Shown: piece by piece, positions 1 through 64,000 of the stretch | Numbering within the stretch: position 1 is the stretch's first letter | Layout of the letters: each line of letters begins with the position of its first letter | IMG/VR virus record: IMGVR_UViG_3300027759_000046 | Span: 124,001 to 188,000 of that record | Strand: one strand, 5' to 3' | DNA: 64,000 bases | Made by a program: the position numbers and the translations under genes | Notes under the pieces: model-generated | Databases searched by the model: none | Told to the model about the DNA's origin: nothing | Seen by the model: the letters and a program-made list of their open reading frames with translations, nothing else

Positions 1-506
1 AATCCGCCAAGCTCGTTAAATATAGCTCTTCGCATTAGCATAAATCCGCCAATTGCGAATGGTCTGGTCTTGGACAGGTACCATGTAACAATTTCATTTA
101 GTAAAAATATTAGCACAGCGCGAATGTCTAGCTCACCTTTATACTTTGGATAAGTACCAAGCATTGCGTAATTGCCAGTATACAAAGAGGCAATTGACTC
201 TCTAATAACATCTCGGTGAGTGAATGTGACATCTGCATCCAAGAATAATAAGTATGGAGTATCTGCTAACTTCGCACCAGCATTTCGACCGACAGCTGGC
301 AAGCCACCTTTAATTACTTCAACGTTAAGGTCCAGCTGTTCTGATAACTCTTTAATTATGTTGAGAGTTGAATCAGTAGATCCAGCGTCTGCGATAATTA
401 CTCTAACTCCGTCTATTCCATTTTGTCGTTTAATATGTCTAAGAGTTCGGCCAATATAGGCTTCCTCATTGAGGCATGGAATTACAATAGTTAAAGATTC
501 TTTCAT
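1..506 (-). CDS. Glycosyltransferase family 2, C-terminus beyond window edge
   Basis: Manual translation from ATG at 506: MKESLTIVIPCLNEEAYIGRTL...VIIADAGSTD...GRNAGA...YLLFLDADV (GT-A motifs); ATG overlaps upstream stop (TAATG). Confidence 0.85.
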   Translation of the reverse strand, partial: MKESLTIVIPCLNEEAYIGRTLRHIKRQNGIDGVRVIIADAGSTDSTLNIIKELSEQLDLNVEVIKGGLPAVGRNAGAKLADTPYLLFLDADVTFTHRDVIRESIASLYTGNYAMLGTYPKYKGELDIRAVLIFLLNEIVTWYLSKTRPFAIGGFMLMRRAIFNELGG

Positions 507-1201
507 TACTTAATTAAAGTTAATTTTTGAGAGCTTAGATCAAAGCCAGTAGTCTCGTACACCACGTACGAAGTATTTTCAATCCAATCGCCAGTATTTA
601 AGTATCGGACACCGTCCACTTCCTTATCAGCTGGCGTATGAATGTGACCGCAGACAACAGTATGACAATTTCTTTTCTTTGCCTGTCGAACCATTTCATT
701 TTCAAAATCAGTTACGAAAGAGATCGCAGCCTTCACATTATCCTTTAGGTATTTCGATAAGCTTGTTTTCTTGTTGAACTTCTTTAGGAATCGGTCAATC
801 ACAATTGCCATATCATAACCAACTGATCCCAGGACTCCAAGCCAATGCATCTTTACAATACCGTCGTACTTATCTCCGTGGCAAAACCAAATACCTGCCT
901 CAGTGAATTCATCGACAACTCTAATTCCGCCAATCTCAACTGGCAAATATTCTCTAAGAAACTCATCATGATTTCCAGCAATCCAGATAACCTCGTGTTT
1001 CTTTGAAACTTTCAATAACTTTCGGATAAGTCGAGTATGTTCAACTGAGAATTTCTTGTATTTCTTAAAGAGCCAGCCGTCAATGATATCGCCGACCAAG
1101 ATCAAGCGATCGAATTCAGTATTCTTAAGTAGTTCAATTACCCCTTCAGTATTGCAGCCCTTTGAGCCAATATGAACGTCTGATATTACTAGAGTTTTCA
1201 T
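506..1201 (-). CDS. LpxH-like (UDP-2,3-diacylglucosamine hydrolase family) metallophosphoesterase
   Basis: SDVHIG, GDIID, GNHD, CHGD and GHIH calcineurin-like motifs; start moved to MKTLVISD (ATG 1201) to avoid overlap with the upstream stop. Confidence 0.8.
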   Translation of the reverse strand: MKTLVISDVHIGSKGCNTEGVIELLKNTEFDRLILVGDIIDGWLFKKYKKFSVEHTRLIRKLLKVSKKHEVIWIAGNHDEFLREYLPVEIGGIRVVDEFTEAGIWFCHGDKYDGIVKMHWLGVLGSVGYDMAIVIDRFLKKFNKKTSLSKYLKDNVKAAISFVTDFENEMVRQAKKRNCHTVVCGHIHTPADKEVDGVRYLNTGDWIENTSYVVYETTGFDLSSQKLTLIK

Positions 1202-1203
1202 AA

Positions 1204-1515
1204 TTAATCTTTTTCCCATCCGTCTACTTCATGATCGTATTCGCAACATGGGAACTGACGGCCCTGTTCGTCGACGTGAGTCCATACTTTGCCATCTTCA
1301 ATCCATACCCAAGGTTCATCCGCTTTTCCTGGAAGTTCAGGTCTTTCTAACGGCGGATGATACGCATTTACATCAGTGTGTCTGTGATTACAGTCGCATC
1401 CTCTTGGAACGCAATCATCGCACGAGTAAGAGTTCTCTTTACTCGAGTATCCGGGCATGTATACCCATGTTGCGATCTTGCCGCAATCACATAATTCTTT
1501 ACCAGCTATCAACAT
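1204..1515 (-). CDS. Cys-rich hypothetical protein
   Basis: ORF with CDC, CDDC and CC clusters, tightly packed with neighbours. Confidence 0.7.
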   Translation of the reverse strand: MLIAGKELCDCGKIATWVYMPGYSSKENSYSCDDCVPRGCDCNHRHTDVNAYHPPLERPELPGKADEPWVWIEDGKVWTHVDEQGRQFPCCEYDHEVDGWEKD

Positions 1516-1702
1516 CAGTTAAATCTATTTCAGTTCGGGTTAAATGACTAAAGACGCGTAATTCACTACCAATTCCGTTTGGTGTACATTTCCAAGTAAG
1601 CAGCCCAACCTCACCGTATATAGCCTTAATATGAGAAAGCCATTTATCAAACTTCTTCTGCTGTTTGTCATCTAGTTCTATTGTTATTTGTTTATTCGCC
1701 AT
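1499..1702 (-). CDS. Hypothetical protein
   Basis: 67-aa ORF in operon context. Confidence 0.65.
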   Translation of the reverse strand: MANKQITIELDDKQQKKFDKWLSHIKAIYGEVGLLTWKCTPNGIGSELRVFSHLTRTEIDLTDVDSW

Positions 1703-1718
1703 TTGATCTAATTAAAAA

Positions 1719-1794
1719 TTGAAGAGGGAGGAATCCAACCCACAGTCACGGCCGTTAAGGCTTGCTCTCATTAATGTCACTGAGCTACTCTTCC
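1719..1794 (-). pseudogene. Degenerate tRNA-like element
   Basis: GGAAGAG-TA-GCTC(14-nt loop)GAGC-A-AGCC TTAAC GGC-...-GTGGG TTGGATT CCTCC-CTCTTCA-A: acceptor, D and T arms present; anticodon arm shrunken; T-loop mutated. Confidence 0.6.
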
Positions 1795-1798
1795 TTTG

Positions 1799-1876
1799 TA
1801 CCCTCTGAGAGACTCGAACTCTCACCCTAAGACTAGATCCTAAGTCTAGCGCGTCTACCAATTCCGCCAAGAGGGC
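1799..1876 (-). tRNA. tRNA-Leu(TAG)
   Basis: Cloverleaf GCCCTCT...AGAGGGT-A, anticodon arm CTAGA CTTAGGA TCTAG, T-loop TTCGAGT; no encoded CCA. Confidence 0.95.
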
Positions 1877-1933
1877 AAATTGTGGATGATTCAGTCTAAC
1901 TGTACCTTGTTGGCTATCCACCTAGCCCATTTC

Positions 1934-2620
1934 TTATCTGATCTTCTTCAGCATCACTTTGATGTTTGAACCTGGCTGATAGTGATCGCCAATTATTTGC
2001 CATTCAGTTTCGCGTTGCTTAACCCAATGATAAACCAGTGCACCTTTACCTACCATCTCATACGTTACATCAATTCTTTCCTGTAAGCCAGTTTTTGCCC
2101 CGTCAACTGTCTGTAACCATTCAATCCAAGTACCTTTCATGTAGTTATCGTCGATAATACAGATTCCGCCAACTGGCATCTTGTCTTTGATTGCCATGAA
2201 CTCTAAGAATCCATGTAACATTGAGGCAACCGGATTAGTCATGTCTAAATCGTACGAGTCAAGATGCACTAAGTTCGGTGAACCTTGATAACCATTTAGA
2301 TAATCTACTGAATCTAATGCAGAGAACTCAATTGTTGATTGACCTAGATTCTCGTTAAAGAACTGCATTGATCTAGCAATACTTTCAACATTAATATCTA
2401 CAGTTGAAAATTTACCGCCCGACAGTTGGCATAGTTTTGCCAAGTACAGGCCGAAATTATCGTAATTGCCGTATGTACAGCCAGTTTCAATGCACTCAAT
2501 CTTATCGAACCTAAATTCGTCTCTGAGTATCCTATCTAGTAATTCAGCTTGTGCAACTCTTTCGGGTGCAGTTACTTTATCTCTGTAGAAATCTAATGCT
2601 TCTGTTATCATATTAGTCAA
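1934..2620 (-). CDS. Putative class I SAM-dependent methyltransferase
   Basis: IETGC...TVDI...LDS.DYL...LVHLDS...GGICIIDD pattern (Methyltransf_24-like). Confidence 0.55.
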   Translation of the reverse strand: MTNMITEALDFYRDKVTAPERVAQAELLDRILRDEFRFDKIECIETGCTYGNYDNFGLYLAKLCQLSGGKFSTVDINVESIARSMQFFNENLGQSTIEFSALDSVDYLNGYQGSPNLVHLDSYDLDMTNPVASMLHGFLEFMAIKDKMPVGGICIIDDNYMKGTWIEWLQTVDGAKTGLQERIDVTYEMVGKGALVYHWVKQRETEWQIIGDHYQPGSNIKVMLKKIR

Positions 2621-3056
2621 TTATTGTTTCCATTTTAAAAGGTACGATCCATCTGGTGCAATCTTGCGGCATGCGATTGATATGCTTGTAGTTGTTTATG
2701 TAACCCATCATGTTGGCAGAGCCAATTGCATTCGCTGAGTGTACCATTACTCTGCAAACTGGTGCACCGTCCATCCACTGTTCAACCAACCATTTGGTGC
2801 AGTCCATTCCAGTTTTCTCGGTAATATTATCGTAGTTCAACTCGTAGTTGTGATACACGTTGCTATGCCATTCGGCCATTGCACTGTCTCCCAAATCGTG
2901 GTCCAACGAAATTAAAGCAATATTTTCCAAACCCAACTCTGTAATCTTAGCAACAAATTCATCATAACTTCTTACCACAGTCCAGTTACGCTCATCGTGA
3001 GTTGACGGATTTGGATTAGGTGTTCTGACATCGTCTAAGTAGATATTGTATTTCAT
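2613..3056 (-). CDS. Cyclic-phosphate-processing receiver-domain protein
   Basis: IYLDDVR, ISLDHDLG, TGMDC and VHSAN motifs typical of this RNA-repair-associated receiver family. Confidence 0.75.
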   Translation of the reverse strand: MKYNIYLDDVRTPNPNPSTHDERNWTVVRSYDEFVAKITELGLENIALISLDHDLGDSAMAEWHSNVYHNYELNYDNITEKTGMDCTKWLVEQWMDGAPVCRVMVHSANAIGSANMMGYINNYKHINRMPQDCTRWIVPFKMETIID

Positions 3057-3063
3057 ATAGGCT

Positions 3064-3092
3064 ATTATACTAAGGTAACTCTAATTGGGTTT
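3064..3092 (-). promoter_or_regulatory. Class II (putative middle) promoter AAACCC-N17-TATAAT
   Basis: Same hexamers and spacing at 5029-5057; related WAACY-N16-18-TA(T/G)A(A/T)T sites upstream of the genes starting at 6123, 22481, 25946, 38740, 40002, 47565 and of the tRNA leader. Confidence 0.6.
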
Positions 3093-3093
3093 A

Positions 3094-3693
3094 TTATTTT
3101 TCTCCGATTAGCAAAAACGCTAGGATTTTTTCTTTAATTCCATTTTGTTTAATACCTTCTCTAGATCTCGGAGTCAAGACAAAGTTCTTAAGTCCCCAAT
3201 CTCGATCCATTTTGCCCCAATCTGGATCAGTGTAAGGTGCTCCCATATTGAGGTCATCTATTGCTACCCAATGCGTAACCTCAGGATGATCGATTAAATA
3301 TTGTCTAATCTCAATAGCTCGAGTTTGTTCTAGATCCCATCGTGGTGCCCACACAAATACCTTCTCGCTATACCATGTGCACTCACTTAAAGCCGGCGTG
3401 TATGCAATAGGCTTCTTACAAATTCCTTTGGATTCATAATATTCTCCCATCTCTTCACATGTTGCCCAGCGTTTCCAATCTGAACTTACGACAATTTCAG
3501 CGCCAGTTTGTTTGATAATATCATTAAGAATATCAACGGCCTTTGGATTGAAATTGTCAAACCGCAAATCAAGTGGCATATCTTTAGCATTAGCATCTTT
3601 CTTACATCCAGCCTTATGTCGCTTCTTGTGTCTGCCTCCCCATTCAGTTGCTAAACATATAACTCCATCATGGTCTAAAAATATTACTTTCAT
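3094..3693 (-). CDS. HAD-family phosphatase (Swiss-Army-Knife RNA repair type)
   Basis: FLDHDGV, IVVSSDWK and WVAIDD motifs. Confidence 0.8.
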   Translation of the reverse strand: MKVIFLDHDGVICLATEWGGRHKKRHKAGCKKDANAKDMPLDLRFDNFNPKAVDILNDIIKQTGAEIVVSSDWKRWATCEEMGEYYESKGICKKPIAYTPALSECTWYSEKVFVWAPRWDLEQTRAIEIRQYLIDHPEVTHWVAIDDLNMGAPYTDPDWGKMDRDWGLKNFVLTPRSREGIKQNGIKEKILAFLLIGEK

Positions 3694-4772
3694 TAGTCTC
3701 CGCCTTTTAGCAAAAATTTATTTGAGATTGCTTTGAATGAAATTGTACGAACCATGTTTCGGATCACAAGACCCTCACGTTCAGCAGTCTCACACAAGAC
3801 AGATTTGCCCTCCGCGAATTCAAGTAACTCTTCGATTGTATCAGGTAGAGAGAAGTGGTCCGCAACAAACGGCACAGTTTCAAGTCCAAGATTTTCGATT
3901 GTATTTAAGAACATGGCTTTAATGTAATACTGATGCTGATCAATATCGAATATATTAAAGAACTTCACAGTTTGACCCTTTAGCTTGTATGGGTTACCTT
4001 GAACACCTTCACCAATAATCTCTCCTTGTAAAGAGACATTCTTACCAAGACTGCGCATCTTTGTTTCAAGATCCAGTTCTCTAGCAACTTTCCACATGGT
4101 GTTGTCTTCAGTTTCAAGTAGTTCAAGATTTCTAGAACAAACTCCAAACTCGCCGTCTTTTATGTAGGCTGTGAATGATGATCCATCTAATTTTTCAGTA
4201 ACGTAGAAAGAGGTAGCTCGATATCCTAAGTACTCATTGGTTAAGTTCTGTACACGCTCTTCATCAGTTTTTGGAATGAATGACGGAAACAAACCCTTGG
4301 CTACACCAGCTAATGAAGCGGGCACAGGAGGTTCATACTTAACGATACCTAAGTGTTTACTAACATCAGCTCCTTCTTCAATCACCAGAGCATCATCGTA
4401 TGGCCCGAGCTGTAGCTGATCTCCCCACGGTTGCTTGCTGGTGCCAATCACCATCTCTTCTGCTCCATTCAAGGTTTCAATCGGTAATACTAAACCTTGC
4501 GATACTTGCCCGCGCAGTTTAATAGTTTTTAATCGAAATCCTTCAGAGCCATCTGCTAACTTCTTGTAAGAACTCTTGCGTAAGAATTCAAACTCGTCTT
4601 TCACAGGTAAGAAAGAATCGATCTCGCAATAGATACACAGGTCACCGGTCTTGTACTCTCCCTTTTTGGAAACGACATTCCAGTTATTGATCTGTACTAC
4701 TTCGATTGCATCAGCTCCCTCAATTGGCCTGACGTCCCTAACTCTCTGAATGCTTGCTAATTTTCTTTCCAT
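3693..4772 (-). CDS. ATP-dependent RNA ligase, DRB0094/Rnl2-like family
   Basis: Start MERKLASIQR (ATG 4772); N-terminal OB-like module; TEKLDGSS, LQGEIIG, EGLV and FKAIS nucleotidyltransferase motifs. Confidence 0.9.
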   Translation of the reverse strand: MERKLASIQRVRDVRPIEGADAIEVVQINNWNVVSKKGEYKTGDLCIYCEIDSFLPVKDEFEFLRKSSYKKLADGSEGFRLKTIKLRGQVSQGLVLPIETLNGAEEMVIGTSKQPWGDQLQLGPYDDALVIEEGADVSKHLGIVKYEPPVPASLAGVAKGLFPSFIPKTDEERVQNLTNEYLGYRATSFYVTEKLDGSSFTAYIKDGEFGVCSRNLELLETEDNTMWKVARELDLETKMRSLGKNVSLQGEIIGEGVQGNPYKLKGQTVKFFNIFDIDQHQYYIKAMFLNTIENLGLETVPFVADHFSLPDTIEELLEFAEGKSVLCETAEREGLVIRNMVRTISFKAISNKFLLKGGD

Positions 4773-4773
4773 T

Positions 4774-5022
4774 TTATCCGTTGTATATTTCAGCAATTTT
4801 TTTCTCGATTTCGCTACGCTTCTCAGCTGGGACGCCGTCTGCGTAAAAACGAAATGAGTTAAACTTGCTTTTGATTTGACTAAATTTAAAGTCTGGCAAT
4901 TTAGATAGTTGTTCAAATTCCTTGTCTAGGAACTCAACGACTTCGGGTTTATCTAGCGCTAGCCCATAGTGGCCTTCTTCCAGAAACTCTGCCCATTTTT
5001 TATTGAATTCTTGTGATGTCAT
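4774..5022 (-). CDS. Hypothetical protein
   Basis: 82-aa ORF directly downstream of a class II promoter. Confidence 0.7.
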   Translation of the reverse strand: MTSQEFNKKWAEFLEEGHYGLALDKPEVVEFLDKEFEQLSKLPDFKFSQIKSKFNSFRFYADGVPAEKRSEIEKKIAEIYNG

Positions 5023-5028
5023 GATCTT

Positions 5029-5057
5029 ATTATACTAAAAAGGTAAAGGTCGGGTTT
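5029..5057 (-). promoter_or_regulatory. Class II promoter AAACCC-N17-TATAAT
   Basis: Identical hexamers and spacing to 3064-3092. Confidence 0.6.
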
Positions 5058-5295
5058 CCCAGTCGGAGTACGAGGTCCATTCAACTAGATCGTCTACTTG
5101 ACCTTCTTCGATTGTGTGAGCTACCATGATCTCATGTTTCTCGTTCTTACCGACAGCGACCATTCGGCAGCCTTCACATAGAACTGGCATGTAAGTGTTA
5201 GGCTCAAGAGATTCAGCTATTTTCTGAACGTCTATTTCTGGTGGGAAATCTTCGCCCCACATTTCGTTTGCGCATCTGTTACAAAAGTCTGCCAT
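5035..5295 (-). CDS. Small Cys-containing hypothetical protein
   Basis: FCNRC...LCEGC possible metal-binding pairs. Confidence 0.7.
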   Translation of the reverse strand: MADFCNRCANEMWGEDFPPEIDVQKIAESLEPNTYMPVLCEGCRMVAVGKNEKHEIMVAHTIEEGQVDDLVEWTSYSDWETRPLPF

Positions 5296-5296
5296 A

Positions 5297-5800
5297 TTAT
5301 TTCTTGTTTAAAATTTTAAGAGCGTATCCATTAATCATTGGTCTGCCTGTATTATAACAGCCAAGTACCAGGCCCCAGTTCTCGTATTTTTTGTAGAGAG
5401 TTGAGAGCAATTTCATTGAGATCTTGACGTTTAATTCCAGGTCATTTAGCAATTGCTTTGAAGTAACCGCCTTGCCCCAAGTATATGAGGCAGTCGGCAC
5501 TTGTATTTGCATTGCACCATAGGCATGAGCGGATGATGTAAGTTTTGGATTGTAGTCCCAATCGAATGGGCCCTTATATCCACTTTCAGTCTCAGCAACG
5601 CCTAGCGCAATTTCAAACGGTACTCCATACTCTGCTGAATAGGTTTGCAGATAATCATAGAGTCTAATGCAGGGTGGGGCTTTTTGGATCGATACTTTGG
5701 AGCGATCAAGACAAAGGTCTTGAGTCAGGGCTGTTTCGTACGACCACACTGCGGCAAATAATAACAGCACTCCAAAGATTAGAGTTGAACGTGCTGACAT
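5297..5800 (-). CDS. Lytic transglycosylase (SLT domain) with signal peptide
   Basis: AETES catalytic Glu, AYGAMQI and GCYNTG motifs; hydrophobic N-terminus. Confidence 0.85.
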   Translation of the reverse strand: MSARSTLIFGVLLLFAAVWSYETALTQDLCLDRSKVSIQKAPPCIRLYDYLQTYSAEYGVPFEIALGVAETESGYKGPFDWDYNPKLTSSAHAYGAMQIQVPTASYTWGKAVTSKQLLNDLELNVKISMKLLSTLYKKYENWGLVLGCYNTGRPMINGYALKILNKK

Positions 5801-6123
5801 TACTTAACAATTTGCTCATACTTCTTAGAAGCATAAAGGTTAAAGATCATTAATCCAACTGAGTCTTGATAAACTGTGTAGGTACCGTTTGCTCGGTCTA
5901 TAACTAGTAACTCGTTGCGCTCATTGATTGCAACAGAGGTCTTAGCGAGCGGATTAATGTTTTTAAGCGGAGATGTTTTAGTTTGATTCATCATTACCCA
6001 GTAGTAATAACCGATGAAGAATCCAGCAATCATTGCGATCGCAACGATCAGCAAGTTACCTAATTTCTTTGCGAAGATATTCAATTTATCTAGCGCTGCC
6101 TTAATCATGAGTTTCTTGTCCAT
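5800..6123 (-). CDS. Single-TM membrane protein
   Basis: One hydrophobic helix; stop overlaps SLT start. Confidence 0.7.
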   Translation of the reverse strand: MDKKLMIKAALDKLNIFAKKLGNLLIVAIAMIAGFFIGYYYWVMMNQTKTSPLKNINPLAKTSVAINERNELLVIDRANGTYTVYQDSVGLMIFNLYASKKYEQIVK

Positions 6124-6208
6124 AAATTTATATTTGTTGGTTTAACTTAATATACCAAAAAATTAGGCCTGTGGTTATTGCTCGTTCTAGAAGCCGTTTG
6201 TTGTTGAA

Positions 6209-7300
6209 TTATAAACCAAATCGTGATTTAGTTGCGTTAAAATTAGTCAACACATTACTGCCAGTTAACGCCGTATTGTAGATTTGCATTCCGCCGAATC
6301 TCATGTTAGCATACGTTCCATCTCCAAGACTTGTACTGTCAATTGAAGCTACTGAGTAATGCAAGCCTACGCCGCTTCCGTTATTATAAGGAGTTTGTCT
6401 ACTTATTGTACCCGAAGTCACTGCCAATGAACCATTAACATATCCTCTTAAATTTGTTCCGTCATAAGTGAATCCAACATAGTACCAGTTATTTAAGGGT
6501 GTTGAAATAGACGATGATAAGTTTTGTACGGAACCAGACCAAACGGAAAATTTAATTGTTCCAGAAACCATCTCTATTTGAGAATCGTGCCATAAGGCAT
6601 TTGTAGTTGCCTGTCCTAATTCTGCTACGATAACACCATTATCCATAGGATATACCCAAACAAATATTGATAATACATTCGATGTATTTGCTGGTGACAA
6701 TTTAGAATTTAGCGAGGTGTTGGTAACAAAGTATTGATTGCTTCCGTTAAATGTTAAGTAGCCACCGCCTGAAGAAGTATAGGTTGGACTATTTGCTGTT
6801 GTAGCACTAGAATTTCCTTGTAAGTCGGTTATGGTAGCTCCGCTTCCTGAGTATGAGGATGAATTACTTATATCATAGTTTAAAATAAGGCCAGAGGTTA
6901 TTATAGTTGGCGCTGCAGTCGTAGTTGTTGTAGTCGGCGCAGAATATGAGGTCCAGTACCCGTTACTGGTTAACCACGCACTAGCAGCAGTCACATCAGC
7001 CAGAACACCGCCACCAAATTTCTTTGATAATTTATTTACAAGTTCCAAGAATGATGCATCAGTCTTTAATTTAGATCTCCAAAATCTAACTGTGCCAGTA
7101 TCGGCCGTTTGGTTTGGTTGACCTGCTCTAGGAGCGGAAATTACATAACCTGATGCGGTATCGGGTGACATCCACCAAGTTACTCCGCCGGGTTTAGTTG
7201 AATAGGCTTGGGCGCTGGTGCCGACCGCTAACTCCCCAACTTGTTGAGTTCCAGAAATCGCGGCAAGTGATGGATTGTATGCAATTGGCGTACTTGGCAT
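6209..7300 (-). CDS. LamG/concanavalin-like virion protein with Thr-rich linker
   Basis: N-terminal AYNP..ISGTQQVG module, TTTTTTAAP linker, C-terminal LILNYD...YLTFNG...W.YVGFTY...QIYNTALT fold; late-type promoter AATAAATAAC at 7321-7330. Confidence 0.8.
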   Translation of the reverse strand: MPSTPIAYNPSLAAISGTQQVGELAVGTSAQAYSTKPGGVTWWMSPDTASGYVISAPRAGQPNQTADTGTVRFWRSKLKTDASFLELVNKLSKKFGGGVLADVTAASAWLTSNGYWTSYSAPTTTTTTAAPTIITSGLILNYDISNSSSYSGSGATITDLQGNSSATTANSPTYTSSGGGYLTFNGSNQYFVTNTSLNSKLSPANTSNVLSIFVWVYPMDNGVIVAELGQATTNALWHDSQIEMVSGTIKFSVWSGSVQNLSSSISTPLNNWYYVGFTYDGTNLRGYVNGSLAVTSGTISRQTPYNNGSGVGLHYSVASIDSTSLGDGTYANMRFGGMQIYNTALTGSNVLTNFNATKSRFGL

Positions 7301-7325
7301 AAAATAATTAACTATTTCTAGTTAT

Positions 7326-8420
7326 TTATTCGTCCTTATTCCAGAAAGGTTTCTGATATTCGGGCTTAATCTGCTTCCAGATCTGTGAGCTTGGGTCTCG
7401 GTCGTTTAGCATTAAGAACATAATACTCCAGTAAGCCTGCGGAACTCTCTCCTGAATCCATAGAGCCTCGCTCTTTCGGCAAGTGAAGCCTTCTTCTGAA
7501 AGTTGATTGAGGTAATTTTGAGCATTCTTCATCCACATTACGTGCGCGACCTTAAGTGCAACTTCCCATTCTCTAACCCACTTATCAAATTCGTCAGGCA
7601 CCATTTCCAAGAACTGATCAAGCTCTTCGCCTCGGCTTAAGTGCTCCCAAATATCAACGTTTGAAAAATTTGTCAAGAGCCTGTGCAATCGAACGTAGTC
7701 TTCAAATTTAATCTTCATTCGGAAAGAGTCTGGTTGGAATCGTAGCACAAAACCTTCCGCGTTTCGGGTGTTCTGAGCCTTTAGGCTTTCGTAAAGTTCT
7801 GGACTAAATTTAAAATGTTGTTCAGTCTTAACAATATCTGATTTACGGATTCCGCTTGCACTAAAAAATGAACACGCAGTAGTCCAGTGTAGTTCTACAC
7901 CACGTGATATGACACTTAAGAAAACGATTCGAGGCTTTGACCCGTAATCAACGACGATTCTGTTCTTGGGATAGATGATCTCACATAGATACGATACACT
8001 ACGTTCAAATGCCAAGAGGTTATTGTACTTCTCCTTTAAGATCTTCAAGCCCTCTACTGCCTGGTCCGAATGAAATGATCCGCGAGTTGCCATGTGCCAT
8101 TCATCTGCATAATAGAATAAGATACCTAATGATCCGTCCATTTTCTCTTGCACATACACGTAGTCTCCTTTGATTGGAATTTTTCCTGAACCAGCCGCTT
8201 CTTCATAGTTAAAGAACTTATTGAAACCTCTAGCAACAATCTCGCCAGCGTCATCCATGATGAGACCTCTGCACTGTAACGTAACTTCATCCCATACTGA
8301 ATCGTATTGGCATGTTCTGGAATAATTGTAAATGGTTAACGGCAAGGACTGATGTCTATTTGCCAACACCAGTCCACGCTCCACGTATGAGTTTAATATT
8401 TCCTTAGTTATAGGTATCAT
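7326..8420 (-). CDS. rnlA: T4 Rnl1-like RNA ligase
   Basis: IYNY...CRGLI...GFNKFFN, QEKMDGS, EII, EGFVL and KIKF motifs; start moved to ATG 8420. Confidence 0.9.
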   Translation of the reverse strand: MIPITKEILNSYVERGLVLANRHQSLPLTIYNYSRTCQYDSVWDEVTLQCRGLIMDDAGEIVARGFNKFFNYEEAAGSGKIPIKGDYVYVQEKMDGSLGILFYYADEWHMATRGSFHSDQAVEGLKILKEKYNNLLAFERSVSYLCEIIYPKNRIVVDYGSKPRIVFLSVISRGVELHWTTACSFFSASGIRKSDIVKTEQHFKFSPELYESLKAQNTRNAEGFVLRFQPDSFRMKIKFEDYVRLHRLLTNFSNVDIWEHLSRGEELDQFLEMVPDEFDKWVREWEVALKVAHVMWMKNAQNYLNQLSEEGFTCRKSEALWIQERVPQAYWSIMFLMLNDRDPSSQIWKQIKPEYQKPFWNKDE

Positions 8421-8421
8421 A

Positions 8422-8835
8422 TTATAATTTGATTTCAAAACGGTCTTTCATTCTGGTTAGAGCTTCATCTGGAACTCCGTGTTGATTTACGCCACCGTGC
8501 CTGTTTTCAACAATTACGGTAAAGACCATGTAGCCATATTGTTTAGCTAAGTCAAAATAAGGTTGCATTTCCCATTCTTGAGTAAATGTGTTTGACACTG
8601 CAATTTCTCGGTAAAATTGATCATTGACTAAAGAATCTTTCATGTAAGTTTCTACGAGACTTCTGCATGATTCATGGGCTTCTTTTAATTTAGACCCATC
8701 AAACTTGTACTCACCGTCTTGCATAAAATACTTGTCAGCTTCACAAACTAAAAAGTCTGATCCAACTAAGTCTAGTGCAAATGTAGATTTCCCAGAGCCC
8801 GGCAGTCCACGCACAATGTATAATTTTTTTGCCAT
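8422..8835 (-). CDS. P-loop polynucleotide-kinase-like protein
   Basis: RGLPGSGKST Walker A, VSNT...E..PY and HGVP motifs; directly upstream of Rnl1. Confidence 0.8.
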   Translation of the reverse strand: MAKKLYIVRGLPGSGKSTFALDLVGSDFLVCEADKYFMQDGEYKFDGSKLKEAHESCRSLVETYMKDSLVNDQFYREIAVSNTFTQEWEMQPYFDLAKQYGYMVFTVIVENRHGGVNQHGVPDEALTRMKDRFEIKL

Positions 8836-8836
8836 A

Positions 8837-9019
8837 TTAGTTTAGTTTACTATTGAATAGTTTTTTTGCAGCTTCTACATCTCGTGGCTGACAACACTCG
8901 TAAATAATAAAGTCAGCCTCTTCAAGAGTACATCGATTTTCAATTACGTCAATATAAGTTTCAACGTCTACGCCTAACTCCCCAGCAATCATCGAATCCA
9001 TCAGACTAAATAGGTCCAT
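8837..9019 (-). CDS. Hypothetical protein
   Basis: 60-aa ORF in operon. Confidence 0.65.
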   Translation of the reverse strand: MDLFSLMDSMIAGELGVDVETYIDVIENRCTLEEADFIIYECCQPRDVEAAKKLFNSKLN

Positions 9020-9020
9020 G

Positions 9021-9692
9021 TTAATGTGATTTTTTAGATTTTACAATCTCATCAATGATTCCGTATTTCACGGCTTCTTCGGCATTAAGCCAAAAATCAC
9101 GAGTCGCATCCTTCTTTACCTGGTCAGGTTTTTTACCACAGTACTTACCAAGCAACACAAAGAGTTCGTGATTGACCTTTTGCCATTCTGCCCAATCAAC
9201 TTCTGCATCCTGGATATTTCCGCTGAAACCGCCTGATGATTGATGTAACATTGTAGTTGAATGTTTCAAGGAACTACGCTTGCCCTTTGCACCTGCTCCC
9301 AATAAGACGGATCCCATTGATGCAGCCATGCCAGTATTAACTGTTCGAATATCAGCGTTGATGTAGTCCATCACATCGACCATAGAAAGACCGGATTTTA
9401 CTGATCCACCTGGAGAATCAATGTGCATTGTAATATCTTGCCCATCAACTGAGTCCAAGAACATTAACTGGGCCTGCACGATAGTTGACATGTAATCGTT
9501 TACTGGACCAGCGACCCACAAGATGCGGTCACGCATTAACCTGGAGAAGATGTCCATTTGAGTAACTCGCATTTCACGCTCTTCTAAAATATAAGGTGTC
9601 ATAGACGCCTCAACTTGCTGATTATAGTAATGCAGCTTCAATGACGACACTCCGTGCTCGCTCATTGCGTACTTTTTAAATTCATTTTGCAT
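9021..9692 (-). CDS. clpP: ATP-dependent Clp protease proteolytic subunit
   Basis: DIFSRL, INSPGG-like IDSPGG, GMAASMG (Ser), MLHQ (His), RDFW (Asp). Confidence 0.95.
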   Translation of the reverse strand: MQNEFKKYAMSEHGVSSLKLHYYNQQVEASMTPYILEEREMRVTQMDIFSRLMRDRILWVAGPVNDYMSTIVQAQLMFLDSVDGQDITMHIDSPGGSVKSGLSMVDVMDYINADIRTVNTGMAASMGSVLLGAGAKGKRSSLKHSTTMLHQSSGGFSGNIQDAEVDWAEWQKVNHELFVLLGKYCGKKPDQVKKDATRDFWLNAEEAVKYGIIDEIVKSKKSH

Positions 9693-9707
9693 AGAGCTAT
9701 TATACTA

Positions 9708-9739
9708 AAAAAGCGGATCAACTAGGTCAATCCGCTTTT
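9708..9739. terminator. Bidirectional intrinsic terminator
   Basis: AAAAGCGGAT-N11-ATCCGCTTTT. Confidence 0.75.
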
Positions 9740-9762
9740 AAAATATTAACTAAGTAGTTCTA

Positions 9763-11100
9763 TTATGAAACTACTTTAGTGTAAGTACAGCCGTTAATCA
9801 CGAATGTGTAAGTACCGCTTCTTAAAACACCTACAGTAATTACTAAGCAACCGTTTTCGTCATACGAGATTGCATAGTCTACTCCTAGAGTCAGCTGACC
9901 GTCTAGATCAGTTACAGTTAACGTCAGTAATTCCGGTTCGGTTATGCAAATAGCGGAGAACGATTTATTTCCGCTATTCAACTCAATGATTATCTCTGGA
10001 CAGCAAGTCCAAACTCCTTCAACTAGGCTACATGCGTCGCCTTTCGTAACCACTAAATTGTTGTTAAGTATTTCAGAGTTTTCAGTGTCATAGCTTCTAG
10101 CACAGATCTGAGCAGAACCGTTTATTCCGTTACGTCTTCCTGGAATCTGTACTTCAACTGGCTCGCCGTTACAATTAGTGTAGCTTAAAGGTAATTGGTC
10201 AGGCGTTATATTCTCAATAGTGTAACAGTCACAATCATTGGCACCAGTCGTTGTAGTCGTCGTTGCGGCGGCAGTAGTTGTCGTAGTAGTTGGAGCGGCA
10301 GTAGTTGTCGTAGTTGCAGCTGCTCTAGTTGTTGTAGTTGTAGTTGGAGCTGCTGTCGTAGTCGTCGTTGCGGCGGCAGTAGTTGTCGTTGTCGTTGGAG
10401 CTGCAGTCGTTGTCGTTGTAGTTCCACCGCCTCCGCAACCAGTAAGATAATCATTTATGATTGCAACTGAGTTATTTGAGCACCAATTGCGAGCATTGGT
10501 TTCAAACTGAGATGCAGTTGACGCGCCGCCTAGTGCTCTGTCAAACGCTGGATAGGCATCGCTTGCAAGTAATAGATTATCAGAAATGTACTGTACCAGC
10601 TCAACCAACAGCATTGATATCTGGTTTCCTGATTTACCTGCAAAGTTTTGAGTCTTAAAGAATCTAGGTTCTCGACCATCATCTCCGTAAACTACGTGAC
10701 CATATCCAGGAGTTGCTCCTTCTTGGTGGAAAGGATTCCAGACATAAGCCGCCGAAAGATCTTCAAGCGACTCATTTGGCCCAGTTCGACCAAGCGCAAC
10801 AATCCAACGCTCATTACCGTCTTCACAAATTGATGGGCTCATCCACATGTGACTTGAACCTTCCGCTCCAACTAGGGCGCCAACTCCATCAATTAGACCG
10901 GCTTCCCATGGGCCTTCAGTTGGCTGTGCAATTAATATTGCTCCACGGCCTTCAGTAAAACCAGGATCTGCACTTACGTGAGGTCCATCTAATGGTCCAA
11001 CTGCGACTGTTCCTGGATGATAAACTCCTGAACCTAGATCGTAATTGTTTGGGCCTAAGTGCCATACTACAGGTACTTTATATCCTAATGCTAATTCCAT
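9763..11100 (-). CDS. Thr-rich putative virion surface protein
   Basis: Globular N-domain, ~60-aa T/A/P repeat linker, Cys-rich C-domain. Confidence 0.75.
   Translation of the reverse strand: MELALGYKVPVVWHLGPNNYDLGSGVYHPGTVAVGPLDGPHVSADPGFTEGRGAILIAQPTEGPWEAGLIDGVGALVGAEGSSHMWMSPSICEDGNERWIVALGRTGPNESLEDLSAAYVWNPFHQEGATPGYGHVVYGDDGREPRFFKTQNFAGKSGNQISMLLVELVQYISDNLLLASDAYPAFDRALGGASTASQFETNARNWCSNNSVAIINDYLTGCGGGGTTTTTTAAPTTTTTTAAATTTTTAAPTTTTTTRAAATTTTTAAPTTTTTTAAATTTTTTGANDCDCYTIENITPDQLPLSYTNCNGEPVEVQIPGRRNGINGSAQICARSYDTENSEILNNNLVVTKGDACSLVEGVWTCCPEIIIELNSGNKSFSAICITEPELLTLTVTDLDGQLTLGVDYAISYDENGCLVITVGVLRSGTYTFVINGCTYTKVVS
10250..10425 (-). repeat. Coding tandem repeat (T5-6-AAP/AAA) x7
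   Basis: Repeated gtagttgtcgt/gcggcggca units; the overlapping alternative-frame ORFs arise from it. Confidence 0.9.
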
Positions 11101-11155
11101 TTATAGTTAATTATTTTTTAGTGTTTGTATAATTTATCATAGCTTATTTATTTAT

Positions 11156-11284
11156 TTAGCAATCGTACCACGGATAATCCGAAGGAAGTAAATCATCGAA
11201 GCCAACTCCACCGCTTGTAATAAATTGCTCTGTGTCTGGAATTGCTGTTCCGGGATTGTATGCAAATGCTTTTGATATAGCTAT
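11156..11284 (-). pseudogene. Remnant of the AYNP-type virion-protein N-module
   Basis: Reads IAISKAFAYNPGTAIPDTEQFITSGG...WYDC* from ATA; resembles the N-terminus of 6209-7300; late promoter GATAAATAAC still present at 11304-11313. Confidence 0.55.
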
Positions 11285-11333
11285 CTAGATAAACTTATTT
11301 AGAGTTATTTATCAGAAGGTATGAAGGAGATAG

Positions 11334-11407
11334 TGGACCATTCAGGGCTCGAACCTGAGACCTTCGCATTATGAGTGCGCTGCTCTAACCAACTGAGCTA
11401 AAGGTCC
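11334..11407 (-). tRNA. tRNA-Ile2(CAT) (or Met)
   Basis: GGACCTT TAGCTCAGTTGGTTAGAGC; loop CTCATAA; body resembles lysidine-type Ile2. Confidence 0.85.
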
Positions 11408-11408
11408 T

Positions 11409-11493
11409 TGGTGGGAGTAGGTGGACTCGAACCACCGAACTCAGAAGAGGAGGGATTTACAGTCCCTTGCAATTGCCGCTATGCGATACTCCC
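11409..11493 (-). tRNA. tRNA-Tyr(GTA)
   Basis: AGGGA CTGTAAA TCCCT; long variable arm; CCA encoded. Confidence 0.95.
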
Positions 11494-11503
11494 AAATTAA
11501 AAT

Positions 11504-11578
11504 TGGCTGGGCGTCCAGGATTCGAACCTGGGACCGCTCGATTAACAGTCGAGAGCTCTACCGCTGAGCTAACACCCA
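11504..11578 (-). tRNA. tRNA-Asn(GTT)
   Basis: CTCGA CTGTTAA TCGAG; CCA encoded. Confidence 0.95.
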
Positions 11579-11585
11579 ATAAAAT

Positions 11586-11685
11586 AAAAGAACCTCGACC
11601 ACCATTTCAGCGCAAGCGCGTGCTTTCAACCTGGCATGAACGTTACGTCCAGATTGGTGGAGTCAGCCTCTACTAAGGTTCTTTT
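11586..11685 (-). ncRNA. Structured inter-tRNA RNA (10-bp closing stem, three-way junction)
   Basis: AAAAGAACCT/AGGTTCTTTT, CCACCA/TGGTGG, ATCTGG/CCAGGT. Confidence 0.5.
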
Positions 11686-11686
11686 G

Positions 11687-11760
11687 TCGGGGTGGCAGGA
11701 TTCGAACCTACGACCTCCACATCCCAAATGTGGCGCGATACCTGGCTACGCTACACCCCG
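11687..11760 (-). tRNA. tRNA-Pro(TGG)
   Basis: CCACA TTTGGGA TGTGG. Confidence 0.95.
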
Positions 11761-11765
11761 AAATT

Positions 11766-11841
11766 TGATACGCTTTCGCCACCTGTATGACGTATCACCG
11801 ATGCTTAAGGTCAGCCTTAACCATTAAGGGAGCCACAGGTT
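11766..11841 (-). ncRNA. Structured inter-tRNA RNA, possible pseudoknot, motif ATACGTCATAC
   Basis: ACCTGT/ACAGGT interleaved with GATACG/CGTATC; shares an 11-mer with 12242-12312. Confidence 0.5.
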
Positions 11842-11842
11842 G

Positions 11843-11915
11843 AGCGGATGGCGAGAATCGAACTCGCATCTCCAGCTTGGAAGGCTGGAGTAATAAGCCA
11901 TTATACGACATCCGC
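11843..11915 (-). tRNA. tRNA-Gly(TCC)
   Basis: CCAGC CTTCCAA GCTGG. Confidence 0.95.
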
Positions 11916-11919
11916 TTAT

Positions 11920-11995
11920 TGGAGCGGGAGACCGGGTTCGAACCGGCGACCTCAACCTTGGCAAGGTTGCGCTCTACCAACTGAGCTACTCCCGC
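11920..11995 (-). tRNA. tRNA-Gly(GCC)
   Basis: CAACC TTGCCAA GGTTG; CCA encoded. Confidence 0.95.
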
Positions 11996-11997
11996 AA

Positions 11998-12162
11998 GTG
12001 GGTGGGATCAGACGCGTTCTGCCCACCGGGACCTCGTCGTTAGCTTTCGCCAGAGCGTACCGAGACACTATCTAAATTTGACTTGAGGTAGTCACGGCCG
12101 CCTCTGATCCTCTCAAGTCTATTTCGTATCGTGGCAAAATGCGGCTCGACCCTGATACGCTG
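11998..12162 (-). ncRNA. Multi-hairpin inter-tRNA RNA
   Basis: CGTATC/GATACG, GACTTGAG/CTCAAGTC, TGGC-GAAA-GCTA, GGTGGG/CCCACC. Confidence 0.45.
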
Positions 12163-12164
12163 TG

Positions 12165-12237
12165 AGCCTCCTGCCGGGATCGAACCAGCGACCTACTGAT
12201 TACAAATCAGTTGCTCTACCATCTGAGCTAAGGAGGC
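12165..12237 (-). tRNA. tRNA-Thr(TGT)
   Basis: ACTGA TTTGTAA TCAGT. Confidence 0.95.
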
Positions 12238-12241
12238 AATT

Positions 12242-12312
12242 AAAATAGAGTATGACGTATGCCGAGTTATGGTGTTAGTGTGTCACCTCACTCAAACGGT
12301 TCTCTCTACTTT
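12242..12312 (-). ncRNA. Hairpin RNA with ATACGTCATAC internal loop
   Basis: AAAGTAGAG/CTCTATTTT, CCG/CGG, GAGT/ACTC, GGTG/CACC. Confidence 0.5.
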
Positions 12313-12313
12313 G

Positions 12314-12387
12314 TGGAGAATAACGGATTCGAACCGTTGACCCCCTGCGTGCAAGGCAGGTGCTCTAGCCAGCTGAGCTAATTCCCC
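12314..12387 (-). tRNA. tRNA-Ala(TGC)
   Basis: CCTGC CTTGCAC GCAGG; G3-U70. Confidence 0.95.
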
Positions 12388-12390
12388 ATT

Positions 12391-12532
12391 TAAGAACAAC
12401 TTTGGAGTACCCGTCTCGCTCCAATCTTAACAGCTTCATCAGAGTTTTCTCTGGGCCCAGGCTGAGGGTGGTGAACTCTTGATCCGACCGTGATTGTCGA
12501 CATCACATTGGCCGGAGAGACAGTTGTTCTTA
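12391..12532 (-). ncRNA. Multibranch structured RNA with 11-bp closing stem
   Basis: TAAGAACAACT/AGTTGTTCTTA; inner GTGAT/ATCAC, AGAGTT/AACTCT, TTGGAG/CTCCAA. Confidence 0.55.
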
Positions 12533-12533
12533 G

Positions 12534-12605
12534 TAGCCCGTACGAGAATCGAACTCGTATTTCACCCGTGAAAGGGGCGTGTCCTAACCGTTAGACGAAC
12601 GGGCC
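12534..12605 (-). tRNA. tRNA-Glu(TTC)
   Basis: CGCCC CTTTCAC GGGTG. Confidence 0.95.
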
Positions 12606-12609
12606 AAAT

Positions 12610-12735
12610 AAAACCATAACAACTACTCTTATCCCTACTGTTATTCACAAGCCCTAATTTGTGTCAGGAGATTCGAACTCCATCCCTAGTTGTCAAGTAC
12701 ATCTTTAGAGCATTTGATGCTTCCTCTATGGCTTT
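12610..12735 (-). ncRNA. T-arm-containing structured RNA
   Basis: Ends pair (AAAGCCATA/TATGGTTTT); GACAACTA/TAGTTGTT encloses GGAG TTCGAAT CTCC and CACAA/TTGTG. Confidence 0.55.
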
Positions 12736-12736
12736 G

Positions 12737-12808
12737 CGGTCCCACCGGGAATCGAACCCGGCACTTCGCCGTGACAGGGCGATATTATAGCCGATTAACT
12801 ACAGGACC
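12737..12808 (-). tRNA. tRNA-Asp(GTC)
   Basis: TCGCC CTGTCAC GGCGA. Confidence 0.95.
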
Positions 12809-12811
12809 GTT

Positions 12812-12915
12812 TCTCTCCAGTTCACTCCTACCCTGTGGGTATACCGTGACGGGTTGTTTATCCATGCAAATCTACCTGAAGAGCAATTTGGTTTGCGCTC
12901 GACGTGCATGGATCC
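12812..12915 (-). ncRNA. Hairpin-rich spacer RNA
   Basis: ATCCATGCA/TGCATGGAT 9-bp stem enclosing GAGC/GCTC; TACCC-ACA-GGGTA. Confidence 0.4.
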
Positions 12916-12917
12916 GG

Positions 12918-13025
12918 GTGATTAGAGCCGGACTCGAACCGGATACCGTGCTGGACGGAATAGACAACCTTACCTCTTTCGAGTTGGGGACTCGGGCACC
13001 ATCCCTCATTACGCCCATCTAATCA
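12918..13025 (-). ncRNA. 108-nt tRNA-shaped RNA with non-canonical anticodon region
   Basis: TGATTAGA/TCTAATCA acceptor, GGGCG/TGCCC D-like arm, CCGG TTCGAGT CCGG T arm, CCGT/ACGG variable hairpin, ~20 extra nt. Confidence 0.6.
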
Positions 13026-13026
13026 T

Positions 13027-13104
13027 TGGTAGCGGGGGCCGGATTCGAACCGGCGATCTCTAGGTTATGAGCCTAGCGGGCTGACCAACTGCCACCACCC
13101 CGCG
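13027..13104 (-). tRNA. tRNA-fMet-like (CAT)
   Basis: CGCGGGG...CCCCGCT-A-CCA with unpaired C1:U72; CTAGG CTCATAA CCTAG. Confidence 0.9.
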
Positions 13105-13117
13105 ATATATTTTTGCG

Positions 13118-13188
13118 TTGTCCCGCAAGGATTCGAACCTCGATTCTCTGGACCAAAACCAGATGTGCTGCCATTACACCACAGGACA
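13118..13188 (-). tRNA. tRNA-Gln(TTG)
   Basis: TCTGG TTTTGGT CCAGA. Confidence 0.95.
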
Positions 13189-13200
13189 ATTTAGTATTTC

Positions 13201-13217
13201 CAACATGTCAAAGAACC
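13201..13217 (-). promoter_or_regulatory. boxA-like antitermination site GGTTCTTTGACATGTTG
   Basis: Resembles rRNA-operon boxA (E. coli TGCTCTTTAACA; GTTCTTTGACA form in other phyla); lies inside the tRNA array in sense orientation. Confidence 0.5.
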
Positions 13218-13259
13218 TAACTCTCTAAGTATAGACTAATATACTATAGTTTAGAGCTT

Positions 13260-13333
13260 TGGCACGAGTGGAGAGATTCGAACTCCCATCAACGGTTTTG
13301 GAGACCGGCATGCTACCATTGCACCACACACGT
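13260..13333 (-). tRNA. tRNA-Trp(CCA)
   Basis: CCGGT CTCCAAA ACCGT; CCA end encoded. Confidence 0.9.
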
Positions 13334-13341
13334 GTATTTTT

Positions 13342-13419
13342 TGGTTGCGGGACCCGGACTCGAACCGGGAACTTCAGCTTATGAGACTGACGAGATGACC
13401 ACTTTCTACGCATCCCGCA
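13342..13419 (-). tRNA. tRNA-Met(CAT)
   Basis: TGCGGGA/TCCCGCA fully paired; TCAGT CTCATAA GCTGA; CCA encoded. Confidence 0.9.
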
Positions 13420-13424
13420 ATGTT

Positions 13425-13501
13425 TGGTTGGAATAATAGGACTCGAACCTATAACCTTTCGCGTATCAGGCGAGCGCTCTAACCAATTGAGCTATATTCC
13501 A
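13425..13501 (-). tRNA. tRNA-Ile(GAT)
   Basis: TCGC CTGATAC GCGA; CCA encoded. Confidence 0.9.
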
Positions 13502-13506
13502 GTATG

Positions 13507-13580
13507 TGTCCCCGACAGGACTCGAACCTGTGACTCCCTCATTAAAAGTGAGGTGCTCTAACCAACTGAGCTACGAAGAC
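13507..13580 (-). tRNA. tRNA-Lys(TTT)
   Basis: CCTCA CTTTTAA TGAGG. Confidence 0.95.
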
Positions 13581-13659
13581 ATATTGTTTTGCCTGTAACC
13601 CATATTGGTTAGCAGGTCTTTATCGTTTTCGTTTCATATCTTTATACATTTTTTTTCTG

Positions 13660-13732
13660 TGGTGAGGGGCGGGATCGAACCGCCGACACCAGGATTTTCA
13701 GTCCTGTGCTCTACCTTCTGAGCTACCTCACC
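13660..13732 (-). tRNA. tRNA-Phe(GAA)
   Basis: CAGGA CTGAAAA TCCTG; first tRNA of the array in transcription order. Confidence 0.95.
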
Positions 13733-13737
13733 CTGCT

Positions 13738-13773
13738 AAAACAAAAAACCTCGAATTTTTTAGGTTCGAGGTT
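13738..13773 (-). terminator. Intrinsic terminator immediately 5' of the tRNA array
   Basis: AACCTCGAA-N9-TTCGAGGTT followed by TTTTGTTTT, ending ~5 nt before tRNA-Phe. Confidence 0.85.
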
Positions 13774-13797
13774 CTGTGTTTCATAGTTAATATTTCC

Positions 13798-13929
13798 TTA
13801 ACTTAATCCGCTTGAACCTCGCAATACCCCAAAATCTTTAATCGTCTCCATTGCATTCACAGTAGCTGTGCCTGCCGGATACTGATTCCAGTTCTGAGAA
13901 ATTTTTGATATGTTCGCGTAGTTTTGCAC
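13798..13929 (-). CDS. Putative 43-aa leader peptide (MQNYANISKISQNWNQYPAGTATVNAMETIKDFGVLRGSSGLS)
   Basis: GTG start after A-rich AAAAAACTTAAAAC; its 3' codons contain CGAGGTTC (13814-13821), complementary to the terminator 5' arm. Confidence 0.6.
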   Translation of the reverse strand: MQNYANISKISQNWNQYPAGTATVNAMETIKDFGVLRGSSGLS

Positions 13930-13948
13930 GTTTTAAGTTTTTTGTTTA

Positions 13949-13991
13949 GTTATTTATAAATCTATTATACCAACTTTTTGAAAAAAGGTTT
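13949..13991 (-). promoter_or_regulatory. Tandem promoters for the tRNA operon: class II (AAACC-N17-TATAAT) and T4-late-like TATAAATA
   Basis: TATAAT at 13964-13969; TATAAATAAC at 13949-13958. Confidence 0.65.
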
Positions 13992-14577
13992 AGCTATTTT
14001 TTTCAATGATGTAAATTACATCAGAATAAATTTGTTCCATGTCTAATTCGCTTGCTCCCAAATGTTCAAGTGAAAATCCGTGATCTGGTACCAATTCATT
14101 GAATTCTCTAGACGGTCCACTACGCTCAAAAAATTCGCCATGGACCATGATTTCGCCAGATCTTAGAATTTCAAGCCTGAGTTGTGCATAAATTTGCTCC
14201 CAGTTGTATTCCATTTGTTGACGGCATGCATCTTCGTATTCGTAATCAGTCATTTGACCGTCTTCATTGTCGATTAGACTCTCTTGACCAAGCATCTCAA
14301 TTGCATCAGCTTGCGAACCTGTACTCAATACTTCTTCGTCAAACGTAGTTGAAAACCAATTCGCTAAATCGTAATCGTAATCAAAACCAGATTGAGCAGA
14401 CGTCAACAAGTCATCTTGTGATATCCAGATTGAAGACTCGCCGCTCTCTTGTGCAAGCTTAGCAGCTCGATGCGTTAGTCTAACTAGATCAGACGTCAAT
14501 CCCAAATCAGCAAGACGCCCTAGTCGATCTTCGTTTTCGGTTATGAATTCGTTAAATCTTTTAAGGGACCTCTTCAT
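13990..14577 (-). CDS. Acidic protein with capsid-targeting-like N-terminus and RLxxLGL tag
   Basis: MKRSLKRFNEFITE-NEDRLGRLADLGL. Confidence 0.75.
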   Translation of the reverse strand: MKRSLKRFNEFITENEDRLGRLADLGLTSDLVRLTHRAAKLAQESGESSIWISQDDLLTSAQSGFDYDYDLANWFSTTFDEEVLSTGSQADAIEMLGQESLIDNEDGQMTDYEYEDACRQQMEYNWEQIYAQLRLEILRSGEIMVHGEFFERSGPSREFNELVPDHGFSLEHLGASELDMEQIYSDVIYIIEKNS

Positions 14578-15237
14578 TTAGTATCGGCGTAATTTGGCCA
14601 ATGCTCTCTTAGCCTCTTCACCGCGCTGACGAATTTGATCTTTCTCTTCTTGTGACATGTTCTTGTATTGAGCATGAGTCGGATCATCTCCCCAACGTTC
14701 TAAGTGCTCCATATCTCTAACCCATTGTGTGTAATTACTAACTAAATCTTCAATGCTATCTCCTTCTTCGTTACGACCGTTTCGGTATGGGTAGTTAGAG
14801 TAACTGCCTCTTTTACGAAAGCCGTACTCATACAATTCGTCGTTTGGCTCGTATTCGTCCTCGTCATAGTATATGTCGGCTGGATCAAATCGCTCTTGTA
14901 CTGCTCTAGTAAAGGCAGTATCCTTTTGTAAGAAATCAATCGCTGCATCAATTTCAGCCTGATCGTTTGTTTCAACGTATTCATCTCCTTCAGCTACCGC
15001 CAATTCAATGTCAACGATTGTAAAATCTGAAATTCCGTAGAAGTCTCCAAGTTCATGGAATCCATGGCCTTCTTCTCTTTGGGATGGTGTGTATTCTGTT
15101 TCGCCTTCTACTTCAGCCGTGCAAATGTAATCACGACCGTCCATTGTGAATTCAAACTCGCTAATTGTAATAGTGTGAGATCTGCCGTGTCTAGATTCGT
15201 TTACGAATTGGCCGAATTTTGCTACAAAGTTCTTCAT
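14578..15237 (-). CDS. Acidic protein with capsid-targeting-like N-terminus
   Basis: MKNFVAKFGQFVNE. Confidence 0.75.
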   Translation of the reverse strand: MKNFVAKFGQFVNESRHGRSHTITISEFEFTMDGRDYICTAEVEGETEYTPSQREEGHGFHELGDFYGISDFTIVDIELAVAEGDEYVETNDQAEIDAAIDFLQKDTAFTRAVQERFDPADIYYDEDEYEPNDELYEYGFRKRGSYSNYPYRNGRNEEGDSIEDLVSNYTQWVRDMEHLERWGDDPTHAQYKNMSQEEKDQIRQRGEEAKRALAKLRRY

Positions 15238-15255
15238 TAAATAGTATCTTTCTTG

Positions 15256-15516
15256 TTATTTATCCAAGACTCGGTTCACTACTTCGATAGAAACATGCCC
15301 GTCTGCTAAATCCTTTTTAATTTTAACAGTCATTTCGGAATGACCTCTAATGAATAGAACATCGTCAACTACATCCTGTAAATCGTCAGAGCATAATTTC
15401 GGATGTACTATTCCAGGTTGGTAAGGATCAGTCTCAATCTTCTCGGTGAATTCTGCCAGCAGTCTTTTTAATTCCGCTTGCTCAGCCTTGCTTCTTAATT
15501 CTGAACCCTTTAACAT
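15256..15516 (-). CDS. Hypothetical protein
   Basis: 86-aa ORF in operon. Confidence 0.7.
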   Translation of the reverse strand: MLKGSELRSKAEQAELKRLLAEFTEKIETDPYQPGIVHPKLCSDDLQDVVDDVLFIRGHSEMTVKIKKDLADGHVSIEVVNRVLDK

Positions 15517-15517
15517 A

Positions 15518-16171
15518 TTATCCTACGTATTTTGCAAAGTTAACGGCTGCTTCTTGAGCCTCTTCGTATGTCTTGATTGTTTTAGAACCGCGAAGCCTAA
15601 ACGGAATGTGACCTACTGCCCATTCATTTAGGGTCTGGCCTTCTGGGATTGTGTCCAAGTGTTTTGTGAAGTACCTTTCGTATTGCAATAGATCTTCGTC
15701 AGCTGGAACCCAGCTTGCATCAAATAATTTATCGCCCTTACCGAAAGCTTGTGCAGCTCGGTGTGAGTAGCCAACCCATTGTTTAGTTGCTTTCTTCCAG
15801 GCAGTATGCGTGTGTGTTCCCTTCTTGGCAATAAGGCCAGCTGTATAGTACCAGTGACCTCTTGCAAGATCACCAACGTATCCTCCGTCTGGGTGCATGC
15901 ATGAGTTAGGCAAAGTATATGAATCTCCTTCTGGTCCAAACACATGATCTTCAACCAAAAGGCCTGTTGTATTACGAATAGTCTCGATCACTTCAGGGTT
16001 TGGAATAAACTCAAAACCTTCTTCAGTTTTAGTTGAATAAACTCGACTTACTAATTTAGTAAAGCCTAGATTTATATGTACTCGATTTAATCTACTTGTA
16101 CCTGAGTACTCTGGATACTTTTCAAATTTTAACTTGATTTTGCCTAGATACGGCGTGTGATTTTTAATCAT
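15518..16171 (-). CDS. Hypothetical protein
   Basis: 217-aa ORF, WVGYSHRA motif. Confidence 0.75.
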   Translation of the reverse strand: MIKNHTPYLGKIKLKFEKYPEYSGTSRLNRVHINLGFTKLVSRVYSTKTEEGFEFIPNPEVIETIRNTTGLLVEDHVFGPEGDSYTLPNSCMHPDGGYVGDLARGHWYYTAGLIAKKGTHTHTAWKKATKQWVGYSHRAAQAFGKGDKLFDASWVPADEDLLQYERYFTKHLDTIPEGQTLNEWAVGHIPFRLRGSKTIKTYEEAQEAAVNFAKYVG

Positions 16172-16191
16172 CTCTTTTATTTGTTTTTAGT

Positions 16192-16279
16192 TGGCGGAAG
16201 ATGTAGGATTCGAACCTACGGTACCTTGCAGTACAACAGTTTTCAAGACTGCCGCGATCGACCACTCTGCCAATCTTCC
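16192..16279 (-). tRNA. tRNA-Ser(TGA)
   Basis: GCAGT CTTGAAA ACTGT; long variable arm; CCA encoded. Confidence 0.95.
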
Positions 16280-16295
16280 GGTAGTTTATTTAGTA

Positions 16296-16580
16296 TTAAT
16301 TAGTTGAGGCGGTTGTTGCTTTAGTATTACGAACCGACGCAATTGATTTGTTTTTAAACTCAGCCATCTCTTTTGAGCTTACCCAAAGAATTGTTGGACA
16401 AGTGCCGTCCCATTGTGGATCGCTCTTCCAAATCGAAAAAGTCAATTTTGAAAGCTGATCGTCTGTTACTAGATACAGAGTATCCTTTGTAGTTGTTGGC
16501 TGAGCAAAATCAGCGTATTCAGTAGTTTGCCCAAAACCTAGCAATGGACTAAACAATAATGCGAATAAGAATGTTTTCAT
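16296..16580 (-). CDS. Secreted hypothetical protein
   Basis: Signal peptide MKTFLFALLFSPLLGFG. Confidence 0.7.
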   Translation of the reverse strand: MKTFLFALLFSPLLGFGQTTEYADFAQPTTTKDTLYLVTDDQLSKLTFSIWKSDPQWDGTCPTILWVSSKEMAEFKNKSIASVRNTKATTASTN

Positions 16581-16612
16581 ATATTTATTATACTATAATA
16601 AGATGATTCGGT

Positions 16613-17596
16613 TTAGATCATGAAACTCATTCTCTTAAAGAGGTCGATCTGTTCCCGTGTTTCCAATTCAAAGATTCTACGAACCTTATCGTTTTCAATA
16701 ACGAGTATTTTCTGTACATCAGCGATGCTGCCAATATCAGTTAATCTCCATGAGCCTGAATGAGTTGTGCCGATGTTAATGATTTGAGAGTCATTAATTA
16801 TTAGTTGATGAGTCTTGCCAGAATTGGTCTCAGTATTCCAAACTACGAAACCTATACGGTCAGTTCGAGTATCATAAAAAGGAACTGCCCATGGAATCAT
16901 GTTCTGTGCCGATTGGCTGTCTATTGTGCCAAATGAATTACCGTGAGTTTTTAATTGAGCTCTGTCCTTTATTAGGACACTACCTTCTTGCAATACCTTT
17001 AATAGCATTGCCTCAGGCGATTTTGATAAGCTCTGGCGAATTGTCTCCTTGATAGCAGGCTCATCAAGATCTTTTAATAGGCTTGGTAGTTTTGATACTC
17101 GATACGATTGGCAACTGCCAAATAAAATATCATCAACGTTTTCCTGCCGACTCATATAGACTACGCTATCAAACTCTTCAAGTTTGTCCGAATTATCAAG
17201 AAATTCGGACACATTTTTAATGCAACAGTCGTATTCAATATGATGGACCTTATTGTATCCAAAGTGTCGAGCCATCACAAAACCATTTATCATTAATCTC
17301 CATACAGCTAAATGAGTATTTCCGTCTGATAAAAAAGCTGACATTATTCTACCGTTATCACCTGGGCTAAACCATGGCTGGTTGACTAGATCAGGATCAG
17401 TTAAGATTTCATTCTTTTTATCAAATAGACTTAGTACAACCATTTTCTGAATGTCCACCGGAATTGGCGTATGACTCGATATCATTATATCAAAGTCATC
17501 TTGAAAATCTTGCAAAGACTCGACTAGTCGCCTAAGAGTGGATTCGCGCCTATCGTCTGGGCAATACGCAGTAATTAAGATTAGGTCTTTCTGCAT
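16613..17596 (-). CDS. Putative glycosyltransferase-like protein
   Basis: LILITAY...ISSH...HHIEYD GT-A-like pattern; lies in a sugar-enzyme cluster. Confidence 0.5.
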   Translation of the reverse strand: MQKDLILITAYCPDDRRESTLRRLVESLQDFQDDFDIMISSHTPIPVDIQKMVVLSLFDKKNEILTDPDLVNQPWFSPGDNGRIMSAFLSDGNTHLAVWRLMINGFVMARHFGYNKVHHIEYDCCIKNVSEFLDNSDKLEEFDSVVYMSRQENVDDILFGSCQSYRVSKLPSLLKDLDEPAIKETIRQSLSKSPEAMLLKVLQEGSVLIKDRAQLKTHGNSFGTIDSQSAQNMIPWAVPFYDTRTDRIGFVVWNTETNSGKTHQLIINDSQIINIGTTHSGSWRLTDIGSIADVQKILVIENDKVRRIFELETREQIDLFKRMSFMI

Positions 17597-18159
17597 TAAT
17601 TGTATTTTAAGATTTGATCAAGGTCTAAGTGTTCCTCAACTCGCTTGCGATCCTTAATATATTTGGCGGGAATTCCGCCATATAATTTATAAGATTCGTA
17701 TTCTCCGTTAACTAGGCTTAGTGCTCCGAAACCACATCCTTCTGGAATAACTGATCCTGGTAAAACAACTGAATTGCAGCCAATGATTGCATATTTTCCA
17801 ATATAGACTGGGCGATGATCAACATCAGTAAATTCAACTGGAACAAGTGGACCAATTAATACTGCCCCTGAGTAATCATCACTTGACGAATACACTGAAC
17901 ATTTTCCTGAAATATTTGCAAAGTCCTCTACTGTAATTTTGCCTTGGCCAATCAGAGAAACTCCACATGAAATATGCACATAGTCGCCAATCTTGATTCC
18001 TTCTGATCCTGCGCTTAAAATACAAAAATCGTCAATTCGAGTGTTTGAACCAATTTCAATATTTTTTGCATTATAGATTGAGGCTTTGTCCGAGATTAAA
18101 ACATTTTTGCCTAACGCCTTAAATCCAATTTTTAATAGGTCTTCTCTTGTGTAAAACAT
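17596..18159 (-). CDS. Hexapeptide-repeat acetyltransferase (copy 1)
   Basis: Left-handed beta-helix repeats; SSSDDYSG; IGCNSVVLPG. Confidence 0.9.
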   Translation of the reverse strand: MFYTREDLLKIGFKALGKNVLISDKASIYNAKNIEIGSNTRIDDFCILSAGSEGIKIGDYVHISCGVSLIGQGKITVEDFANISGKCSVYSSSDDYSGAVLIGPLVPVEFTDVDHRPVYIGKYAIIGCNSVVLPGSVIPEGCGFGALSLVNGEYESYKLYGGIPAKYIKDRKRVEEHLDLDQILKYN

Positions 18160-18236
18160 ATTTTTTTATGTATTTTTTAGTTGTTATAATTACTTGATCG
18201 ATTTCCTTTTTATAATTAAGATTAAATCTTTCTGCA

Positions 18237-18803
18237 TTAATTGTATTTTGAGATTTGATCAATGTCTAGATGATCTTCAACACGTTTTCTATTCTTAATG
18301 AATTTCGCTGGAGTACCTGCGTAAAGAGTGTATGCGTCGTATTCGCCGTTTGCTAAACTTAGTGCTCCAAAACAACATCCTTCTTGGACAATTGTTCCAG
18401 GTAAAACGACTGAACCACTTCCAATTATAACGTATTTGCCTAATTCGACTGGACGATGGTCAGTGTTTGTAAATTCAGAAGGAATCGTTGGACCTAATAA
18501 GTAAGATCCTGAATAATCATCACTCGAAGAATATACGGATACTCTAGAAGAGAGTCCGCTGAAATCCCCCATTGTAATTTTACCTTTGCCGATTAGAGTT
18601 GCAAAGCATGCAATGTGAACATAGTTGCCTAGTTCGATACCTCCTTCTCCGGCGGATAGGATCGCAAAATCGTCAATTCTGCAGTTATCACCAATTGATA
18701 TGTTGGCAGAATTGTAGATTGAACACTTTTCTGATATTAAAACATTTTTTCCCAAATGTTTAAAATTCATTTTACTTAATTGTTCTGTACTGTAAAAGCT
18801 CAT
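18237..18803 (-). CDS. Hexapeptide-repeat acetyltransferase (copy 2)
   Basis: Close paralog of 17596-18159 with the same C-terminus D...KYN. Confidence 0.9.
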   Translation of the reverse strand: MSFYSTEQLSKMNFKHLGKNVLISEKCSIYNSANISIGDNCRIDDFAILSAGEGGIELGNYVHIACFATLIGKGKITMGDFSGLSSRVSVYSSSDDYSGSYLLGPTIPSEFTNTDHRPVELGKYVIIGSGSVVLPGTIVQEGCCFGALSLANGEYDAYTLYAGTPAKFIKNRKRVEDHLDIDQISKYN

Positions 18804-19438
18804 AATATACCTCCGTCTATTTTTATGTTTATTCCAGTTACGTATTCTGTTTCAATTATAAAATCGACAGTTCTGGATAACTCTTCGATTTCGCCGAATC
18901 TTTTTAATCCGATTGTTTCTTTTATTGCATTTAGATTTCCTTCAGGAATTCTGTATGTCATGCCACCGTCAAAATATCCCAATTGCAGAGTATTCGCAGT
19001 AATTCCCAATCCAATATTTTCAACTGAGATATTTTTAACGAATTTATCTAAAAAAGCTTTACAGCTAGAATAGATTGATGTTCCCATTACATTCTTTTCT
19101 GCAAGAACTGAGCTAATCAAGATGATTCGGCCAAATTTATTCTTTCGCATGTTCTTTAGACAGGCTGACACAACATTAATTGAGCCAGTTATGTTAACCC
19201 TAACGAGTGTTTCAACCTGTTCTTCAGTCAATTTATGTATGAAACCGTCTGCATTTGCGCCAGCTAAATTTACAACAACATCAAATTGATTATTTTCAAA
19301 GAAGAGCTCACATGCGCTCTTGTTCCTAATGTCTAGATCTTTCGATCCAATTGCACTAATATCGTATTTGTGAGATAGCGATTTAGCAAGCTGACTTCCA
19401 AGCCCGCCTGTGCCACCAATAATTAGAACTTTTCTCAT
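18800..19438 (-). CDS. SDR family oxidoreductase (FabG-like)
   Basis: IIGGTGGLG, NLAG, YSSCK, TG.NI.IDGG. Confidence 0.9.
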   Translation of the reverse strand: MRKVLIIGGTGGLGSQLAKSLSHKYDISAIGSKDLDIRNKSACELFFENNQFDVVVNLAGANADGFIHKLTEEQVETLVRVNITGSINVVSACLKNMRKNKFGRIILISSVLAEKNVMGTSIYSSCKAFLDKFVKNISVENIGLGITANTLQLGYFDGGMTYRIPEGNLNAIKETIGLKRFGEIEELSRTVDFIIETEYVTGINIKIDGGIL

Positions 19439-20064
19439 TTCTTATAGATATCAAATTTTGAAAGATCTGGATACGGTAGCTCAAGATCAGCATTTTGCTT
19501 TTTGGTTCCATCCGTATTATAGAATTGGCCCATTAGTAATAGTCCACGTGTTGCAAGTTCTGGCATCATGTAGAAATTCCAGCCTAGCATATCAAAGTTG
19601 TCATCGTGATACGAACACTCGCGTCGCCCAGAGTATCTAGCTCTTTTAAACCATAGGTAAGCTTCGTGATTATCAGTTAAGATTGCACCGCCTTTACTTA
19701 ATTTAAAATGCTTGTAAGGACCGGTAAATGAGATACACATGTGAGTTCCAGGTTTGTACATGTCTGCTGTAAAACTTAGAGCTGAATCCCAAACATTGGT
19801 TGGAGCCAATTGATATGCTCCTTTAATTGTTCGACCTTCGACTGGTGTAAATTTTACCTTTCCGCCAGCGTGAATGATTTCACAAGGAACTGATGGATAT
19901 GTACGGGCTGGAATCGTTATTTCCTGACCAGTAATCTTTTCGTAGTAGAGTGCAAGGAATAGAGCATTACTCTGATTATCCACAGTAATACAGTAAGGTG
20001 CACCAGTATAGTCACATAGAGCTTTTTCAAAGTCTTCGGTTATTTTATAAACACCATTTGCCAT
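19435..20064 (-). CDS. Compact DegT/DnrJ/EryC1/StrS aminotransferase-like protein
   Basis: FEKAL...TG...TY.SVP...DSA...SFTGPYK...GGAILT...GWNFYM; only 209 aa. Confidence 0.75.
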   Translation of the reverse strand: MANGVYKITEDFEKALCDYTGAPYCITVDNQSNALFLALYYEKITGQEITIPARTYPSVPCEIIHAGGKVKFTPVEGRTIKGAYQLAPTNVWDSALSFTADMYKPGTHMCISFTGPYKHFKLSKGGAILTDNHEAYLWFKRARYSGRRECSYHDDNFDMLGWNFYMMPELATRGLLLMGQFYNTDGTKKQNADLELPYPDLSKFDIYKK

Positions 20065-20113
20065 TGTTATTGATTATTATTTTATCTATTCTACTCTGAA
20101 TTGATCTTGAGTT

Positions 20114-20344
20114 TTAGAAAGGCTTCCTATTCTGAAGAGCTTCCCGTTGCCATAGTGGCGTTCGATATTGAATCATTTTGCCCGTCATTTCGTCAAGCGG
20201 CATGCCGAACTGTTGACAGCGATCGGATATTGGGCGATCGTCCTCGTCTTCCGGTTGTAACCATTCTTCGTAAAAAAATCCTAGTGCATGATCGTGACCG
20301 TACACTAGAAGTTTATCTGCAGCGCGTTTTGTGTATCTACTCAT
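20114..20344 (-). CDS. Hypothetical protein
   Basis: YGHDHALGFF motif; stop-start overlap with upstream gene. Confidence 0.7.
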   Translation of the reverse strand: MSRYTKRAADKLLVYGHDHALGFFYEEWLQPEDEDDRPISDRCQQFGMPLDEMTGKMIQYRTPLWQREALQNRKPF

Positions 20345-20997
20345 AGTTCTATTTCAATTGGATTTTGATAATATAATCTGTAACCTAAATCAACAGCCGA
20401 CGCATTAATGAATGTCGTACCGTCTTCTTCATGTACTCCTCTAGCTTCGTGAATGTGGCCAAAGACATGTACCTTAGGCTTTATCTCTTTTACCTTCTTT
20501 AATAGAAGAGGGCAACCGACATTCAAACCTTCTCTTACTGTTTCGTCCAAGATTCCATGAGGCGGGCCGTGTGTTATTAGAACATCGACTCCATCAGGTA
20601 TTAAATCCCAGTGCTGGCCTATCTCATTTGCCAATCGGTTAAATGCCCAATTATGGAACCATGGAGTTACTGGACTGCCCCAGAATTTGATTCCTTCTAT
20701 TGTAACTCCACTATCATTTAAGTAGGTAACTCCAGGATACTCGGCTAAAATTTTAGCCGCTGTGTCGGGCATTGTCTCAAAAAGAAAATCGTGGTTACCT
20801 GCAATTAATATCTTGTGCATGTACGGTAACTGGCTAAACCAGTCTAGGAAGTCTCTAATCTCACCAGCAGTTCCTCGACCTGATACATCACCTGCGTGTA
20901 CCAAGATTGGTCCGCCTGGCAACATGCTCGTAAGATCATCACGAGTATTCTTGTCTTTAATTAACCAGTGCGTGTCGCTAATGAATGTAATTTTCAT
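20341..20997 (-). CDS. Calcineurin-like metallophosphoesterase
   Basis: ISDTH, HAGD, AGNHD, ITHGPP, FGHIHE. Confidence 0.9.
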   Translation of the reverse strand: MKITFISDTHWLIKDKNTRDDLTSMLPGGPILVHAGDVSGRGTAGEIRDFLDWFSQLPYMHKILIAGNHDFLFETMPDTAAKILAEYPGVTYLNDSGVTIEGIKFWGSPVTPWFHNWAFNRLANEIGQHWDLIPDGVDVLITHGPPHGILDETVREGLNVGCPLLLKKVKEIKPKVHVFGHIHEARGVHEEDGTTFINASAVDLGYRLYYQNPIEIEL

Positions 20998-21002
20998 GGT
21001 TC

Positions 21003-21275
21003 TTATCTAAATTGATTAATAATTTCTGTGATAGCGGATTGAGGTTTTACGCCGCTTAGAGTCTTTACCACTTCACCATTCTTTTCAAAAATAATTGTTG
21101 GTATTGATCGTATGTTGTATTTTCGACATAGATCTGGGTCTTCGTCTGCGTTTACCTTTATGATCTCAACTTCGCTATCTGGTTTATTATACTCATTAGT
21201 GAGGCTCTCTAGCACAGGCATCATTGCCTTACATGGACCGCACCATGGAGCCCAAAAATCAATTACTTTTAACAT
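21003..21275 (-). CDS. trxA: Thioredoxin
   Basis: DFWAPWCGPCK; IRSIPT. Confidence 0.95.
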   Translation of the reverse strand: MLKVIDFWAPWCGPCKAMMPVLESLTNEYNKPDSEVEIIKVNADEDPDLCRKYNIRSIPTIIFEKNGEVVKTLSGVKPQSAITEIINQFR

Positions 21276-21284
21276 AGTTTCTTA

Positions 21285-21521
21285 TTATTTTATTAATGTG
21301 TCTGGTTTCTTGGGCTCCTTGATTTGAAACTGCTCGTTCACGTGTCCGCATTTTGTGCAAACGAATGTCGGAACTGGTACAATCATGTCCTCAGCTGAAC
21401 CAGTTAGCAGCCTTGATATTTTTCGTAAATAACTTGCTTCAGTAAATGTTGAGTTTCCACATGATTCGCAAACGATTGCAGTTGAATTTTCAAGGCCCAC
21501 TCGTACTTGTTGATTTTCCAT
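21285..21521 (-). CDS. Zn-ribbon hypothetical protein
   Basis: CESC...CTKC. Confidence 0.75.
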   Translation of the reverse strand: MENQQVRVGLENSTAIVCESCGNSTFTEASYLRKISRLLTGSAEDMIVPVPTFVCTKCGHVNEQFQIKEPKKPDTLIK

Positions 21522-21529
21522 ATCAGTTA

Positions 21530-22189
21530 TTATTTTCTATTGTCTATGTATATGTAAATTTCTTTATAATATTGAATAAAATGTTCGTTTTTTAAATCCC
21601 ACGTGATATCAGCCCCGTCCACTGAAAAGACTCTATAGTTATTGAAATTCGGTAATATGGTATCTCTAAAATGTCTAAATTTTTCCTTTAATATTCCACC
21701 ACTCAAATGAAATTCTCCCACAATTTTTGGAATGGTCTTTAAATAAGGAATATTTTCTTCTGAAAATATATCATACTCCCCACCTTCACACTCAAACTTA
21801 AAAAAATCTATATGTTCCAATCGATTTAATTTAATAAACTTGTTAAATGTTAAAGTATTAACTGACTCATCATACCCGTCCCAATTTATTTTACAATATT
21901 TGTCACTAGTGATTGCAGCATTTGTAAAAGACACAGGGTATCCATGTAAATTTTTTTTCAACGTATCAAAAAAAACCGATAAAGGTTCAACCGCATAACA
22001 ATGTTTTGGTTTTTTATCTAAAACTCTATAAGTAAATTCACCGACGGTTGCTCCAATGTCTACAACAATATCACCTTCTTCAACTTCGAAAAACTTTTCA
22101 TAATCATTTACTCCGTTAAATATTTCGTCTGTTACTTGTTTTTTGAAACTTTCTGAGGTTGGCCCCCAATTAAAATTATCTAAGTTCAT
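21530..22189 (-). CDS. FkbM-family methyltransferase
   Basis: VDIGATVG, AVEP, KFECEGGE. Confidence 0.8.
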   Translation of the reverse strand: MNLDNFNWGPTSESFKKQVTDEIFNGVNDYEKFFEVEEGDIVVDIGATVGEFTYRVLDKKPKHCYAVEPLSVFFDTLKKNLHGYPVSFTNAAITSDKYCKINWDGYDESVNTLTFNKFIKLNRLEHIDFFKFECEGGEYDIFSEENIPYLKTIPKIVGEFHLSGGILKEKFRHFRDTILPNFNNYRVFSVDGADITWDLKNEHFIQYYKEIYIYIDNRK

Positions 22190-22249
22190 GATTATCTTTA
22201 TTTAATATTATTTTACTCTAGTTTTATAATTAGTTTAGTCTAGTGAAAC

Positions 22250-22276
22250 AAAAAAGGGAGCTTACGGGCTCCCTTT
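22250..22276 (-). terminator. Intrinsic terminator
   Basis: GGGAGC-CCGTAA-GCTCCC followed by TTTTTT. Confidence 0.8.
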
Positions 22277-22298
22277 GAATTCAGCTGTTGTAATTAGA

Positions 22299-22481
22299 TT
22301 ACTTTACAGTTGAAGTGCTCGCAGCTGTGTCAGCATTAACGGCTGTTGTGTCTACTGCACAAGAATCAACGCAAACAGCGGTTGAGTCAGTTGAAGTAGA
22401 GGCAGCATCGGTTGTTCCTGAGTTACAGCTTGTTGCGATAACCATCATGGCAATTGCCATAGCAAAAATTGCTTTTTTCAT
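22299..22481 (-). CDS. Small lipoprotein
   Basis: MKK-hydrophobic-IATSC lipobox, then Thr/Asp/Ser-rich tail (Bacteroidota-style). Confidence 0.75.
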   Translation of the reverse strand: MKKAIFAMAIAMMVIATSCNSGTTDAASTSTDSTAVCVDSCAVDTTAVNADTAASTSTVK

Positions 22482-22523
22482 AGATATTTGTTTTTTTGTA
22501 GAGTTATTATACCACCTAGTGTA

Positions 22524-22928
22524 TCAAAGTTTCCCACTCTTCTTATTTAATTCGCGAATTTGTTTGAGAACCCAGCGCTGAGCCGCATCAGCGTCTCGAT
22601 CTGATTTATTACACGCAGTAATCTCGTATGGATGGTTCTCATAGTTTCGACCGTACTGGTCAAAGTACTGATCGTATTTCTCGTGAATCGGTTGTCTAAA
22701 GTGAGTGTACTCATGTATCACAGTTTTAACCCAGTCCTTAAGGGTCGCATGTTTTTTAGGATTAAGCGTAATTATATTACTCACTTCATCGTACTCGCCA
22801 AAGTAACAGAAGTTAGAATTAATACGCAGCTTAAGAGTATCTAATTTTGCAAACCTGCTTGGGCCGTACTTTTGAATACACCAGTCCAGTGCAAGCAGAG
22901 CACTCTTTCTGGAGACAAGGTTGACCAT
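22524..22928 (-). CDS. HExxH zincin-like metallopeptidase
   Basis: VIHEYTH and PYE motif. Confidence 0.7.
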   Translation of the reverse strand: MVNLVSRKSALLALDWCIQKYGPSRFAKLDTLKLRINSNFCYFGEYDEVSNIITLNPKKHATLKDWVKTVIHEYTHFRQPIHEKYDQYFDQYGRNYENHPYEITACNKSDRDADAAQRWVLKQIRELNKKSGKL

Positions 22929-22984
22929 GATGATAGTTAAAGATTTCTGTATTATTTATCTTATCATTTTTAGGTAACCTGGTT

Positions 22985-22994
22985 TATAAATAAC
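22985..22994 (+). promoter_or_regulatory. T4-late-like promoter TATAAATAAC for the lysis cassette
   Basis: 20 nt before the ATG at 23015; the same motif precedes many virion-type genes (7321, 11304, 34667, 39407, 42557, 45811, 49477, 49999, 51057). Confidence 0.7.
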
Positions 22995-23014
22995 CTAAAT
23001 TACGTTTTTTAACA

Positions 23015-23626
23015 ATGAGTCTAAAAGTATTACAGGAAAAGATCGGGGTGACTCCGGATGGAGCTTTCGGTCCTGGAACAATGAAAGCTGCAATGGCTTA
23101 CTTTAAATTAACCCCAGTTAGAGCTGCACACTTCTTTGCACAAACAGCCCACGAGACTGGCGATTATCAACTATTCACCGAGAACCTAAACTATTCAGCG
23201 CAAGGTCTTCAAACGACGTTTGGCAAGTATTTTCCAGGTAATCTTGAAGAGTCCTATGCTCGTCAGCCTGAAAAAATAGCCAGTCGAGTTTACGCTGACC
23301 GAATGGGTAACGGTAACGAAGCCTCAAAGGAAGGCTATACGTTTAGAGGTCGTGGTGCTTTGCAAACAACTGGCAAATCGAATTATGCAGCATTCTCTAA
23401 GTACCTAAATAAACCAGAGATCATGGCAAACCCTGATCTTGTTGCAACAACTTATGCATTCGAGTCAGCTATGTACTTCTTTGATAAGAACAAGTTATGG
23501 GATATTTGCGATAAAGGTGTCAATGACGCCGCTATCTTGGAATTAACTAAGAGAATTAATGGCGGAACAAATGGTCTAGCTGATCGATCGGCTAAGACTT
23601 ACAAATATTATGCCTACGTAAAATAA
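23015..23626 (+). CDS. GH19 chitinase-like endolysin
   Basis: AHFFAQTAHETG, FRGRGALQTTG, INGG.NG. Confidence 0.9.
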   Translation: MSLKVLQEKIGVTPDGAFGPGTMKAAMAYFKLTPVRAAHFFAQTAHETGDYQLFTENLNYSAQGLQTTFGKYFPGNLEESYARQPEKIASRVYADRMGNGNEASKEGYTFRGRGALQTTGKSNYAAFSKYLNKPEIMANPDLVATTYAFESAMYFFDKNKLWDICDKGVNDAAILELTKRINGGTNGLADRSAKTYKYYAYVK

Positions 23627-23635
23627 TTAAATTCA

Positions 23636-23914
23636 ATGGAAAATCAATCGCCAGTTAGCGGATTCTTTGAAGTATTTCTTTCAAAATTAAAGGAGCAATC
23701 CTTTGTAATTATCCTGATGCTTGGGGTAATTTACTACCAGCACAGATTAATGGAAGAGCGCGTTGCCTTTTGGCAAGAACAATACGAGAAAAAGGACGCA
23801 TACATTGAACAAACAGTCAAAGACGACAAGGCTGCTGCCCTGGGCCGAATAGAATATCTTCAAACTCAAAGAGATAAGTACGTCGATGAGGCTTTGGAAG
23901 AGTTAAGGAAATAA
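23636..23914 (+). CDS. Putative holin/membrane protein
   Basis: One TM helix plus coiled-coil tail, between two wall-enzyme genes. Confidence 0.5.
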   Translation: MENQSPVSGFFEVFLSKLKEQSFVIILMLGVIYYQHRLMEERVAFWQEQYEKKDAYIEQTVKDDKAAALGRIEYLQTQRDKYVDEALEELRK

Positions 23915-23931
23915 TAAAATAACAGGTAAGT

Positions 23932-24525
23932 ATGTATACTAAAGAACAACTCGAGAAGGCAGTAAAGGCCAAAGGCTATGCTTGGTTTGAAGGAGCCAAA
24001 GACTATGATGTAAATCTAGTAGGTATCAGAAATTCAGCAGTTGGAAAGACTGTAACCAATGTGTTTGACGATTGGATGACTCTAACTTTTAAAGTAGACG
24101 GGCAATGGCAATCTTATTGCTGGGCAATCACAACCGATCCTGGCACAAAAGCCGTTAAGGAATATCATAATCCAAATGGTGTTGCTCGAGTGGTACCAGG
24201 CCAATACAGAGGTATGTGGGCTATTGGTCTACACCAAGGTAAGTACAAAGCAATGACTCAAGTAAAACCAGTTAAGGTGTATCGAGATAAGAATAAGGAC
24301 ATGACCTTTGACGAAGTCATTATTCAAGAAGGTCTATTTGGAATTAACGGACACCGGTCAAATCCTACCACTGAATCAGCATACGTTGAGAATTGGTCTG
24401 AAGGTTGTCAAGTATTTAAGAGAGTAAAAGACTTTAATGTATTCATGGAGCTTTGCGAAAAGGCTAGAGCAATTCATGGAAACTCTTTCACATACACTCT
24501 ACTAGAGTCAAAGGACCTAGTTTAA
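23932..24525 (+). CDS. Putative YkuD-like cell-wall enzyme
   Basis: GINGHRS...NWSEGCQV (H...SxGC arrangement). Confidence 0.55.
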   Translation: MYTKEQLEKAVKAKGYAWFEGAKDYDVNLVGIRNSAVGKTVTNVFDDWMTLTFKVDGQWQSYCWAITTDPGTKAVKEYHNPNGVARVVPGQYRGMWAIGLHQGKYKAMTQVKPVKVYRDKNKDMTFDEVIIQEGLFGINGHRSNPTTESAYVENWSEGCQVFKRVKDFNVFMELCEKARAIHGNSFTYTLLESKDLV

Positions 24526-24528
24526 AAG

Positions 24529-25479
24529 TTAGACCTTTTCAAAATGTGAATCCATTGAGTATGAATTTACAATCGCGCTGATTGCGACAGCAATTGAAGA
24601 AGCGCAGCTTACCACCTGAATCTTGGGATTCTCAGTCTGTTCAATTGAATCGGTTATAACCAATTCGTCCAACCACTCTGAATCCTGAATACGCTGATGA
24701 CCTGCACCAGATAGAACACCATGACAGATTACTGCAGTTACGCGGCTTGCACCGTTCTCTTTTAAGATACGTGCAGCATTAGTTAAGGTTCCGCCAGTAT
24801 CAATCATATCGTCTACTATAATTACGTGACGTCCTTTAACATCGCCGATTAGATCCATACGCTCAATTGAATTGGGCTTGTCTCTAAGCTTTGAAAGCAT
24901 TGTAAAGTGGGTATCAGGAAAGCTCTTTAAGAATCTTTGATAGAATTTAGAAGCTCTCTTAACTCCACCAGCGTCTGGCGAACAGACCACATAATCGTCT
25001 TGAGGTAAAGACTTTGCGAATCGGCTAAATGCTACATGACCAGGAATCATGTTAACTGGAATATTAAAGAATCCTTGAATTTGTTCAGAGTGTAGATCAA
25101 TAGAGATCAGTCTGTTTGCACCGGCTGTTTGTAACATGTCTGCCATTAACTTGGCTCCAATTGCGCCACGGGCTCCTTCTCTTCGGTCTTGTCTAGAGTA
25201 TCCAAAATACGGAATGACTGCAATTACCTCTGACGCTGATGCACGTTTCGCTGCATCGATTGCCAATAGGAGAGTCATAATCTTTTCAGGACTGGTTGTG
25301 CTTGAAACCAAGAAGACCTTTTTGTCTCGGATTGATTCCATGAATTGCGGACTAAGTTCGCCGTCTGAGAATCGGTCTACTTTAAATTCGCCTAGTACTT
25401 TTCCGTAAGCATCTTCAAGATGCATTGCAATTCGTTCAGCTAATTTAGAGCCGTCTACTGAGAAGATTTTATAGTTCAT
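24529..25479 (-). CDS. prs: Ribose-phosphate pyrophosphokinase
   Basis: FSDGE, PYFGYSRQDR, DLHS.QIQGFF, SPDAGG, VDDMIDTGGT. Confidence 0.95.
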   Translation of the reverse strand: MNYKIFSVDGSKLAERIAMHLEDAYGKVLGEFKVDRFSDGELSPQFMESIRDKKVFLVSSTTSPEKIMTLLLAIDAAKRASASEVIAVIPYFGYSRQDRREGARGAIGAKLMADMLQTAGANRLISIDLHSEQIQGFFNIPVNMIPGHVAFSRFAKSLPQDDYVVCSPDAGGVKRASKFYQRFLKSFPDTHFTMLSKLRDKPNSIERMDLIGDVKGRHVIIVDDMIDTGGTLTNAARILKENGASRVTAVICHGVLSGAGHQRIQDSEWLDELVITDSIEQTENPKIQVVSCASSIAVAISAIVNSYSMDSHFEKV

Positions 25480-25946
25480 ATTTGTTTAGGTGATTTCTTT
25501 GAGGTTCGGATGATTGCCATTTCTTCTGGCGTAAGTAGTGCTCGACCGTATTCTTTAACTCTCTCAGAGTATCGAGACTTAACTCTCTCGCTTATCGCTA
25601 GCGAATTACCTTCATCGTCTATTCTGACAAATTTCATGTTCGTATGAGTTACGACGGTCTGAACACCAGTGTAGACGTTATGCTTACGAACTTCTATATA
25701 GAGAGTAACTGATGTTGTGCCGAATGCTTTAACACAGCCGTATAACTTTAGGATATTACCTGATTTGACAGGCAATTTAAAAACAAGCTCGTCAATTTTC
25801 AAGGTAACAACTCGTTGAGTATCGCAGATTTGAGCTGCATATCCAGCCGCAGCATCGTCAATGAGTCCCAAAATAATTCCGCCGAACATATTGTTATGAA
25901 CTCCAATATCTCCTTGCTTGCAAATGTAGGTGCTAATTAATTCCAT
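25476..25946 (-). CDS. Acyl-CoA thioesterase (HotDog fold)
   Basis: HNNMFGG...IDDAA...F..PV..G. Confidence 0.85.
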   Translation of the reverse strand: MELISTYICKQGDIGVHNNMFGGIILGLIDDAAAGYAAQICDTQRVVTLKIDELVFKLPVKSGNILKLYGCVKAFGTTSVTLYIEVRKHNVYTGVQTVVTHTNMKFVRIDDEGNSLAISERVKSRYSERVKEYGRALLTPEEMAIIRTSKKSPKQI

Positions 25947-25957
25947 TCTAGACTATT

Positions 25958-27319
25958 CTACTTAATGGTTGTCTTTAAGTTCTTCTTTAATTCAGATAAA
26001 TCTTCGCGATACATATCGGTTGGATCTTTCTTTTTGATCTCAGCCAATAGAGCTCTCTTCTCAGCAACTTCTTTCAATAACTGCTCGTAAGTTTCTTTAG
26101 TCAATGAATGAATTGGCATTGATAACAAGTAGTTATAAGAGTCATTCACCATATCGAACCCATTCGCAACTAGATCCTTAATGATATCTGCTTTAGGTCG
26201 ATTGTTTACCTTTAACTTGCCTTCAATAATCATCTTAACGAATCTTGCACGATTTGACAAGTACATCAGCTCTTCGCCGTATTTCTTAATCAAGTATGCC
26301 TTACGTTTTGAATAGAATCCTAATCTAAAATTTGTAAAGTACTCTACAACTTGCGGAACATTATCAAAGATGATTAGTTTACCTCTCTCGTCCAAGCAGG
26401 TTAAGTTCTCAGTTTCCGTCTCAACCATCTTAAGTGTTTGGTCAAGGCGACCCTTTGCAATTAGATCAGCTAATGTTGCTCTTGCGAATTTAAGAGTGTA
26501 GTTGATTCCGTTTGAAGAATTATCTTCGTATGAAAAGATTATGCCTCGATCCTGTAGAGAATTAAGATGAGCCTCGTATTTTTGGAAAGTAATTGATGGA
26601 GGTAATTCAGAGATCTCGACAGTTGTTGTGTTTGCAACTCGGTACTGACCTCGCATAACATATTGATTTGTTCCAGTAACTTGCTCAACTGGACCCTTGT
26701 ACTCGTTCCACCAAGGAAGAAGCTTGCCAACTTTCTTGCCGTCTAATACTTTTACACATGCATCAACTAGGTCTAATGGATTACGGTTTAGGATATTGGT
26801 TGCAAAGCCCACCGCAATACCTGAACTTCCATTCAATAAGACAGTCGGAATAATTGGTAAGAAGTATTTTGGCTCAATCACATTACCCTCTTCAACTTGA
26901 TTCTCAAGCAATTCAAAATCTTTATATAAGAGTCTGAAATTCTTGGTCAATTTAGTTGAGATATAACGAGCTGCTCCAGCTTCAGGCGATCTTAATGATC
27001 CGAACTGGCCAATCTCTTCTAAGAGAGGTAGGGAATTCTTGAAGGACTGTGCCATACCAATGATTGCACCATTTAGAGAACCGTCACCATGATGGTAGTG
27101 GGCCTCAGATGCGATCCGACCACCTAACTGGAATATCTTTAATGGTTTCTCAGATCCATTACGCCAAACTCGGTCTGCGATAAAGATAATCTTACGAGCA
27201 GTAGGTTTAAAACCGTCTATCACTGATGGTATTGCTCGATTCTCTAGCGTGTACATTCCGTACATCGCATAGTCTTGATCGAGATATTCTGTTACTGTTT
27301 TATTTTGTAGCTGATTCAT
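25958..27319 (-). CDS. gp52: DNA topoisomerase II medium subunit (T4 gp52-like)
   Basis: DGFKPTAR, YHHGD, AARYI catalytic Tyr, NGSSGIAVG. Confidence 0.95.
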   Translation of the reverse strand: MNQLQNKTVTEYLDQDYAMYGMYTLENRAIPSVIDGFKPTARKIIFIADRVWRNGSEKPLKIFQLGGRIASEAHYHHGDGSLNGAIIGMAQSFKNSLPLLEEIGQFGSLRSPEAGAARYISTKLTKNFRLLYKDFELLENQVEEGNVIEPKYFLPIIPTVLLNGSSGIAVGFATNILNRNPLDLVDACVKVLDGKKVGKLLPWWNEYKGPVEQVTGTNQYVMRGQYRVANTTTVEISELPPSITFQKYEAHLNSLQDRGIIFSYEDNSSNGINYTLKFARATLADLIAKGRLDQTLKMVETETENLTCLDERGKLIIFDNVPQVVEYFTNFRLGFYSKRKAYLIKKYGEELMYLSNRARFVKMIIEGKLKVNNRPKADIIKDLVANGFDMVNDSYNYLLSMPIHSLTKETYEQLLKEVAEKRALLAEIKKKDPTDMYREDLSELKKNLKTTIK

Positions 27320-27334
27320 TCGGTATTATTATAC

Positions 27335-27715
27335 TTAAATTAAGTCTAAACAGACGGTAGTTAGAAACCTATGGTCTTCGGGTAAAGTTAAGAGCTCTTT
27401 AATGTGTTCGTCACATGCTGTCTGAAATTTCTCAGGCTCACTGTTACCCCAAAGAGTTGCTTGATCGAAATGATTTAACTTAGCCAATCTAATCAGCTCT
27501 GCATAATCCTTATCTCGTAAGTGTCCTTTTAGTGGCATCAATCCGCCGACGCAAGTATTCCACTTAAGTTTGCGACCATTATAGGTTATCCAATAATAAT
27601 CCATATCGTCTTCGCCAACGGCAATGAGTCTCTCAATATCCCAGCTTGCATTGATTACGAATTGGCCTTTAAGCTTTTCAAACTCGGCAAGGATTAGTGT
27701 TTTATTGTCTGTCAT
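27335..27715 (-). CDS. Hypothetical protein between the topoisomerase subunits
   Basis: 126-aa ORF. Confidence 0.7.
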   Translation of the reverse strand: MTDNKTLILAEFEKLKGQFVINASWDIERLIAVGEDDMDYYWITYNGRKLKWNTCVGGLMPLKGHLRDKDYAELIRLAKLNHFDQATLWGNSEPEKFQTACDEHIKELLTLPEDHRFLTTVCLDLI

Positions 27716-29550
27716 TATACTGAAAGTTTAAGAAGTTTCTCTTTACGCATTGCTGAATCTGTGCCGAACCAGTCGTTAAGACTGTCCTTGTACCTTTTGT
27801 CATTCTGCATTTTAACTAGAACTGGATTGTGAATAATATCTCGGTACTCAACGTCTTCCAAAGCGGCAAGACCTTTTTTGTATTCGACATCCCAACCTTT
27901 TGCACCAGTCTTCTTTTCCCAAGCCGAATACTCTTCGTTAGAATAGAACGGTTTGACCTCCTTGCCTTTCTTTGCAACGACTAACGGTGTCATTACTTTA
28001 AAGATTCGACCTTGTTCAAATAGTTCCGGCCAGTACTTATTAAAGAAGTTCATTAGGAGTCCAGCAATAGAGTCTCCGTCTGGATCTGCATCAGTATAGA
28101 TGTACACGCTGCCATATCTCAGATCACCAGGTTCCTCTCCTAATTTGATTCCTAATGATGCCATAAGCTGGACAGCTTCGTCATTCTGAATGACTCCAGA
28201 GTTTGCCATCTCACTAACATTCAGGAACTTACCCTTTAACGGAAAGGCTCCGAACGTCTGTGGATCTCTGAATTTTCGAACGGCTGAGAGAGCTGACATT
28301 CCTTCAAATATTCCAAGCACGCATTTCTTACGATCCTTACCTTTTGCATCAATTAACTTAAGTACTTTAGTTGTCGCCAAAGACTTGTTTAATTTTCTAA
28401 GTTCAGCTCTTTCTTCTGCTGCTTTCTTCTGCTCAATCCAATCAAGTAGAGACGAGACAACCTCAGATGCAAAGACTGATTTAATAAACTTCTCTGATAC
28501 TTGGTGAGAGGTACCAAAGTCTTTAGGTTCAGTAATTAACTTCTCTTTGGTTTGAGAAGAGAATGCTGGATTGATTACAGTTGAGTTAATGAAAAGAAAA
28601 ACGTGATTACGAATCTCAGAAGGCTTAACCTCAACCTTATGTTTCTTTTTAATTAGACCACGTAAGCCTTCGATTACCTGATTTAGGATATAGTTCTCAT
28701 GAGTACCTCCGTCCTTTGTGCCAATTGAATTGACAAATGATACTGATTGGAATCCGTCTTTGGAAACTCCGAACGCAATCTCCCAATCGTTTGATCTTTC
28801 CCATATTGAATTTTGAGTATAGAGATCAACGTACTCTTTAAATGTTTTGAATCGGTATTTCTCGCCGCAGAATTCTAATTTAAGACCAGGATTTGCTGCT
28901 GCAATATCAATGACACGCTTACGCATCATCTTCCAATGAGAGTCATCGATCTCGGTCATTTCGAATTTTGCAAGATCCGGTACATAACTGATTTCAGTAA
29001 AGCCTTGACCTGTCTTGCTAATCTTTGGAGTGCTACGACTTGACATGTTATTGCTGAAAACTTGCAAGAATCGGTTCTTGCCGTCCGCTGTATCAATCGT
29101 AAATTTCTTAGAGAAGATATTAACGAGCGAAGCTCCAACTCCATTTGTTCCTGCAACAGTTCGGCCTTCATCATCGTTAAAGTTTGAACCTGCTCGCAAG
29201 TTAGAGAAGATTAATTCTGGAATCCAGACTTTATGGTCGGGGTGTTGTAACACCGGAATCCCGCCGTTATCCCATACCGTAATTGTATCGTGAGTTACGC
29301 CAACTTTAATTGTATTGATTTTGCCTGATCGTTTATGCTCATCGACTGAGTTTGAGATGATCTCATCAAACAGTTTAAGAAAACCTGGATTATAGGTTAA
29401 CTCTTCTTTCTCATAGACTCCATCTTGTAGAATCCATTCGTTTGACGTGTGAGGTTTTGTAGAACCAATATACATACCTGGACGTTTAAGCACGTGCTCA
29501 ATCTCGTCTAACAACTGGTACTTCTTGCTTATTTCTTTATTAGATGCCAT
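27715..29550 (-). CDS. gp39: DNA topoisomerase II large subunit (fused gp39+gp60-like)
   Basis: Start MASNKEISKKY (ATG 29550); LKRPGMYIG, EIISNS.DE, GTNGVG, EGMSA, PLKGKFLN, DAD.DG, YKKGL; uninterrupted frame. Confidence 0.95.
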   Translation of the reverse strand: MASNKEISKKYQLLDEIEHVLKRPGMYIGSTKPHTSNEWILQDGVYEKEELTYNPGFLKLFDEIISNSVDEHKRSGKINTIKVGVTHDTITVWDNGGIPVLQHPDHKVWIPELIFSNLRAGSNFNDDEGRTVAGTNGVGASLVNIFSKKFTIDTADGKNRFLQVFSNNMSSRSTPKISKTGQGFTEISYVPDLAKFEMTEIDDSHWKMMRKRVIDIAAANPGLKLEFCGEKYRFKTFKEYVDLYTQNSIWERSNDWEIAFGVSKDGFQSVSFVNSIGTKDGGTHENYILNQVIEGLRGLIKKKHKVEVKPSEIRNHVFLFINSTVINPAFSSQTKEKLITEPKDFGTSHQVSEKFIKSVFASEVVSSLLDWIEQKKAAEERAELRKLNKSLATTKVLKLIDAKGKDRKKCVLGIFEGMSALSAVRKFRDPQTFGAFPLKGKFLNVSEMANSGVIQNDEAVQLMASLGIKLGEEPGDLRYGSVYIYTDADPDGDSIAGLLMNFFNKYWPELFEQGRIFKVMTPLVVAKKGKEVKPFYSNEEYSAWEKKTGAKGWDVEYKKGLAALEDVEYRDIIHNPVLVKMQNDKRYKDSLNDWFGTDSAMRKEKLLKLSV

Positions 29551-29651
29551 ATCGTTTATTGTATTTGCTATAATCACAAAGGTTTTAGCGTAGCCCAGCT
29601 GAGGTACGCCGATTAAGAATATTATACTAAAGGTATGGAGTAATGGTCGAC

Positions 29652-31340
29652 TTAGTAACCGTAGTCGTCTTCGTCGTCTTCTGAATAGTTCTTGTTGTCC
29701 CAAGTGTATTCAAGATCGTCAGTATCGTGGTTGCGAGTAATACCGTATTCTCTTTCATATTCACGAGCGTTCTCTGAATAGAAATCCCATAGACCCATTG
29801 CATCGTCTTCATGATGAATCGAATCCATGTAATCTTTGTATTCTGCTCTAAGCATCCTCATGAATTCGGAGAGAGTTGTTGCCTTTGGATCGTCAACCAA
29901 TCCCAATTGCTTAAGGCGTCCAATATTGTTTTGACGATTCTCTTTTAACATCTGTGAAAGTCTTTCAACCTCTTTAAAGTCTCTAGCATCGAGTGCTTGA
30001 TCAATTAGATCTTGGATCTCAGTCTGACTAAGTTCTCTATCTTCCGGCTCTTCAGCTTGGAAGCTTGGGAAATCCTGATCTTCAGGTTCTTCAGCATACT
30101 GATCTTCAGCATACGGATCTTCGTAATTAGCAGAGTCAACTGAGTCTTGCCAATCCTGAAGTTCTTGTTTAATTATTTGAATCAGCTTACGAACTTTGAC
30201 TTGAGCCTTTGGCATAGCCTCTTCAGCCGCAGTGATTTCAGCCTCAGTGTATTGAGGCTCTCTTTCGCCTGGCGTTCTGTATAATGGAGCCGCTGTAAAT
30301 ATTAAATTCATTAGCTCAAGGAATTCTTTGTCAGGTATTAGATTTGCATCAATCATTTTACCCCAAACGTATTCACGACCATTTTCAATATCATCAACTT
30401 CCGAAAAAGACTGGATAAAATCTCTAAGATCTGCTGCGGTTAATTTAGCACGCTTTAGGTCTTGAACCTCGTCTTGTGCAGTATCAGTATTCATAAATAC
30501 TTTAGCAATAACTTCATCACTAAGATGTGCAAGACCTCGCTGATTAATTATTCCGTAAATTGCCTTGATTGCCTCGTGGAATAGCATTGCCTGGTCTAGA
30601 CCCAAAATGGTTAAAGTTGGAGAAGTTTGAACCTCCTCAGCGGAGTCTTCAGTCTCTTCAGACTCTTGCTCTTCTTCTTGCTCTTCCTTTGCTTTAATTG
30701 GTTTCCATTCAATCTTAGATATTCCGCTTAATCCATCGCCCATTTCAATCATGCGAGCGCCTACCTCTTCTGGGATTCTCCAGTCGCGAGCATTACAAAT
30801 ATCAGTAATCATAACCAATAGCTCAACCATCTTGTTGGCATTGGCTTCGCCGAATAGTTGAGTTAATCCATTTACGTTAGTATCGCCCATTAACATCTTC
30901 TTGGAATTAATGGCCTCGCCTTGCGCAATCATGTTCATGATCTTACGCTTGTAAATTGCATTCTTTGTATCTTCGTCTTCAATATCTTTAAACGATGGCA
31001 TCTCCGGTTTTTCATCAGATTTTTCCTGATCCATCTTTTGTTTCATTTCACGTTGGTCGGTCGGGATTCTGATGTCTAATTCGGTGCCTTCTAAAATTAG
31101 TCCGTATTTTTCCATGATAACTTCTCGAGTTAGATCCTCAATCTGTTTCTCTTTACCGCGTTGCATCATCTGTACTTGACCAACGGCTCTCATTAAAGAG
31201 CCCATGTCGCGACCGTATTTGGCCTCAACCTCTCTTGCGCTCTGTTCAGCACGTTGATTTAAGGAATTTAAGTATTCTGGCGAAATCGCGGGATTACCCT
31301 TGATATCCGCTTCGTTTAAGAATTGTTTAAAGCTCTTCAT
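29652..31340 (-). CDS. Large acidic protein with capsid-targeting-like N-terminus
   Basis: MKSFKQFLNE; internal LKE-NRQNNIGRLKQLGLVDD. Confidence 0.8.
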   Translation of the reverse strand: MKSFKQFLNEADIKGNPAISPEYLNSLNQRAEQSAREVEAKYGRDMGSLMRAVGQVQMMQRGKEKQIEDLTREVIMEKYGLILEGTELDIRIPTDQREMKQKMDQEKSDEKPEMPSFKDIEDEDTKNAIYKRKIMNMIAQGEAINSKKMLMGDTNVNGLTQLFGEANANKMVELLVMITDICNARDWRIPEEVGARMIEMGDGLSGISKIEWKPIKAKEEQEEEQESEETEDSAEEVQTSPTLTILGLDQAMLFHEAIKAIYGIINQRGLAHLSDEVIAKVFMNTDTAQDEVQDLKRAKLTAADLRDFIQSFSEVDDIENGREYVWGKMIDANLIPDKEFLELMNLIFTAAPLYRTPGEREPQYTEAEITAAEEAMPKAQVKVRKLIQIIKQELQDWQDSVDSANYEDPYAEDQYAEEPEDQDFPSFQAEEPEDRELSQTEIQDLIDQALDARDFKEVERLSQMLKENRQNNIGRLKQLGLVDDPKATTLSEFMRMLRAEYKDYMDSIHHEDDAMGLWDFYSENAREYEREYGITRNHDTDDLEYTWDNKNYSEDDEDDYGY

Positions 31341-33012
31341 TTGTTAGCATTTTAAGTCTTTTTATTACGTCGTCTGCTTCAGCCTTTGCTGGTTCAGGTT
31401 GTTTGAATGGTTGTTTGGTTGGGATTGGACTCGGTCTGCTTGGTGTAGAAGGACGAGTCGCTGGTTTGGTTGGAGCAGGTTTAGTAGTTGGCTTAACTGC
31501 AGGCTCTGCTGCCCAATACTCAACGATCTGATCAAAATCTTCTGGTTCAATTGACTCCATTACGGCATCAACGTCTCCTCGGTTTAGACCAAGTTCTCTG
31601 AGTACATCGTTTTCCTGCGCCAAGATATTTCTAACTTGCGGGAATACTAGACTTGGATCCTCCTTTGCAATCAAGTTTACCTCAGCGAAAATTGAAAGAG
31701 TTGAGTCGATAATTGCCTGAATATCTTGATCACTAGCCTCAGCTAAGAGCATCTTAACTAATTGAGCAGAGAATTTAGAGAGAACTCCTTGATCCTTGTA
31801 CATTTTCAAGACCTGATCTTGAGTTAAGTTTTCTTTAATACGAGTATCAACAATATGTAAAACAATATTTAAGGAATCTTGGTTTGCAGCTGGATCAACT
31901 AGATAACTCTGTTTAATAATATTAAATAGGAGCTCAACTGGTTTTGTTTTATCTAATTTAAGATCGTAAACTACTTTCTTAACCATCATTTCAGTTGCAA
32001 GCTCTTGCACAACATTTGACACCAAAGCTTGTGGATATCCCAATTGAGTAAGGTGCTCAGTTGGATCGCTTGATTTCATAATGTGTCTGTCGTTAATGTC
32101 ATGAGAGGTTCTAACTTTACCATTATAGTAAACAGTTGTTCCTGTCAAGAAGAGAGGATCGCTTGGATCTGTACCGAAATTAAAAATATTTAATTGAACT
32201 GCATCACTTGCATAACTTGAGAAAGAACCACGGTTAATACACCAGTTTGCAACTGCGCATAATTTCTTTTGTGCATTCTCTGTACGCATGCTCATTACCA
32301 AGTACTGTTCGTCTGAATAGATTACTCCAGCCTCAGGTTCAAGCTCTTCAAGCTCTTTAACCTTTTTGCTTAGGCCAAGGTTTGCGAATCCTTTAACGTA
32401 GTTTGCAGTGTATTCTAAAACTTGTTCAATTGTCCAAGATGACATTGCCTTGATCTTTGCAAAGAGTCGACCGATTGCGCTTTCACCAAGCTCTTTTAAT
32501 TGAATAGCTAGAGTAATTGCCTCCTTCTTTCTCTCTCCGTCTAGTGCACGATATTGATCTCTTAAAGTTCTTGGCAGAGATTCCATAAACCATTTCGCGT
32601 CTTTTGCTCGCTCCATTGTTCGAAGTTCGTCCATTAACTGTTCAAAACCTTGGATACCATTAACTGGTTCAAGGTTTGCCCATTGATCAATTGGAATCGT
32701 TAACTGCTGTATCAAGTGTTTTTTAGTCTTTACGATCTCCAATAATGAGGTTAGGTCTTGGATCGTTGCTCCATGATCGAAATGGAATTTGATAAATGGC
32801 ATTGCATATCCTGGATAAGCCTTAACTAGATTAAGTATTTGTAGATAAGCTGGCTCAGTTAAAGCCTTGTCTCTCTCCTCTGGAGTTAACGCATTTGGGT
32901 CTTTACGCAATCTTTTCGCGTATCTCTTTTGCATATAGATCTTGGCTGCAGAGATGTTCTCATTAAGAGAGTGTCCAGCCAACCAGTTACTAAATGATTC
33001 TACTATTCTCAT
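31327..33012 (-). CDS. Large protein with CTS-like N-terminus and Pro/Thr-rich tail
   Basis: MRIVESFSNWL...LNE; KPAPTKPATRPSTPSRP. Confidence 0.8.
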   Translation of the reverse strand: MRIVESFSNWLAGHSLNENISAAKIYMQKRYAKRLRKDPNALTPEERDKALTEPAYLQILNLVKAYPGYAMPFIKFHFDHGATIQDLTSLLEIVKTKKHLIQQLTIPIDQWANLEPVNGIQGFEQLMDELRTMERAKDAKWFMESLPRTLRDQYRALDGERKKEAITLAIQLKELGESAIGRLFAKIKAMSSWTIEQVLEYTANYVKGFANLGLSKKVKELEELEPEAGVIYSDEQYLVMSMRTENAQKKLCAVANWCINRGSFSSYASDAVQLNIFNFGTDPSDPLFLTGTTVYYNGKVRTSHDINDRHIMKSSDPTEHLTQLGYPQALVSNVVQELATEMMVKKVVYDLKLDKTKPVELLFNIIKQSYLVDPAANQDSLNIVLHIVDTRIKENLTQDQVLKMYKDQGVLSKFSAQLVKMLLAEASDQDIQAIIDSTLSIFAEVNLIAKEDPSLVFPQVRNILAQENDVLRELGLNRGDVDAVMESIEPEDFDQIVEYWAAEPAVKPTTKPAPTKPATRPSTPSRPSPIPTKQPFKQPEPAKAEADDVIKRLKMLTNEEL

Positions 33013-33014
33013 CT

Positions 33015-33893
33015 TTATTGTTGTAGCTTTTTTATGTGGTCATTAATTTGGTCAATGGCAGATTGAGTATCAAATTTTAATCGAGTGTCCATCTTTAAAT
33101 CAGCTGCTCTTAATTTTAAAGTATACGATTTAAGCATTAAATTAAGATACTCAAGCCTATTCATTCTATAAAGCGGCTGTGCTTGATTTGATAATTCCTT
33201 TGCCTGTATAAGTAGGTTGTCCGCTTCAGTACGAGTAGGTGCAGTCTTCTTCTTTACATTGTACTTCCATTCAGTCGGTTCAGGATAGAGAGTAGCATGT
33301 TCAAAGTCTATTTTTTCTGAAGCCCATAGCATTGCAGTATTAAAGAAATCTGCAGTTGAGGTCACTTCTCTAAACTTTTTGATCTCAATATTCATTGATC
33401 CTAATCCGCCTCTTCTACTCCATATACCGACATTAATTCCTTTAGGCGTCATACGTCTAATTACTTTAGGGCCAGGAAAGAATCCAATACCCCAACCGTC
33501 TTTGACACGATAGTTTGGGTCTAACGAAAATACTACAGTTCCATTCATCAACTGTCTTGGACTTGAAACCATGTGTAGACCTTTGGCGAAAAGAGCCTTT
33601 GCTCCATCAGAGCCAAGGCCAGCTAAAGTATTAATACCTGATAATTCACCAAGGTTTTTTAAGATTTCCAAATCTTCCTGTTCTTTATAATTAAGCTTGA
33701 GCCCTTTAACTAATCGCTGATATGCGCTAACGATCTTTTTAAATTCGTCTTTATAACCTGAATCGTCAATTAAGCCCAAGTCAACAAGTCGTTTAAGATT
33801 AATAGCTGTCTTGCCAAGACCGGTCGCTTGAGACTCAGCGTCTGTGATATCTCTATTCTCGGAAATGTATTGAGCAAATTTAAGTAGTTTCAT
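33015..33893 (-). CDS. Protein with CTS-like N-terminus and RLxxLGL tag
   Basis: MKLLKFAQYISE...KRLVDLGLIDD. Confidence 0.8.
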   Translation of the reverse strand: MKLLKFAQYISENRDITDAESQATGLGKTAINLKRLVDLGLIDDSGYKDEFKKIVSAYQRLVKGLKLNYKEQEDLEILKNLGELSGINTLAGLGSDGAKALFAKGLHMVSSPRQLMNGTVVFSLDPNYRVKDGWGIGFFPGPKVIRRMTPKGINVGIWSRRGGLGSMNIEIKKFREVTSTADFFNTAMLWASEKIDFEHATLYPEPTEWKYNVKKKTAPTRTEADNLLIQAKELSNQAQPLYRMNRLEYLNLMLKSYTLKLRAADLKMDTRLKFDTQSAIDQINDHIKKLQQ

Positions 33894-33895
33894 AA

Positions 33896-34663
33896 TTAAA
33901 AATCTTCGCTTCCCATTTTTGTTTGCGGGTCAGAATAGATTGCGGAATAGGCATTTGAACCTGCGTCTATCAATCTTTCTAACCAACCTGTATTTCTGAG
34001 TCTCTTGAAAACAAGATTCTCTATTGAGAACTCGCCGTCTTTTGCAAGACCGTCTTTACGAGCTTTCATAATTTTTTCTTTTAAGACTTTGACACGATCG
34101 GCTAAGCCTCTAGCATCTTCAGAATCAGATCGCTTGATCATCTTCTCAATCTCTTCGATCTCAGTCATAAATGCTTCAGCTTTTCTAGATACATCTTGCG
34201 GATCAACGGTTGGCGGATTCCATTTAGGTTTTACAATCCATTCAGCTTTGAGTAGAGAATAGAGACCTGATGCAATGTGGGGTTCATTCACGTCCTGCGC
34301 ATAGAGCTCAACGTCATGTCTGCGAATCACGACTGGGTGTCGCAAGTTCCAAACGAAACGCTGACCGTCCAGCCCTTTCTTTACTAGCTCTGTGTCCTCG
34401 CTAATCTGCGAGAAGTCTAGTAGCACGTGAACGTCTAAGTCCGAGTTCTCGGTCCAAGTGTAGTTCGCAATTGAGCCAGTTAATTGAATATCGGAGATTG
34501 GAACTTCAATCTTAAGATCTGTGTAGAAATCGTCTGCAATCTGCAGAAGTTTCGTTCTAACCTCCGGATTAAACTCTTCACCGTTCCAAAATGCTGGATG
34601 CAAGCCCTTTTGATAGAACTCGCTCTCATTTATAAAATCTGTAAATTTGTTTAAATATCTCAT
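33896..34663 (-). CDS. Pol-beta-superfamily nucleotidyltransferase with CTS-like N-terminus
   Basis: MRYLNKFTDFINE; LTGSIAN...SDLDVH (GS-DxD); VELY. Confidence 0.8.
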   Translation of the reverse strand: MRYLNKFTDFINESEFYQKGLHPAFWNGEEFNPEVRTKLLQIADDFYTDLKIEVPISDIQLTGSIANYTWTENSDLDVHVLLDFSQISEDTELVKKGLDGQRFVWNLRHPVVIRRHDVELYAQDVNEPHIASGLYSLLKAEWIVKPKWNPPTVDPQDVSRKAEAFMTEIEEIEKMIKRSDSEDARGLADRVKVLKEKIMKARKDGLAKDGEFSIENLVFKRLRNTGWLERLIDAGSNAYSAIYSDPQTKMGSEDF

Positions 34664-34687
34664 CAGGTTTATTTATTCCAGAAAATC

Positions 34688-35383
34688 TTAAATATTAAGA
34701 TACTTATTTTTGTACACAGTTCCTTCCAAGATTCCGTAATTGACTCTAAATTTTTGAAGCAAGTACGGAAGACTAAGTTGATCCTGTACAGACCAGATGC
34801 AATTATGATAAAACCAGTCCTTAAATAAGTTTAGATCAGGATTCTGCACGGCTCTATTTGAATAGACAAAGGCTCCACATTCAAATAGGGAATCGTCTAT
34901 AAATTTTGGGTCAGCTAGATATGAGGAGACTTGGCCTGCCATATCTTCTCCAGCATATCTGTCAATAATGTATTGTGAATCATTGTTTAGGCGATCGATC
35001 ACGTATTCAAGCTCTAGTTGGATTGACTCTCGAGCAGAGTGCCTAAAGAAACAGGCATCTTTATCTGAACAGGCTTCAACTAGAGACTCTGCTGCTTTTG
35101 GATTGTCAATTCTTAATTTTGAGTCTACCCAAATGTAATAGTCGTAACCTGGAAATTCGGCCCATTGTAGCATCTTTGGCATCTTTGCTCTAAGTCGTGG
35201 ATGCATTGCATTAAGCCGATCCGCTTGATTAACTGTCTTAACTTGATCAGTTGAGGTTAGTGTTGCCAAGTTATCCGAAATCCGGTTAACCGTTATGTCA
35301 AGAGCATTAGACTCCTGTTGAACAATGTTATCGGGCAATGAACTACCAAATGAAGCGCTAGTTATTAATACTCGAGGTCTCAT
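34688..35383 (-). CDS. Putative glycosyltransferase (DUF616-like)
   Basis: AKMPK...YIWVDS...FRHSARESI...QDQLSLPY. Confidence 0.7.
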   Translation of the reverse strand: MRPRVLITSASFGSSLPDNIVQQESNALDITVNRISDNLATLTSTDQVKTVNQADRLNAMHPRLRAKMPKMLQWAEFPGYDYYIWVDSKLRIDNPKAAESLVEACSDKDACFFRHSARESIQLELEYVIDRLNNDSQYIIDRYAGEDMAGQVSSYLADPKFIDDSLFECGAFVYSNRAVQNPDLNLFKDWFYHNCIWSVQDQLSLPYLLQKFRVNYGILEGTVYKNKYLNI

Positions 35384-35937
35384 CTTAGTGCCATGTGCCA
35401 GCCGTATGGCCCGATATTTCTGATTGTAAAGCCGTTGCTGTTTATCAAATGGAACGATGCTTCAGTTAAAGACTTCCAGGCAGGATTCAGCCAATCATGG
35501 AAGCTTACAATTAGCTGATCAATCTTTGCAAAATCTTCAGTATCCATTGAGTGTAGTAACGGAAACTCGGCACCTTCAATATTCATTTTTAAGATTGAGA
35601 TCCTGTCTATTTCAAATTGCTTACAAAAACTCTTCCAGCTTAAAGAAGGAGTCCATTCTCCAGAGCTATCGCCGGTTGCAATGCTAGATGCGTCATTATC
35701 GAAATTCATTTTAACTTGGCCGTCAAAACTGCCAACTATTCCTTTAAATAGTTCAGCTCCTTCCGGCATAGTTTTTTCGAATGGATCTGCTCCGATTACT
35801 CTCTTTTTACCAATAAATGGTGCTGACCAATTCCAGTGAACGCAACCTAAATCAATGATGCAGCCATCGTGTTCAAAGGCCCTAGGGTCTATTCTTGAGT
35901 AATTTTCGCCAGGAATAGTTTGAATTAAATTGTCCAA
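35380..35937 (-). CDS. FkbM-like methyltransferase
   Basis: IDLG...GADP...LKMNIEGAE...Q...SFH. Confidence 0.65.
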   Translation of the reverse strand: MDNLIQTIPGENYSRIDPRAFEHDGCIIDLGCVHWNWSAPFIGKKRVIGADPFEKTMPEGAELFKGIVGSFDGQVKMNFDNDASSIATGDSSGEWTPSLSWKSFCKQFEIDRISILKMNIEGAEFPLLHSMDTEDFAKIDQLIVSFHDWLNPAWKSLTEASFHLINSNGFTIRNIGPYGWHMALR

Positions 35938-35941
35938 TTAG

Positions 35942-36694
35942 TTAGCTATTATTTTTAATAAACTCTCGCAATAGGAGAGAATAGTCTTTTTTCCAATTAG
36001 GTCTAAGTGTAACTTGACCGGTTGGAATTTGGCCAGCGGCTCTCAATGATTCAACATGGTCCGAGTGTCTTGTTATAACATTAGGTCTCTCGTCATTGTC
36101 TGTTCCCAGTCCGCTCATGTGATATCCTCGACCACCCCACATGTAGAACCAGCTAACTTCATTGTCGGCTGGGCTGGCTAATACAATATTACGGCTTGCG
36201 TTCTTGATTGCAATAACAAATGTCATATCATAACCTGCATTTTCAAGAGGATGGCCACCTAATTGTTCCCAAATTCTTTTGCTGTACACAATACCTGAGT
36301 TTCCAAGACCGGTGATTGCGCTAATATTTGGTTCGTTGAATAGGACTCCACGTTCCCAGTGTAATAGGTCAGAGCCTTCAGTAAAGAACTTGGCAATGTT
36401 TGTGAGATGGTTAGGCATAGCAACATCATCATCATCCCAAACAGCAATGATATCAGCTGAACACTTAGAGACTGCAAAGTTCTCCTTTTCGCCAATCGTT
36501 TCAAACGTTTGATCTAAATTGTAGATCTTCACATCGGGATGATCGTACTCTAATTTTTGTAGAGGATAGTCATTTACAATAATGAGTTCCTTTTTACCAG
36601 GATACTCTTGTTTAATAAATGATTCTATGCTCTCTTCTAATAAATTAACACGACCGTAAGTAATACACTTACACGAAATAAAAGGATACTCCAT
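35942..36694 (-). CDS. Glycosyltransferase family 2
   Basis: ITYGR...F..Q.Y...ELIIVND...WDDDD. Confidence 0.85.
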   Translation of the reverse strand: MEYPFISCKCITYGRVNLLEESIESFIKQEYPGKKELIIVNDYPLQKLEYDHPDVKIYNLDQTFETIGEKENFAVSKCSADIIAVWDDDDVAMPNHLTNIAKFFTEGSDLLHWERGVLFNEPNISAITGLGNSGIVYSKRIWEQLGGHPLENAGYDMTFVIAIKNASRNIVLASPADNEVSWFYMWGGRGYHMSGLGTDNDERPNVITRHSDHVESLRAAGQIPTGQVTLRPNWKKDYSLLLREFIKNNS

Positions 36695-36716
36695 TAAGTT
36701 GATTTGTTTATTTTAT

Positions 36717-36944
36717 TTATAGGGGCTCAACTACCTCACCATTAACTAGAAATCCCTTAACATCTGGAGTTGTCTCAAGAACTCGGTTAATGTAGGCTTG
36801 TGGATTCTTGATGTTTGTGTACACAATGTTTGAGCCATTCGCGGTGATCACCGTTACCTCCGATCCGCCTGGTGTCAGACTTAGTTGATTGACTCTGAAT
36901 TCTGGTTTTACTCGTATTTCGTTTAAGTTATTATGCTGTTCCAT
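36717..36944 (-). CDS. Hypothetical protein
   Basis: 75-aa ORF. Confidence 0.7.
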   Translation of the reverse strand: MEQHNNLNEIRVKPEFRVNQLSLTPGGSEVTVITANGSNIVYTNIKNPQAYINRVLETTPDVKGFLVNGEVVEPL

Positions 36945-37125
36945 TTGGTGGTCGGTTATTTAGTAGGTATGAAATAATAAAGACGGTTAGCATAATTGGC
37001 CATAGCACAACCAAGATTACTCGAGCCAATACATCGGTATCTGCAAGAGATTTAACTGGGGCTTGGTTATCAAGCCATTCAAAAAGGGCTCCCCATAGGA
37101 GCCCTATTATAAAGTATATAAGCAT
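36931..37125 (-). CDS. Two-TM membrane protein
   Basis: Two hydrophobic helices. Confidence 0.65.
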   Translation of the reverse strand: MLIYFIIGLLWGALFEWLDNQAPVKSLADTDVLARVILVVLWPIMLTVFIISYLLNNRPPNGTA

Positions 37126-37133
37126 GTAATTTA

Positions 37134-37724
37134 TTATGGTGCGTAAAGAATTGTTGGATTGTCCTTATGAACATCAACGTACGCGCATTCTGATTTGAAT
37201 TTCTGTAAGTTGAATGGAGACGTTATAAGATGCTTACCGTTTGGTGTTGGGATCTCCGCATATATCATTCCACCCATATCGTTTTGTTCCCATAAGTCTA
37301 GGATAATTGACTTAATGAACTGTTCGTCATTGTCAGTAGTTCCATCTAAATCGATTAACCATTTCTTTTCTGGATCAGAATGAAATTCTCCGCAAACTGA
37401 TGGGTAGATATTACGAGCAGCTTTAGTATCGCCGCTAATCAGCAAGTCAGTTAATCGCTTCATCATCATTAACGCGATCTTATCAGTATGCCTAACGTTC
37501 AGACGAATGTAGGCTCTAGCATTATAGGCTTCGCAATCCTTGATGATACATTCTTCAAGTCGAGCCAAATCGTTTTGAGAGTACAGATAATAATCACGAA
37601 TGACTTTCATATCCACTTCCATATCAGGATTGTCTTTACGACGCTGATATATCTGAATAAAATAGAAGTTGCCAGGTTCATTGAACCTTAAAAACTCCTG
37701 TATTTGTTGAAAGTTATTTGTCAT
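37134..37724 (-). CDS. Putative AEP (primase-polymerase superfamily)-like protein
   Basis: WLIDLD (DxD) and IPTPNGKHL (TxxGxH) motifs. Confidence 0.5.
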   Translation of the reverse strand: MTNNFQQIQEFLRFNEPGNFYFIQIYQRRKDNPDMEVDMKVIRDYYLYSQNDLARLEECIIKDCEAYNARAYIRLNVRHTDKIALMMMKRLTDLLISGDTKAARNIYPSVCGEFHSDPEKKWLIDLDGTTDNDEQFIKSIILDLWEQNDMGGMIYAEIPTPNGKHLITSPFNLQKFKSECAYVDVHKDNPTILYAP

Positions 37725-37767
37725 GATCTATTTTTATTATATTATACTCTCTTCTGCTTGAATTTGG

Positions 37768-37971
37768 TTATCCAAATTTTGCAATGCTTTTGTACTTCTT
37801 CTTGATATCTTCAATCTCTCGCATTGCCTCGTTAAACTTGCCCTTGATCTCATCGTTCACTGTGAAGTCTAATATGGTTTGACAGCTTGGGCAAACTGAA
37901 ACCGGGTGTTTCATTATGAATTGCAGGTCTATGCCTAATGGGGTTCTACATGCTGGACAAGGTAATGGCAT
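37768..37971 (-). CDS. Double CxxC Zn-finger protein
   Basis: CPAC...CPSC. Confidence 0.7.
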   Translation of the reverse strand: MPLPCPACRTPLGIDLQFIMKHPVSVCPSCQTILDFTVNDEIKGKFNEAMREIEDIKKKYKSIAKFG

Positions 37972-37972
37972 G

Positions 37973-38740
37973 CTATATTGTTTTGTCAGTATGACTCACG
38001 TCATCTAATTTTTGAATTAGCATCTCAACTAGTCTGGAAACTGCTTCAGGTTTTTCGTCCTTTTTGAATTTAACTTTAACGGTTGCCATGCCAGCTTTGT
38101 TATCCGAGTTTGGCGAATTACTGTCAACCGAAATATTTGTTACAGTATGAGTGTAGTCAGATGCAGTTGCAACTCCTAGTAGTTTACACGTTGCATCGTC
38201 AGCTTCGCCAGTCTGTGGAATCTTGTGCTTCAATTGATATAACATTAGAGCCTCTCTAGCCTTGGGCCCAATAACTCCATCGACTCCATTCTTTTTGGCG
38301 CCAGTTTTTCCAAGCATAGTCTTATATGGATCGCCTAACTTAACTAAGGCTTCTTGAACTCCACGAATTGTCTGATCTTCAATCTTCTTAAAGATCGGCA
38401 AAACATTTTCCTTAAGACTAGACGGAGTTCTATCATCGGATGCGAGCAATCGGATATCGAAATTAATATCTAATTCTTCTAGCCCCATTGAAGAATGGTC
38501 TGCTAAAATATAGAGCGGAATTTCCAAGGTCTTGTCGCCAAGCAGGAATGTTTTAGTAAGAGGTTCGCCATCTGGGGTAAAGTACTTTGCAATAGTATTG
38601 ATGTGCTGTCTTTCCTGAATACCTAGAACTATCAGTGCTGCTTCTTGTAGACCGCCCAATAATTCTTCTAGATTGATTTTAGCCATAATTATGTGATTTG
38701 TATTAATAATTATACTACTTAAGCTGAATCGGTTTAACAA
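37973..38740 (-). CDS. DUF2589-like protein with inserted peptidoglycan-binding domain
   Basis: L.ELL.GLQEA...P...LADHSS..L.EL; insert VQEALVKLG...DGVIGPKAREAL..YQ...PQTG.AD..T. Confidence 0.65.
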   Translation of the reverse strand: MLNRFSLSSIIINTNHIIMAKINLEELLGGLQEAALIVLGIQERQHINTIAKYFTPDGEPLTKTFLLGDKTLEIPLYILADHSSMGLEELDINFDIRLLASDDRTPSSLKENVLPIFKKIEDQTIRGVQEALVKLGDPYKTMLGKTGAKKNGVDGVIGPKAREALMLYQLKHKIPQTGEADDATCKLLGVATASDYTHTVTNISVDSNSPNSDNKAGMATVKVKFKKDEKPEAVSRLVEMLIQKLDDVSHTDKTI

Positions 38741-38742
38741 AA

Positions 38743-38768
38743 AAAGAGACCAGTTAACTGGTCTCTTT
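38743..38768. terminator. Bidirectional intrinsic terminator
   Basis: AAAGAGACCAG-TTAA-CTGGTCTCTTT. Confidence 0.8.
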
Positions 38769-38791
38769 AAGGTCTATTGTCCGAGTACTGA

Positions 38792-39388
38792 TTACTTGTT
38801 TGGATCAGCAGTAAGAGGAATCAAAGAAGGCTCTAACATTTGAGTCAAATAGTCAGAAAGCTTTAACATACCTTCAGTTGCAGGCAATTGCTCAGCGTGT
38901 ACTTTTACATTGTACTTTGCAGAGTTATCTGTGCTACGAGTGTTCTCTTTATGAGTCGCAACTTTACCAGCCATGCTCACCGAGTACTTCATTCCCCAGA
39001 ATCCGCCAGAAGCAGAAGCTTGAATTGAAGATTCAGTATCAGTACTTGATTTGTCTACTTCAGAAGTTTTTACTTCCATTGTGAATTCAATATCAGCTGA
39101 TGTAATAGCCAATGAAGGAAGTGGAACTAAAGGTAACATAGGAACCTTTGAGTATAGGGTTTGAACTTTTTGTTCGCCAGTAGTACCGTCAGTAACAACT
39201 CTGTTCATTTCAACATCTAAAGAGCGAGCTTGAGTTTTGCCGTCTTTGTCTGTTACGAATGCAACTTCAGAAATATATTTCCAAGTTACATCGTTTAATT
39301 TTGCTTGTCCTTTTGCCATACCAATAATAGGAGACACAATAAGGTCTTCAATTGGTAATCCAGCAAATTGTTGTGCGATGTCTGCCAT
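38792..39388 (-). CDS. DUF2589-like protein
   Basis: FAGLP.EDLI..P...AK.Q..L; VP.LPLVPLP.L.I...I.F.MEV; AKYNVKVHA.Q.P..EG...L.D. Confidence 0.7.
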   Translation of the reverse strand: MADIAQQFAGLPIEDLIVSPIIGMAKGQAKLNDVTWKYISEVAFVTDKDGKTQARSLDVEMNRVVTDGTTGEQKVQTLYSKVPMLPLVPLPSLAITSADIEFTMEVKTSEVDKSSTDTESSIQASASGGFWGMKYSVSMAGKVATHKENTRSTDNSAKYNVKVHAEQLPATEGMLKLSDYLTQMLEPSLIPLTADPNK

Positions 39389-39430
39389 TTTTAATCTGGT
39401 TTTCTAGTTATTTATCTGGCTGGAGTGTCA

Positions 39431-39769
39431 CTATTTCCACACCAATTGAATAACTAGAATCGCTAGACCGAGCAGTAGGCAAACCCAAGTCTTGGTGTTT
39501 AGACCTTCAGCGAATAGAAATTGAGCCATCACAGTGAAGACAAAGATACCAATTGTGAACCCAATTAATCGACTGGGCCAAATTGTACCATCGAATGCAA
39601 TAACGAAATGCTTAACCGAATTCATGAAGAGCCACGAAATCGGAATACCCATTAGGATAAGCCAATTGCGATTCTCTTTAAATGATTCCCATTTTAGCGG
39701 GCCCTGTAGTTGAATGAATGTTAGCGACTGAGCGATCAATCCATAAAGAAACCCCAAAAATAGATTCAT
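39431..39769 (-). CDS. Four-TM membrane protein
   Basis: Four hydrophobic helices (small multidrug/DMT-like size). Confidence 0.7.
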   Translation of the reverse strand: MNLFLGFLYGLIAQSLTFIQLQGPLKWESFKENRNWLILMGIPISWLFMNSVKHFVIAFDGTIWPSRLIGFTIGIFVFTVMAQFLFAEGLNTKTWVCLLLGLAILVIQLVWK

Positions 39770-39770
39770 G

Positions 39771-39908
39771 TTAAAATAACTTAGAGATTAGGTAGACAAC
39801 ACCGAAACCAATTCCGAATGCTATCATAATGAATGTTGCGGCATGTGCGTAATCGACCTGGTCTTTACGCTTTCCTTGCCAATCGTTTGGATCAAACTGC
39901 TTATCCAT
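39771..39908 (-). CDS. Small membrane protein (45 aa, not in ORF track)
   Basis: MDKQFDPNDWQGKRKDQVDYAHAATFIMIAFGIGFGVVYLISKLF. Confidence 0.65.
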   Translation of the reverse strand: MDKQFDPNDWQGKRKDQVDYAHAATFIMIAFGIGFGVVYLISKLF

Positions 39909-40002
39909 AAATTACAGCGATCATAGTTATGCCACTAAACCATATTAATGCAGCGACTGCTGCGATCCAATCTTGCTTGGACCAATGTCTTATACTTTTC
40001 AT
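39901..40002 (-). CDS. Small membrane peptide (33 aa, not in ORF track)
   Basis: MKSIRHWSKQDWIAAVAALIWFSGITMIAVIYG; follows a class II promoter. Confidence 0.55.
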   Translation of the reverse strand: MKSIRHWSKQDWIAAVAALIWFSGITMIAVIYG

Positions 40003-40030
40003 ATTAAATCTTGTTTATAGACTTAATATA

Positions 40031-41380
40031 CTAAAGGTCAGATAGATTGGTCTCGGCCCATTCGGCCCAATTGCTGAATACGGTAGTTGGTTGCTGTTCT
40101 CTATTTTTGTAGATCAGCTCTACTTTTATGTCGATCTCGTCGTTCTGGTTGAGCTCAGAAAGTTTTGCGTTAATTTCAGGCTCAAGAATATCAAGGCTCT
40201 CAACTGGCCCACGGCAGCTGAATTTAACGTGATTTACTGGATCCGTATATCGTAGGCTGTACGGCATAAACACGGTTAAATAGACACCAAGTTCTTTGGC
40301 TCTCTCCTTGATTTCGGTGTACATTCCCTTGAGCACTGTCAAGTATTTTAAACGGCCCTTACGTAGTTGGGAGATAGGGCCATCTACTACAACAGACAAT
40401 GCATTAATCTCAAACCCAGTTGGGTCCATTAGCCCTAGTCTAAATAGTCTAAGCTTTTGGTTAATTGAAGTAGATTCGTTTATCGGCTCTTCATCAATTA
40501 CCTCTCTAAGCCATGGATACCAAATTGAATCTGCTTGATACGGATATGCTTTGATTGGTGAAATGCCTGACATTGCAAGCTCAGGTAAATTACTGAATAC
40601 TTGAGCTGACCACTCAGGCATGTGCCATAGCCGGGAGCTAACTGTTTGATCGTCAGTTGACTTGCCGGCATAGGGCTTGGATTGTATTGACCTGCCAGCA
40701 TAGGAATTGGATTGTATTACTCCAAACCTCTTAACGAATTTTTTAAACTCTTTAAATTTAGCAGTATTGGTATGAGCCGGGAATCCCAGATCAGGATCAG
40801 TGGGCTCGCTCTGAGTTTCAATCTGAACCAGGTTAATTCGGCCAGTTAGACCCAATCTGTCAAGTCTTTTCCACCTATTGAATTTTTCAATTGCGTCTTC
40901 TATTGAAGTTGCCTGCGTAGCGTGCTCAACTGACTCGTTAAGCTTGGGCTTCTGCATTGAGCCTGTACCGACCAGTTCACGAGTATATGGATCGTAGAAC
41001 TGACCCTCTTCTCGTAAGTGTAATAGATCCCATCTGCCAGCACGGGCCTCGCGAATTAGGTGATCAAATATTTCGTCAGAGTCTCCTTCTTGACCAAACC
41101 ACTCTTTCCAATCTGACCAAATATCGTCAATACTCTCCTGCCAACCATCATGGTTGTCGCTAACTGGCCAGTTATCGTAATCGTACAGAGTAAATAGTGG
41201 ACCCTGTGCTACGTAATGATCTTTGTGCTTGGTGTCTGCGAAATCATCTAATGATTCCCAGTGTACAGTAACGCTCAGCACTTTTAAACCTGAGTCAGAG
41301 AGACCTAACTGTACCAGTCTAAACTTCTTCTTTGCAGTAGACGGCTGATGTAGATCTTCGTATAGTTTAAGGTACTTCAA
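40031..41380 (-). CDS. Three-module protein with CTS-like start and three RLxxLGL tags
   Basis: TTG start; LYE...RLVQLGL; LNE...RLDRLGL; INE...RLFRLGL. Confidence 0.75.
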   Translation of the reverse strand: MKYLKLYEDLHQPSTAKKKFRLVQLGLSDSGLKVLSVTVHWESLDDFADTKHKDHYVAQGPLFTLYDYDNWPVSDNHDGWQESIDDIWSDWKEWFGQEGDSDEIFDHLIREARAGRWDLLHLREEGQFYDPYTRELVGTGSMQKPKLNESVEHATQATSIEDAIEKFNRWKRLDRLGLTGRINLVQIETQSEPTDPDLGFPAHTNTAKFKEFKKFVKRFGVIQSNSYAGRSIQSKPYAGKSTDDQTVSSRLWHMPEWSAQVFSNLPELAMSGISPIKAYPYQADSIWYPWLREVIDEEPINESTSINQKLRLFRLGLMDPTGFEINALSVVVDGPISQLRKGRLKYLTVLKGMYTEIKERAKELGVYLTVFMPYSLRYTDPVNHVKFSCRGPVESLDILEPEINAKLSELNQNDEIDIKVELIYKNREQQPTTVFSNWAEWAETNLSDL

Positions 41381-41390
41381 GTTAACCAGA

Positions 41391-41768
41391 TTATATTTTA
41401 TAGAAATGAATGCCTGTTACTGGATTAATGTCCGCAACTCCTTTTGCTGCTTTTTGTAAAATATCGCTAACTTGCGAGAACGTGATTTTTTGTGGATCAA
41501 CACCGCCTTCAACATATCGGTTGAAGATTAGATCGCCATTTGGCTTCTTCACAAGATCTCTAAAATTTAGATCGTATGTCTGAACTAGCGCTGACCCAAC
41601 TACTCTGTATTTTCGAGTAGTATTGTTTGCAGTGATCGCAACAACGTTCTGCTTACCGCCCGATGTGTCCTTCTTCATGGTTGCATCAAGCGGATTTGAA
41701 TAGGTTATTGCGGTCGCCGTTGAAACTGATTCAGAGTCTTCGTATAGTTTAAGGTACTTCATAGTCAT
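41391..41768 (-). CDS. Protein with CTS-like N-terminus
   Basis: MKYLKLYE; shares the 23-nt DNA TGAAGTACCTTAAACTATACGAA with the 41380 gene. Confidence 0.75.
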   Translation of the reverse strand: MTMKYLKLYEDSESVSTATAITYSNPLDATMKKDTSGGKQNVVAITANNTTRKYRVVGSALVQTYDLNFRDLVKKPNGDLIFNRYVEGGVDPQKITFSQVSDILQKAAKGVADINPVTGIHFYKI

Positions 41769-41773
41769 TTTAA

Positions 41774-42529
41774 TTAGTTTGCAGGCTCAGCGATTCCGTC
41801 GATATGATATTGATTTCCGTTAGCGACTGTGAATGTCGGTAGAGTTATAGCTCCAGTTCCAGCAACAGTATCTAATGGATCAGTGCCGGTAGCGCCGCCA
41901 CTAAGATCAATCGTCTTAAGAATCGTGGTTGTTCCGGTTATTAGAGCGTAAACTGTATCGCCAGCTGAGACCGTAATTGTGCCGCTTGCTGATACTCCAG
42001 TATTTGCAACGATTGAACTGTTTTTATAAACCCTAAAGCTTGCTGCAACTGAGCTAGATTTAGAGTAAGACCAGTGCAGAGTCGCTGGAAATAGAGTGGT
42101 TGTCGTCGTTAAGCCGCTATCTGTCGTAGTAGTGGTTGTACCGGACGAGGTCGTTGAAGTAGTTGTGGTCGCAGGAGCCTCAGTCGTTGTTGATGTCGTT
42201 GTTGCTGAGGTCTGGATGTTAGAGCTCAATATGAATACTCCGTCGGTTCCTTCGGCTGGCGTAATTAGTCCGCCTGATCCAAAATCGTATTCGTAATAGA
42301 TTCCAGTAATTCCCATGGTTAGCAGATCTCTAAAGATTTTCTTGTCTGCACTTGATGGAAACTGAATTATGAGCGGGCTCTTTGGCCAGTCTCTAATCCA
42401 TAATTCAATTTCATCTGATCCGCTAACATAATCGTACAAGAGTATGTTATTCGCTGGGTCTGGAATAAAGTAAACGGTAGGTTGACCGTTTACGTAGTTA
42501 ATAATTTGTATTACTTTAGCTGCCGCCAT
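41774..42529 (-). CDS. Thr-rich putative virion surface protein
   Basis: TTTSTTTEAPATTTT linker between globular domains; late promoter at 42557-42566. Confidence 0.75.
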   Translation of the reverse strand: MAAAKVIQIINYVNGQPTVYFIPDPANNILLYDYVSGSDEIELWIRDWPKSPLIIQFPSSADKKIFRDLLTMGITGIYYEYDFGSGGLITPAEGTDGVFILSSNIQTSATTTSTTTEAPATTTTSTTSSGTTTTTTDSGLTTTTTLFPATLHWSYSKSSSVAASFRVYKNSSIVANTGVSASGTITVSAGDTVYALITGTTTILKTIDLSGGATGTDPLDTVAGTGAITLPTFTVANGNQYHIDGIAEPAN

Positions 42530-42571
42530 TATCTGTATTATTTAAAATCGTATAGAGTTATTTATCTAACC

Positions 42572-42814
42572 TTATACTTGTTGAACTGTCCAGTCTGATC
42601 CGCTTAGGATGCCTAGCATCTCAGCATGGGTGTAAGGGCCTTGTGCCGTAGTCAAGTCTGCAATACACGCCGGCGTGTCGCCTTCCCACTTAACGAAAGT
42701 ATTGGTTCCATTTGCGGATTTGCGTAAAGTCTCAGCCGAGGATTCGAGTACTTCAGCGAAATTAATTAGCTGGAGCTCGCTCACGTTAAAGATTAAGTAA
42801 TTTCGGTTTTCCAT
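42572..42814 (-). CDS. Small putative structural protein
   Basis: 80-aa ORF in LamG locus. Confidence 0.7.
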   Translation of the reverse strand: MENRNYLIFNVSELQLINFAEVLESSAETLRKSANGTNTFVKWEGDTPACIADLTTAQGPYTHAEMLGILSGSDWTVQQV

Positions 42815-42832
42815 ATTAAAAAGGTTTTGTTG

Positions 42833-43846
42833 TTATCTAGCAGATTGTGCATTATAATTTTGAAGTATTTCGGCAGCAGTTAGAACTCGATTGTATGCTA
42901 GCACATTACCAATATTCCCATTAAGATAACCCAACGGACTTGCACTTCCAATTCGACCAGCACCAATTGCTAGAGCCTGAGTACTCGAAGAGTTTTCGCT
43001 AATACCTGCATTTGATGAGCTTGAGTTAAGCGATCCGTTTATGTAGAACGCAGCAGTCTTTGTTGAATAGTTATAGGTTACTGCAATATGAGTCCATACA
43101 TTGGTACCAATCGTAGCTGAGCCAGTATCTCTAATATCTTGGTTCGACGTATTCCACCACCAAAGTTTACGATCAGATCCAACCCAAAAGGCCCAACCTC
43201 CGTAGCTTCCGCCTGGATTATCAAATTCCTTGTCAATGATTGCGGTTGGACTAGCAAGAGTTGCACCAAGTTTAACCCATGCACAAAATGTTTTACTTGA
43301 GCCGTCTAGCCCCAAATTCTGATTACCAAAGGTCACGTAATCGTTTGAACCATCAAATACAAGTGATCCTCCTTTTTCAGTACGGTAGGTTGGACCGTTT
43401 GTTAGGGTTCCGGTAGCTGCTGTGTTGCTTACATCGTACCACGAGTTACCTGAGTTGGGATAAGATGCTGTAAACCCTGCATCAACATTTAATACTAGAC
43501 CGTTTGTTACGATCGCTTCGTAATCTCTATTGACGCAGATCTTATCGTTTAGACCGGCATAGTATGCCAAACAGGCAGCGGCCGTTGCATAACCGGCAGG
43601 AGAGGCAACTGAGCCAGCAACATCTCTATTTGTCATGGAGATCAATTGAGAGTCTGACGTTGGACAGTAAATACTTGGACCACCACTTATTTTATTCTGA
43701 TAGATTGTGTAACCTCCGTTTGGTGGAGTTATGCCAGAATAGAATGATGTTCCAAAATCCGCTGATCCTACTCCAATTAGCATGTTTCCCTTTCGAATGC
43801 AGGTGGTTGGCGTAGAACCAGTTGAATATTTTATTAAGTTAGGCAT
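42833..43846 (-). CDS. LamG/concanavalin-like virion protein
   Basis: IKYST...GGYTIY N-module; LVFDGSNDY, WTHIAVT, YNRVLT. Confidence 0.85.
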   Translation of the reverse strand: MPNLIKYSTGSTPTTCIRKGNMLIGVGSADFGTSFYSGITPPNGGYTIYQNKISGGPSIYCPTSDSQLISMTNRDVAGSVASPAGYATAAACLAYYAGLNDKICVNRDYEAIVTNGLVLNVDAGFTASYPNSGNSWYDVSNTAATGTLTNGPTYRTEKGGSLVFDGSNDYVTFGNQNLGLDGSSKTFCAWVKLGATLASPTAIIDKEFDNPGGSYGGWAFWVGSDRKLWWWNTSNQDIRDTGSATIGTNVWTHIAVTYNYSTKTAAFYINGSLNSSSSNAGISENSSSTQALAIGAGRIGSASPLGYLNGNIGNVLAYNRVLTAAEILQNYNAQSAR

Positions 43847-43861
43847 TCATGCTTAATTATT

Positions 43862-44848
43862 TTATAGTCCGTATCTCGCCTTTTGCGCATCAAAATTCTG
43901 CTTGATCTCGTTTGCTGTCAGTTCTCGATTATAGACCTGAAATGTTCCAATGTCTAGGCGATTCGTGTAGTTAGTCGAGTTCATCCAACCGCTGATCCTC
44001 ATTGTGCTGCCAAATCCTGGAGCTGAACCAGTTGAACTGTACTGTTGACTTAGGTTTTGTTGATTGGCGTTAATATAGATTTTGTTACTACTTGGAATAT
44101 TGGCATTAGCAGTCATTACGAATGCATAGTGAGCATAGCTACCGCTTAAACCTAGAGCTGAGACCTGTCCAGCTGAGATACCGTAAACGTCTCCATTACC
44201 AGTATTAAAGCCCAATGAATTGCCTTGCGTCCAAACATCGTAAGTCGTAAAGCCAAAGAACATGCCGCTCGTGAAAGAGGCCCATCTTATAAAGCCGGTT
44301 ACTGTTATTGTAGAAGCAGTGATGTGGCTTACGTTGACGTCTGCATAATCGTCAACTCCGTCAAAGTTAAGAAAACTTGCAGAAACCGATTGTGTGAATG
44401 TTGGACCGTTAATCATGCCTGCAGTCTTTGCGGCTGGGCTAACGTCGTACCATGTGCTACCGTTTCGTGGATAAGACGGGGCAAACGATGCATCAAAATT
44501 TAAGATTAGGTCGGTGGTAACAATCGCCTCATAATCTCTGTCGAGAGCCATCTTATCGGATTGAGTGTTAAACCAGTTAAGGCAGTCGGTTACAGTTGAG
44601 TAGTTTGTGCCTGCAATCTTATTGGTTATACGATAGAGACCGGCATCGTTGGCCGCAACATTAATACTTGGACCGCTGCTCGCCTTGTTTTGATAGACTG
44701 TGTAACCGTTTGTAGGTGGGGCAATTGCCGACCAGTAATCAGTTGTAACCGTTGGGCCCTTTGCAACATCGCCAACTCCAATCCAATAATTAGATTTTCT
44801 TAAAGCTTGAGTCTGTGCACTAGTACTGTATTTAATTGAATTAGCCAT
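43862..44848 (-). CDS. LamG-like virion protein, tandem paralog
   Basis: Same N-module and RDYEAIVT..L.LN.DA.F..SYP..G..WYD junction; FDGVDDY; YNRELT. Confidence 0.85.
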   Translation of the reverse strand: MANSIKYSTSAQTQALRKSNYWIGVGDVAKGPTVTTDYWSAIAPPTNGYTVYQNKASSGPSINVAANDAGLYRITNKIAGTNYSTVTDCLNWFNTQSDKMALDRDYEAIVTTDLILNFDASFAPSYPRNGSTWYDVSPAAKTAGMINGPTFTQSVSASFLNFDGVDDYADVNVSHITASTITVTGFIRWASFTSGMFFGFTTYDVWTQGNSLGFNTGNGDVYGISAGQVSALGLSGSYAHYAFVMTANANIPSSNKIYINANQQNLSQQYSSTGSAPGFGSTMRISGWMNSTNYTNRLDIGTFQVYNRELTANEIKQNFDAQKARYGL

Positions 44849-44860
44849 TCATGATTGGCG

Positions 44861-45319
44861 TTATTTTGTCTTCTTCACATTGGCCCAAGACTTGCTTGGA
44901 CTTGCCGCATTTACTCTGGCCATTGCCCATTGGTGAGCCGTCATACCAGGTCTTGAACCTGAAGAATAGAACGCGCCCAGTCCCTTGGCATATTCCCGTT
45001 TAAGATCTGCAAACGAGTAACCTTTCTTGGTTGCAACCTTTCTGATCTTAGCAAGAGTCTCTTTGCTTAGCTTGGCCTCATTAACTTGACTGTCCTTGCG
45101 TGGAGTGTTCTTCCAACCCGATTTACTACGCTCCTGTTTTTCCATCTCATCTCTAAGACGGTACGCCGCCTGAGCATCTCCCTTCTTAAGTAGATCCTTG
45201 GCCTTGTCCAGCTTCTTGTCTCGTGAGCTGCCTTCCGGTGCTTTGTAGATTGCAGGATTCTCTGACTTCTTTTCGGTAATCGGTAACTGCCAGTTTTCAA
45301 ATAGTTTAATGTGCTTCAC
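44861..45319 (-). CDS. Basic protein with CTS-like N-terminus (DUF5824-like C-domain)
   Basis: MKHIKLFENW; KGLGAFYSSGSRPG...QWAMARVN. Confidence 0.65.
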   Translation of the reverse strand: MKHIKLFENWQLPITEKKSENPAIYKAPEGSSRDKKLDKAKDLLKKGDAQAAYRLRDEMEKQERSKSGWKNTPRKDSQVNEAKLSKETLAKIRKVATKKGYSFADLKREYAKGLGAFYSSGSRPGMTAHQWAMARVNAASPSKSWANVKKTK

Positions 45320-45334
45320 TTAGCGTAGATAATT

Positions 45335-45787
45335 TTATTGGCGGCTTGGCCATACTCCTTCTACACAGATAATGTAGTTAATTCCTGCATAAGGTTGGCG
45401 GTTATTAACTGGTGTCCATTGCTCAGACACTCCAACGTTAGTCACAACGCTAGGAACGCCGTCTCTACCAGTTTCTTTGGTATCAAGCTTCTTCATCTCA
45501 ACATTAAGGTTAACATGATGGCCTGTGATAACGTTTGCTTCAGTACCGCCAGTCTCGCCGATATTAACTGGAGTTAAACCGCGACCTGAACCTGCTCCAA
45601 CTGGAACACGACCTCTAAGATCAGGCAGACAGAAAGTAGAGACACCGTCTCCTCCGTATAGGGTTCCGATTATCGCGTAAAGCGGGGTGTAATTTTTAAT
45701 TGATAGGGTTCGGCCGTCGCAATACATCCAACCGATTGGTTCGTAAGATCCAGCAAAAAGCTTGATCATTCCCATGAATTCTTCCAT
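45335..45787 (-). CDS. Tail-collar domain protein
   Basis: GMIKLFAG...GW..CDG..L.I.....LYAIIGT.YGGDG...F.LPDLRGR. Confidence 0.9.
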   Translation of the reverse strand: MEEFMGMIKLFAGSYEPIGWMYCDGRTLSIKNYTPLYAIIGTLYGGDGVSTFCLPDLRGRVPVGAGSGRGLTPVNIGETGGTEANVITGHHVNLNVEMKKLDTKETGRDGVPSVVTNVGVSEQWTPVNNRQPYAGINYIICVEGVWPSRQ

Positions 45788-45811
45788 TGTATTTAAAGTT
45801 TTTTTATAGGG

Positions 45812-46060
45812 TTATTTATCGTCGAGCCACGCAGATAATAGGCACACGGCAAACCAGATTCCATTGACCGCTAGAATAATCCAGAGTAGGGGCCATGCGA
45901 AACTCCAGCCTGCATAGGCTTCTGAATTTGATCGCCAATCATCGTCGTCTTGCTGCCCGTCATAGACATCAATACCTAGCGGGCTCTTGAACCTGTGTAG
46001 TAGAAATAGGGTTATTAGGTAGCCGACTGAATAGACAGCTAAGATATTGAATGCTGTCAT
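45812..46060 (-). CDS. Two-TM membrane protein
   Basis: Hydrophobic helices; WPL motif. Confidence 0.65.
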   Translation of the reverse strand: MTAFNILAVYSVGYLITLFLLHRFKSPLGIDVYDGQQDDDDWRSNSEAYAGWSFAWPLLWIILAVNGIWFAVCLLSAWLDDK

Positions 46061-46063
46061 GGT

Positions 46064-46471
46064 CTACTTGTGTTTTGTGCTCGTGAAACCCCTAATTACT
46101 TGACCGACTCTGTACCTGTTATCTGAATAGAACATGATGCCGCATTCAGTTACGTAGGCATACGGTGGCATCTCTCTGGTACCAATCACTTCGGCTATTG
46201 TACAGTCAAAGTGTTTCTCAGTCGTATCGATGGGCGGCGCGATGGTCTCCTCATAGGTTGACTTGCCGTTTGGTTGGCTCGTGATCGTTGTGCCTTGACT
46301 CGTGAAGTAATGGGAATTGCCGTCATTGAACCTGTACATGCGAATGCCATCGTATTCAAACAGGAACTCGATCTTGATATCGTTGCCGACCGTTGTTGTG
46401 GATTGCGGATCATGGTAGCACGAACTCAAGAGGCTCAGTGCGAGTAGAGAAAAGATTAGAGTATTTTTCAT
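46064..46471 (-). CDS. Lipoprotein (DUF4884-like)
   Basis: Start MKNTLIF (ATG 46471), LLSSC lipobox, EFLFEYDG.RMYRF.DG. Confidence 0.7.
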   Translation of the reverse strand: MKNTLIFSLLALSLLSSCYHDPQSTTTVGNDIKIEFLFEYDGIRMYRFNDGNSHYFTSQGTTITSQPNGKSTYEETIAPPIDTTEKHFDCTIAEVIGTREMPPYAYVTECGIMFYSDNRYRVGQVIRGFTSTKHK

Positions 46472-46481
46472 TGTGCTTGGA

Positions 46482-46748
46482 TTACGAATTAAGTTGTACT
46501 GAGACCCAAATACCAAGATAGGAACCAATCACGGAGCCGGTAACGTAACCGATCCATTGGTGTAGAGCCTCCTCGCTGCGGGCGATCTTGCGGATAATAA
46601 AGAAAGACAGCGTGGCCAACATGAAATCAGTTAGTGCAGCTGAATGGTATTGAGTTGTTGCAACTGCTCGGTAATTAATACACAAGAGCGAGTAACTAAC
46701 GATCTGTATTGCGGCCAGTAACAAGGCCTCTTTGATTTTTTGTTTCAT
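46482..46748 (-). CDS. Three-TM membrane protein
   Basis: Hydrophobic profile. Confidence 0.7.
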   Translation of the reverse strand: MKQKIKEALLLAAIQIVSYSLLCINYRAVATTQYHSAALTDFMLATLSFFIIRKIARSEEALHQWIGYVTGSVIGSYLGIWVSVQLNS

Positions 46749-46749
46749 C

Positions 46750-46944
46750 TTATTTTGATTTAAGTTTAATTAATCCGTCTTTCTGAATGACTACTTTGCT
46801 CTTGTCTATGATTTTAACTTCACTTAATAAGATCTTACTCGGCTCATCTAAATAATAAATGTAGTCCTTATCATTTTCCATAATCATTCCCACTTCACAA
46901 TATAGTGGACTTATGCCGGGTGGCTGAAAATATATTGCGGTCAT
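46750..46944 (-). CDS. Hypothetical protein
   Basis: 64-aa ORF. Confidence 0.6.
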   Translation of the reverse strand: MTAIYFQPPGISPLYCEVGMIMENDKDYIYYLDEPSKILLSEVKIIDKSKVVIQKDGLIKLKSK

Positions 46945-47120
46945 TCTAGTCTTGTTTGTTTACGTTTATTAAAAATGTTGTGTTGATAGCTCAGGTCCCA
47001 GATAAATCGGGTTCGACACGTCCATACCCACCGCTTGACTCTCCACCAACGTTTGAGCTTGACCGGCCACGGATCGTTCTCCATTTCCTTAAGCAGTCTC
47101 TCTACTACTTTACTTCTCAT
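46941..47120 (-). CDS. Small Trp/Arg-rich protein (59 aa, not in ORF track)
   Basis: MRSKVVERLLKEMENDPWPVKLKRWWRVKRWVW...; overlaps both neighbours as in an operon. Confidence 0.6.
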   Translation of the reverse strand: MRSKVVERLLKEMENDPWPVKLKRWWRVKRWVWTCRTRFIWDLSYQHNIFNKRKQTRLE

Positions 47121-47565
47121 CTGACTTAGGTTTAGTAGTTATGTCAAAGGTTGCATAGATCTTTCGGGCCGCAATCTCGTGCCAGTCAGGAATGTTGCGT
47201 TCGTGTTTCTTCTGTTCCTCCTTGAGCCGTTGAGTAATTGCCTTTATGATCTGTTCTTTATCAGCAGACTCTGCCGATCCCGGCCAGTCCGTGTACCTAA
47301 GACCCCACTGCACATTGGTCCACAGCATCTGCCGTTCGGCCATGGCCTTGCGCATTTTCAGGTGCTTACGTAGGTAGGCAACGCCCCATGCCTTCCATTC
47401 CTCTGCCTGTTCAACCGTCATGGTCCAGTCCCGATACCACGCGTCCTTGCGATCCTTGATGTCTTCATAGGTTACGGGGTGGCCTGCAATCTCAAACATC
47501 TTGTTAAGGATATCGACGACTGACTGGTCTTGCTTCTGTTCTCGGGTTAGTCTGACAGTTTTCAT
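47110..47565 (-). CDS. Hypothetical protein
   Basis: 151-aa ORF; class II promoter upstream. Confidence 0.75.
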   Translation of the reverse strand: MKTVRLTREQKQDQSVVDILNKMFEIAGHPVTYEDIKDRKDAWYRDWTMTVEQAEEWKAWGVAYLRKHLKMRKAMAERQMLWTNVQWGLRYTDWPGSAESADKEQIIKAITQRLKEEQKKHERNIPDWHEIAARKIYATFDITTKPKSDEK

Positions 47566-47609
47566 GGTAAGTCTATTATACCAAATATTGGGGAAAAGGT
47601 TATTGCAGA

Positions 47610-48434
47610 CTAGGCAGTCTTAACGATATCAGCTAGGGTCTTGGCTCTAGCGCCGACCTGTTTCGCCCAGTCCGAGTTTAGCATCTCCGATGAGGCAGCA
47701 CTGAAATTTTGTTGTTTGATTTGGGCTAGAAAGTTCGTGAAGGCCGAGAGACCCTTTTTACCAAGATTGAAAACCATTTCGGTTATAACTCCCTGCACGG
47801 CAGGCGGTAGAGAAGGTAGAGTTGGCACAAGCTCCTGTGCATCAGCCTTGGCCTGACCAAGATCGGTCAGTAGCAGCGAGTCTATTTGGGCCTGAGTTAA
47901 TGATGAGGTTCCGGCCTTGATCTTTTCGGGATTGGCTCCAACCTTTTTTAGTTGGGCAACAGCGTCTTCACGGTTAAGATTGAAACCTACACCAACTGTT
48001 GGAATCTGCCTGGAGTCTAGATACTTAACGGGCTTGGAACCCTCATGACGGATAACTCGGTCCTTGATTGAGGCAATGATTGGGTCGGTCGTTGGCGGCG
48101 GTGCAGTAAACGAATTCAGGTACCGTTCGGCCCCAATGGTCTTGACGTGGGTCATGATCTGATTACGGAAGCCAGAGTCCAGGATTCCAAGCTCGCCGTT
48201 GACCGCGTCGCCCACACTTGGATAGGCCCATGCTCTCTGCTGATCGTCATGCCCTGCCTTTAGGGCCTGATTGACCTTGACAAAAGAGGCAGCATCCGGA
48301 ATCTGGCGGATTGCCGAGACCAGACTCTCCTCGTCCGTGCCGAGTCCTGAGACTGCGGTCTGAATCTGTGCTGCCAGCTGGTCAGCAGTCGCGGCCTCGT
48401 TTAGCCAGCTCTCAAATAGGTTAATGTGTTTCAT
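47610..48434 (-). CDS. CTS-like peptide + annexin-like repeat + T4-type (GH24) lysozyme
   Basis: MKHINLFESWLNE; AVSGLGTDEESLV...SVGDAVNGELG; RHEG...YLD...PTVGVGFN...EMVFNLG...SDWAKQVGARA. Confidence 0.85.
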   Translation of the reverse strand: MKHINLFESWLNEAATADQLAAQIQTAVSGLGTDEESLVSAIRQIPDAASFVKVNQALKAGHDDQQRAWAYPSVGDAVNGELGILDSGFRNQIMTHVKTIGAERYLNSFTAPPPTTDPIIASIKDRVIRHEGSKPVKYLDSRQIPTVGVGFNLNREDAVAQLKKVGANPEKIKAGTSSLTQAQIDSLLLTDLGQAKADAQELVPTLPSLPPAVQGVITEMVFNLGKKGLSAFTNFLAQIKQQNFSAASSEMLNSDWAKQVGARAKTLADIVKTA

Positions 48435-48453
48435 TGTTAATAGTTGTCTGTGA

Positions 48454-48918
48454 TTAGCGAGCGTATCGCTTCAAGGTCTGTGCTGCCGCAGCTGGCGTCA
48501 CGTTGCGCCAAGTAACTCGGTTTGAAATCTCCTGTGCCAAGTCGTCGATCGTCATGCTCTGATCTTGCATGAATCTGTCAACAAGCTCTGCAACCTCTTC
48601 GCTGCCACGGTTGAAGTACTCGTCTGCTAGCACCATCTCCAAATTATCTGGACGGTTGCGGTACTTTGCTGCGGTCTGAGCATTACGACCTCCGTTAACA
48701 TCAGCCTCGCGCCAGTCTCTAGTACGAGCCGAGACCCTGTCAAAACGATCGCGATCAGCGGGTTTCATGGCCTCGTAATCGTCCACTATATCTAGCAGGT
48801 CCTGGTACGAGCCATCGTCCGCGCCACTACTATGGCTGTGGGCTCTACGCAGTAGGTCATGGGCTGGGTTGCTGCCCTCGGCTAGGAATTCGGTAAAGCG
48901 TTTAACTTGTGTCTTCAT
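48454..48918 (-). CDS. Protein with CTS-like N-terminus
   Basis: MKTQVKRFTEFLAE (compare T4 IPIII MKTYQEFIAE). Confidence 0.8.
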   Translation of the reverse strand: MKTQVKRFTEFLAEGSNPAHDLLRRAHSHSSGADDGSYQDLLDIVDDYEAMKPADRDRFDRVSARTRDWREADVNGGRNAQTAAKYRNRPDNLEMVLADEYFNRGSEEVAELVDRFMQDQSMTIDDLAQEISNRVTWRNVTPAAAAQTLKRYAR

Positions 48919-48942
48919 CTGTTAATATTTGTTTTTATCTGA

Positions 48943-49473
48943 TTATTTATCTAAATCTGAGTCCAGCATATAGGCTGCATCGTGGTCTTCGCCTCTCCAC
49001 CAGACTGCACGGGCTCCGCTGCGTTGGTCAAGCCAAACCTCAAGGTCAATCGAGCCAAAGTTCTCTTGCGCAATGATCTCAGCGGACTCGGCCTGCACAA
49101 GATCTTGCTGGTCATCGAGCGCAAAGAGACCGGGTAACGAGCGCACGAGCGCCTTGAATCTGGGCATGTCGTGCCAGGTCGTTGCAGTTGTATTGAAGAC
49201 CTCGACCACCTGTTCCAGAGGTAGAACCTGCAGTACGGCGGCCTGATCCGCCAAGCCAAGCGCCTGCAGTCGAGCCGCAGCCGGGCCAAGCTCAAGGCCC
49301 AGCACCTTGCACGCCCACAGAGCGGAGTCAACCGTGTCCAGATAGTAGTTGACATCGTTGTCCAGCTGGACGGCCATCAGCTCTTCCGAAAAGTTATCCG
49401 GATTGACGACATCTCGGAGCGTTGCAATATCGTGCTCACGCGCGTAGTTCTCAAATAGTTTAAGGTGCTTCAT
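48943..49473 (-). CDS. Protein with CTS-like N-terminus and RLxxLGL tag
   Basis: MKHLKLFENY; ARLQALGLAD; late promoter at 49477-49486. Confidence 0.75.
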   Translation of the reverse strand: MKHLKLFENYAREHDIATLRDVVNPDNFSEELMAVQLDNDVNYYLDTVDSALWACKVLGLELGPAAARLQALGLADQAAVLQVLPLEQVVEVFNTTATTWHDMPRFKALVRSLPGLFALDDQQDLVQAESAEIIAQENFGSIDLEVWLDQRSGARAVWWRGEDHDAAYMLDSDLDK

Positions 49474-49573
49474 GCTTTTATTTATTCGATAGGTAGACCC
49501 GGTTCCAGGCCTTTTCGAGCCTCAAGACTCCGGTGCGCGCCCTACAACAATTAGGTAAAGATACCCAGTCTAC

Positions 49574-49666
49574 TTATACTAGAAAAAAGATAAAGATACA
49601 AGACAACACTACAGCCAGACCTATAGGCCAGACCCAACTCCATTCTATCTTACAAGTTCTTTTCAT
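49574..49666 (-). CDS. 30-aa membrane peptide (not in ORF track)
   Basis: MKRTCKIEWSWVWPIGLAVVLSCIFIFFLV after GAGTATATTAG. Confidence 0.45.
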   Translation of the reverse strand: MKRTCKIEWSWVWPIGLAVVLSCIFIFFLV

Positions 49667-49698
49667 AAGCCTAATATACTCTATACCCGGTAACCGGG

Positions 49699-49879
49699 AC
49701 TAGGGAGTACCTGGCAACCTGACCAGCCTCCAGACCCTATAGACCCAGACACGGGACTAGGGAGTAACCCCGAACCCTGAGCCAGACCCCAGACTCGCCT
49801 GACCCCGATGGGACTAGGGAGTGCCGGGCAGCCAGCCGCCCTTGGGGTACCTGCTCGGCCTGCTTAAACACTAGGGAGT
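49699..49879 (+). repeat. Array of four ACTAGGGAGT sites at exact 57-bp period
   Basis: Starts at 49699, 49756, 49813, 49870; 47-bp intervening sequences diverged. Confidence 0.95.
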
Positions 49880-50013
49880 ACGGTGACCCCCTCGGCCTCG
49901 CCGGAAACTCTGGACTCCAGGGTCTCGCGGGGCCGGGGATGCCGAGACTATAGGGACTGGACGGGACATGGGGATCCGCGGAGTCTCGGCAGACCGGGTA
50001 TAAATAAGTCTAT

Positions 50014-50682
50014 ATGGAAACACGCGATACACAAGACGGAGCCGAGGATAACAGAGATTACCTTGCGCCCGGCCACGGACCTACTGGCAATCTGGTCTAT
50101 AAGAAAGATGCAGCTCGGTACCTAGGTATAAGCCTTAAGACTCTAGAGCGCTATGTGAAACAGGGTCTGGTCAAGCCCTTTAAGAACGAGGTAAACGGCC
50201 GAACCTACTTTGACCAGCTGGATCTACTAGCCTTACTAGGGAGTAGACTACCCCAAGAACGAGAGGTTGTGCTGTACTGCCGGGCTGCGGGGATTCCGGA
50301 TCAGGGTAAAGCCGGCGTATCCAGCCAGGCCAGACTGCGAGACCAGGTAGACCGCTGTACCGAGTACTGTACCAAGGCTGGGGTCCGGGTCGATCGTATA
50401 ATCCAAGAGATTGGAAAGGGGCACACCCTGAATGGTCGCAGCGGGATTGACCAATTGCTGGATTTAGTGTTCCGAAAGAAGGTATCAATGATCGTGATCG
50501 AGTGCCCGGATCGTCTGGCTCGTTGGGGCATGGGCGAGGTCTTGGAGAGATTCCTGACCTGGCACGGTGTAGAGCTGCATGTTATAAACAAGGGCTGGTC
50601 ACGTGCCGAATTCCGCGAAGAGGTAAAAGAAGATCTTGCGGGAATCCTATTCGAGGCGAAACGCCTGCTAGGAGAAGCTTAA
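50014..50682 (+). CDS. IS607 TnpA-like serine recombinase (HTH + resolvase fold), catalytic Ser apparently lost
   Basis: AARYLGIS.KTL.RY...G HTH; YCRAA in place of YxRVS; EIGKG...GR; DRLARWG; no adjacent tnpB; promoter TATAAATA at 49999-50006. Confidence 0.85.
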   Translation: METRDTQDGAEDNRDYLAPGHGPTGNLVYKKDAARYLGISLKTLERYVKQGLVKPFKNEVNGRTYFDQLDLLALLGSRLPQEREVVLYCRAAGIPDQGKAGVSSQARLRDQVDRCTEYCTKAGVRVDRIIQEIGKGHTLNGRSGIDQLLDLVFRKKVSMIVIECPDRLARWGMGEVLERFLTWHGVELHVINKGWSRAEFREEVKEDLAGILFEAKRLLGEA

Positions 50683-51053
50683 CTAAATATTGTTGGATTA
50701 CGGCGGCCCCATTCTCTGAGCAAGACGCCAGCCTGGGAGTTTGCCTCGTTCTCTATGTCAGATCCGTCGGCACCGTCCAAGACCTTGCCGCTGTCGCGCT
50801 GATGATGGTGTACCAATTCATGGGCCAAGGTTCTGTACCAGTCTGCACGGACTCTGGTTCCGCGAAGAACCCAGATCTCATTGGACTGTGGATTAAAGTA
50901 TCCCATTGACTTATTTAACATAGCCTCCCTATGGTCATCAGAAATGTGGATCGTTGGGGTGCTGGTCCAGCCTAACTGCTGACGACAGAAGTGTACGAAC
51001 TCCTCTAATTCGGAGTCTTCCTGCCATTCACGGGATTCTTTAATGTATTTCAT
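50679..51053 (-). CDS. HExxH metallopeptidase-like protein with CTS-like start
   Basis: MKYIKE; TLAHELVHH...E.EAN..AG; late promoter at 51057-51066. Confidence 0.75.
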   Translation of the reverse strand: MKYIKESREWQEDSELEEFVHFCRQQLGWTSTPTIHISDDHREAMLNKSMGYFNPQSNEIWVLRGTRVRADWYRTLAHELVHHHQRDSGKVLDGADGSDIENEANSQAGVLLREWGRRNPTIFS

Positions 51054-51249
51054 ATAGTTATTTATTCATGGAGTTCTCAGCGAACCCCAGAAATGTGACC
51101 TTTGTACCTGTCTCGGGGTTTCCCCCAGCACGGGGCGAGCTCCAGAGCCCATGCCAGGTCGGCACGGCCCCGGGGCTTTGGGCGCCTTATTCTAATATAC
51201 CATTTTGCCCATCATTCGGCAATTAAATAATAAAAAAATAAGATACGTT

Positions 51250-51384
51250 ATGGCTAAACAGATTATTGCAAGACTCCACCTTGCTAAACCCAAAGTAAAG
51301 AAACCCGGCGTACACGCCAAGTCCGGTTCCTCTCGCAACAAGAGATCCAAGAACTACAAGAAGCCCAACGTTGGACAGGGCTAA
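51250..51384 (+). CDS. Small highly basic protein (44 aa, not in ORF track)
   Basis: MAKQIIARLHLAKPKVKKPGVHAKSGSSRNKRSKNYKKPNVGQG. Confidence 0.65.
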   Translation: MAKQIIARLHLAKPKVKKPGVHAKSGSSRNKRSKNYKKPNVGQG

Positions 51385-51389
51385 ACCCA

Positions 51390-51421
51390 AAAAAGGGACT
51401 CCACTAGGGAGTCCCTCTCTT
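51390..51421. terminator. Bidirectional terminator containing an ACTAGGGAGT copy
   Basis: AAAAAAGGGACTCC-ACTAG-GGAGTCCCT. Confidence 0.75.
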
Positions 51422-51441
51422 CATTAACCAATTAACCTTTC

Positions 51442-52560
51442 CTAGATAGCAGCTAGGTCTGCGTGTTGTAGATCCCAAGTCTTAGCGAATAGATTTCCAC
51501 CGTCGACCTTGAAACGTTTTGAGTTCTCGAAGTTGAAGATCGACTGGTGACTTCCAATCCATGTCAACTCGTTAACTACATCCCATACAGTAGCATCAGT
51601 CTTGATAAACTTCTTCTGTGCGTCTGTTAGGGTCAATGGGTTGTGGCCCTTACGGAAGATACGTTTTGTTGCCGCATCGTATTCTGGAAAGAACTGTTGT
51701 TCTGCTGCCTTGATTAGGTGAGCCTTCATGTCAGGATTTTCTTCCTTGATCTGGCCAGTTACTGAGTACATCGCTCGCTCTAATTCTCCGTAGCTTGCAC
51801 GTGTTGTCATCGCTGTTTCCAATCTGTCTTGGAAAGTTCTTGGTACAAATCCTACCTTTGCCCAACCGTTCATGCTCGTTAAGAGTTCGCGGAAAGCGTC
51901 TTGGCCTTTACCAAACTCGAATGCTGTATTCAAGTTTCTGGCTACTGCACCGTTTGCGCAGCTTAGGCGTAAGAAGAAGTCGTCTACTCTTGAGTTGATA
52001 TTGGAGTTTACTAGGGAGATCCCGAAGCGGAACACCTCGTCCTTACCGATCTTCTCAAAGCCTACTTGACTGCCGTGGATGAGGTTGATACTTAAGCCGT
52101 TCTTGCCGCCATGGTCGATTGACTCTACATGCATGTCGGGGATCTCGTTAAGGATCGTCTCCGCCGTGTTGAATAGGGTCTCATTGCTTAGACGATGGTA
52201 ACGATCTGCCTTTACGATATCGCCAACTTCGCGTTTGTCCGCATCGCCGATAAGTAAGAACTCTTTTGAACCGTCACGCGTTTCTGAATAGGCTTTAACT
52301 GCCTGTAATAGTTTGGTCGCGACAGCTCTGTCCTCGTTCTTGTCCATGCGGCTAAGCAACGTGGATTGGATATTGACTGCCTGTCCCAAGCGGTTGAAGA
52401 ACCTGTTAGAGACTGGGATACGTGCGCCATCGATAAAGATGCATCCGTTCTTGATTGAACTATCGTCGATCTGAATATCAGATAACTTAACTCGCTTTGT
52501 TAGCGGATCCTGTCCTGCGAGATTTGCTTTGCTTTCGCTAAATTGACTTTGATTAATCAT
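51442..52560 (-). CDS. DUF932/DUF945-like protein
   Basis: Y.RLSN, FGISLVNS and LRLSCANG motifs. Confidence 0.6.
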   Translation of the reverse strand: MINQSQFSESKANLAGQDPLTKRVKLSDIQIDDSSIKNGCIFIDGARIPVSNRFFNRLGQAVNIQSTLLSRMDKNEDRAVATKLLQAVKAYSETRDGSKEFLLIGDADKREVGDIVKADRYHRLSNETLFNTAETILNEIPDMHVESIDHGGKNGLSINLIHGSQVGFEKIGKDEVFRFGISLVNSNINSRVDDFFLRLSCANGAVARNLNTAFEFGKGQDAFRELLTSMNGWAKVGFVPRTFQDRLETAMTTRASYGELERAMYSVTGQIKEENPDMKAHLIKAAEQQFFPEYDAATKRIFRKGHNPLTLTDAQKKFIKTDATVWDVVNELTWIGSHQSIFNFENSKRFKVDGGNLFAKTWDLQHADLAAI

Positions 52561-52588
52561 GTGGTATATGGTTTTTTGGTTTATATTA

Positions 52589-53689
52589 TTATACTAAATT
52601 GTCTGTAGCTTCGTCCGTTTGCGGAGCAATAGTTTCCTCTTCAGTTGGGGTCTTAACTGATAAGAAGAGATCGTTGAACTTGTGTTCCAACTCCTGACGA
52701 CGAGCTGACTCCTCATCCGCAAGTTTAGCAACCTCGGTCTCCTGTCTCCATGAGGTCTCGTCCCACTTGACTTCACCGTTTACTAGGGAGTAGTATAGAC
52801 GCTTACCGACTAGGCTTCCTCCACGTCTGTTCTTTGAGAACTCTACGAAACGTCTGCCTGACTCGTCGAACTTGATCTCCATCATGGATGTGGTCGCATG
52901 TTTAAGATAGGTAGATCCTACATACTGTCCGCCTTTCGTCATGTGCTGAATTGCAAAGATTGTTTTGCCGTGTTTGTCAGCAGCTTCGATGATGAGGTTG
53001 GTCAGCCATGTCTGGGCTCTCGTAGATTTCCAGCCTAGGATATCCGCAAGCTTTACAATAATATCCTGATGAGAGTCAATCAAGATTACGTCGTGATCCC
53101 CTTTGATTGTGTCTTCCAACACCTTGTCGAAACGACCCATCACGTAGTCCATAACCAATAAGGTCGGAACGTTCGCAATGATTGGGGTTTTTTGGAAGTA
53201 GAAGTAGAGATCGTTACGAGTCATCTCACTTGAGATGTAGAGGATCTTGGCCTCGGGCTGTACTCGCTTGATCTTAGAGATAAGATCCAATGTCACGGTT
53301 GATTTACCTACGCCCGACTCGCCGATTACAATATTAGCAGTTCCCGAAAAGATACCACCGTCTTCCGTATGGTCCGAGAAAAGCTTGTCAATAATACCGC
53401 CCGTCTTGTAGGCTTTAAACTCTGGGAAATCCATCTCACCGATCTCGATAATCTCGGCCACCATGTCTTGGGGTACCTCGATGGTAGGGGTTACTAGGGA
53501 GTCCGTCGTGATACCGGCTCTGAGCTTCTTTATTACTCCATTGAAGAGACCGTAACTCACATTGGCATCTGCACCTGTGGTCATGAACTCTGTGTAGAGC
53601 TGCTGTACTGTCTTGTCCGTTGGGACCTCGCCGTTATGGCTTTGTTCGAAGAAGGTTCGAACCGTAAGTTCTTTTTTTCCGATCTGCAT
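52589..53689 (-). CDS. RecA/RadA(Sms)-like ATPase
   Basis: GGIFSG...GESGVGKST, YISSEM, ILIDS, H.TK.G...G...LKH, KNRRG; lacks Zn finger and Lon-like domain. Confidence 0.8.
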   Translation of the reverse strand: MQIGKKELTVRTFFEQSHNGEVPTDKTVQQLYTEFMTTGADANVSYGLFNGVIKKLRAGITTDSLVTPTIEVPQDMVAEIIEIGEMDFPEFKAYKTGGIIDKLFSDHTEDGGIFSGTANIVIGESGVGKSTVTLDLISKIKRVQPEAKILYISSEMTRNDLYFYFQKTPIIANVPTLLVMDYVMGRFDKVLEDTIKGDHDVILIDSHQDIIVKLADILGWKSTRAQTWLTNLIIEAADKHGKTIFAIQHMTKGGQYVGSTYLKHATTSMMEIKFDESGRRFVEFSKNRRGGSLVGKRLYYSLVNGEVKWDETSWRQETEVAKLADEESARRQELEHKFNDLFLSVKTPTEEETIAPQTDEATDNLV

Positions 53690-53805
53690 ATTTTATTTGG
53701 GGTTAATTGGTTTATAATATTATACTACAGTTCTGCAGTTTTGGCTTCAGTTCTTCAGTTTTTTATTATTTATTTAGACTGAAGAACCGGCCGGACTAGG
53801 GAGTA

Positions 53806-53979
53806 CTACTCATCAAAGTACAGGAACTCAACCGCTTCCGCGCATTCAAACATTCCAAGGTCTTCGAACATGGTGTAGGCTCCGTCAGCATCGCTCATCG
53901 CGACCACCTCCATTGCCTGGTACACGGCGTCCTCGCCGAACTGGGCTATTGCTGCATCTATTTTTTCTTGTGTTACCAT
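53806..53979 (-). CDS. Small acidic protein (57 aa, not in ORF track)
   Basis: MVTQEKIDAAIAQFGEDAVYQAMEVVAMSDADGAYTMFEDLG...FDE. Confidence 0.7.
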   Translation of the reverse strand: MVTQEKIDAAIAQFGEDAVYQAMEVVAMSDADGAYTMFEDLGMFECAEAVEFLYFDE

Positions 53980-53984
53980 AGTTT

Positions 53985-54122
53985 CTATTTTATAATGATT
54001 GTAAATTCTGAACCGAAAGCCATTTGATATTCGCGCTCCAACTCTCTGGCCTCTTTAAGAGTTTTGGCGGTGTCAACTACCTCGCGACCGTAGCGCGATA
54101 CTGCTATGATTTTATATGTCAT
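53985..54122 (-). CDS. Small protein (45 aa, not in ORF track)
   Basis: MTYKIIAVSRYGREVVDTAKTLKEARELEREYQMAFGSEFTIIIK. Confidence 0.7.
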   Translation of the reverse strand: MTYKIIAVSRYGREVVDTAKTLKEARELEREYQMAFGSEFTIIIK

Positions 54123-54124
54123 GA

Positions 54125-54538
54125 TTAGATTGATTTTAAAAGTTGAGTAAATGTTTGAGCTTCAGCAAGTGGCTTATCAAAACCAGTTGCTCGTGAAAAT
54201 GCTTCGGCCTTGCCGTTGTGGCCAGATTTACCGGTTACCCAGAAGAGTACCTCACCGGATTCGCGATCGCAGATTGAGAAGGAATCGTATAGAGGTCCGC
54301 TCATTGGGCAATTGTTCTTGAAGAACACATAGGTCTTTGTACAATCGATAGCACGACCTGATTCGCGAAGCGCATTGACGAACTTGATTACTTGACCCTG
54401 TAGTTTCTTTGCTCTCATGGGTAGAGATGAGTCCTTACAGAACCAATCATAGAAGTCATGGCAATGTGGATAAAGAGCTGATTGGCCTTGGGCCCATGCG
54501 TACATTTGGTCTGCGATTGATACTTGATTTTCTGTCAT
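54125..54538 (-). CDS. Early hypothetical protein
   Basis: DWFCKD...FKNNCP...LYD.F.ICD. Confidence 0.75.
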   Translation of the reverse strand: MTENQVSIADQMYAWAQGQSALYPHCHDFYDWFCKDSSLPMRAKKLQGQVIKFVNALRESGRAIDCTKTYVFFKNNCPMSGPLYDSFSICDRESGEVLFWVTGKSGHNGKAEAFSRATGFDKPLAEAQTFTQLLKSI

Positions 54539-54575
54539 ACGTTAAAGGTTTAATGGTTTAAGAATTAATTGATAT

Positions 54576-54660
54576 GTAAATATAATACATTAGTTTGACA
54601 CTAAAAAACTTTTTATGACTTATTTTCAAAAAAGTTATTAACATTGGATTGTTAATAACT
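54576..54660 (-). promoter_or_regulatory. Early promoter cassette with phased GTTATTAACA box (inverted pair here)
   Basis: TGTTAATAAC-TTTTTTGAAAATAAGTCATAAAAAGTTTT...TATATTTAC. Confidence 0.8.
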
Positions 54661-54736
54661 CGCAGAGTCTGAGGCAGGTCGGAGTATACCTCCCGCTTCC
54701 TTGTTCCGAACCGTCCCGTCTAGATTGATTGACATA

Positions 54737-54804
54737 GTAAATATAATAAAAAACCCTGAATCTAAAAAATCCAGGGTCATTTATTTTCAGGAAAGTTATT
54801 AACA
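54737..54804 (-). promoter_or_regulatory. Early promoter cassette
   Basis: Box 58 bp from the TATATTTAC element; drives a ~75-nt non-coding stretch. Confidence 0.75.
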
Positions 54805-54808
54805 ATTT

Positions 54809-55033
54809 CTAGTGTTCAGGAATCTCTAATTCTAGGTCTCCGATCTTTACTGTCTTGCCGATGAGGTCTCGACTGCTTGCCGCTTTGGCATGGCCGCGGT
54901 GGTCATGGTAATCAAGGTCTATTTCTTCAGTCGCGTTCGCAAGTAGGTTAAACATCTGTTCCGGTTCTTTTACACAAACCTCCCTGCCGTTTTCATAAAG
55001 GTATAGTCGTACTATCTCGTTCATGGTGGTCAT
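54809..55033 (-). CDS. Early hypothetical protein
   Basis: 74-aa ORF. Confidence 0.7.
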   Translation of the reverse strand: MTTMNEIVRLYLYENGREVCVKEPEQMFNLLANATEEIDLDYHDHRGHAKAASSRDLIGKTVKIGDLELEIPEH

Positions 55034-55065
55034 GGGTTTTTTGTTATTTAATAAAAAGAAAGGGG

Positions 55066-55446
55066 TTATAAACCCCTTTGCAATATTTCCTTTTCTCTTT
55101 GAGTTAGGGACTCAACTCCCGATCTCGAAATTTTATCAAGGATTTCGTCCACCGTTAAATCCGGTGTTGCAGTTTGCGCTGCCGTTTTGAGTACCGCATT
55201 GATCGCTTGCATCAACGCCTCAGGAAGATTTAGGTTCACCTTAGTTTCTTCCATTAAGAAGAATGTGGCTCCTGTTTCCTTCACATCCTGGGTGATCTCT
55301 TCCTCTGATGATTGAGTATTAAAGACCGACAGGATTGCGCCCGGAATTGGTGCGGCGAATGCGGGTCCTACAATGTGGGGTTTCAACGCTTGTGAAACCG
55401 CTGGGTTCGGAGCTGAGCCGAATCGAACTAAGAATAATTTTTTCAT
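55066..55446 (-). CDS. Protein with C-terminal DUF6576-like domain
   Basis: VDEILDKISRSGVESLTQREKEIL. Confidence 0.7.
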   Translation of the reverse strand: MKKLFLVRFGSAPNPAVSQALKPHIVGPAFAAPIPGAILSVFNTQSSEEEITQDVKETGATFFLMEETKVNLNLPEALMQAINAVLKTAAQTATPDLTVDEILDKISRSGVESLTQREKEILQRGL

Positions 55447-55469
55447 ATTTGGTTAGATTGATTTATAAA

Positions 55470-55537
55470 GCTAATATACAACAAAACTTTTAAATAAAAA
55501 AACTTTTGATGAATTATTTTCAGAAAAGTTATTAACA
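55470..55537 (-). promoter_or_regulatory. Early promoter cassette
   Basis: TGTATATTAGC element with box at 58 bp. Confidence 0.8.
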
Positions 55538-55589
55538 AAAAAGGGAGCCACATGGACTCCCGATCTTGTCAATAAACCAATTTTACCAA

Positions 55590-55886
55590 TTATACCAAAT
55601 GTAGTATCTCAGCTAGAGCGCGATCAGTTACTCGTCGGCTCATACCTCCAATATGCCATTCAATAGTTTCTTCTTTCGAGATGCGACGGTATTCTTTCCA
55701 GTCGTAGATGGTAAATACATCTCCTTCTTCCGTTTCGCAAATCCATTCGAAATTTACTTTATCTTCTCCAGTATTATCTTCAATCGTGGGTTCTCCAAGG
55801 ATTGCGATAAGGTCATTCACTGAACACTTTAATACTGTATCGTGGAACGAGGTTCCGCCTGCACGCTTTTCGGTTTTTCTAGCCAT
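55590..55886 (-). CDS. Early hypothetical protein
   Basis: DKVNFEW...FTIYDWK...WHIGG; promoter TGTATATTAGC at 55913-55923. Confidence 0.75.
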   Translation of the reverse strand: MARKTEKRAGGTSFHDTVLKCSVNDLIAILGEPTIEDNTGEDKVNFEWICETEEGDVFTIYDWKEYRRISKEETIEWHIGGMSRRVTDRALAEILHLV

Positions 55887-55950
55887 GGTTATTTTTTTAG
55901 TTGGTTGATAAAGCTAATATACAACAAAAACCTGATACTGGAAAATCTTT

Positions 55951-56274
55951 TTAAATATTTTTTACAGGTATTTTCTCGATCAAGGCTAGGCTGCCAAGCG
56001 GAGACCACATAGCCTCTTCATAGCTTTCAAACCGGGACCGGTCCCATAGCCAGACCAGACCGTGCTTCTTCCATTCCTCTCGCGCTGCACGCTCTGTCCT
56101 GCTTGCTTCGGCGATCTGCATCTGAAACAAGGCAATTGCATACACGGCTTTAAATGTTCCGCAGACACAGACAGGTTTTTCTTCTTCCCCTACACGAGAG
56201 GTTAGCAACCAGACTTCTTTATTTTTCCGGGTTGGACTAGGCATGTTAATCTCTTTTTTCTGGTACGAATACAC
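55951..56274 (-). CDS. Hypothetical protein
   Basis: 107-aa ORF. Confidence 0.6.
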   Translation of the reverse strand: MYSYQKKEINMPSPTRKNKEVWLLTSRVGEEEKPVCVCGTFKAVYAIALFQMQIAEASRTERAAREEWKKHGLVWLWDRSRFESYEEAMWSPLGSLALIEKIPVKNI

Positions 56275-56353
56275 AGTAGATACAGAATGCTACACTTACT
56301 AGGATTGCTATTGCGCACATGGTTGAATGGATTAAGGGGTTAATAATATTATC

Positions 56354-56602
56354 TTACCCAAGTTCTTCACTTAACTTCTTGAGGTCAGCACATTTCTCGT
56401 ACTGCTCTTTCTTTTCAAAATGCAAGATCATGGTCCAGATAGCCTGTTTCTTTTCTTCCATTGGGGTTCCATCGTGCACGACATCTCTGAATTCGCCGGC
56501 CAGTGCTTCATAGAGTCTGTCCATGAATCCATCGTAATCTGATTCGCGCAGCCGGATAAGTTCCAGCAGGATATCGTTGTATGTTCTGGTTTTCTTTGCC
56601 AT
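56354..56602 (-). CDS. Hypothetical protein with UVR-like C-terminus
   Basis: FEKKEQYEKCADLKKL. Confidence 0.65.
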   Translation of the reverse strand: MAKKTRTYNDILLELIRLRESDYDGFMDRLYEALAGEFRDVVHDGTPMEEKKQAIWTMILHFEKKEQYEKCADLKKLSEELG

Positions 56603-56721
56603 ATCTTTATTATTTATTCTTGTTTATTTAGAGTCACTCAGCGTGAATCTTAGCTTGTCTATAATATAGTACTAAAAAAGGGTCTTCGGAACACCGAGAC
56701 CCTTAATAATAATTTGGATTA

Positions 56722-57048
56722 CTAGATAAATTGGGTTAGGTAGCCGGTCGGCCAGCCCTCATCGTCCTGTTCAAAGTCCATGTCTGTCTGAATCAGGTCC
56801 GAGTAAATGCTTAGCTTCTCGCGTGGTTCCAGCCCGGCAAAGCAGTTAGAGATTAGGGTATCTACTGATTCGTCTGGTACAAACTCATCGTCCAACCTGA
56901 CTGAACCATCTTCTAACATGAAGATGTCTACTGCTAAGTTCTCTCGCATTATGTCTATTGCATCTGCTGCATTTAACTCTGCAAGGTAAGCGTCTACTTG
57001 TTCGAACGCTTCTTCAATTGGAACTCTTAATAGGTCTGGATTTCTCAT
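56722..57048 (-). CDS. Acidic hypothetical protein
   Basis: 108-aa ORF. Confidence 0.7.
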   Translation of the reverse strand: MRNPDLLRVPIEEAFEQVDAYLAELNAADAIDIMRENLAVDIFMLEDGSVRLDDEFVPDESVDTLISNCFAGLEPREKLSIYSDLIQTDMDFEQDDEGWPTGYLTQFI

Positions 57049-57061
57049 TGTTAAATCTTGG

Positions 57062-57187
57062 TTAGGGTTGATAAAAGAATAGAATACACGTTGCTACTAC
57101 TGCGAGAGCAATGATAATCAATGCTCCATTAATTAGAGAATCTCTTCTCATCATTTTAACTTCTTTTTCTGAAAATTTCTTTGCCAT
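57062..57187 (-). CDS. Small membrane protein (41 aa, not in ORF track)
   Basis: MAKKFSEKEVKMMRRDSLINGALIIIALAVVATCILFFYQP. Confidence 0.6.
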   Translation of the reverse strand: MAKKFSEKEVKMMRRDSLINGALIIIALAVVATCILFFYQP

Positions 57188-57223
57188 CTTTTTTATATTT
57201 TAATTGATTAATAATTTAGGTAA

Positions 57224-57679
57224 TTAGGCGGCGTTCTTTACGAACGCCTTGTCTGCCCATGTCTTAGCTCCAGCCATCCTATAATTATTCTGACTGTATA
57301 GATTAGTATTAGACCAGTCTTGATTGATGTCGCCCACTTCCATTGCCAGGAACATGTCCGAATCCATTAACTTGATCTTGTTACCTGACCTTGCGAATAC
57401 AGTGATGAAGGTTTCTGATCCTTCTGCTCTGAACTCGATTGTCTGCAACGCGCCTTTTTTAAATCCTCTGAATACATCCATTGCAGAGTTCCAAGACTGT
57501 CTTCCCCAATTTGCTCTAATGCCATGGTCTTCAACGACTGTCATGAAGCCTGCCTGTACTCGAACGATTGCGCGGTATTCGCCTTTACGGCCTTGGATAA
57601 AATCCACTTGGCTGATTCTCTCCGCATTGAAGATTTCAACTGATGGTTTGTAGTCTGGATTAAATTGTTTCTTTTTCAT
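57224..57679 (-). CDS. Early hypothetical protein
   Basis: 151-aa ORF; partial promoter cassette at 57704-57755. Confidence 0.75.
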   Translation of the reverse strand: MKKKQFNPDYKPSVEIFNAERISQVDFIQGRKGEYRAIVRVQAGFMTVVEDHGIRANWGRQSWNSAMDVFRGFKKGALQTIEFRAEGSETFITVFARSGNKIKLMDSDMFLAMEVGDINQDWSNTNLYSQNNYRMAGAKTWADKAFVKNAA

Positions 57680-57754
57680 GGTTGATTGATTTGGTTTATA
57701 ATAGTAAATATAATACTTATTCTTGACAGTAAAAAACTTTTTATGAATTATTTT

Positions 57755-58063
57755 TTAAAATCTTTCTGAACCTAAATGAGAGCAGGCAGAAGAGTATCTC
57801 TCGAGAAGGTTGCTGCCGGCTAGCAGAAGAAAGCTTGAACCTGCAATTCCACGGATCTTATAATCTTCAGGTACTATAACACTGCCAAGTCTGCTGCCGC
57901 CTGAATCCAGTGTCATAATGAATCTACCTTCTCGAACCACTATGAATTCGGAAGAGAAGCCTTCCATCGTAGAGCCCGACGCAATTTGAGTCCAGCCAAT
58001 TTCTTGACCAGACTCGTTTAAGATTTGGAGGCTTGAACCTCGTTGTATAACATTACCTATCAT
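57755..58063 (-). CDS. Hypothetical beta-rich protein
   Basis: 102-aa ORF with a two-fold internal repeat-like pattern. Confidence 0.65.
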   Translation of the reverse strand: MIGNVIQRGSSLQILNESGQEIGWTQIASGSTMEGFSSEFIVVREGRFIMTLDSGGSRLGSVIVPEDYKIRGIAGSSFLLLAGSNLLERYSSACSHLGSERF

Positions 58064-58278
58064 GCTGTTGTCTTTGAATTTTTAATACACTCTTGAAATT
58101 CTTCTTCCGTCAGGTCAGGTATATCCTGAGTTACAAGCTTTAGCAGGGTTGCTGCTTCTATCTCTGTTACTAGGGAGTCCTTATTGACTTTGCCCTTAAA
58201 AGGATCTCCTTCAGAGAATAGAATCTCGACTGCGGTCTCTGCCCAGAAGCGGGCTTCTAATTGAGTTGTCATTATCAT
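58060..58278 (-). CDS. Hypothetical protein
   Basis: 72-aa ORF. Confidence 0.65.
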   Translation of the reverse strand: MIMTTQLEARFWAETAVEILFSEGDPFKGKVNKDSLVTEIEAATLLKLVTQDIPDLTEEEFQECIKNSKTTA

Positions 58279-58994
58279 ACGCCTACCTCCTTTCTCATTT
58301 TAGCACGAGCAACCTTAAGGGCACGGTTAACTTCGACTGGGGTTTTACCTACTGCATCCGCAACTTCCTTGGTAGAGAGACCGTCTCCAACGAGACCGTA
58401 GAACAACTCGACGATTTGACGTTCAGTTGGTTTAAGAACGTTAAGTACTCTACGGAGTATTCGGGTTTGGTCCTCACTATCGAATGGGTCTTGGAAATCT
58501 TCTCTTAACAAGAGATCGCCTACTGTATCGTCGCCATCCTCGCCGATTGGACGATCCAATTGGATGTTACGCATGTTAATGCTTTCGCCTGCCATCTTAC
58601 GTTTGTAAAGATCGTATTCCTGATTTACTGGAATTCGGACAGTACGACCGACTTCGCAAAGAGCAAGGTTTAATCTCTTACGAATCCAGAACTGAGCGTA
58701 AGTAATAAACTTTACGTCTTTATCTGGGGTAAAACGACGAGCAGCTTCGATAAGACCCGCATTACCTTCTTGGATTAAGTCATCGATGGAAAGACCCATA
58801 CCGATAAACTTGTTTGCAAGAGTAACAACGAACTTAAGATTCGCTTGTACTAATTGATGCATTGCTCGCTCATCTCCTTTCTGGATGCGGACTGCTAATT
58901 GAAGTTCTTCAGCCTTGCTGAGCGGAACTGCTACGGGCGCGATATCTTTGAAATATTGCGGTAGACTTTCTGATGTTTCGAATCTTTTCGACAT
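58275..58994 (-). CDS. RNA polymerase sigma-70 family factor (regions 1.2-4)
   Basis: PLSKAEE..LA..I..GD..A...LV.ANL.FV, DLIQEGN.GL..AA..F, KFITYA.FWIR, C-terminal HTH. Confidence 0.95.
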   Translation of the reverse strand: MSKRFETSESLPQYFKDIAPVAVPLSKAEELQLAVRIQKGDERAMHQLVQANLKFVVTLANKFIGMGLSIDDLIQEGNAGLIEAARRFTPDKDVKFITYAQFWIRKRLNLALCEVGRTVRIPVNQEYDLYKRKMAGESINMRNIQLDRPIGEDGDDTVGDLLLREDFQDPFDSEDQTRILRRVLNVLKPTERQIVELFYGLVGDGLSTKEVADAVGKTPVEVNRALKVARAKMRKEVGV

Positions 58995-59024
58995 AGTTGG
59001 TTTGGTTTAATTGATTATTATAAT

Positions 59025-59092
59025 GTAAATATAAACAAAATTTCTGACAAGTAAAAACTTTTTATGACTTATTTTCAAAAAAGTTATTAACA
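59025..59092 (-). promoter_or_regulatory. Early promoter cassette driving the sigma factor
   Basis: TATATTTAC element with GTTATTAACA box at 58 bp. Confidence 0.8.
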
Positions 59093-59096
59093 ATTG

Positions 59097-59207
59097 TTAG
59101 TTAACAACTTGACCGCAATCGCAGCATTTTACAAGTTTGATTCCTGAAACGTGGCGAACTGCTACGTAAGTTCTGATGTGTTGGCATTTGGCTGATTGGT
59201 TATTCAT
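59097..59207 (-). CDS. 36-aa Cys/His peptide (not in ORF track)
   Basis: MNNQSAKCQHIRTYVAVRHVSGIKLVKCCDCGQVVN; own partial promoter cassette at 59211-59265. Confidence 0.6.
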   Translation of the reverse strand: MNNQSAKCQHIRTYVAVRHVSGIKLVKCCDCGQVVN

Positions 59208-59329
59208 AATGTAAATATAACTATAATACTTGACAGTAAAAAACTTTTTGTGAATTATTTTCAAATTATTTTATACGCGAAAAGGGGTCCAACCACGGAC
59301 CCCAATTCTATCAATCAACCAATAGTATT

Positions 59330-59611
59330 TTAATTTAAGCAGATTCCTGTTTCTCGTAACAGGTTCTCTAATTGTATATCTTCTTCAGACATGCCTGATT
59401 CTCTCTTAACCTGTTTAATACAGAACTGCATAAGCAATCGTTGAAGCTCTTGCGTACTGCGCTCGTCCTGTGTTGCGGCCAATAGGGTTATTAATCCATT
59501 ACCGATTAAGATAAGTTCTGAATCAGATGTCTTGATTCCGCCCGCGATTAGGCTATTCGCCAAGGTCTCTAGCTCGGCTCTTGTTTTTTCTCTAATTTCT
59601 TTCTTATTCAT
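59330..59611 (-). CDS. Hypothetical protein
   Basis: 93-aa ORF. Confidence 0.7.
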   Translation of the reverse strand: MNKKEIREKTRAELETLANSLIAGGIKTSDSELILIGNGLITLLAATQDERSTQELQRLLMQFCIKQVKRESGMSEEDIQLENLLRETGICLN

Positions 59612-59639
59612 GGTAGTTGATTATTGATTTAATCTTATA

Positions 59640-59834
59640 TTACTCTTTTCCAAGCGCGATGGCCTTGTTCACTTCATAGATTCTTGACCAGAATTCGTTG
59701 TATTCAAGTTGATTGTCTGGCTTTACAGTTGACTGTACTCTCGCACCGCCGCCATAGGTTAAGTCAATGGGTTCTCCGATCGTTGGATCAATTCCCTGTA
59801 ATTTATAGATTAAGGCCTTAAGTATTTTCTTCAT
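59640..59834 (-). CDS. Hypothetical protein
   Basis: 64-aa ORF. Confidence 0.65.
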   Translation of the reverse strand: MKKILKALIYKLQGIDPTIGEPIDLTYGGGARVQSTVKPDNQLEYNEFWSRIYEVNKAIALGKE

Positions 59835-59949
59835 AGTTATTAGGTTTTACAGATTAAGTTTGTTTTTTAAGGGTCACGCGATTCCCCCAGTACTACTGCG
59901 TGGTCCAGGACCCATGCCTGGGAGGCACGGAAATCCAGGACTAGGTCTA

Positions 59950-60144
59950 TTAACAGATTCGATTGGCCACAAAGCCTTGTGCATCGCTTGCGCCATAGTA
60001 TTTCTTGATCGCGGCCGGTGCGGTAGGATTATCCATCAGCCAGCCATCCGCAATATCGAACGCCATTGAATCGTCTATGTCTCCGGCATCGATTGCGCCC
60101 AGTGCAAGCTCTCGTAATTCAGTATCTAATTTTTCTTTTGTCAT
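59950..60144 (-). CDS. Hypothetical protein
   Basis: 64-aa ORF. Confidence 0.65.
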   Translation of the reverse strand: MTKEKLDTELRELALGAIDAGDIDDSMAFDIADGWLMDNPTAPAAIKKYYGASDAQGFVANRIC

Positions 60145-60203
60145 AGGTATTAGTTTTAGGGTTTAGGGTTAGATTTATAATCAACTGTTACTAGGGAGTC
60201 CGG

Positions 60204-60671
60204 CTAGGCCAGACCCTTGTCTCGTAAAAACAGGCAGCGCTGAATCCTGGTATACAGGTCCGGCAAGGAGTCTGTCATCGCTAAGATCTTCTTTAGGTCA
60301 GGCTTGGGTAGGGTTGACGCAACCATCGCAACCGCAACATCGATTGGATTACCGAGCTTCAGCTGCTCCATGATCTGGCTCGAGCCGGTTGGGCTGATTG
60401 AGCCGGGAATCTTGCACTGTGCTCCGAACTCAAATTGATAGAAGGATTGACGTTCCGTCTGATCAACTAAACTTGCATCAAGCATCTGTCTCACGCGCTG
60501 GATATGCTTGCTTGTCGTGCGGCTGTACTTGCCCTTTGTCATGAGAACTGGTCTACGGCTCAGCTCCTTTGGATAGAACTGTAGGGTCGCGACATGGGTT
60601 TCGTAGCTTATTACCTTGTTCCCAACGAGGAATAGGTTCTGTGCAATCTGTAGAGATGGTTGGAATTTCAT
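60204..60671 (-). CDS. Early hypothetical protein
   Basis: VISY.THVA...KYSRTTSKH motif; shortened promoter cassette at 60675-60721. Confidence 0.7.
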   Translation of the reverse strand: MKFQPSLQIAQNLFLVGNKVISYETHVATLQFYPKELSRRPVLMTKGKYSRTTSKHIQRVRQMLDASLVDQTERQSFYQFEFGAQCKIPGSISPTGSSQIMEQLKLGNPIDVAVAMVASTLPKPDLKKILAMTDSLPDLYTRIQRCLFLRDKGLA

Positions 60672-60755
60672 AGGTTAAATATAAGCATTTTAATTGAGAT
60701 AAAACAATAAAGTTATTAACATAGCTACTAGGGAGTCCGACATAGCCGGTGAGTC

Positions 60756-61274
60756 CTATGACTCTACCGGCGAGAATACTTCGGCAAGGTTGAAGTTGCC
60801 AGCCTGACTGCTGTGAAGCATACGCTCTAAGCATACGGGACCGAGCGCTGTGTGAATCGATTCCGGATGGGTAAGCGGTAATCCGCAAGCGCAGCATCTG
60901 CCTTCGTGGAATAGACCTACACGACCGCGTAAGATCTCTGGATTCTTGATCGCTGATACGACCCAGCCTAGGGCGCGAGCTAAGCGGGAATCCGGTCTAA
61001 CGTTGCGGCCGAGCTTTACGTGCATGGTATCAGAGAATAGAGTTCCTGCGAACTGCGAGCTTTGACGGCCGTCGTTAAGCAAGGAGATGTCAATGTAATA
61101 GATCGGCAACTTGATCTTGCGATCCTGCTTATCGCGCAGCTGCTTGATCTTAACTGTCATGTGGGTTCCTTCCGCAAGGTTACGGAACGTAAGCACTGCA
61201 CGGCCTGCTAACGCGAGCTTTGGAAGAGCAAGCGGGTTGAGGTTTGGACGGGGGATGTTTCTGTGGTTTCTCAT
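60756..61274 (-). CDS. Protein with C-terminal DUF6011-like Zn-binding motif
   Basis: HEGRCCACG.PLT.PESI...LGPVC. Confidence 0.75.
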   Translation of the reverse strand: MRNHRNIPRPNLNPLALPKLALAGRAVLTFRNLAEGTHMTVKIKQLRDKQDRKIKLPIYYIDISLLNDGRQSSQFAGTLFSDTMHVKLGRNVRPDSRLARALGWVVSAIKNPEILRGRVGLFHEGRCCACGLPLTHPESIHTALGPVCLERMLHSSQAGNFNLAEVFSPVES

Positions 61275-61297
61275 GGTTGATTGGTTTAATTGATTAA

Positions 61298-61376
61298 GTA
61301 AATATAACCAATTACTTTCAAATAAAAAAACTTTTTATGATTTATTTTTCAGAAGTTATTAACAAAGTTATTAACA
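61298..61376 (-). promoter_or_regulatory. Early promoter cassette with tandem direct GTTATTAACA boxes
   Basis: Boxes at 61355-61364 and 61367-61376. Confidence 0.8.
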
Positions 61377-61437
61377 CTGGCGGACTGACGTGCAGGTCGG
61401 AGTCTACCCTCTGCGATCCGGTTAAAGATCGAACCTT

Positions 61438-61461
61438 AAAAAACCGGGCGAACCCGGTTCT
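61438..61461 (-). terminator. Intrinsic terminator
   Basis: AACCGGG-TTCG-CCCGGTT followed by TTTT. Confidence 0.85.
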
Positions 61462-61478
61462 CTGTGGTGGGTTGAGGT

Positions 61479-61622
61479 TTAGAACTCGAACGCGGTCGTT
61501 GAGGAGATATTACCGATTACGACATTTACGATTACGACAACGATTCCGATAATCGCGATTCCCGCTAGACACACGGTCCAAGTTTGCATTGCACGTAGTG
61601 CGATCATTTCTGTTTTGCTCAT
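61479..61622 (-). CDS. Small membrane protein (47 aa, not in ORF track)
   Basis: MSKTEMIALRAMQTWTVCLAGIAIIGIVVVIVNVVIGNISSTTAFEF; promoter cassette at 61652-61718. Confidence 0.65.
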   Translation of the reverse strand: MSKTEMIALRAMQTWTVCLAGIAIIGIVVVIVNVVIGNISSTTAFEF

Positions 61623-61695
61623 GGTTGATTTGGTTAATTGGTTAAACATAAGTAAATATAATAATTATCTTTGATATAAAAAAATTTCTGATGAA

Positions 61696-61932
61696 TTATT
61701 TTTCAGAAGTTATTAACAATTCCGGGTTAACGCTTTCGGATTCCGCATAGATCTTTAGACATTGCGGACAGCCTACCGTCTCGAGACCGGATATCCTGGC
61801 CCAGTTGTTGCTAAGCGCTGGCGTTCCGCACAGGTTTCCTGTTCCGCTTTTGTAGATGTGGGCCGTGTTGTTCCATACGTTGCCCTTGTTTCCGAAGATG
61901 GAGAAGTTTGGTTTGAGGTCTTTTGTTTGCAT
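61696..61932 (-). CDS. Small Cys/His protein
   Basis: AHI...LCG...GC..C; promoter TATATTTAC at 61955-61963. Confidence 0.7.
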   Translation of the reverse strand: MQTKDLKPNFSIFGNKGNVWNNTAHIYKSGTGNLCGTPALSNNWARISGLETVGCPQCLKIYAESESVNPELLITSEK

Positions 61933-62131
61933 TGCTTTCTTTTTTATTGGTTAAGTAAATATAACAAAAAAACCCCAAACAAAAAAATCTGGGGTCTTTT
62001 ATTTTCTTCTTTTTTTCTAGAGGCAATGGATAAGGATTCCGTAAAATCCTATTCCTGCCAAAAAGTAAATCAGGTTGTTCAACCACTTAGGGTATTTTTC
62101 CATGCTTCTCGTTTAGGGTTAATAATAGATT

Positions 62132-62293
62132 CTATTCTTCGGGTCCAATGAGGTCCCATGCGGTTTCGCCGGTTGGCTTGCCGTTGAAGGTGATGGAGTA
62201 GTTGGGGTCCATGCCGCTCTCGAGGACATCTGCTAAGAGAGCAGGAAGGGTTGGGAATTCCTTTTGGTAGTAGGCGCAGTCTAATGAATACAT
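62132..62293 (-). CDS. Small hypothetical protein
   Basis: Start moved to MYSLDCAYY because the track start overlaps the promoter TTATATTTG (62321-62329), an exact Bacteroidota -7 consensus. Confidence 0.65.
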   Translation of the reverse strand: MYSLDCAYYQKEFPTLPALLADVLESGMDPNYSITFNGKPTGETAWDLIGPEE

Positions 62294-62371
62294 ATCTTTT
62301 CTTTTTAATTGGTTAAGATACAAATATAACCAAAATACTTGATATTAAAAAATCCTGGTCAACTTATTTTC

Positions 62372-62899
62372 CTAGCTGAATACAAGTATTCCTTCATCCG
62401 CTGCGAGTTTAAACGCCTTAAGGAAATCTTCATACACTTCCAAGAACCAGCCATTATCCTCGTTTAGCGGATCGCCCACATATCCTTCCGCCTTGTGCCG
62501 GTACCGTACAAAATCCTGATATAGACTCTTCGCAACGGGACCGCCGATTGCACCATCACAATCCGAATGGTTGATAAGACCCACAAAGGGTTTATCCTTC
62601 CACTCGTCGGGATTGGTCCATACCCGTTCAGGACTTACCTCCAACATGGTCAGACACAGAACTTTGCGCCAGGCATTATATCCTGAATAGGAGCCAGCAC
62701 GGAAGTCATAGCTCTCGCTGCGGTCAGTTGCATAGTAGGTTCCCGGACTCAGACCCTTGTAGGAGTTGGCATCGAACGTTTCTATTCGGTATACTTCTTC
62801 GCCGCGCTCGGCAAGGCCAAGTTCTTCAAGACGTTTTTGACCTGCCGAGAACTCGGTCTCTTCTTGAATCTTTGAGTAGGCATAGATATCTAATCCCAT
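62372..62899 (-). CDS. Hypothetical protein with RLxxLGL segment
   Basis: MGLDIYAY...KRLEELGLAE...FRAGSYSGYN.WR...LI.HSDCDG. Confidence 0.75.
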   Translation of the reverse strand: MGLDIYAYSKIQEETEFSAGQKRLEELGLAERGEEVYRIETFDANSYKGLSPGTYYATDRSESYDFRAGSYSGYNAWRKVLCLTMLEVSPERVWTNPDEWKDKPFVGLINHSDCDGAIGGPVAKSLYQDFVRYRHKAEGYVGDPLNEDNGWFLEVYEDFLKAFKLAADEGILVFS

Positions 62900-63002
62900 A
62901 TAATAATCTTTTATCTGTTATATCTTATATTACCAAAAGGAGAAAGGGTCTACTCTCGCGGACCCTTTCTTTTGTTTAGATGGTTAGCTTAATTGTTTTG
63001 GA

Positions 63003-63242
63003 TTATCCAATCAGGCTTAGATTCGTCTTACGACCACGTGTCATGTCGAAAGCCTTGTTTACAATACGCTCGTTGCGATACAATCCGTTAAGGACTTCGC
63101 TTACGAAGTTAGGGGAGAAGCCTGTTCTGCTTGCAACTTCTGTTACATCGCCCATACGTTTGCGAGAATTGATTACTGCGATCTTAGCTGTGATCGGTAA
63201 TTTGCGGTACTTCATACCGACTTTACTTTGATTCTTTGTCAT
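63003..63242 (-). CDS. Small basic HTH-like DNA-binding protein
   Basis: GDVTEVASRTGFSPNFVSEVLNG. Confidence 0.7.
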   Translation of the reverse strand: MTKNQSKVGMKYRKLPITAKIAVINSRKRMGDVTEVASRTGFSPNFVSEVLNGLYRNERIVNKAFDMTRGRKTNLSLIG

Positions 63243-63313
63243 GTTACTTAAGTTAAGTTTGATTTGTTATAAGGATAACTTACCCATTACTCTAAGCTAT
63301 TGGCCTGTTATCT

Positions 63314-63547
63314 CTAATCTTTTTTCTCGGTCTTTGCAGAGTAGGGTTTAAGCAGCAGGCTCGAGAGCATGGTTAGACCCCATGCTTGTAGCACTGAGAT
63401 TACAGGTAGTCCGAATATTTCTGGACAGAGCCAGTTCCAGAGCCATTTGACCGGGAAGGCCATTACAATTGAAAGAACTCCTGCTACTAGGATTGCTGCG
63501 AGAGCAACACCTATCTTGGTTGCTATATCTAAATTGGGTTTTGTCAT
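63314..63547 (-). CDS. Membrane protein
   Basis: Hydrophobic helices; WLWNWL.P.IFGLP.I...QAWGL. Confidence 0.7.
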   Translation of the reverse strand: MTKPNLDIATKIGVALAAILVAGVLSIVMAFPVKWLWNWLCPEIFGLPVISVLQAWGLTMLSSLLLKPYSAKTEKKD

Positions 63548-63595
63548 GTTGTTTAAGTGTTTGTTTTGTATGTAATATAATATACTCTATTTCTT

Positions 63596-63871
63596 CTATA
63601 GGCTCCAATCCAATAGGAGTTCTTTCTGTCTCTTTAGACTCTCTGCCCATTCAAACTCTTCTCGAGCCACCGCTTCTTCTATGGCAGGATCCAACACAGA
63701 ATAGAAGTTCTGCATAAGGTACTCCTTGTATTCCGCGTTCCATTCTTCCTGTCCAGCCTGTCTAACAAGATGTTGTTTAAATTCCCAGATTACCCGGTCT
63801 ATCTTCTGCCAATCTCTACCTGCCCGCTCGAGAGCAGAGAGAACCTTGCCTAACATTAAGTCTGCTTGCAT
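63596..63871 (-). CDS. Hypothetical protein with UVR-like C-terminus
   Basis: IEEAVAREEFEWAESLK. Confidence 0.65.
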   Translation of the reverse strand: MQADLMLGKVLSALERAGRDWQKIDRVIWEFKQHLVRQAGQEEWNAEYKEYLMQNFYSVLDPAIEEAVAREEFEWAESLKRQKELLLDWSL

Positions 63872-64000
63872 CTTTCTAATTTATGGATTACAGAATACTA
63901 TACTCTACCGGACAGATAGGTTTCAAAACACAGGTCAGTATAGAGACATCTAAAACAACTCTCCGCTCTCGAGTCAGGCTAGCCAGGTCTATCGGCGGCA

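Follow-up and report, generated by a model that had tools for sequence, protein, structure and literature searches.

What controls transcription of the tRNA genes that large phages often carry in arrays? The locus investigated here raises this question because a small open reading frame and a transcription stop signal lie just ahead of an array of 17 tRNA genes. It sits in a window of 64,000 nucleotides (positions 124,001 to 188,000 of IMG/VR record IMGVR_UViG_3300027759_000046); all positions below are those of the window. A sequence-only reading had proposed that two promoters, a 43-codon GTG-start ORF and a terminator whose 5′ arm is complementary to an 8-nt segment of the ORF form a ribosome-mediated attenuator. 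We first examined whether these elements are present, then whether relatives retain them, and finally which explanation fits best.

Anatomy of the leader ahead of the tRNA array

All elements were found on the minus strand, and the observation made in the sequence-only reading is confirmed except for small details. The features are as follows.

13964..13991 (minus): promoter 1, with upstream element AAACCTTT (13991-13984) and extended −10 box TGGTATAAT (13972-13964), starting directly after the stop codon of the upstream 195-aa gene (13992-13990).
13951..13958 (minus): second promoter-like box TATAAATA, the T4 late-promoter consensus, or alternatively the initial transcribed region of promoter 1.
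13914..13939 (minus): 5′ UTR, start codon and first codons, in the window's clade a candidate "region 1" (anti-antiterminator) that pairs with the 3′ end of the ORF, including the antiterminator arm.
13798..13929 (minus): leader ORF of 43 codons, from GTG at 13929 to TAA at 13800-13798.
13814..13821 (minus): predicted antiterminator 5′ arm CGAGGTTC, ending 13 nt before the stop codon.
13785..13803 (minus): small hairpin AGTTAA / TTAACT that contains the stop codon and sits in the loop of the antiterminator.
13767..13774 (minus): predicted antiterminator 3′ arm GAACCTCG, overlapping the 5′ arm of the terminator, so that the two helices are mutually exclusive.
13738..13773 (minus): intrinsic terminator with 9-bp stem AACCTCGAA (13773-13765) / TTCGAGGTT (13755-13747), 9-nt loop CCTAAAAAA and T-tract TTTTGTTTT (13746-13738).
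11333..13732 (minus): 17 co-oriented tRNA genes beginning with tRNA-Phe (13732-13659), 5 nt after the T-tract, with structured spacers between some of them.

The 8-nt segment CGAGGTTC occupies codons 37-39 and not 37-40 as had been stated, and the first G of GAACCTCG flanks the 9-bp stem. The amino acid counts given before (Asn ×5, Gln ×3, Trp ×1) are correct. A simple sigma-70 scan listed neither promoter box because the −35 is poor, and it missed the hairpin on the minus strand only because its loop limit is 8; folding showed the hairpin clearly. TGGTATAAT recurs four times on the same strand, three of them in intergenic DNA directly upstream of a gene or the leader, and the same motif pair recurs upstream of other genes in the window. 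All four copies of TATAAATA in the window are intergenic, co-oriented and 8-25 nt upstream of a start codon, although the count does not exceed chance. The leader ORF lacks a Shine-Dalgarno sequence, but this is uninformative because 41 of 45 genes of this phage lack one as well. The 5 nt between terminator and tRNA-Phe leave no room for a promoter. Within the array, the scan found no minus-strand terminator and only one promoter-like match, located inside tRNA-Trp, and inspection of the spacers showed no hairpin plus U-tract; one TATAAA in the Phe-Lys spacer is not conserved.

Conservation of the ORF and of the alternative pairing

We next searched for relatives. Among catalogued phages, megablast found none, and sensitive blastn matched only the tRNA-Phe. 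Metagenomic relatives, from phage contigs of about 250-270 kb and metagenomes, gave 14 distinct full-length versions of the promoter-ORF-terminator module (individual variants are designated L followed by a number). tRNA-Phe follows the module directly in at least 10 of them, whereas upstream genes differ and DNA further upstream does not align. The promoter 1 motif pair is conserved in 12 of the 14 variants; in L039 the box reads GGGTATAAT, and L030 has other DNA there. The second box is kept in all variants but L043, which reads TATAAATAAT, and the 9 nt ATAAATAAC are invariant in the 10 close variants. The 27-nt hairpin core is identical in 13 of 14 variants, with L036 differing at two loop bases.

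The ORF is intact in 14 of 14 variants, with 41-46 codons, an ATG or GTG start and a TAA or TGA stop. Both indels among the 10 close variants are in frame, and when the observed variable columns were placed at random, all ORFs stayed intact in 0.23% of trials. The conserved peptide blocks are Q12-T21 (QNWNQYPAGT), I30-G34 (IKDFG) and R37-G38. Residues N13, W14, P18, G20, D32, F33 and G38 are invariant, and N13, P18 and G20 change only at synonymous sites. A profile search found homologues of 41-46 aa down to about 50% identity; of the four whose contigs were retrieved, three sit before tRNA-Phe, and the fourth contig ends about 25 nt into a tRNA-Phe-like sequence. Pfam, PHROGs and the ESM Atlas gave no usable relative of the peptide, and AlphaFold predicted no confident fold (pLDDT 53, pTM 0.12). 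Searches of bacterial and archaeal genomes returned no relative of the peptide and no copy of the hairpin, giving no host clue and no host-derived origin.

Loss of the complementarity in relatives had been named in advance as an outcome that would refute the attenuator, and we therefore examined it across the variants. An 8-11 nt perfect complement to the 5′ arm of the terminator is present in 14 of 14, always ending 12-13 nt before the stop codon although the last 4-5 residues vary freely. In the window alone, a perfect complement of at least 8 nt anywhere in the shuffled ORF arises in about 1% of shuffles. An arm C / flank G pair becomes arm U / flank A in L024 and in L042, which lie in separate parts of a tree built without those columns. 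L038 loses the first pair and, like L017, has a ninth (A-U) pair; L028 and L033 extend to 10-11 nt; and L039 keeps 9 nt in a shifted register (shuffle P 0.0025). However, a fixed-register covariation count was not better than shuffles; five of the nine tested pairs never vary and hence say nothing either way. In addition, the arm encodes the conserved Arg-Gly, so part of its conservation may be due to the protein. One relative (L049) has lost the ORF and the arm but keeps the terminator. Hairpins with the same inner stem and loop were also found in or next to tRNA arrays in two unrelated phage contigs, one in which the ORF is unrelated (L052) and one for which the comparison does not extend to the upstream DNA (L055), and the hairpin may therefore have another role. 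Three other 17-mer hits (L051, L053 and L054) have no matching hairpin, two of them lying in what looks like coding sequence, and were discarded.

Folding was used next to provide information regarding the two states. The whole leader folds far better than shuffles (z = −6.3), and RNAalifold places the antiterminator pairing in the consensus structure. In RNA truncated before the 3′ arm of the terminator, the antiterminator helix formed 8/8 in 10 of 10 variants tested, and in full-length RNA the two states differ by 0.2-5.7 kcal/mol, which predicts bistability. With a ribosome mask at the stop codon, terminator probability was 0.79-0.96 in 14 of 14 variants. With the A-site at codon 5, antiterminator probability was 0.86-1.0 in 12 of 14, the other two being near even. 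The 13-nt spacing means that a ribosome with the stop codon in its A-site covers only the last 1-2 nt of the arm; masking at that position rests on a steric argument. The predicted default state of naked RNA differs between variants, being the terminator in the window's clade and the antiterminator in others. The candidate region 1 pairing is supported by the MFE structure, by cognate versus non-cognate duplex energies, and by masking of the region, which flipped the ensemble in the window from terminator (0.92) to antiterminator (0.99), but support across clades is uneven. In the small hairpin around the stop codon, one sequence has a change on both sides (A-U to G-C), but this element is poorly alignable in distant relatives. 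The central long hairpin, in which the conserved blocks pair with each other, showed no compensatory change, and its outer pairs break in distant relatives; we attribute the block conservation mainly to the peptide.

We also looked for the signal that might be sensed. There is no run of codons for one amino acid, which is the hallmark of classical leader peptides and whose absence speaks against the attenuator. The share of codons decodable by the phage's own tRNAs, 32 of 42 (76%), is not above the genome background of 68% (P = 0.18), and the figure of 15 of 15 in the conserved blocks is post hoc and fails in distant relatives (Val in L038 and L042). Phe-specific sensing was rejected since the single Phe codon (F33) sits where a stalled ribosome would cover the arm rather than free it. 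Rfam at gathering threshold found only tRNAs. At E values up to 10, only sub-threshold matches to the terminator hairpin appeared, such as Thr_leader at 25 bits against a cut-off of 55, and no T-box or riboswitch was hit; these readings were rejected.

A proposed ribosome-dependent attenuator and its rivals

The explanation we favor, with moderate confidence, is a ribosome-dependent transcription attenuator at the head of the tRNA array. In this model, transcription starts at the conserved promoter pair and first produces a leader of about 215 nt that carries a translated 43-codon ORF. Near the 3′ end of the ORF, the segment CGAGGUUC can pair with GAACCUCG, which is also the 5′ arm of the terminator. 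If the leading ribosome has reached the last codons or the stop codon when RNA polymerase makes the terminator, the arm would be occluded or sterically unavailable, the terminator would form, and the tRNA genes would not be transcribed. If the ribosome lags or is held early in the ORF, the arm would pair first and polymerase would read through into the 17 tRNA genes. Our analysis establishes the anatomy, its conservation, the compensatory changes, the maintenance of the ORF and the thermodynamic bistability. That the ORF is translated in vivo, that read-through depends on ribosome position, the direction of control, the signal sensed, any stalling by the peptide, and the dependence of the whole array on this site are inferred from sequence alone, the last only because no convincing internal promoter or terminator was detected by the scan and inspection of the gaps. 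The interpretation in the sequence-only reading is thus partly supported: the geometry passed its comparative test and the modelled direction agrees, but the idea of a general translation-stress sensor is not established. That reading did not foresee the conservation of the peptide at the amino acid level, which a pure sensor does not need and which points to a specific nascent-peptide or trans function rather than a featureless sensor. The conserved motif suggests that the nascent chain or specific codons set the pace of the ribosome, and it may also mean that the peptide has a second role in trans.

Peptide conservation with synonymous codon variation, homologues down to about 50% identity and the absence of a regulatory codon run also fit a stand-alone, immediate-early microprotein gene with its own promoter and an ordinary terminator, which we consider possible but rather unlikely. 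In this view the tRNA array would be transcribed by passive leakage or by a phage- or host-factor-dependent antitermination step that provides temporal control, and the complement would be a by-product of coding Arg-Gly-Ser or only tune mRNA stability. The terminator hairpin, loop included, is more conserved than expected for a generic terminator, and its occurrence in the L052 and L055 contigs would fit a factor-binding or processing site; the retention of the terminator without the ORF in L049 is also consistent with this rival. Terminators ahead of T4 tRNA subclusters with delayed-early read-through have reportedly been described (Goldfarb & Daniel, 1980; Broida & Abelson, 1985). In contrast, the complement is retained through amino acid changes (Ser to Leu in L024 and L042; RGS to QGSS with a register shift in L039) and through changes in the non-coding flank, the ORF module travels with the tRNA array and not with the upstream genes, no family relative or confident fold of the peptide was found, and truncated transcripts fold into the antiterminator in all 10 variants tested.

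Less likely still is that the transcript acts mainly as a structured non-coding or dual-function RNA, either an sRNA released by termination or an RNA switch sensing a ligand, protein or tRNA, with the ORF incidental or secondary. The strong folding, the long invariant nucleotide blocks, the flat variability across codon positions (15/16/19) and a promoter-plus-terminator layout typical of sRNA genes are in its favor, and in Sinorhizobium the trp attenuator RNA and its leader peptide both act in trans (PMC7968998; PMC7298713). It is opposed by the Rfam results, by the lack of compensatory change in the central hairpin, and by ORF maintenance, the ATG/GTG alternation, in-frame indels and synonymous-only change at invariant residues, which point to translation. 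A chance match frozen in closely related genomes appears very unlikely. A 1% chance is not negligible in a 64-kb scan, the core pairs never vary, and conservation among relatives that are related to each other proves little on its own, but coordinated changes in two separate clades, a re-registered 9-nt complement in the most divergent member and the constant arm-to-stop distance despite variable C-terminal residues argue against it.

Relation to other leaders and possible role

The leader-peptide attenuators of amino acid biosynthetic operons (trp, his, pheA, leu, thr, ilv; Yanofsky model; pheL in PMC3082878) share with this locus a promoter-proximal short ORF, mutually exclusive antiterminator and terminator hairpins, an arm of the switch inside or next to the ORF and a U-tract directly before the regulated genes, and in the window's clade there is also a possible region-1:2 pairing that makes naked RNA terminate. 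The phage leader differs in lacking a run of regulatory codons, in its long ORF with a conserved peptide sequence, in an antiterminator arm that lies upstream of the stop codon inside the ORF rather than downstream of it, and in that the regulated genes are tRNAs in a phage. Regulatory nascent peptides such as TnaC of the tna operon or SecM are similar in having a short upstream ORF with a conserved amino acid sequence, here with invariant Trp, Pro, Gly and Asp-Phe, and the position of the ribosome near the stop codon would decide the fate of the transcript; however, TnaC controls Rho-dependent termination and not an intrinsic terminator, and no sequence similarity was found. The mgtL and mgtP leaders of mgtA and mgtCBR in Salmonella (PMC3641672) select between alternative stem-loops according to translation efficiency, thereby controlling transcription into the downstream genes, and sense the supply of charged tRNA rather than a biosynthetic end product, but they rely on proline codons and act in bacterial chromosomes on protein-coding genes, whereas here the downstream genes are the tRNAs themselves. 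The Sinorhizobium meliloti trpL attenuator, with trans-acting leader peptide peTrpL and sRNA rnTrpL (PMC7298713; PMC7968998), is a precedent for an attenuator whose peptide and terminated RNA have functions of their own, which could explain a conserved peptide; peTrpL has 14 residues and contains Trp codons for classical attenuation, with no relation to tRNA genes or phages. The phage T4 and T5 tRNA regions also have promoters, terminators and short ORFs, with tRNAs expressed by read-through, but a leader-ORF/antiterminator switch is not known to have been described there, and the window has no sequence similarity to any catalogued phage. A literature search for attenuators before tRNA genes or phage tRNA clusters, including E. 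coli pheU/pheV, returned nothing relevant within the literature searched.

A more far-reaching possibility, which we regard as speculative and unlikely on present evidence although not excluded, is that the leader is a tRNA-supply sensor with which a large phage autoregulates its own tRNA array. Pacing of the leading ribosome, which would decide whether polymerase passes the terminator, could be set by the conserved nascent peptide NWNQxPxG...DFG or by conserved rare codons. Candidate codons are AUA at codon 7 in 13 of 14 variants, and GGG at codon 34 and CCG at codon 18, which make up 4% and 15% of their codon families in this phage. The 17 tRNAs would then be switched on when host decoding capacity drops, for example after host shut-off or tRNA cleavage by defence nucleases, and switched off again once the phage tRNAs restore fast translation.

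The tRNA arrays of large phages are thought to compensate for codon usage, host shut-off or tRNA-targeting defences, but how their expression is controlled is largely unknown. The module offers a compact, portable part of about 230 nt for studying how ribosome pace is read out, and its 43-residue peptide is a candidate regulatory nascent chain. A conserved leader ORF with an antiterminator/terminator switch directly before the first tRNA would be a feedback device that couples tRNA gene transcription to translation capacity, applying the logic of the trp attenuator to the translation machinery itself.

The leader and its context

All of the features lie on the minus strand, and they are listed here in the order in which they are read from 5' to 3'.

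13992-13990 (minus): stop codon of the upstream gene, which encodes 195 aa
13991-13984 (minus): upstream promoter element AAACCTTT
13972-13964 (minus): extended -10 box TGGTATAAT
13958-13951 (minus): second promoter-like box TATAAATA
13929 to 13800-13798 (minus): ORF from GTG to TAA, 43 codons, MQNYANISKISQNWNQYPAGTATVNAMETIKDFGVLRGSSGLS
13821-13814 (minus): CGAGGTTC, the candidate antiterminator arm within the ORF, codons 37-39
13803-13785 (minus): small hairpin that encloses the stop codon
13774-13767 (minus): GAACCTCG, complementary to the arm and overlapping the 5' arm of the terminator
13773-13747 (minus): 9-bp hairpin AACCTCGAA / TTCGAGGTT with a 9-nt loop, followed by a T-tract ending at 13738
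13732-13659 (minus): tRNA-Phe, starting after 5 nt and the first of 17 co-oriented tRNA genes that run to 11333

A simple scan for promoters and terminators missed the promoters because the -35 is poor, and it missed the minus-strand terminator because the loop is 9 nt and the limit of the scan is 8. Folding shows the hairpin unambiguously, and the leader folds far better than shuffled sequences (z = -6.3). A perfect complement of at least 8 nt to the terminator arm, located anywhere in the shuffled ORF, arose in about 1% of shuffles. The observation made in the sequence-only reading is confirmed with small corrections, one being that the arm spans codons 37-39 and not 37-40 as that reading had it.

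The window is phage DNA that encodes a T4-like topoisomerase II subunit and virion proteins. It comes from a contig of about 253 kb that has no close relative among catalogued phages. Only 4 of 45 long ORFs have a Shine-Dalgarno-like sequence and upstream regions are A-rich, a clue to the mode of translation initiation of the host; the missing Shine-Dalgarno sequence before the GTG is therefore no argument against translation. The TGGTATAAT box recurs on the minus strand at 13964-13972, 22506-22514, 47575-47583 and 55589-55597 as a probable promoter, also upstream of other genes, with an AAACCTTT-like element about 20 nt upstream at three of the four sites. At 47583 the ATG of the next gene follows only 10 nt after the -10 box, which suggests a leaderless mRNA. 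At 55530-55597 (minus) the box is followed after about 30 nt by a GC-rich hairpin plus T6, forming a very small transcription unit that could be an sRNA, or a terminator abutting a promoter. The second box, TATAAATA, is the T4 late-promoter consensus and occurs four times, at 13951-13958 (minus), 22985-22992 (plus), 36714-36721 (minus) and 49999-50006 (plus). All four copies are intergenic, co-oriented with the next gene and 8-25 nt upstream of its start codon, and although their number does not exceed chance, the box may mark a second promoter class of this phage. The description of the region as carrying two promoters in the sequence-only reading is fair, with promoter activity inferred from sequence alone.

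Within the tRNA array itself, the scan found no minus-strand terminator and only one promoter-like match, inside tRNA-Trp, and inspection of the spacers showed none. Long spacers at 12809-13026, 11996-12163 and 12388-12532 (all minus) fold into stable structures (-66, -50 and -47 kcal/mol, respectively). These spacers match no Rfam family and could be degenerate tRNAs or unknown ncRNAs. Of the three tRNAs with a CAU anticodon, one starts CGCGGGG like an initiator tRNA and the last one resembles tRNA-Ile2, which reads AUA after lysidine modification (13027-13104 and 11333-11407, both minus).

Relatives of the leader and maintenance of the ORF

To find related leaders, we combined exact-pattern and peptide-pattern scans of IMG/VR and JGI metagenomes with a profile search of 1.8 billion proteins and look-ups of the encoding contigs. 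Together these searches gave 14 distinct full-length versions, namely the window plus the metagenomic relatives designated L017, L018, L023, L024, L027, L028, L030, L033, L036, L038, L039, L042 and L043. DNA upstream of the promoter does not align between lineages, whereas the promoter, the ORF and the terminator do. tRNA-Phe follows the terminator directly in at least 10 of the 14. Among the exceptions, L039 has a 213-aa ORF inserted before tRNA-Phe, L030 continues into a different tRNA, the downstream tRNA of L017 and L024 diverges from tRNA-Phe in the alignment, and the short L042 contig ends about 25 nt into a tRNA-Phe-like sequence. The leader therefore belongs to the tRNA array and not to the upstream genes. 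No copy was found in 185,579 bacterial and archaeal genomes. In some relatives, ORFs of 207-216 aa are inserted between the leader or tRNA-Phe and the next tRNA (L038:1820-2470, L039:1759-2400 and, in a further relative, L045:2026-2649), and a different neighbouring gene in L043 has a weak NUMOD3 hit; these may be mobile endonuclease genes that shuffle the array. In L043, which represents the most abundant relative lineage (P0004), the array behind the same leader contains a tRNA with anticodon UUA (2301-2376) that looks like an ochre suppressor, and the leader ORF there ends in TAA.

We next asked whether the ORF is maintained as such. In all 14 variants the frame is open for 41-46 codons, with GTG or ATG as the start and TAA or TGA as the stop, and both indels among the 10 close variants are multiples of three. 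When the 49 observed variable columns were placed at random, all ORFs stayed intact in only 0.23% of trials, and internal stops alone were avoided in 2.6% of trials. Variability is flat across codon positions (15/16/19) and pairwise pN/pS is mostly 0.3-1.0, but this flat pattern is a mosaic, since linker codons change freely whereas N13, W14, P18, G20, E28, D32, F33 and G38 are invariant. At N13, P18 and G20 the only nucleotide changes are synonymous (AAC/AAT, CCG/CCA and GGC/GGT). From this comparative evidence we infer that the ORF is very probably translated and that parts of the peptide are under selection at the amino acid level. Searches of Pfam, PHROG and Atlas returned no relative of the peptide, and structure prediction gave no confident fold (pLDDT 53).

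The antiterminator pairing and a proposed mechanism

Every variant keeps an 8-11 nt perfect complement to the 5' arm of the terminator. This complement always ends 12-13 nt before the stop codon, although the residues encoded in between vary freely (SGLS, SRQS, ECRS, CNMS, RILI). The pairing is retained by different solutions. Arm C / flank G becomes arm U / flank A in L024 and in L042, and the arm change also turns Ser into Leu. L038 loses the first pair and, like L017, has a ninth (A-U) pair, whereas L028 and L033 extend the complement to 10-11 nt. The most divergent member, L039, has lost the original register but has a 9-nt complement, AGGTTCGAG, that is shifted along the arm (shuffle P 0.0025). 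A tree built without the arm and terminator columns places L042 with L038 on a deep branch apart from the group containing L024, so the U-A state appears in two separate places. RNAalifold also puts the antiterminator into the consensus structure. A fixed-register pair count did no better than shuffles. Five of the nine tested pairs never vary, so they carry no information either way. Part of the conservation of the arm may also come from coding Arg-Gly.

Folding was used next to compare the two states. In RNA truncated just before the 3' arm of the terminator, the antiterminator formed 8/8 in 10 of 10 variants, and in full-length RNA the two states differ by 0.2-5.7 kcal/mol. When the nucleotides under a ribosome at the stop codon were made unpaired, the terminator dominated in 14 of 14 variants (0.79-0.96). 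In contrast, with the A-site at codon 5 the antiterminator dominated in 12 of 14 (0.86-1.0) and was near 0.5 in the other two. Naked RNA behaved differently in different clades. In the clade of the window, the 5' UTR and first codons pair with the 3' end of the ORF, including the arm, which would be a region 1 in the classical sense. Duplex energies of cognate against non-cognate combinations suggest that this pairing co-varies between clades, but support is uneven.

Based on these findings, we propose a ribosome-dependent attenuator. If the leading ribosome is at the last codons or the stop when polymerase makes the terminator, the arm would be unavailable and transcription would end 5 nt before tRNA-Phe. 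If the ribosome lags or is held early, the arm would pair first and polymerase would enter the array. The 13-nt spacing is a weak point of this model, since a ribosome with the stop codon in its A-site covers only the last 1-2 nt of the arm and occlusion at that position is a steric argument. The anatomy, its conservation, the compensatory changes, the maintenance of the ORF and the thermodynamic bistability are shown by the analysis, whereas promoter activity, translation in vivo, the direction of control, the signal sensed and the dependence of all 17 tRNAs on this site are inferred, the last only from the lack of a convincing internal promoter or terminator in the scan and inspection of the array. 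The interpretation as ribosome-mediated attenuation in the sequence-only reading is partly supported.

Departures from a textbook attenuator and comparison with known systems

The leader has no codon run, and its peptide is conserved. Codons read by the phage's own tRNAs are not enriched overall (32 of 42 against 68%; P = 0.18), and the 15 of 15 found in the conserved blocks is a post hoc figure. AUA at codon 7 is kept in 13 of 14 variants, and GGG and CCG are rare codons in this phage, but these are leads and nothing more. A natural deletion variant, L049 (7681-8087 of IMG/VR contig 3300042549_009448), lacks the ORF and the antiterminator arm; its promoter, with a weakened -10 box (TATTAT), runs directly into the terminator, and tRNA-Phe is truncated and lost. 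Terminator hairpins with the same inner stem and loop (CGAA-CCUAAAAAA-UUCG) but a covarying, compensated outer stem lie in or next to tRNA arrays in two unrelated phage contigs, L052 (7548-7564 of IMG/VR contig 3300017917_002877) and L055 (26-42 of 3300035670_000050). In L055 the hairpin is 43 nt before the first of 17 tRNAs. In L052 it lies in a gap inside a dispersed 19-tRNA array and follows an unrelated 32-codon ORF that has a 6-nt complement 14 nt before its stop. The hairpin may therefore have a further role, such as factor binding or processing, which keeps alive the rival explanation of a factor-controlled terminator behind a small independent gene.

In the proposed model the element works like the trp, his and pheA leader-peptide attenuators, and like the mgtL and mgtP translation-sensing leaders, although it fails one defining feature of the classical family, the regulatory codon run. 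It resembles arrest-peptide systems in having a conserved peptide, and stalling would be inferred by analogy only. The Sinorhizobium trpL case shows that leader peptides and terminated leaders can also act in trans (PMC7298713, PMC7968998). Terminators occur in the tRNA regions of phages T4 and T5. In the literature searched, we found no attenuator described before tRNA genes or phage tRNA clusters. Leader-peptide attenuation itself is established, and what differs here is the site before a phage tRNA array, the conserved peptide and the absence of a codon run. We consider the attenuator reading somewhat more likely than not, and it would be of considerable interest if confirmed.

What the first reader, a model, noticed from the sequence alone, without database searches (positions are those of the whole stretch)
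13990..51053. At least 13 unrelated proteins carry a T4 capsid-targeting-like N-terminal peptide
Seen: starts such as MKRSLKRFNEFITE, MKNFVAKFGQFVNE, MKSFKQFLNE, MKLLKFAQYISE, MRYLNKFTDFINE, MKYLKLYE (twice), MKHIKLFENW, MKHINLFESWLNE, MKTQVKRFTEFLAE, MKHLKLFENY and MKYIKE, many behind ATAAATA late-type promoters. The genes starting at 41380 and 41762 share 23 identical nt in the tag only. Known: the T4 IPIII CTS is MKTYQEFIAE, and gp21 cleaves after (I/L)xE. Inference: a portable DNA cassette converts diverse enzymes (NTase, lysozyme, peptidase) into head-packaged, injected cargo.
Basis: partly seen in the sequence, partly recalled or inferred. Interest (0 to 1): 0.7.

Follow-up and report, generated by a model that had tools for sequence, protein, structure and literature searches.

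The report
Capsid-targeting tags on phage cargo proteins
An uncultured 253-kb T4-like jumbo phage puts a short T4-style "pack me into the head, then cut me off" peptide on about 25-35 unrelated proteins, roughly ten times more than T4, so its probable packaged protein cargo can be read from the genome.

Summary
All listed N-termini exist at the stated places. Genome-wide (253,137 bp), 23-24 ORFs start with [LI]K.[FY]..[FW][ILV].E, against about 0.2-1.6 expected, and about 37 fit a looser form against 4.9 expected.

The proteins are unrelated beyond the tag. A matrix built only from these tags picks T4 ipII and ipIII as top hits in T4. It finds nothing in Tenacibaculum phage PTm1, and only 1-3 hits in KVP40, P-SSM2 and T4. 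The four conserved positions are those mapped in the T4 CTS: residues 4 and 7 for targeting, 8 and 10 for cleavage.

The phage has a T4-type capsid protein and an S77 prohead protease with conserved His and Ser. Its scaffold carries 7-10 repeats, Y..Y[LIV].E, that resemble the tag. The capsid propeptide ends in a conserved [LIV].E.

Tags are conserved on orthologues, in 120 metagenomic homologues and in a 462-kb huge phage. Tagged genes sit behind ATAAATAA late-type motifs.

The "portable DNA cassette" idea fails: synonymous codons vary freely, and only one gene pair shares 25 nt. Packaging, cleavage and injection remain inferred. This is a much enlarged natural version of the known T4 CTS system.

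The parts
13990..14577 (-). Tagged ORF, 195 aa, MKRSLKRFNEFITE|N (strong tag). No known family.
   Evidence: PWM 25.2 bits. No Pfam or PHROG hit. Second gene of a two-gene run behind the motif at 15256.
14578..15237 (-). Tagged ORF, 219 aa, MKNFVAKFGQFVNE|S (strong tag).
   Evidence: PWM 20.9. The orthologue in relative G001 keeps the tag, MKNFVANFGQFVNE.
15256..15263 (-). ATAAATAA late-promoter-like motif ahead of the 15237->13990 gene pair.
29652..31340 (-). Tagged ORF, 562 aa, MKSFKQFLNE|A. The 10-residue tag has the same layout as T4 IPIII MKTYQEFIAE.
   Evidence: PWM 26.5. The G002 orthologue (68% identical) starts MKSFKTFLNE. No family found.
31327..33012 (-). Probable tagged ORF, 561 aa, MRIVESFSNWLAGHSLNE|N. 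The cleavage site lies further from the start, as in T4 IPI.
   Evidence: Matches the loose pattern. It lies inside the four-gene cargo run. No family found.
33015..33893 (-). Tagged ORF, 292 aa, MKLLKFAQYISE|N.
   Evidence: PWM 19.6. No family found.
33896..34663 (-). Tagged nucleotidyltransferase, 255 aa, MRYLNKFTDFINE|S.
   Evidence: PF01909 above its cut-off. In the AF2 model (pLDDT 85), residues 1-15 score below 50 and lie outside the fold. The fold resembles ANT/KNTase/CD-NTase enzymes only weakly. 96 of 120 metagenomic homologues keep a tag.
34669..34676 (-). ATAAATAA motif ahead of the four-gene cargo run 34663->29652.
40031..41380 (-). Variant-tag ORF, 449 aa, TTG start, (M)KYLKLYED.
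   Evidence: Shares 25 identical nt with the next gene's start, with unrelated flanks.
41391..41762 (-). Variant-tag ORF, 123 aa, MKYLKLYED. An alternative ATG at 41768 would give MTMKYLKLYED.
42558..42565 (-). ATAAATAA motif ahead of the run 42529->40031, which holds one untagged gene and then the two MKYLKLYE genes.
44861..45319 (-). Variant-tag ORF, 152 aa, GTG start, (M)KHIKLFENWQLPITE|K. Carries a DUF5824 domain.
   Evidence: It lies downstream of the tail-collar-domain gene 45335-45787, which has the motif at 45812.
47610..48434 (-). Tagged T4-type lysozyme, 274 aa, MKHINLFESWLNE|A. A stretch of about 115 unassigned residues separates the tag from the GH24 domain.
   Evidence: PF00959, residues 129-267. 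The G002 orthologue (59-61% identical) starts MKHLKIFESWVNE.
48454..48918 (-). Tagged ORF, 154 aa, MKTQVKRFTEFLAE|G.
   Evidence: PWM 20.9. ATAAATAA motif at 48943-48950.
48943..49473 (-). Variant-tag ORF, 176 aa, MKHLKLFENYARE.
   Evidence: Motif at 49478-49485.
50679..51053 (-). Doubtful tag, 124 aa, MKYIKESREWQED. Metallopeptidase-like.
   Evidence: The DUF6782 hit (23.1 bits) is below the 27-bit cut-off. PWM is low. Motif at 51058-51065.

Best explanation
The peptides are capsid-targeting sequences of the T4 kind.

**Proposed mechanism**
- Each tag is a 10-16-residue amphipathic N-terminal peptide. Two aromatic residues three apart ([FY]..[FW]) provide affinity for the scaffolding core of the prohead.
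- The following [ILV]-x-E is the cutting site of the phage's S77 (gp21-type) prohead protease.
- Tagged proteins are made late, together with head proteins, and are enclosed with the scaffold as the shell assembles.
- The protease, made as the N-terminal part of a protease-scaffold polyprotein, cuts after the Glu. This frees the cargo from its tag while the scaffold is cut at its own Y..Y[LIV].E repeats.
- The mature cargo stays in the head with the DNA and probably leaves it at infection.

**Probable cargo:** cell-wall hydrolases, a nucleotidyltransferase, a small Lys-rich repeat protein encoded next to the capsid gene, and many ORFans.

**Shown:** the motif and its enrichment, conservation and co-occurrence with T4-type head genes and late-type motifs.

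**Inferred:** binding to the scaffold, cleavage, presence in virions and ejection.
For: 1. **Enrichment at N-termini only.** 24 against 1.6 expected; PWM >= 12 gives 23 N-terminal against 3 internal hits.
2. **Cross-validation.**
   - The PWM, built from this genome alone, scores T4 ipII and ipIII at 15.1 bits and ipI at 7.0. These rank at the top of 271 T4 ORFs.
   - It finds 0 of 317 ORFs in phage PTm1.
3. **Functional positions.** The conserved positions equal T4 IPIII residues 4 and 7 (targeting) and 8 and 10 (processing), as mapped experimentally (PMC9026906). The shortest tags (MKSFKQFLNE, MKTFSQFINE) have the same 10-residue layout.
4. **Head machinery.**
   - MCP PF07068, E = 9e-43.
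   - S77 protease PF03420. His84 and Ser139 align to T4 gp21 H85 and S140 and are invariant in 30 relatives.
5. **Same motif where the protease is expected to cut.**
   - The scaffold has 7-10 repeats of Y..Y[LIV].E, conserved in 12 relatives.
   - These repeats hold 9 of the 71 best internal PWM scores out of 60,869 positions, p = 5e-10.
   - The MCP propeptide ends in an invariant [LIV].E in 22 relatives.
6. **Selection on the peptide.**
   - Tags are 76% identical between orthologues, against 58% for the next 15 residues and 60% for the rest.
   - They are kept at 31-33% overall identity and in 96 of 120 homologues of the NTase.
   - Synonymous codons vary freely.
7. **Late-type motif.** ATAAATA lies upstream of 21 of 41 tagged genes against 38 of 292 others. 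It also precedes the protease-scaffold gene and structural genes. There is a weak gp55-like sigma hit.
8. **Tag outside the fold.** In the NTase model, residues 1-15 have pLDDT below 50.
9. **Lineage trait.** Strong hits number 14 in relative G001, 16 in G002 and 14 in the 462-kb phage LR756500.
Against: - There are no protein-level data: no virion proteome, N-terminal sequence or cleavage assay exists for this uncultured lineage.
- The MCP site aligns about 20 residues from where T4's cut would fall, so the site assignment is plausible but not proven.
- The KLFE/KLYE variants and MKYIKE lack parts of the motif.
- A few loose matches are surely chance, for example a thioredoxin and a helicase.
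- Head-packaged peptidoglycan hydrolases are unusual for T4-type phages, whose cell-puncturing lysozyme sits in the baseplate.
- PTm1, a relative with the same fused protease-scaffold, lacks the motif. The tag is therefore not obligatory for this head type.
Confidence: 0.75

Rival explanations
1. A recombination 'cassette'. The shared starts are remnants of repeated DNA-level duplication or gene conversion of a leader segment that shuffles genes. The peptide itself has no function.
For: The adjacent genes starting at 41380 and 41762 share 25 identical nt confined to the start. The chance of all eight codons matching, given the same peptide, is about 1e-3. Cargo genes lie in different orders and islands in relatives.
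Against: Across 23 tags, synonymous codons are used at genome-typical ratios, and mean identity is 17.6 of 33 nt. The four key residues persist while other tag positions vary in 120 homologues. They also persist in a phage whose MCP is only 38% identical and whose GC content is 24%. This is peptide-level purifying selection.
Confidence: 0.05
2. A protease-removed propeptide that is not a head-targeting signal. For example, it could be a zymogen-type inhibitory N-terminus, or a signal for another assembly such as the tail, baseplate or membrane. The proteins would then act inside the producing cell or in the periplasm rather than being packaged.
For: Several tagged proteins are cell-wall enzymes: lysozyme, CHAP, VanY and a PG-binding protein. 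These need access to the periplasm. Tagged genes are interspersed with tail-fibre-like genes, for example the Collar and Laminin_G_3 genes at 42833-45787.
Against: The tags have no hydrophobic core, so they are not secretion signals. The motif matches the scaffold repeats and the capsid propeptide boundary, and in T4 phages the gp21-type protease acts only inside proheads (PMC9026906). A separate untagged GH19 endolysin with a neighbouring small membrane protein (a candidate holin) exists at 23015-23914. A Lys-rich repeat protein with the tag is encoded directly after the capsid gene.
Confidence: 0.12
3. A compositional or translational artefact. AT-rich, Lys-rich codons after the start are favoured for expression and happen to resemble the T4 CTS.
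For: MK- starts are common in many genomes. The genome is 39% GC.
Against: The conserved positions are Phe/Tyr/Trp, Ile/Leu/Val and Glu at fixed spacing, not Lys. Controls of similar size and composition show no enrichment or little: PTm1 gives 4 loose matches against 4.2 expected, and KVP40 gives one strong hit. Only about 10% of ORFs carry the motif.
Confidence: 0.02

Closest known systems
[quoted passage not shown]
   Same: - An N-terminal peptide of 10-19 residues.
- Aromatic residues at positions 4 and 7, an aliphatic residue at 8 and Glu at 10.
- Cargo proteins are otherwise unrelated.
- A gp21/S77 protease, a gp23-type capsid and a late promoter of the TATAAATA type.
- The PWM from this phage recovers ipII and ipIII.
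- Reviews already state that T-even internal proteins share only the CTS (PMC3012670; PMC9026906).
   Different: - 23-37 tagged proteins per genome, against 3-4 in T4 and 1-3 in KVP40 and P-SSM2.
- Cargo reaches 660 aa and includes recognisable enzymes.
- The scaffold carries a repeated tag-like motif that T4 gp22 lacks.
- Protease and scaffold lie in one reading frame.
- Nothing has been shown experimentally.
Engineered CTS fusions in T4 (CTS-GFP, CTS-nuclease, CTS-beta-galactosidase; Mullaney and Black, as reviewed in PMC9026906)
   Same: A short CTS placed in front of an arbitrary enzyme is enough for packaging and delivery. The tagged lysozyme, NTase, CHAP and VanY proteins here look like natural equivalents.
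   Different: These are natural genes whose packaging has not been measured.
T4 Alt (a head-packaged ADP-ribosyltransferase)
   Same: An enzyme carried in the head, processed by gp21 and ejected to modify host targets. It is a possible functional analogue of the tagged NTase.
   Different: The Alt propeptide (MELITE...) does not match the motif: PWM -11.9. There is no homology to the NTase.
Ejection and inner-body proteins of phiKZ, 201phi2-1 and SPN3US giant phages
   Same: Jumbo phages pack dozens of proteins into the head. A diverged gp21 homologue removes their propeptides after Glu (PMC9026906; PMC5694885).
   Different: Those sites are reported as a different short motif, with propeptides of varied length and no single N-terminal consensus. 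The capsid lineage is different. Here the motif is the T4 (L/I)-x-E type with an aromatic targeting half.
Tenacibaculum phage PTm1 (Shirahamavirus), the nearest cultured relative by MCP (28% identity)
   Same: T4-like MCP. An annotated fused 'prohead core scaffolding protein and protease'. A jumbo genome with a Bacteroidota host.
   Different: No tag enrichment: 0 strong hits and 4 loose matches against 4.2 expected.

Membership tests
T4-type capsid targeting sequence (CTS) on head-internal proteins | A peptide at the extreme N-terminus, about 10-20 residues, on otherwise unrelated proteins | tested here: met
   Tags start at Met1 and end 10-16 residues later. BLAST of the bodies finds only 1 related pair among 41 proteins.
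T4-type capsid targeting sequence (CTS) on head-internal proteins | Targeting residues equivalent to IPIII positions 4 and 7 (aromatic or hydrophobic, three residues apart) | tested here: met
   [FY]..[FW] is conserved in all strong tags, in orthologues and in 120 homologues. The definition comes from PMC9026906.
T4-type capsid targeting sequence (CTS) on head-internal proteins | A gp21 processing motif (L/I)-x-E closing the peptide (IPIII positions 8 and 10) | tested here: met
   [ILV]-x-E is present in all 23 strong tags. It is incomplete in the KLFE/KLYE variants and in MKYIKE.
T4-type capsid targeting sequence (CTS) on head-internal proteins | Recognised by a model that also recognises the bona fide T4 CTS | tested here: met
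   The PWM from this genome scores ipII and ipIII at 15.1 bits, at the top of 271 T4 ORFs, and ipI at 7.0.
T4-type capsid targeting sequence (CTS) on head-internal proteins | The phage has a gp21-family (S77) prohead protease with catalytic His and Ser, and a gp23-type capsid | tested here: met
   PF03420 at 35.2 bits, above the cut-off. PF07068, E = 9e-43. H84 and S139 align to T4 H85 and S140 and are invariant in 30 sequences. That these are the catalytic residues rests on my recollection of the T4 literature.
T4-type capsid targeting sequence (CTS) on head-internal proteins | Late expression together with head genes | tested here: inconclusive
   Sequence only. The ATAAATAA motif is enriched upstream of tagged genes (p = 1e-7) and of head genes. 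There is a weak gp55-like hit. No transcript data were examined.
T4-type capsid targeting sequence (CTS) on head-internal proteins | Physical incorporation into proheads, removal of the peptide and ejection into the host | not testable with these tools
   The lineage is uncultured. The complex prediction gave no verdict.
Sec, Tat or lipoprotein signal peptides | A hydrophobic core of about 7 or more residues after a basic N-region | tested here: not met
   Read directly from the sequences. The tags alternate K, N, E and Q with single aromatic residues, for example MKSFKQFLNE. True signal-like starts in the same genome look different, for example MKTFLFALLFSPLLGFG at 16296-16580.
phiKZ/SPN3US-type ejection-protein propeptides | Membership of the phiKZ-like capsid lineage and its own cleavage logo | tested here: not met
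   The MCP is gp23-type. Its nearest relatives are T4-like huge phages, Lak phages and PTm1. The cleavage motif here has an aliphatic residue at P3, as in T4.

The most novel reading that the evidence does not exclude
The tag may be a one-repeat mimic of the scaffold's 14-residue Y..Y[LIV].E repeat.
- Cargo would load by co-assembling with the scaffold helices and be released by the same cuts that dismantle the scaffold.
- This simple rule would have let a whole lineage of freshwater jumbo and huge phages (253-462 kb) build arsenals of 15-35 head-packaged, injected effectors.
- The effectors include cell-wall hydrolases and a nucleotidyltransferase.
- They would be exchanged between phages as islands. 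One example is the 52-56% GC island at 47-51 kb beside a serine recombinase.
Probability: 0.3. Interest if true: 0.75.

Novelty: new variant of a known kind. Interest (0 to 1): 0.6.

Why it matters
**What is already known.** The principle is established for T-even phages: a short N-terminal CTS plus gp21 cleavage loads diverse internal proteins into the head. The mechanism proposed here is therefore not new.

**What appears to be new.** I found no paper in the searched library that describes either of the following points.
- **Scale and content.** About one gene in ten of an uncultured jumbo-phage lineage carries the tag. Cultured T4-like phages of similar genome size carry one to three. The cargo includes large proteins and recognisable enzymes.
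- **A readable rule.** The tag resembles the scaffold repeat, which suggests how the CTS is recognised.

**Practical value.**
- The motif predicts the packaged and ejected proteome of uncultured huge phages from sequence alone.
- It flags about 30 ORFans per genome as candidate early-acting host-takeover or anti-defence proteins.
- It offers natural tag variants for T4-style protein-packaging vectors.

Tried and rejected
- **Complex prediction.** The protease-scaffold (alignment A1) against the tagged 119-aa head-module protein (A2) scored 0.00 and gave no verdict. It counts neither for nor against binding.
- **Family and structure searches.** Atlas searches of the 562- and 561-aa cargo proteins gave no usable lead. 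PHROGs gave only two unknown-function families. PDB sequence searches of the NTase and the 562-aa protein found nothing.
- **NTase fold.** Foldseek placed it only loosely among ANT/KNTase/CD-NTase enzymes (TM about 0.25), so no specific activity is claimed.
- **'DNA cassette' hypothesis.** Rejected from codon analysis.
- **Paralogous family with a shared N-domain.** Rejected.
- **Loose matches rejected as chance:**
  - helicase at genome 122025-123761, MSKLKAEFEQFVKG;
  - thioredoxin-like protein at window 21003-21275;
  - probably the ATP-grasp protein at genome 222084-223208.
- **Nucleotide search of the phage collection** found no near relative.
- **MCP cleavage site.** I could not align it reliably to T4 Glu65/Ala66. 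Only residues 100-139 and 298-525 aligned.

Full report
**What the window is**

The window is bases 124,001-188,000 of a single 253,137-bp IMG/VR virus record, estimated 94% complete. The genome has these T4-type features:
- A gp23-type major capsid protein (PF07068, E = 9e-43; genome 62731-64410, minus strand).
- A gp21-family S77 prohead protease (PF03420, above its cut-off).
- Topoisomerase II subunit genes and 19 tRNA genes in the window.

No near relative exists among deposited phages at the nucleotide level. By capsid protein, the nearest records are uncultured huge phages (LR756500, 38.5% identity), Lak phages (about 32%) and Tenacibaculum phages PTm1, PTm5 and pT24 (about 28-30%). IMG/VR holds at least 135 contigs of the same lineage, at 61-76% MCP identity. 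Several of them are 250-271 kb long.

**Check of the observation**

- The 41380 gene starts with TTG.
- The MKHIKLFENW gene (44861-45319) starts with GTG.

The feature is not confined to 13990-51053. The regex [FYLW]..[FWY][ILV].E occurs 24 times within the first ~16 residues of 333 ORFs. It occurs 37 times in 75,061 internal positions, which gives 1.6 expected and p about 5e-20.

I built a position weight matrix from 21 clear tags, covering the nine residues ending at the Glu plus one more. It gives 23 N-terminal hits at 12 bits or more, against 3 internal hits in 60,869 positions. This is partly circular for the training genome, so I ran controls.

| Genome | Strong hits (PWM >= 12) | Loose matches, observed / expected |
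|---|---|---|
| This phage (G000, 253 kb) | 23 | 37 / 4.9 |
| Relative G001 (252 kb) | 14 | 29 / 4.0 |
| Relative G002 (270 kb) | 16 | 27 / 4.1 |
| LR756500 (first 400 kb of 462 kb) | 14 | 32 / 7.8 |
| Tenacibaculum phage PTm1 (225 kb) | 0 of 317 ORFs | 4 / 4.2 |
| T4 | 3 | 10 / 3.4 |
| KVP40 (245 kb) | 1 | 11 / 4.4 |
| P-SSM2 (252 kb) | 2 | 8 / 3.1 |

The loose form requires two aromatic residues three apart, followed within 10 residues by [ILVM].E, all within the first 24 residues. I estimate about 25-32 truly tagged proteins, close to one gene in ten.

**Are the proteins unrelated?**

With the first 20 residues removed, an all-against-all BLAST of 41 candidates finds a single related pair. 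Most have no Pfam or PHROG family. The recognisable ones are:
- a nucleotidyltransferase (33896-34663, PF01909);
- a T4-type lysozyme (47610-48434, PF00959);
- a CHAP peptidase, outside the window (genome 205353-205979);
- a VanY/M15 peptidase, outside the window (genome 203186-204436);
- a PG_binding_1 protein, outside the window (genome 202819-203193);
- a protein with a DxDGV motif that I read as HAD-type phosphatase-like, although Pfam finds no family (genome 43085-43660, MLKKFSQFINE);
- DUF5824 (44861-45319).

The in-window 'peptidase' (50679-51053) is only a sub-threshold DUF6782 hit, and its tag is the weakest of the set.

**Is it T4-CTS-like?**

The matrix contains no T4 information. 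In T4 it ranks ipII and ipIII (MKTYQEFIAE, 15.1 bits) and the small ORF 61.1 (MKTFKEFIKE) at the top of 271 T4 ORFs. IPI (MKTFKEF...ITE) follows at 7.0. Alt, gp67, gp68 and lysozyme e score negatively, while gp22 and gp24 score near zero (0.1 and 1.1).

The review PMC9026906 reports the genetic mapping of the IPIII CTS. Targeting depends mainly on residues 4 and 7, and processing on residues 8 and 10. These are the four positions conserved here: [FY]4, [FW]7, [ILV]8 and E10. The shortest tags (MKSFKQFLNE, MKTFSQFINE) reproduce the 10-residue T4 layout.

Longer tags add residues between Met and the first aromatic. Some place the cleavage site further downstream, as T4 IPI does (MLKKFDEFNETLNE, MIKGFDQFTGKINE, MRIVESFSNWLAGHSLNE).

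**The head machinery uses the same motif**

*Protease and scaffold*
- Protease and scaffold lie in one 660-codon frame (L006:4429-6411, minus strand).
- A TATAAATA motif precedes the frame, which starts with TTG.
- A second ATAAATAA motif lies ahead of the internal Met that starts the 425-aa scaffold.
- The single frame is conserved in all 61 relatives examined and is annotated as a fusion in PTm1.
- Protease His84 and Ser139 align with T4 gp21 His85 and Ser140 and are invariant in 30 sequences.

*Scaffold repeats*
- The scaffold contains 7-10 tandem 14-residue repeats carrying Y..Y[LIV].E. This is the same arrangement of aromatic, aromatic, aliphatic and Glu as the tag.
- The repeats are conserved in 12 relatives.
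- They account for 9 of the 71 best internal PWM scores out of 60,869 positions (p = 5e-10).
- T4 gp22 has no such repeat.

*Capsid propeptide*
- A conserved block...HNHAIFDN, is followed in all 22 relatives by an invariant [LIV]-x-E and then a linker of variable length. This is the expected look of a propeptide boundary.
- For comparison, the T4 gp23 site reads FGSFLTE|A.

*Head-module cargo protein*
- A 119-aa protein encoded directly after the capsid gene carries the tag (..SYEEYLFE|KK).
- Its body is a Lys-rich repeat (K.V....MA.LPKGKG), reminiscent of the basic T4 internal proteins. It is conserved in 20 relatives.

**Selection acts on the peptide, not the DNA**

- Between orthologues in G000, G001 and G002, the tag is 76% identical. 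The next 15 residues are 58% identical and the rest of the protein 60% (p = 7e-7 and 3e-9).
- Tags survive where the body has fallen to 31-33% identity.
- Among 120 metagenomic homologues of the NTase, 96 score at least 6 bits. The four key positions hold while the others vary (MKLFKFTEFINE, MKHLKPYNQFLNE, MKSYVQSRSAWIAE).
- Codons for Phe, Glu, Asn, Lys and Ile in the tags follow genome-wide usage, and mean pairwise identity is 17.6 of 33 nt.

The 'portable DNA cassette' is therefore not the general mechanism. The exception is the adjacent pair starting at 41380 and 41762. They share 25 identical nt with unrelated flanks, and the chance of eight identical codons given the same peptide is about 1e-3. 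That indicates one recent copy or conversion event.

**Timing**

- ATAAATA occurs 93 times in the genome, and 64 of these sites lie within 60 nt upstream of a same-strand start.
- ATAAATAA occurs 19 times in the window, against 6.0 in shuffles.
- It precedes the protease-scaffold gene, several large ORFs in the head and tail gene region of the genome, and the GH19 endolysin at 23015.
- It lies upstream of 21 of 41 tagged genes, against 38 of 292 others (p = 1e-7).
- Every tagged window gene is either directly behind such a motif or downstream in the same-strand run (34669 -> 29652; 42558 -> 40031; 45812 -> 44861; 48943 -> 47610).
- A weak gp55-like sigma factor is present (E = 2.7e-4).
- This is sequence evidence only.

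**Structure**

An AlphaFold2 model of the NTase, built from 42 sequences, has mean pLDDT 85. Residues 1-15 score below 50, and the confident fold begins after the tag. That fits a detachable leader. Foldseek places the body only loosely among ANT/KNTase/CD-NTase-type enzymes.

**Interpretation**

The best-supported reading is a T4-type CTS system, greatly expanded.
- Shown: the motif and its restriction to N-termini; peptide-level conservation across a lineage from 253 to 462 kb; identity of the constrained positions with the experimentally mapped T4 positions; presence of the T4-type protease, scaffold and capsid; and the same motif at the scaffold and capsid sites.
- Inferred: binding to the scaffold, cleavage after Glu, residence in the mature head and ejection.

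An untagged GH19 endolysin lies at 23015-23626 behind a late-type motif, next to a small membrane protein that is a candidate holin. The tagged wall hydrolases are therefore additional to the probable lysis enzyme. They may act during entry.

I rate the rival readings as follows:
- A DNA cassette without peptide function is unlikely.
- A compositional artefact is unlikely.
- A protease-removed propeptide that targets something other than the head stays possible at about 10%.

**Comparison with what is known**

That T-even internal proteins are diverse and share only a CTS is textbook knowledge (PMC3012670). PMC9026906 suggests the CTS may be an evolutionary mechanism for loading varied proteins. 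Two literature searches found no description of a large CTS repertoire in T4-like jumbo or huge phages. A limited library cannot prove absence.

I therefore file this as a new variant of a known kind. The logic and key residues are the same. The repertoire is about ten times larger, the cargo includes large enzymes, and the scaffold carries a tag-like repeat.

Noticed in passing
L006:4429-6411 (genome 64429-66411, minus strand; outside the window): The S77 protease and the scaffold lie in one 660-codon frame. It starts with TTG behind a TATAAATA motif. A second ATAAATAA motif precedes the internal Met that starts the 425-aa scaffold. The single frame is conserved in 61 related loci and is annotated as a fusion in phage PTm1.
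   Followed up: partly
L006:4429-5706 (scaffold): The scaffold has 7-10 tandem 14-residue repeats, Y..Y[LIV].E....I., conserved in relatives. The repeats resemble the cargo tag. T4 gp22 has no such repeat.
   Followed up: partly
window 47000-51100: A GC-rich island of 49-56% GC in a 39% GC genome. It holds three tagged genes (including the lysozyme), the doubtful metallopeptidase-like gene and a MerR-HTH serine recombinase (50014-50682, plus strand; PF00239), which I read as IS607-like. The lysozyme orthologue in relative G002 has ordinary GC (39.6%). This suggests import of a cargo island from a higher-GC relative.
   Followed up: partly
window 11333-13732, 1798-1876 and 16192-16279: 19 tRNA genes on the minus strand, including three tRNA-Met. 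ORFs called in this stretch are artefacts.
   Followed up: yes
window 22986-24525 (plus strand): A probable lysis cassette: an ATAAATAA motif, an untagged GH19-type endolysin (23015-23626), a small membrane protein (23636-23914) and a 197-aa ORF.
   Followed up: partly
L141-L160 (LR756500.1, 462-kb uncultured huge phage, 24% GC): This phage carries the same tag system (consensus MKYIKxYxxF[LI]NE). There are 14 strong hits in the first 400 kb, and the protease lies in a 635-aa open frame.
   Followed up: partly
L199:67-231 (T4 gene 61.1) and L200:144-1418 (P-SSM2 PSSM2_194): T4 gp61.1 (54 aa, hypothetical protein) starts MKTFKEFIKE and scores 16 bits. The P-SSM2 'cytidyltransferase' starts MKSFSQFLTE. 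Two more P-SSM2 ORFs start MKSFKQFLEE and MKSLSQFIIE. All are possible unrecognised CTS proteins in cultured phages.
   Followed up: no
genome 59552-60157 (residue 105) and 107444-108508 (residues 275 and 330): Strong internal matches to the tag motif (ARYQEFVNEN, SFDQFLNEC, YESYLNEC). They may be internal processing sites or internal starts.
   Followed up: no
window 42833-45787: Two paralogous Laminin_G_3 (concanavalin-like) proteins and a tail-collar-domain protein, all untagged, lie interleaved with tagged genes. They are likely fibre or receptor-binding genes.
   Followed up: no
window 38792-39388 and 35942-36694: A DUF2589 protein and a family-2 glycosyltransferase lie among the late genes.
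   Followed up: no

Follow-up and report, generated by a model that had tools for sequence, protein, structure and literature searches.

The window considered here is a stretch of 64,000 nucleotides from the 253,137-bp genome of an uncultured T4-like jumbo phage, and along its minus strand lie several genes whose products are united by a seven-residue word, RLxxLGL. Eight copies had been listed in the original prediction and all eight are present, in frame, within minus-strand open reading frames (ORFs; Table 1). In the 195-aa orphan the word lies 6 residues downstream of a predicted cut at ITE/N (the slash marks the cut), behind the tag MKRSLKRFNEFITE, which resembles a T4-type capsid-targeting sequence (CTS), and the gene is found directly downstream of a CTS-tagged ORF (14578-15237) with ATAAATA 26 nt upstream. 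This late-promoter-like word precedes the operons that hold most carriers and is also found at the protease-scaffold gene, and the apparent late operon led by the CTS-tagged nucleotidyltransferase includes three motif-bearing genes. The 176-aa carrier is located inside a GC-rich island (50-60% GC), adjoining a serine recombinase, and the body of the 562-aa carrier is 57-80% identical across the clade and 29% identical in huge phages. The degenerate copy in the 561-aa protein is matched by VLRELGI at the same place in the L179 ortholog.

Table 1. Motif copies, carrier ORFs and motif-free CTS-tagged genes in the window; a slash marks a predicted cut.
Feature	Position	Strand	Description
RLADLGL	14497..14517	-	aa 21-27 of 195-aa protein, ORF 13990-14577
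Carrier ORF, 195 aa, orphan	13990..14577	-	sole profile match is sub-threshold DUF2779
RLKQLGL	29898..29918	-	aa 475-481 of 562-aa protein, 7 residues past LKE/N
Carrier ORF, 562 aa	29652..31340	-	CTS-like N-terminus MKSFKQFLNE
VLRELGL, degenerate copy without Arg	31585..31605	-	aa 470-476 of 561-aa protein, ORF 31327-33012
RLVDLGL	33771..33791	-	aa 35-41 of 292-aa protein, 22 residues past ISE/N
Carrier ORF, 292 aa	33015..33893	-	CTS-like MKLLKFAQYISE
RLVQLGL, module 1	41300..41320	-	aa 21-27 of 449-aa protein, 12 residues past CTS-like MKYLKLYE
RLDRLGL, module 2	40847..40867	-	aa 172-178 of 449-aa protein; invariant PKLNE/S site 22 residues upstream
RLFRLGL, module 3	40430..40450	-	aa 311-317 of 449-aa protein; conserved (I/V/L)-(N/D)-E site 8 residues upstream
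Carrier ORF, 449 aa, three modules	40031..41380	-	7 homologs compared
RLQALGL	49252..49272	-	aa 68-74 of 176-aa protein, ORF 48943-49473, CTS-like MKHLKLFENY
RLEELGL	62813..62833	-	aa 23-29 of 175-aa protein, ORF 62372-62899, 9 residues past IQE/E
CTS-tagged nucleotidyltransferase, 255 aa, without motif	33896..34663	-	first gene of apparent late operon
CTS-tagged protein with Phage_lysozyme domain, without motif	47610..48434	-	in GC-rich island

What separates such a word from a chance recurrence? From composition, 0.044 copies would be expected in the window against the eight observed, and the highest count in 2000 per-protein shuffles was 2. The whole genome holds 15 copies across 12 real proteins, together with one in a doubtful ORF, and when every 5-of-7 gapped word is counted without bias RL..LGL ranks first (12 proteins against 0.11 expected); a motif HMM returns 15 matches at 16-24 bits, after which the next falls to 6 bits. 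The frequency of the motif in this genome is far above composition. Within the 15 copies L2, G6 and L7 show no variation and the flanks are polar; the D/E that had been proposed as the closing residue proved to be a mere preference (9 of 15 copies at position 9). R, L and G are encoded by different synonymous codons from copy to copy, which rules out a DNA repeat or DNA-level homogenisation as the source and, because the codons differ, places selection at the level of the peptide. The carriers had been described as otherwise dissimilar, and BLASTP indeed finds no mutual similarity among them except in the first ~10 residues and the motif. Nor did Pfam, PHROG, PDB profiles or the literature searched yield a matching domain, fold or paper (the PDB profile search with the motif gave only chance matches, E>=0.36), and no mention of a second motif of this kind was found in the T4 literature searched, in keeping with the view that it is not a described one. 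RLxxLGL is a genuine short linear motif tied to head maturation, and apparently an undescribed one.

The tie to head maturation is visible first at the N-termini of the carriers. In T4 the determinants of the CTS are an aromatic or hydrophobic residue at positions 4 and 7 and the processing residues [ILV] at position 8 and E at position 10 (PMC9026906). The carrier tags of this genome fit at positions 4, 7, 8 and 10, as can be seen by setting MKTFSQFINE, MKSFKQFLNE and MVKTFSQFITE beside the T4 tag MKTYQEFIAE. Such CTS-like N-termini are present on 10 of the 12 real carriers, the 175-aa protein having only a loose likeness (MGLDIYAYSKIQE), and the association between tag and motif is strong (Fisher p=1.3e-7, from a table of 13 carrier ORFs of which one is doubtful). 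Overall about 35-41 ORFs of the genome have CTS-like tags, of which about a third carry the motif; among those without it are CHAP and lysozyme enzymes, of the kind typically ejected as cargo. A gp21-family prohead protease is also encoded (PF03420, Peptidase_S77, 35 bits, above cut-off, G000 65965-66306), with a match to the PHROG 207 head maturation protease (E=4e-37) over residues 28-221 of a 660-aa protease-scaffold fusion, the gene for which adjoins that of the major head protein; a J-domain protein gene lies beside these protease and head genes. The statement that the motif usually follows just after a predicted protease site holds, in that an [LIV]-x-E site is found 6-22 residues upstream of seven of the eight window copies, the exception being RLQALGL (none within 25 residues), and of 11 of 15 real copies genome-wide (11/16 in one count), leaving four without a nearby site, where random positions in the same proteins would give about 34%, or about half of what is observed. 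Since the genome has a gp21-type protease and the motif lies a few residues past conserved [LIV]-x-E sites in proteins bearing CTS-like tags, maturation would leave it at or near a new N-terminus. As none of the relatives has been cultured, we infer the virion location of the carriers, which are probably head-packaged proteins.

The motif is also a mark of modules. In multi-module proteins there is one site and one motif per module, and comparison with relatives reveals gain, loss and fusion of whole modules. For instance, RLKQLGL opens a C-terminal add-on of ~90 aa to the 562-aa protein, which is absent from the orthologs in G001, G002 and G004 (these end at about aa 466). In the 449-aa protein all three motifs are invariant across the 7 homologs (49-93% identity) save for one R-to-K, with the predicted sites and the motifs both conserved and the linkers variable, and one homolog, P0002, has a fourth module with the same kind of start. 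The ortholog of the 292-aa carrier is fused behind other modules in G004 and L181, and G004 has a 702-aa fusion protein.

Across related phages the wording of the motif shifts by lineage; uncultured huge phages and Lak phages come nearest in the databases, at 32-52% identity. The RLxxLGL form is used in G000, the present genome (15 copies), and in G003 (11 copies), its closest relative overall. It becomes RLxxLGI in G004 (about 11 copies), ELxxMGF in G001, ELxxVG- in G002/G005, [RQH]Lxx[LI]G[LMI] in G006 and xLx[DE]LGL in L181/L184, and some lineages have few or loose copies. At orthologous loci whole genomes have switched together from L to I, from L to F or from R to E by way of multi-nucleotide changes, and the E-type dialects have acidic flanks. 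Because the R-to-E switch recurs in parallel at at least five orthologous loci, the dialect shifts argue for one shared reader acting in trans, and against DNA binding.

In structural terms the motif appears to form the end of a short N-terminal helix with a Schellman-type Gly cap. A Schellman cap has a hydrophobic residue at C3, Gly at C' and a hydrophobic residue at C'', positions that we take to be filled by L2, G6 and L7, the three invariant residues. In the AF2 models, as read by DSSP, helices end at residues 24, 175 and 314 of the 449-aa protein and at residue 38 of the 292-aa protein, in each case one or two residues before the motif Gly, so that invariant residues and helix ends both agree with a cap. 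The element that follows varies by carrier, being either helix or strand: RLFRLGL precedes a beta-alpha-beta-beta-alpha-beta domain (pLDDT 70-83), and in the 292-aa model (pLDDT 83), for which no known fold was matched, helix 17-38, a turn and helix 44-64 make a helical hairpin. Among 48 aligned homologs of this family Gly40 is invariant and the other motif positions vary by lineage, only the Leu at position 2 being broadly conserved besides it. Here the element may be partly structural, and as part of a hairpin the helix may not be freely exposed. The proposal of a short amphipathic helix, exposed by maturation and acting as a docking or sorting signal, is supported in part, as regards the helix end (which two AF2 models put at the last Leu and the Gly of the motif), the nearness to predicted sites and, from the dialects, reading in trans.

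The best reading, which we put forward tentatively and with somewhat less than an even chance of being right, is a docking tag on mature head cargo, a short linear motif that would mark each module released by the protease. The tag would be a two-to-three-turn amphipathic helix, often with an Asn N-cap, hydrophobic at -2, 2, 5 and 7 and closed by the Gly cap. In the proposed sequence of events an N-terminal tag, MK-h-K-F-x-x-F-[ILV]-x-E, would carry into the scaffolding core a precursor that is often a polyprotein of several modules; there the gp21-family protease would cleave after [LIV]-x-E, behind the tag as well as at module boundaries, such that the motif helix comes to lie at or near the new N-terminus of each mature piece. 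One common partner would then read the helix in trans, co-evolving with the motif in each phage lineage, and this reading would most likely serve to retain or place mature cargo within the head, or to pass it on towards the exit.

Could the word instead arise purely from structure, with a Schellman-capped N-terminal helix packing on its own domain and shared constraints of folding and stability giving the same residues with no partner in trans? This is on the unlikely side. With its spacing L(2)-x-x-x-G(6)-L(7) the word matches the Schellman positions, both AF2 models end helices at the motif, and the invariant Gly of the 292-aa family makes a turn into a second helix with good confidence. The partner screens are in line with it, as they found none: charge-swap screens, strict and relaxed, over 27,002 orthologous columns gave background level only, with no complementary change in the major capsid protein, the protease-scaffold or the J-domain protein, and a presence/absence profile for the reader returned only five small unknown proteins. 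However, a Schellman cap is a generic feature, which leaves unexplained five identical residues, including a surface Arg and Leu5, in 12 unrelated proteins, the association with tags and sites, the concerted genome-wide switches at orthologous loci, and the variation between helix and strand after the motif. If the motif were a helix cap only, it would be a useful caution against over-reading recurrent short words.

It is improbable that the motif serves as a protease exosite, whereby the helix past the scissile bond would dock on the prohead protease or protease-scaffold and aid the cut, with one copy per junction. The steady placement 6-22 residues C-terminal to predicted sites, once per polyprotein junction, suits such a role, and the dialects would then be a product of motif and protease evolving together. 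The exact word is common to G000 and G003, whose protease-scaffolds are 94% identical, although G003 is simply the nearest relative overall. Against this, sites occur without the motif in the major capsid protein and in about two thirds of the CTS-tagged proteins, and so cleavage in general does not depend on the motif. Four copies, moreover, have no nearby site, and comparison of R-type with E-type genomes shows no complementary change in the protease-scaffold.

Similarly improbable is a host-directed tag, by which a host factor, a chaperone or a common target, would recognise the cargo helix after ejection and the dialects would track hosts. The lack of complementary change in conserved phage proteins would follow from this, as would a separate copy on each mature piece. 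The client motif of Hsp70 (DnaK) is a Leu-rich hydrophobic core with basic flanks, to which the Leu-rich core flanked by Arg bears a loose likeness, and the phage encodes its J-domain protein beside the head genes; the acidic flanks of the E-type dialects are a poor fit to such binding. The same elements could be combined in a delivery address, quite improbable as it stands: an N-terminal tag that would become exposed only once the head has matured and be recognised as the cargo is ejected or afterwards, whether by a component of the phage's exit route or by a host factor (possibly Hsp70 via the phage J-domain protein), the reader threading, pulling or refolding dozens of cargo modules into the cell. 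An SAP/HeH-like helix-extended-helix that ties internal proteins to DNA is highly improbable, since although the succession of L-x-x-L-G-L, loop and second helix seen in several carriers recalls SAP/HeH, no helix-extended-helix of the ~35 residues typical of that family, with its conserved basic or polar positions for DNA contact, was matched in Pfam, PHROG or PDB-profile searches, several carriers have a beta-strand after the motif, and whole lineages have Glu for Arg with acidic flanks. T4 internal proteins do sit embedded in packaged DNA (PMC3012670).

The docking tag that we prefer may be compared with known systems. As with the CTS of the gp21-processed T4 proteins IPI-III, it is a short peptide signal across unrelated, fast-evolving head cargo, and one associated with [LI]-x-E sites that a gp21-family protease cuts, here by prediction. 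Unlike it, RLxxLGL would remain on the mature protein; the T4 CTS occupies the first ~10 residues of the N-terminus, which the protease removes. That RLxxLGL is the CTS itself can be rejected, as it has another sequence, lies 6-22 residues after the predicted cut and is also found internally (positions 68-475), one per module. The cargo-loading peptides of encapsulins and the helix by which P22 scaffold docks on coat are short Gly/Leu or helical tethers inside an HK97-fold shell, where shell and tag co-evolve. RLxxLGL is likewise short, conserved, helical, Gly/Leu-containing and found on diverse cargo, but those tags are usually C-terminal, with demonstrated shell binding and another consensus, and the capsid protein here shows no complementary change. 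Oomycete RxLR and Plasmodium PEXEL are N-terminal host-targeting motifs downstream of a cleaved leader in eukaryotic secretory systems, and share the order of leader, processing site, short motif and variable effector domain, with many unrelated effectors per genome; sequence and machinery are unrelated, so the analogy is one of layout only. Were the delivery address true, it would be a phage counterpart of these translocation signals, with dialects tracking the reader.

In T4-type phages a single removable tag is known to bring a range of rapidly evolving proteins into the head. Were there a second, modular tag that outlasts maturation and changes with lineage, it would give a handle on how matured cargo is organised, retained and sent out, and the R-type and E-type dialects provide a natural swap experiment for finding the reader. 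Such a tag could also refine T4-style platforms for protein packaging and delivery and the annotation of orphan genes in huge phages. It would define cargo pieces with a common fate and predict polyprotein processing maps in uncultured jumbo phages. One module is a separate CTS-tagged gene in G006 and is fused in G000; a fossil CTS lies within a 216-aa protein of G000.

The word RLxxLGL (R-L-x-x-L-G-L, with the Arg as position 1) occurs exactly eight times in the six-frame translation of the window, always on the minus strand and inside six ORFs of 195, 562, 292, 449, 176 and 175 amino acids, the lengths by which these proteins, the carriers of the motif, are named here. Amino-acid composition predicts 0.044 copies, and per-protein shuffles gave at most two in any of 2000 trials. 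The original prediction, that eight copies lie in six proteins, is thereby confirmed in number and place, as is their enrichment over composition. The source virus contig (253,137 bp, 39% GC, CheckV completeness estimate 94%) holds 15 copies in 12 credible proteins, with one more in a doubtful 101-aa ORF. To avoid post-hoc bias, every 5-of-7 gapped word was tallied by distinct proteins, and in this genome-wide count RL..LGL came first by a wide margin (12 proteins versus 0.11 expected). An HMM made from the copies finds 15 sites at 16-24 bits, the next match reaching 6 bits. Copies differ freely in the codons used for Arg, Leu and Gly, so that the constraint acts on the peptide and not on the DNA; this codon diversity rules out a DNA-repeat origin.

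Paralogy of the carriers was ruled out by all-against-all BLASTP, in which mutual similarity is confined to the motif and the first ten residues, as befits proteins that had been described as otherwise dissimilar. The 175-aa protein gives a collinear match to module 2 of the 449-aa protein (24%, E=2.3), and remote homology of the two is possible. Pfam and PHROGs searches with all carriers returned nothing significant, protein-atlas look-ups yielded no usable match, a motif profile run against PDB sequences met chance helix ends only (E at least 0.36), and the searchable T4/jumbo-phage literature yielded no description of the motif, in line with the initial failure to recognise it. The closest phages in the databases, at 32-52% identity, are uncultured huge phages and Lak phages.

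What kind of protein, then, carries the motif? A start resembling the T4-type N-terminal capsid targeting sequence (CTS), with the pattern MK-h-K-x-F-x-x-F-[ILV]-x-E (for instance MKTFSQFINE or MKSFKQFLNE), is found in 10 of the 12 real carriers and in ~35-41 of the ~300 ORFs of the genome, and motif and tag are associated (Fisher p=1.3e-7, from a table with 13 carrier ORFs, one of them doubtful). In the T4 CTS, MKTYQEFIAE, positions 4 and 7 matter for targeting and positions 8 and 10 for processing, as found by experiment (PMC9026906, PMC3012670). The tags of this genome agree with it at positions 4, 7, 8 and 10. Only a handful of CTS-bearing internal proteins are known in T4, whereas tagged ORFs are far more numerous here; a CHAP peptidase, a nucleotidyltransferase and a phage lysozyme are among them. 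In LR745206, a distant huge phage, the 41 kb examined have ~15 CTS-like N-termini; the motif model found no matches there, and there was no analogous word.

A prohead protease of the gp21 family is also present in the genome (Peptidase_S77 match above cut-off; PHROG head maturation protease), fused to a ~440-residue scaffold-like C-terminal region, and the gene adjoins that of the major head protein. Residues ~290-440 of this region form tandem ~11-residue repeats, I-x-Y-[ST]-E-Y-[LIV]-A-E-x-L-N-x, every one of which looks like a CTS core with a protease site at its end, which suggests that the CTS tags may be mimics of the scaffold repeats. The neighbouring J-domain protein is kept in 7/7 compared genomes, at an identity lower than the median. 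Of 283 genes, 62 have ATAAATA 24-33 nt upstream, among them the protease-scaffold gene, and the word also precedes many large structural-looking genes and most carrier-containing operons; by its likeness to T4 TATAAATA it is probably the late promoter, and its enrichment for tagged genes is weak by itself (2.1-fold, p=0.06). Tag, protease and promoter context, short of proof, are consistent with a predicted packaging of the carriers in heads.

The predicted cut of this protease, [LIV]-x-E, lies 6-22 residues upstream of 11 of the 15 real copies (7 of 8 in the window), against about 34% expected for the same spacing at random positions in the same proteins; the motif does usually stand just after a protease site, and its anatomy as first described holds. 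The 449-aa protein has homologs down to 49% identity, and these keep its three motifs unchanged save for one R-to-K. They also conserve the sites PKLNE|S and (I/V/L)-(N/D)-E; the linkers between site and motif vary, even by an 8-residue insertion, and one homolog has a fourth module that opens with the same site and motif. In the 562-aa protein the motif opens a 90-residue C-terminal add-on, and the orthologs in the relatives G001, G002 and G004 end exactly there. G006 has the C-terminal half of the 400-aa protein as a CTS-tagged gene of its own, and the G002 ortholog ends at the site, with that half missing. Similarly, G001, G004 and G006 encode module 2 of the 216-aa protein by itself, as a CTS-tagged gene, and in the source genome's own protein a fossil CTS, ISEFGEYLEE|S, still marks where the fusion took place; the 292-aa protein is fused behind other modules in G004 and in L181. 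As modules are joined, lost and added as units, the evolutionary unit is a tag or site, a short linker, the motif and a variable domain.

With regard to structure, the L2, G6 and L7 pattern is what a Schellman C-cap would show, and the Asn at -3 suits an N-cap. The AF2 model of the 449-aa protein (8 sequences; pLDDT 50, to be read for secondary structure only) has, at low confidence, helices ending at the motif. The 292-aa protein, with 48 sequences, gave a confident model (pLDDT 83): beyond a disordered CTS, a helix spanning 17-38 ends at the motif and, after a turn, a second helix covers 44-64. In other cases the motif is followed by a beta-strand. Searched against PDB and BFVD, the 292-aa model met no known fold: its matches were uncharacterised phage homologs and a generic three-helix one. 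The flanks of the motif are polar in the position table of copies.

The original prediction was extended to relatives, where the motif model, which recovers 15/15 copies in the source genome as a positive control, finds 11 in the closest relative, G003 (81% median protein identity). Other relatives have words of their own in proteins of the same kind, often at orthologous positions: N-L-x-R-L-x-x-L-G-I in G004 (about 11 copies) and E-L-x-x-M-G-F in G001, each top of that genome's own unbiased count, E-L-x-x-V-G-(L/V/A) in G002 and G005, [RQH]-L-x-x-[LI]-G-[LMI] in G006, and x-L-x-(D/E)-L-G-L in L181 and L184. Compared over six orthologous families, the source genome, G003 and G004 have Arg at position 1 wherever the ortholog is present, G006 has Arg, Gln or His, and in five of these families G001, G002 and G005 have Glu. 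Since Arg to Glu takes two nucleotide changes, and these arose in parallel at independent loci without DNA homogenisation, such dialects would be best explained by selection through one shared reader, a partner acting in trans. At its motif site, the 292-aa protein and its kin (117 homologs) broadly keep just the Gly and the position-2 Leu, so that the strict seven-residue word is the lineage-specific form of a broader type of helix end, L-x-x-hydrophobic-G-hydrophobic. YLLSIGV and YMVEMGY are further variants at this site; IMG/VR contained no close relatives.

The reading tentatively favoured is that the motif is a docking helix, read in trans, on matured head cargo. The earlier proposal of a short helix acting as an ejection, sorting or docking signal stands as regards the helix, which ends at the motif in the AF2 models; its functional part is a reasonable guess, short of proof. 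A purely structural cap, however well the residues suit one, is unlikely, being weak against the dialects. An exosite for the prohead protease would suit a motif that follows cut sites and is rather improbable, as most cleaved proteins have no motif.

For a docking helix read in trans, the reader was sought by several routes. A complex prediction that combined the major head protein, the protease domain (1-230) and the first 45 residues of the 195-aa carrier gave no answer (score 0.00), which speaks neither for nor against binding, and charge flips between two genomes were uninformative on the partner, as was a presence/absence profile (five small proteins of uncharacterised kind only). A strict charge-complement screen of 27,002 orthologous columns in seven genomes returned a single acid-to-basic column, D52 of a calcineurin-like metallophosphoesterase, acidic in all R-dialect and basic in all E-dialect genomes; the sole column in the opposite direction was the motif's own Arg. 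As the phosphoesterase has no tag and no head context, D52 was judged probably coincidental. A relaxed screen gave 8 versus 10 columns, a symmetry that amounts to background. These seven-genome screens found no complementary change in the major head protein, the protease-scaffold or the J-domain protein, which counts slightly against a simple salt bridge with a conserved protein of the head; a partner from the host, or a fast-evolving one from the phage, would still fit. That the motif is a host-directed tag is doubtful, and DNA binding is highly improbable, because the parallel Arg-to-Glu changes argue against DNA as the reader.

Coordinates of features in the window and, for the source genome (G000), outside it; the CTS-tagged ORFs of the window, as listed, also include the six carriers
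Feature	Position	Strand	Remarks
RNA ligase	window 3693-4916
RNA ligase	window 7326-8438
CTS-tagged ORF	window 14578-15237		ATAAATA upstream
Sugar-modification-type gene cluster	window 16613-22189	minus
Calcineurin-like metallophosphoesterase	window 20341-20997	minus	D52
CTS-tagged ORF	window 33896-34663		ATAAATA upstream
CTS-tagged ORF	window 44861-45319
GC-rich island	window 47200-51200		50-60% GC versus 39% for genome
CTS-tagged ORF	window 47610-48434
CTS-tagged ORF	window 48454-48918		ATAAATA upstream
Serine recombinase with HTH domain	window 50014-50682	plus	in GC-rich island
Protease-scaffold gene	G000 64429-66411 (= L066:5429-7411)	minus	outside window; alignment A4
J-domain (DnaJ-like) protein	G000 66478-67356		outside window; immediately upstream of protease-scaffold and major head protein genes

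The three CTS-tagged genes of the GC-rich island encode a lysozyme-domain protein, a 154-aa orphan and the RLQALGL carrier, and the island also holds a small putative metallopeptidase (weak match); on another contig, a recombinase similar to that of the island is found close to a homolog of the 292-aa carrier. The sugar-modification-type cluster comprises a hexapeptide transferase, a short-chain dehydrogenase/epimerase, a DegT-type aminotransferase fragment and an FkbM methyltransferase. Several Laminin_G_3 proteins are encoded in the window. Finally, the source genome has 14 copies of a Thr/Ala/Pro-rich repeat, TT.TA.P, and G001, G002 and G004 contain very large collagen-like GTSG-type repeat arrays of hundreds of copies.
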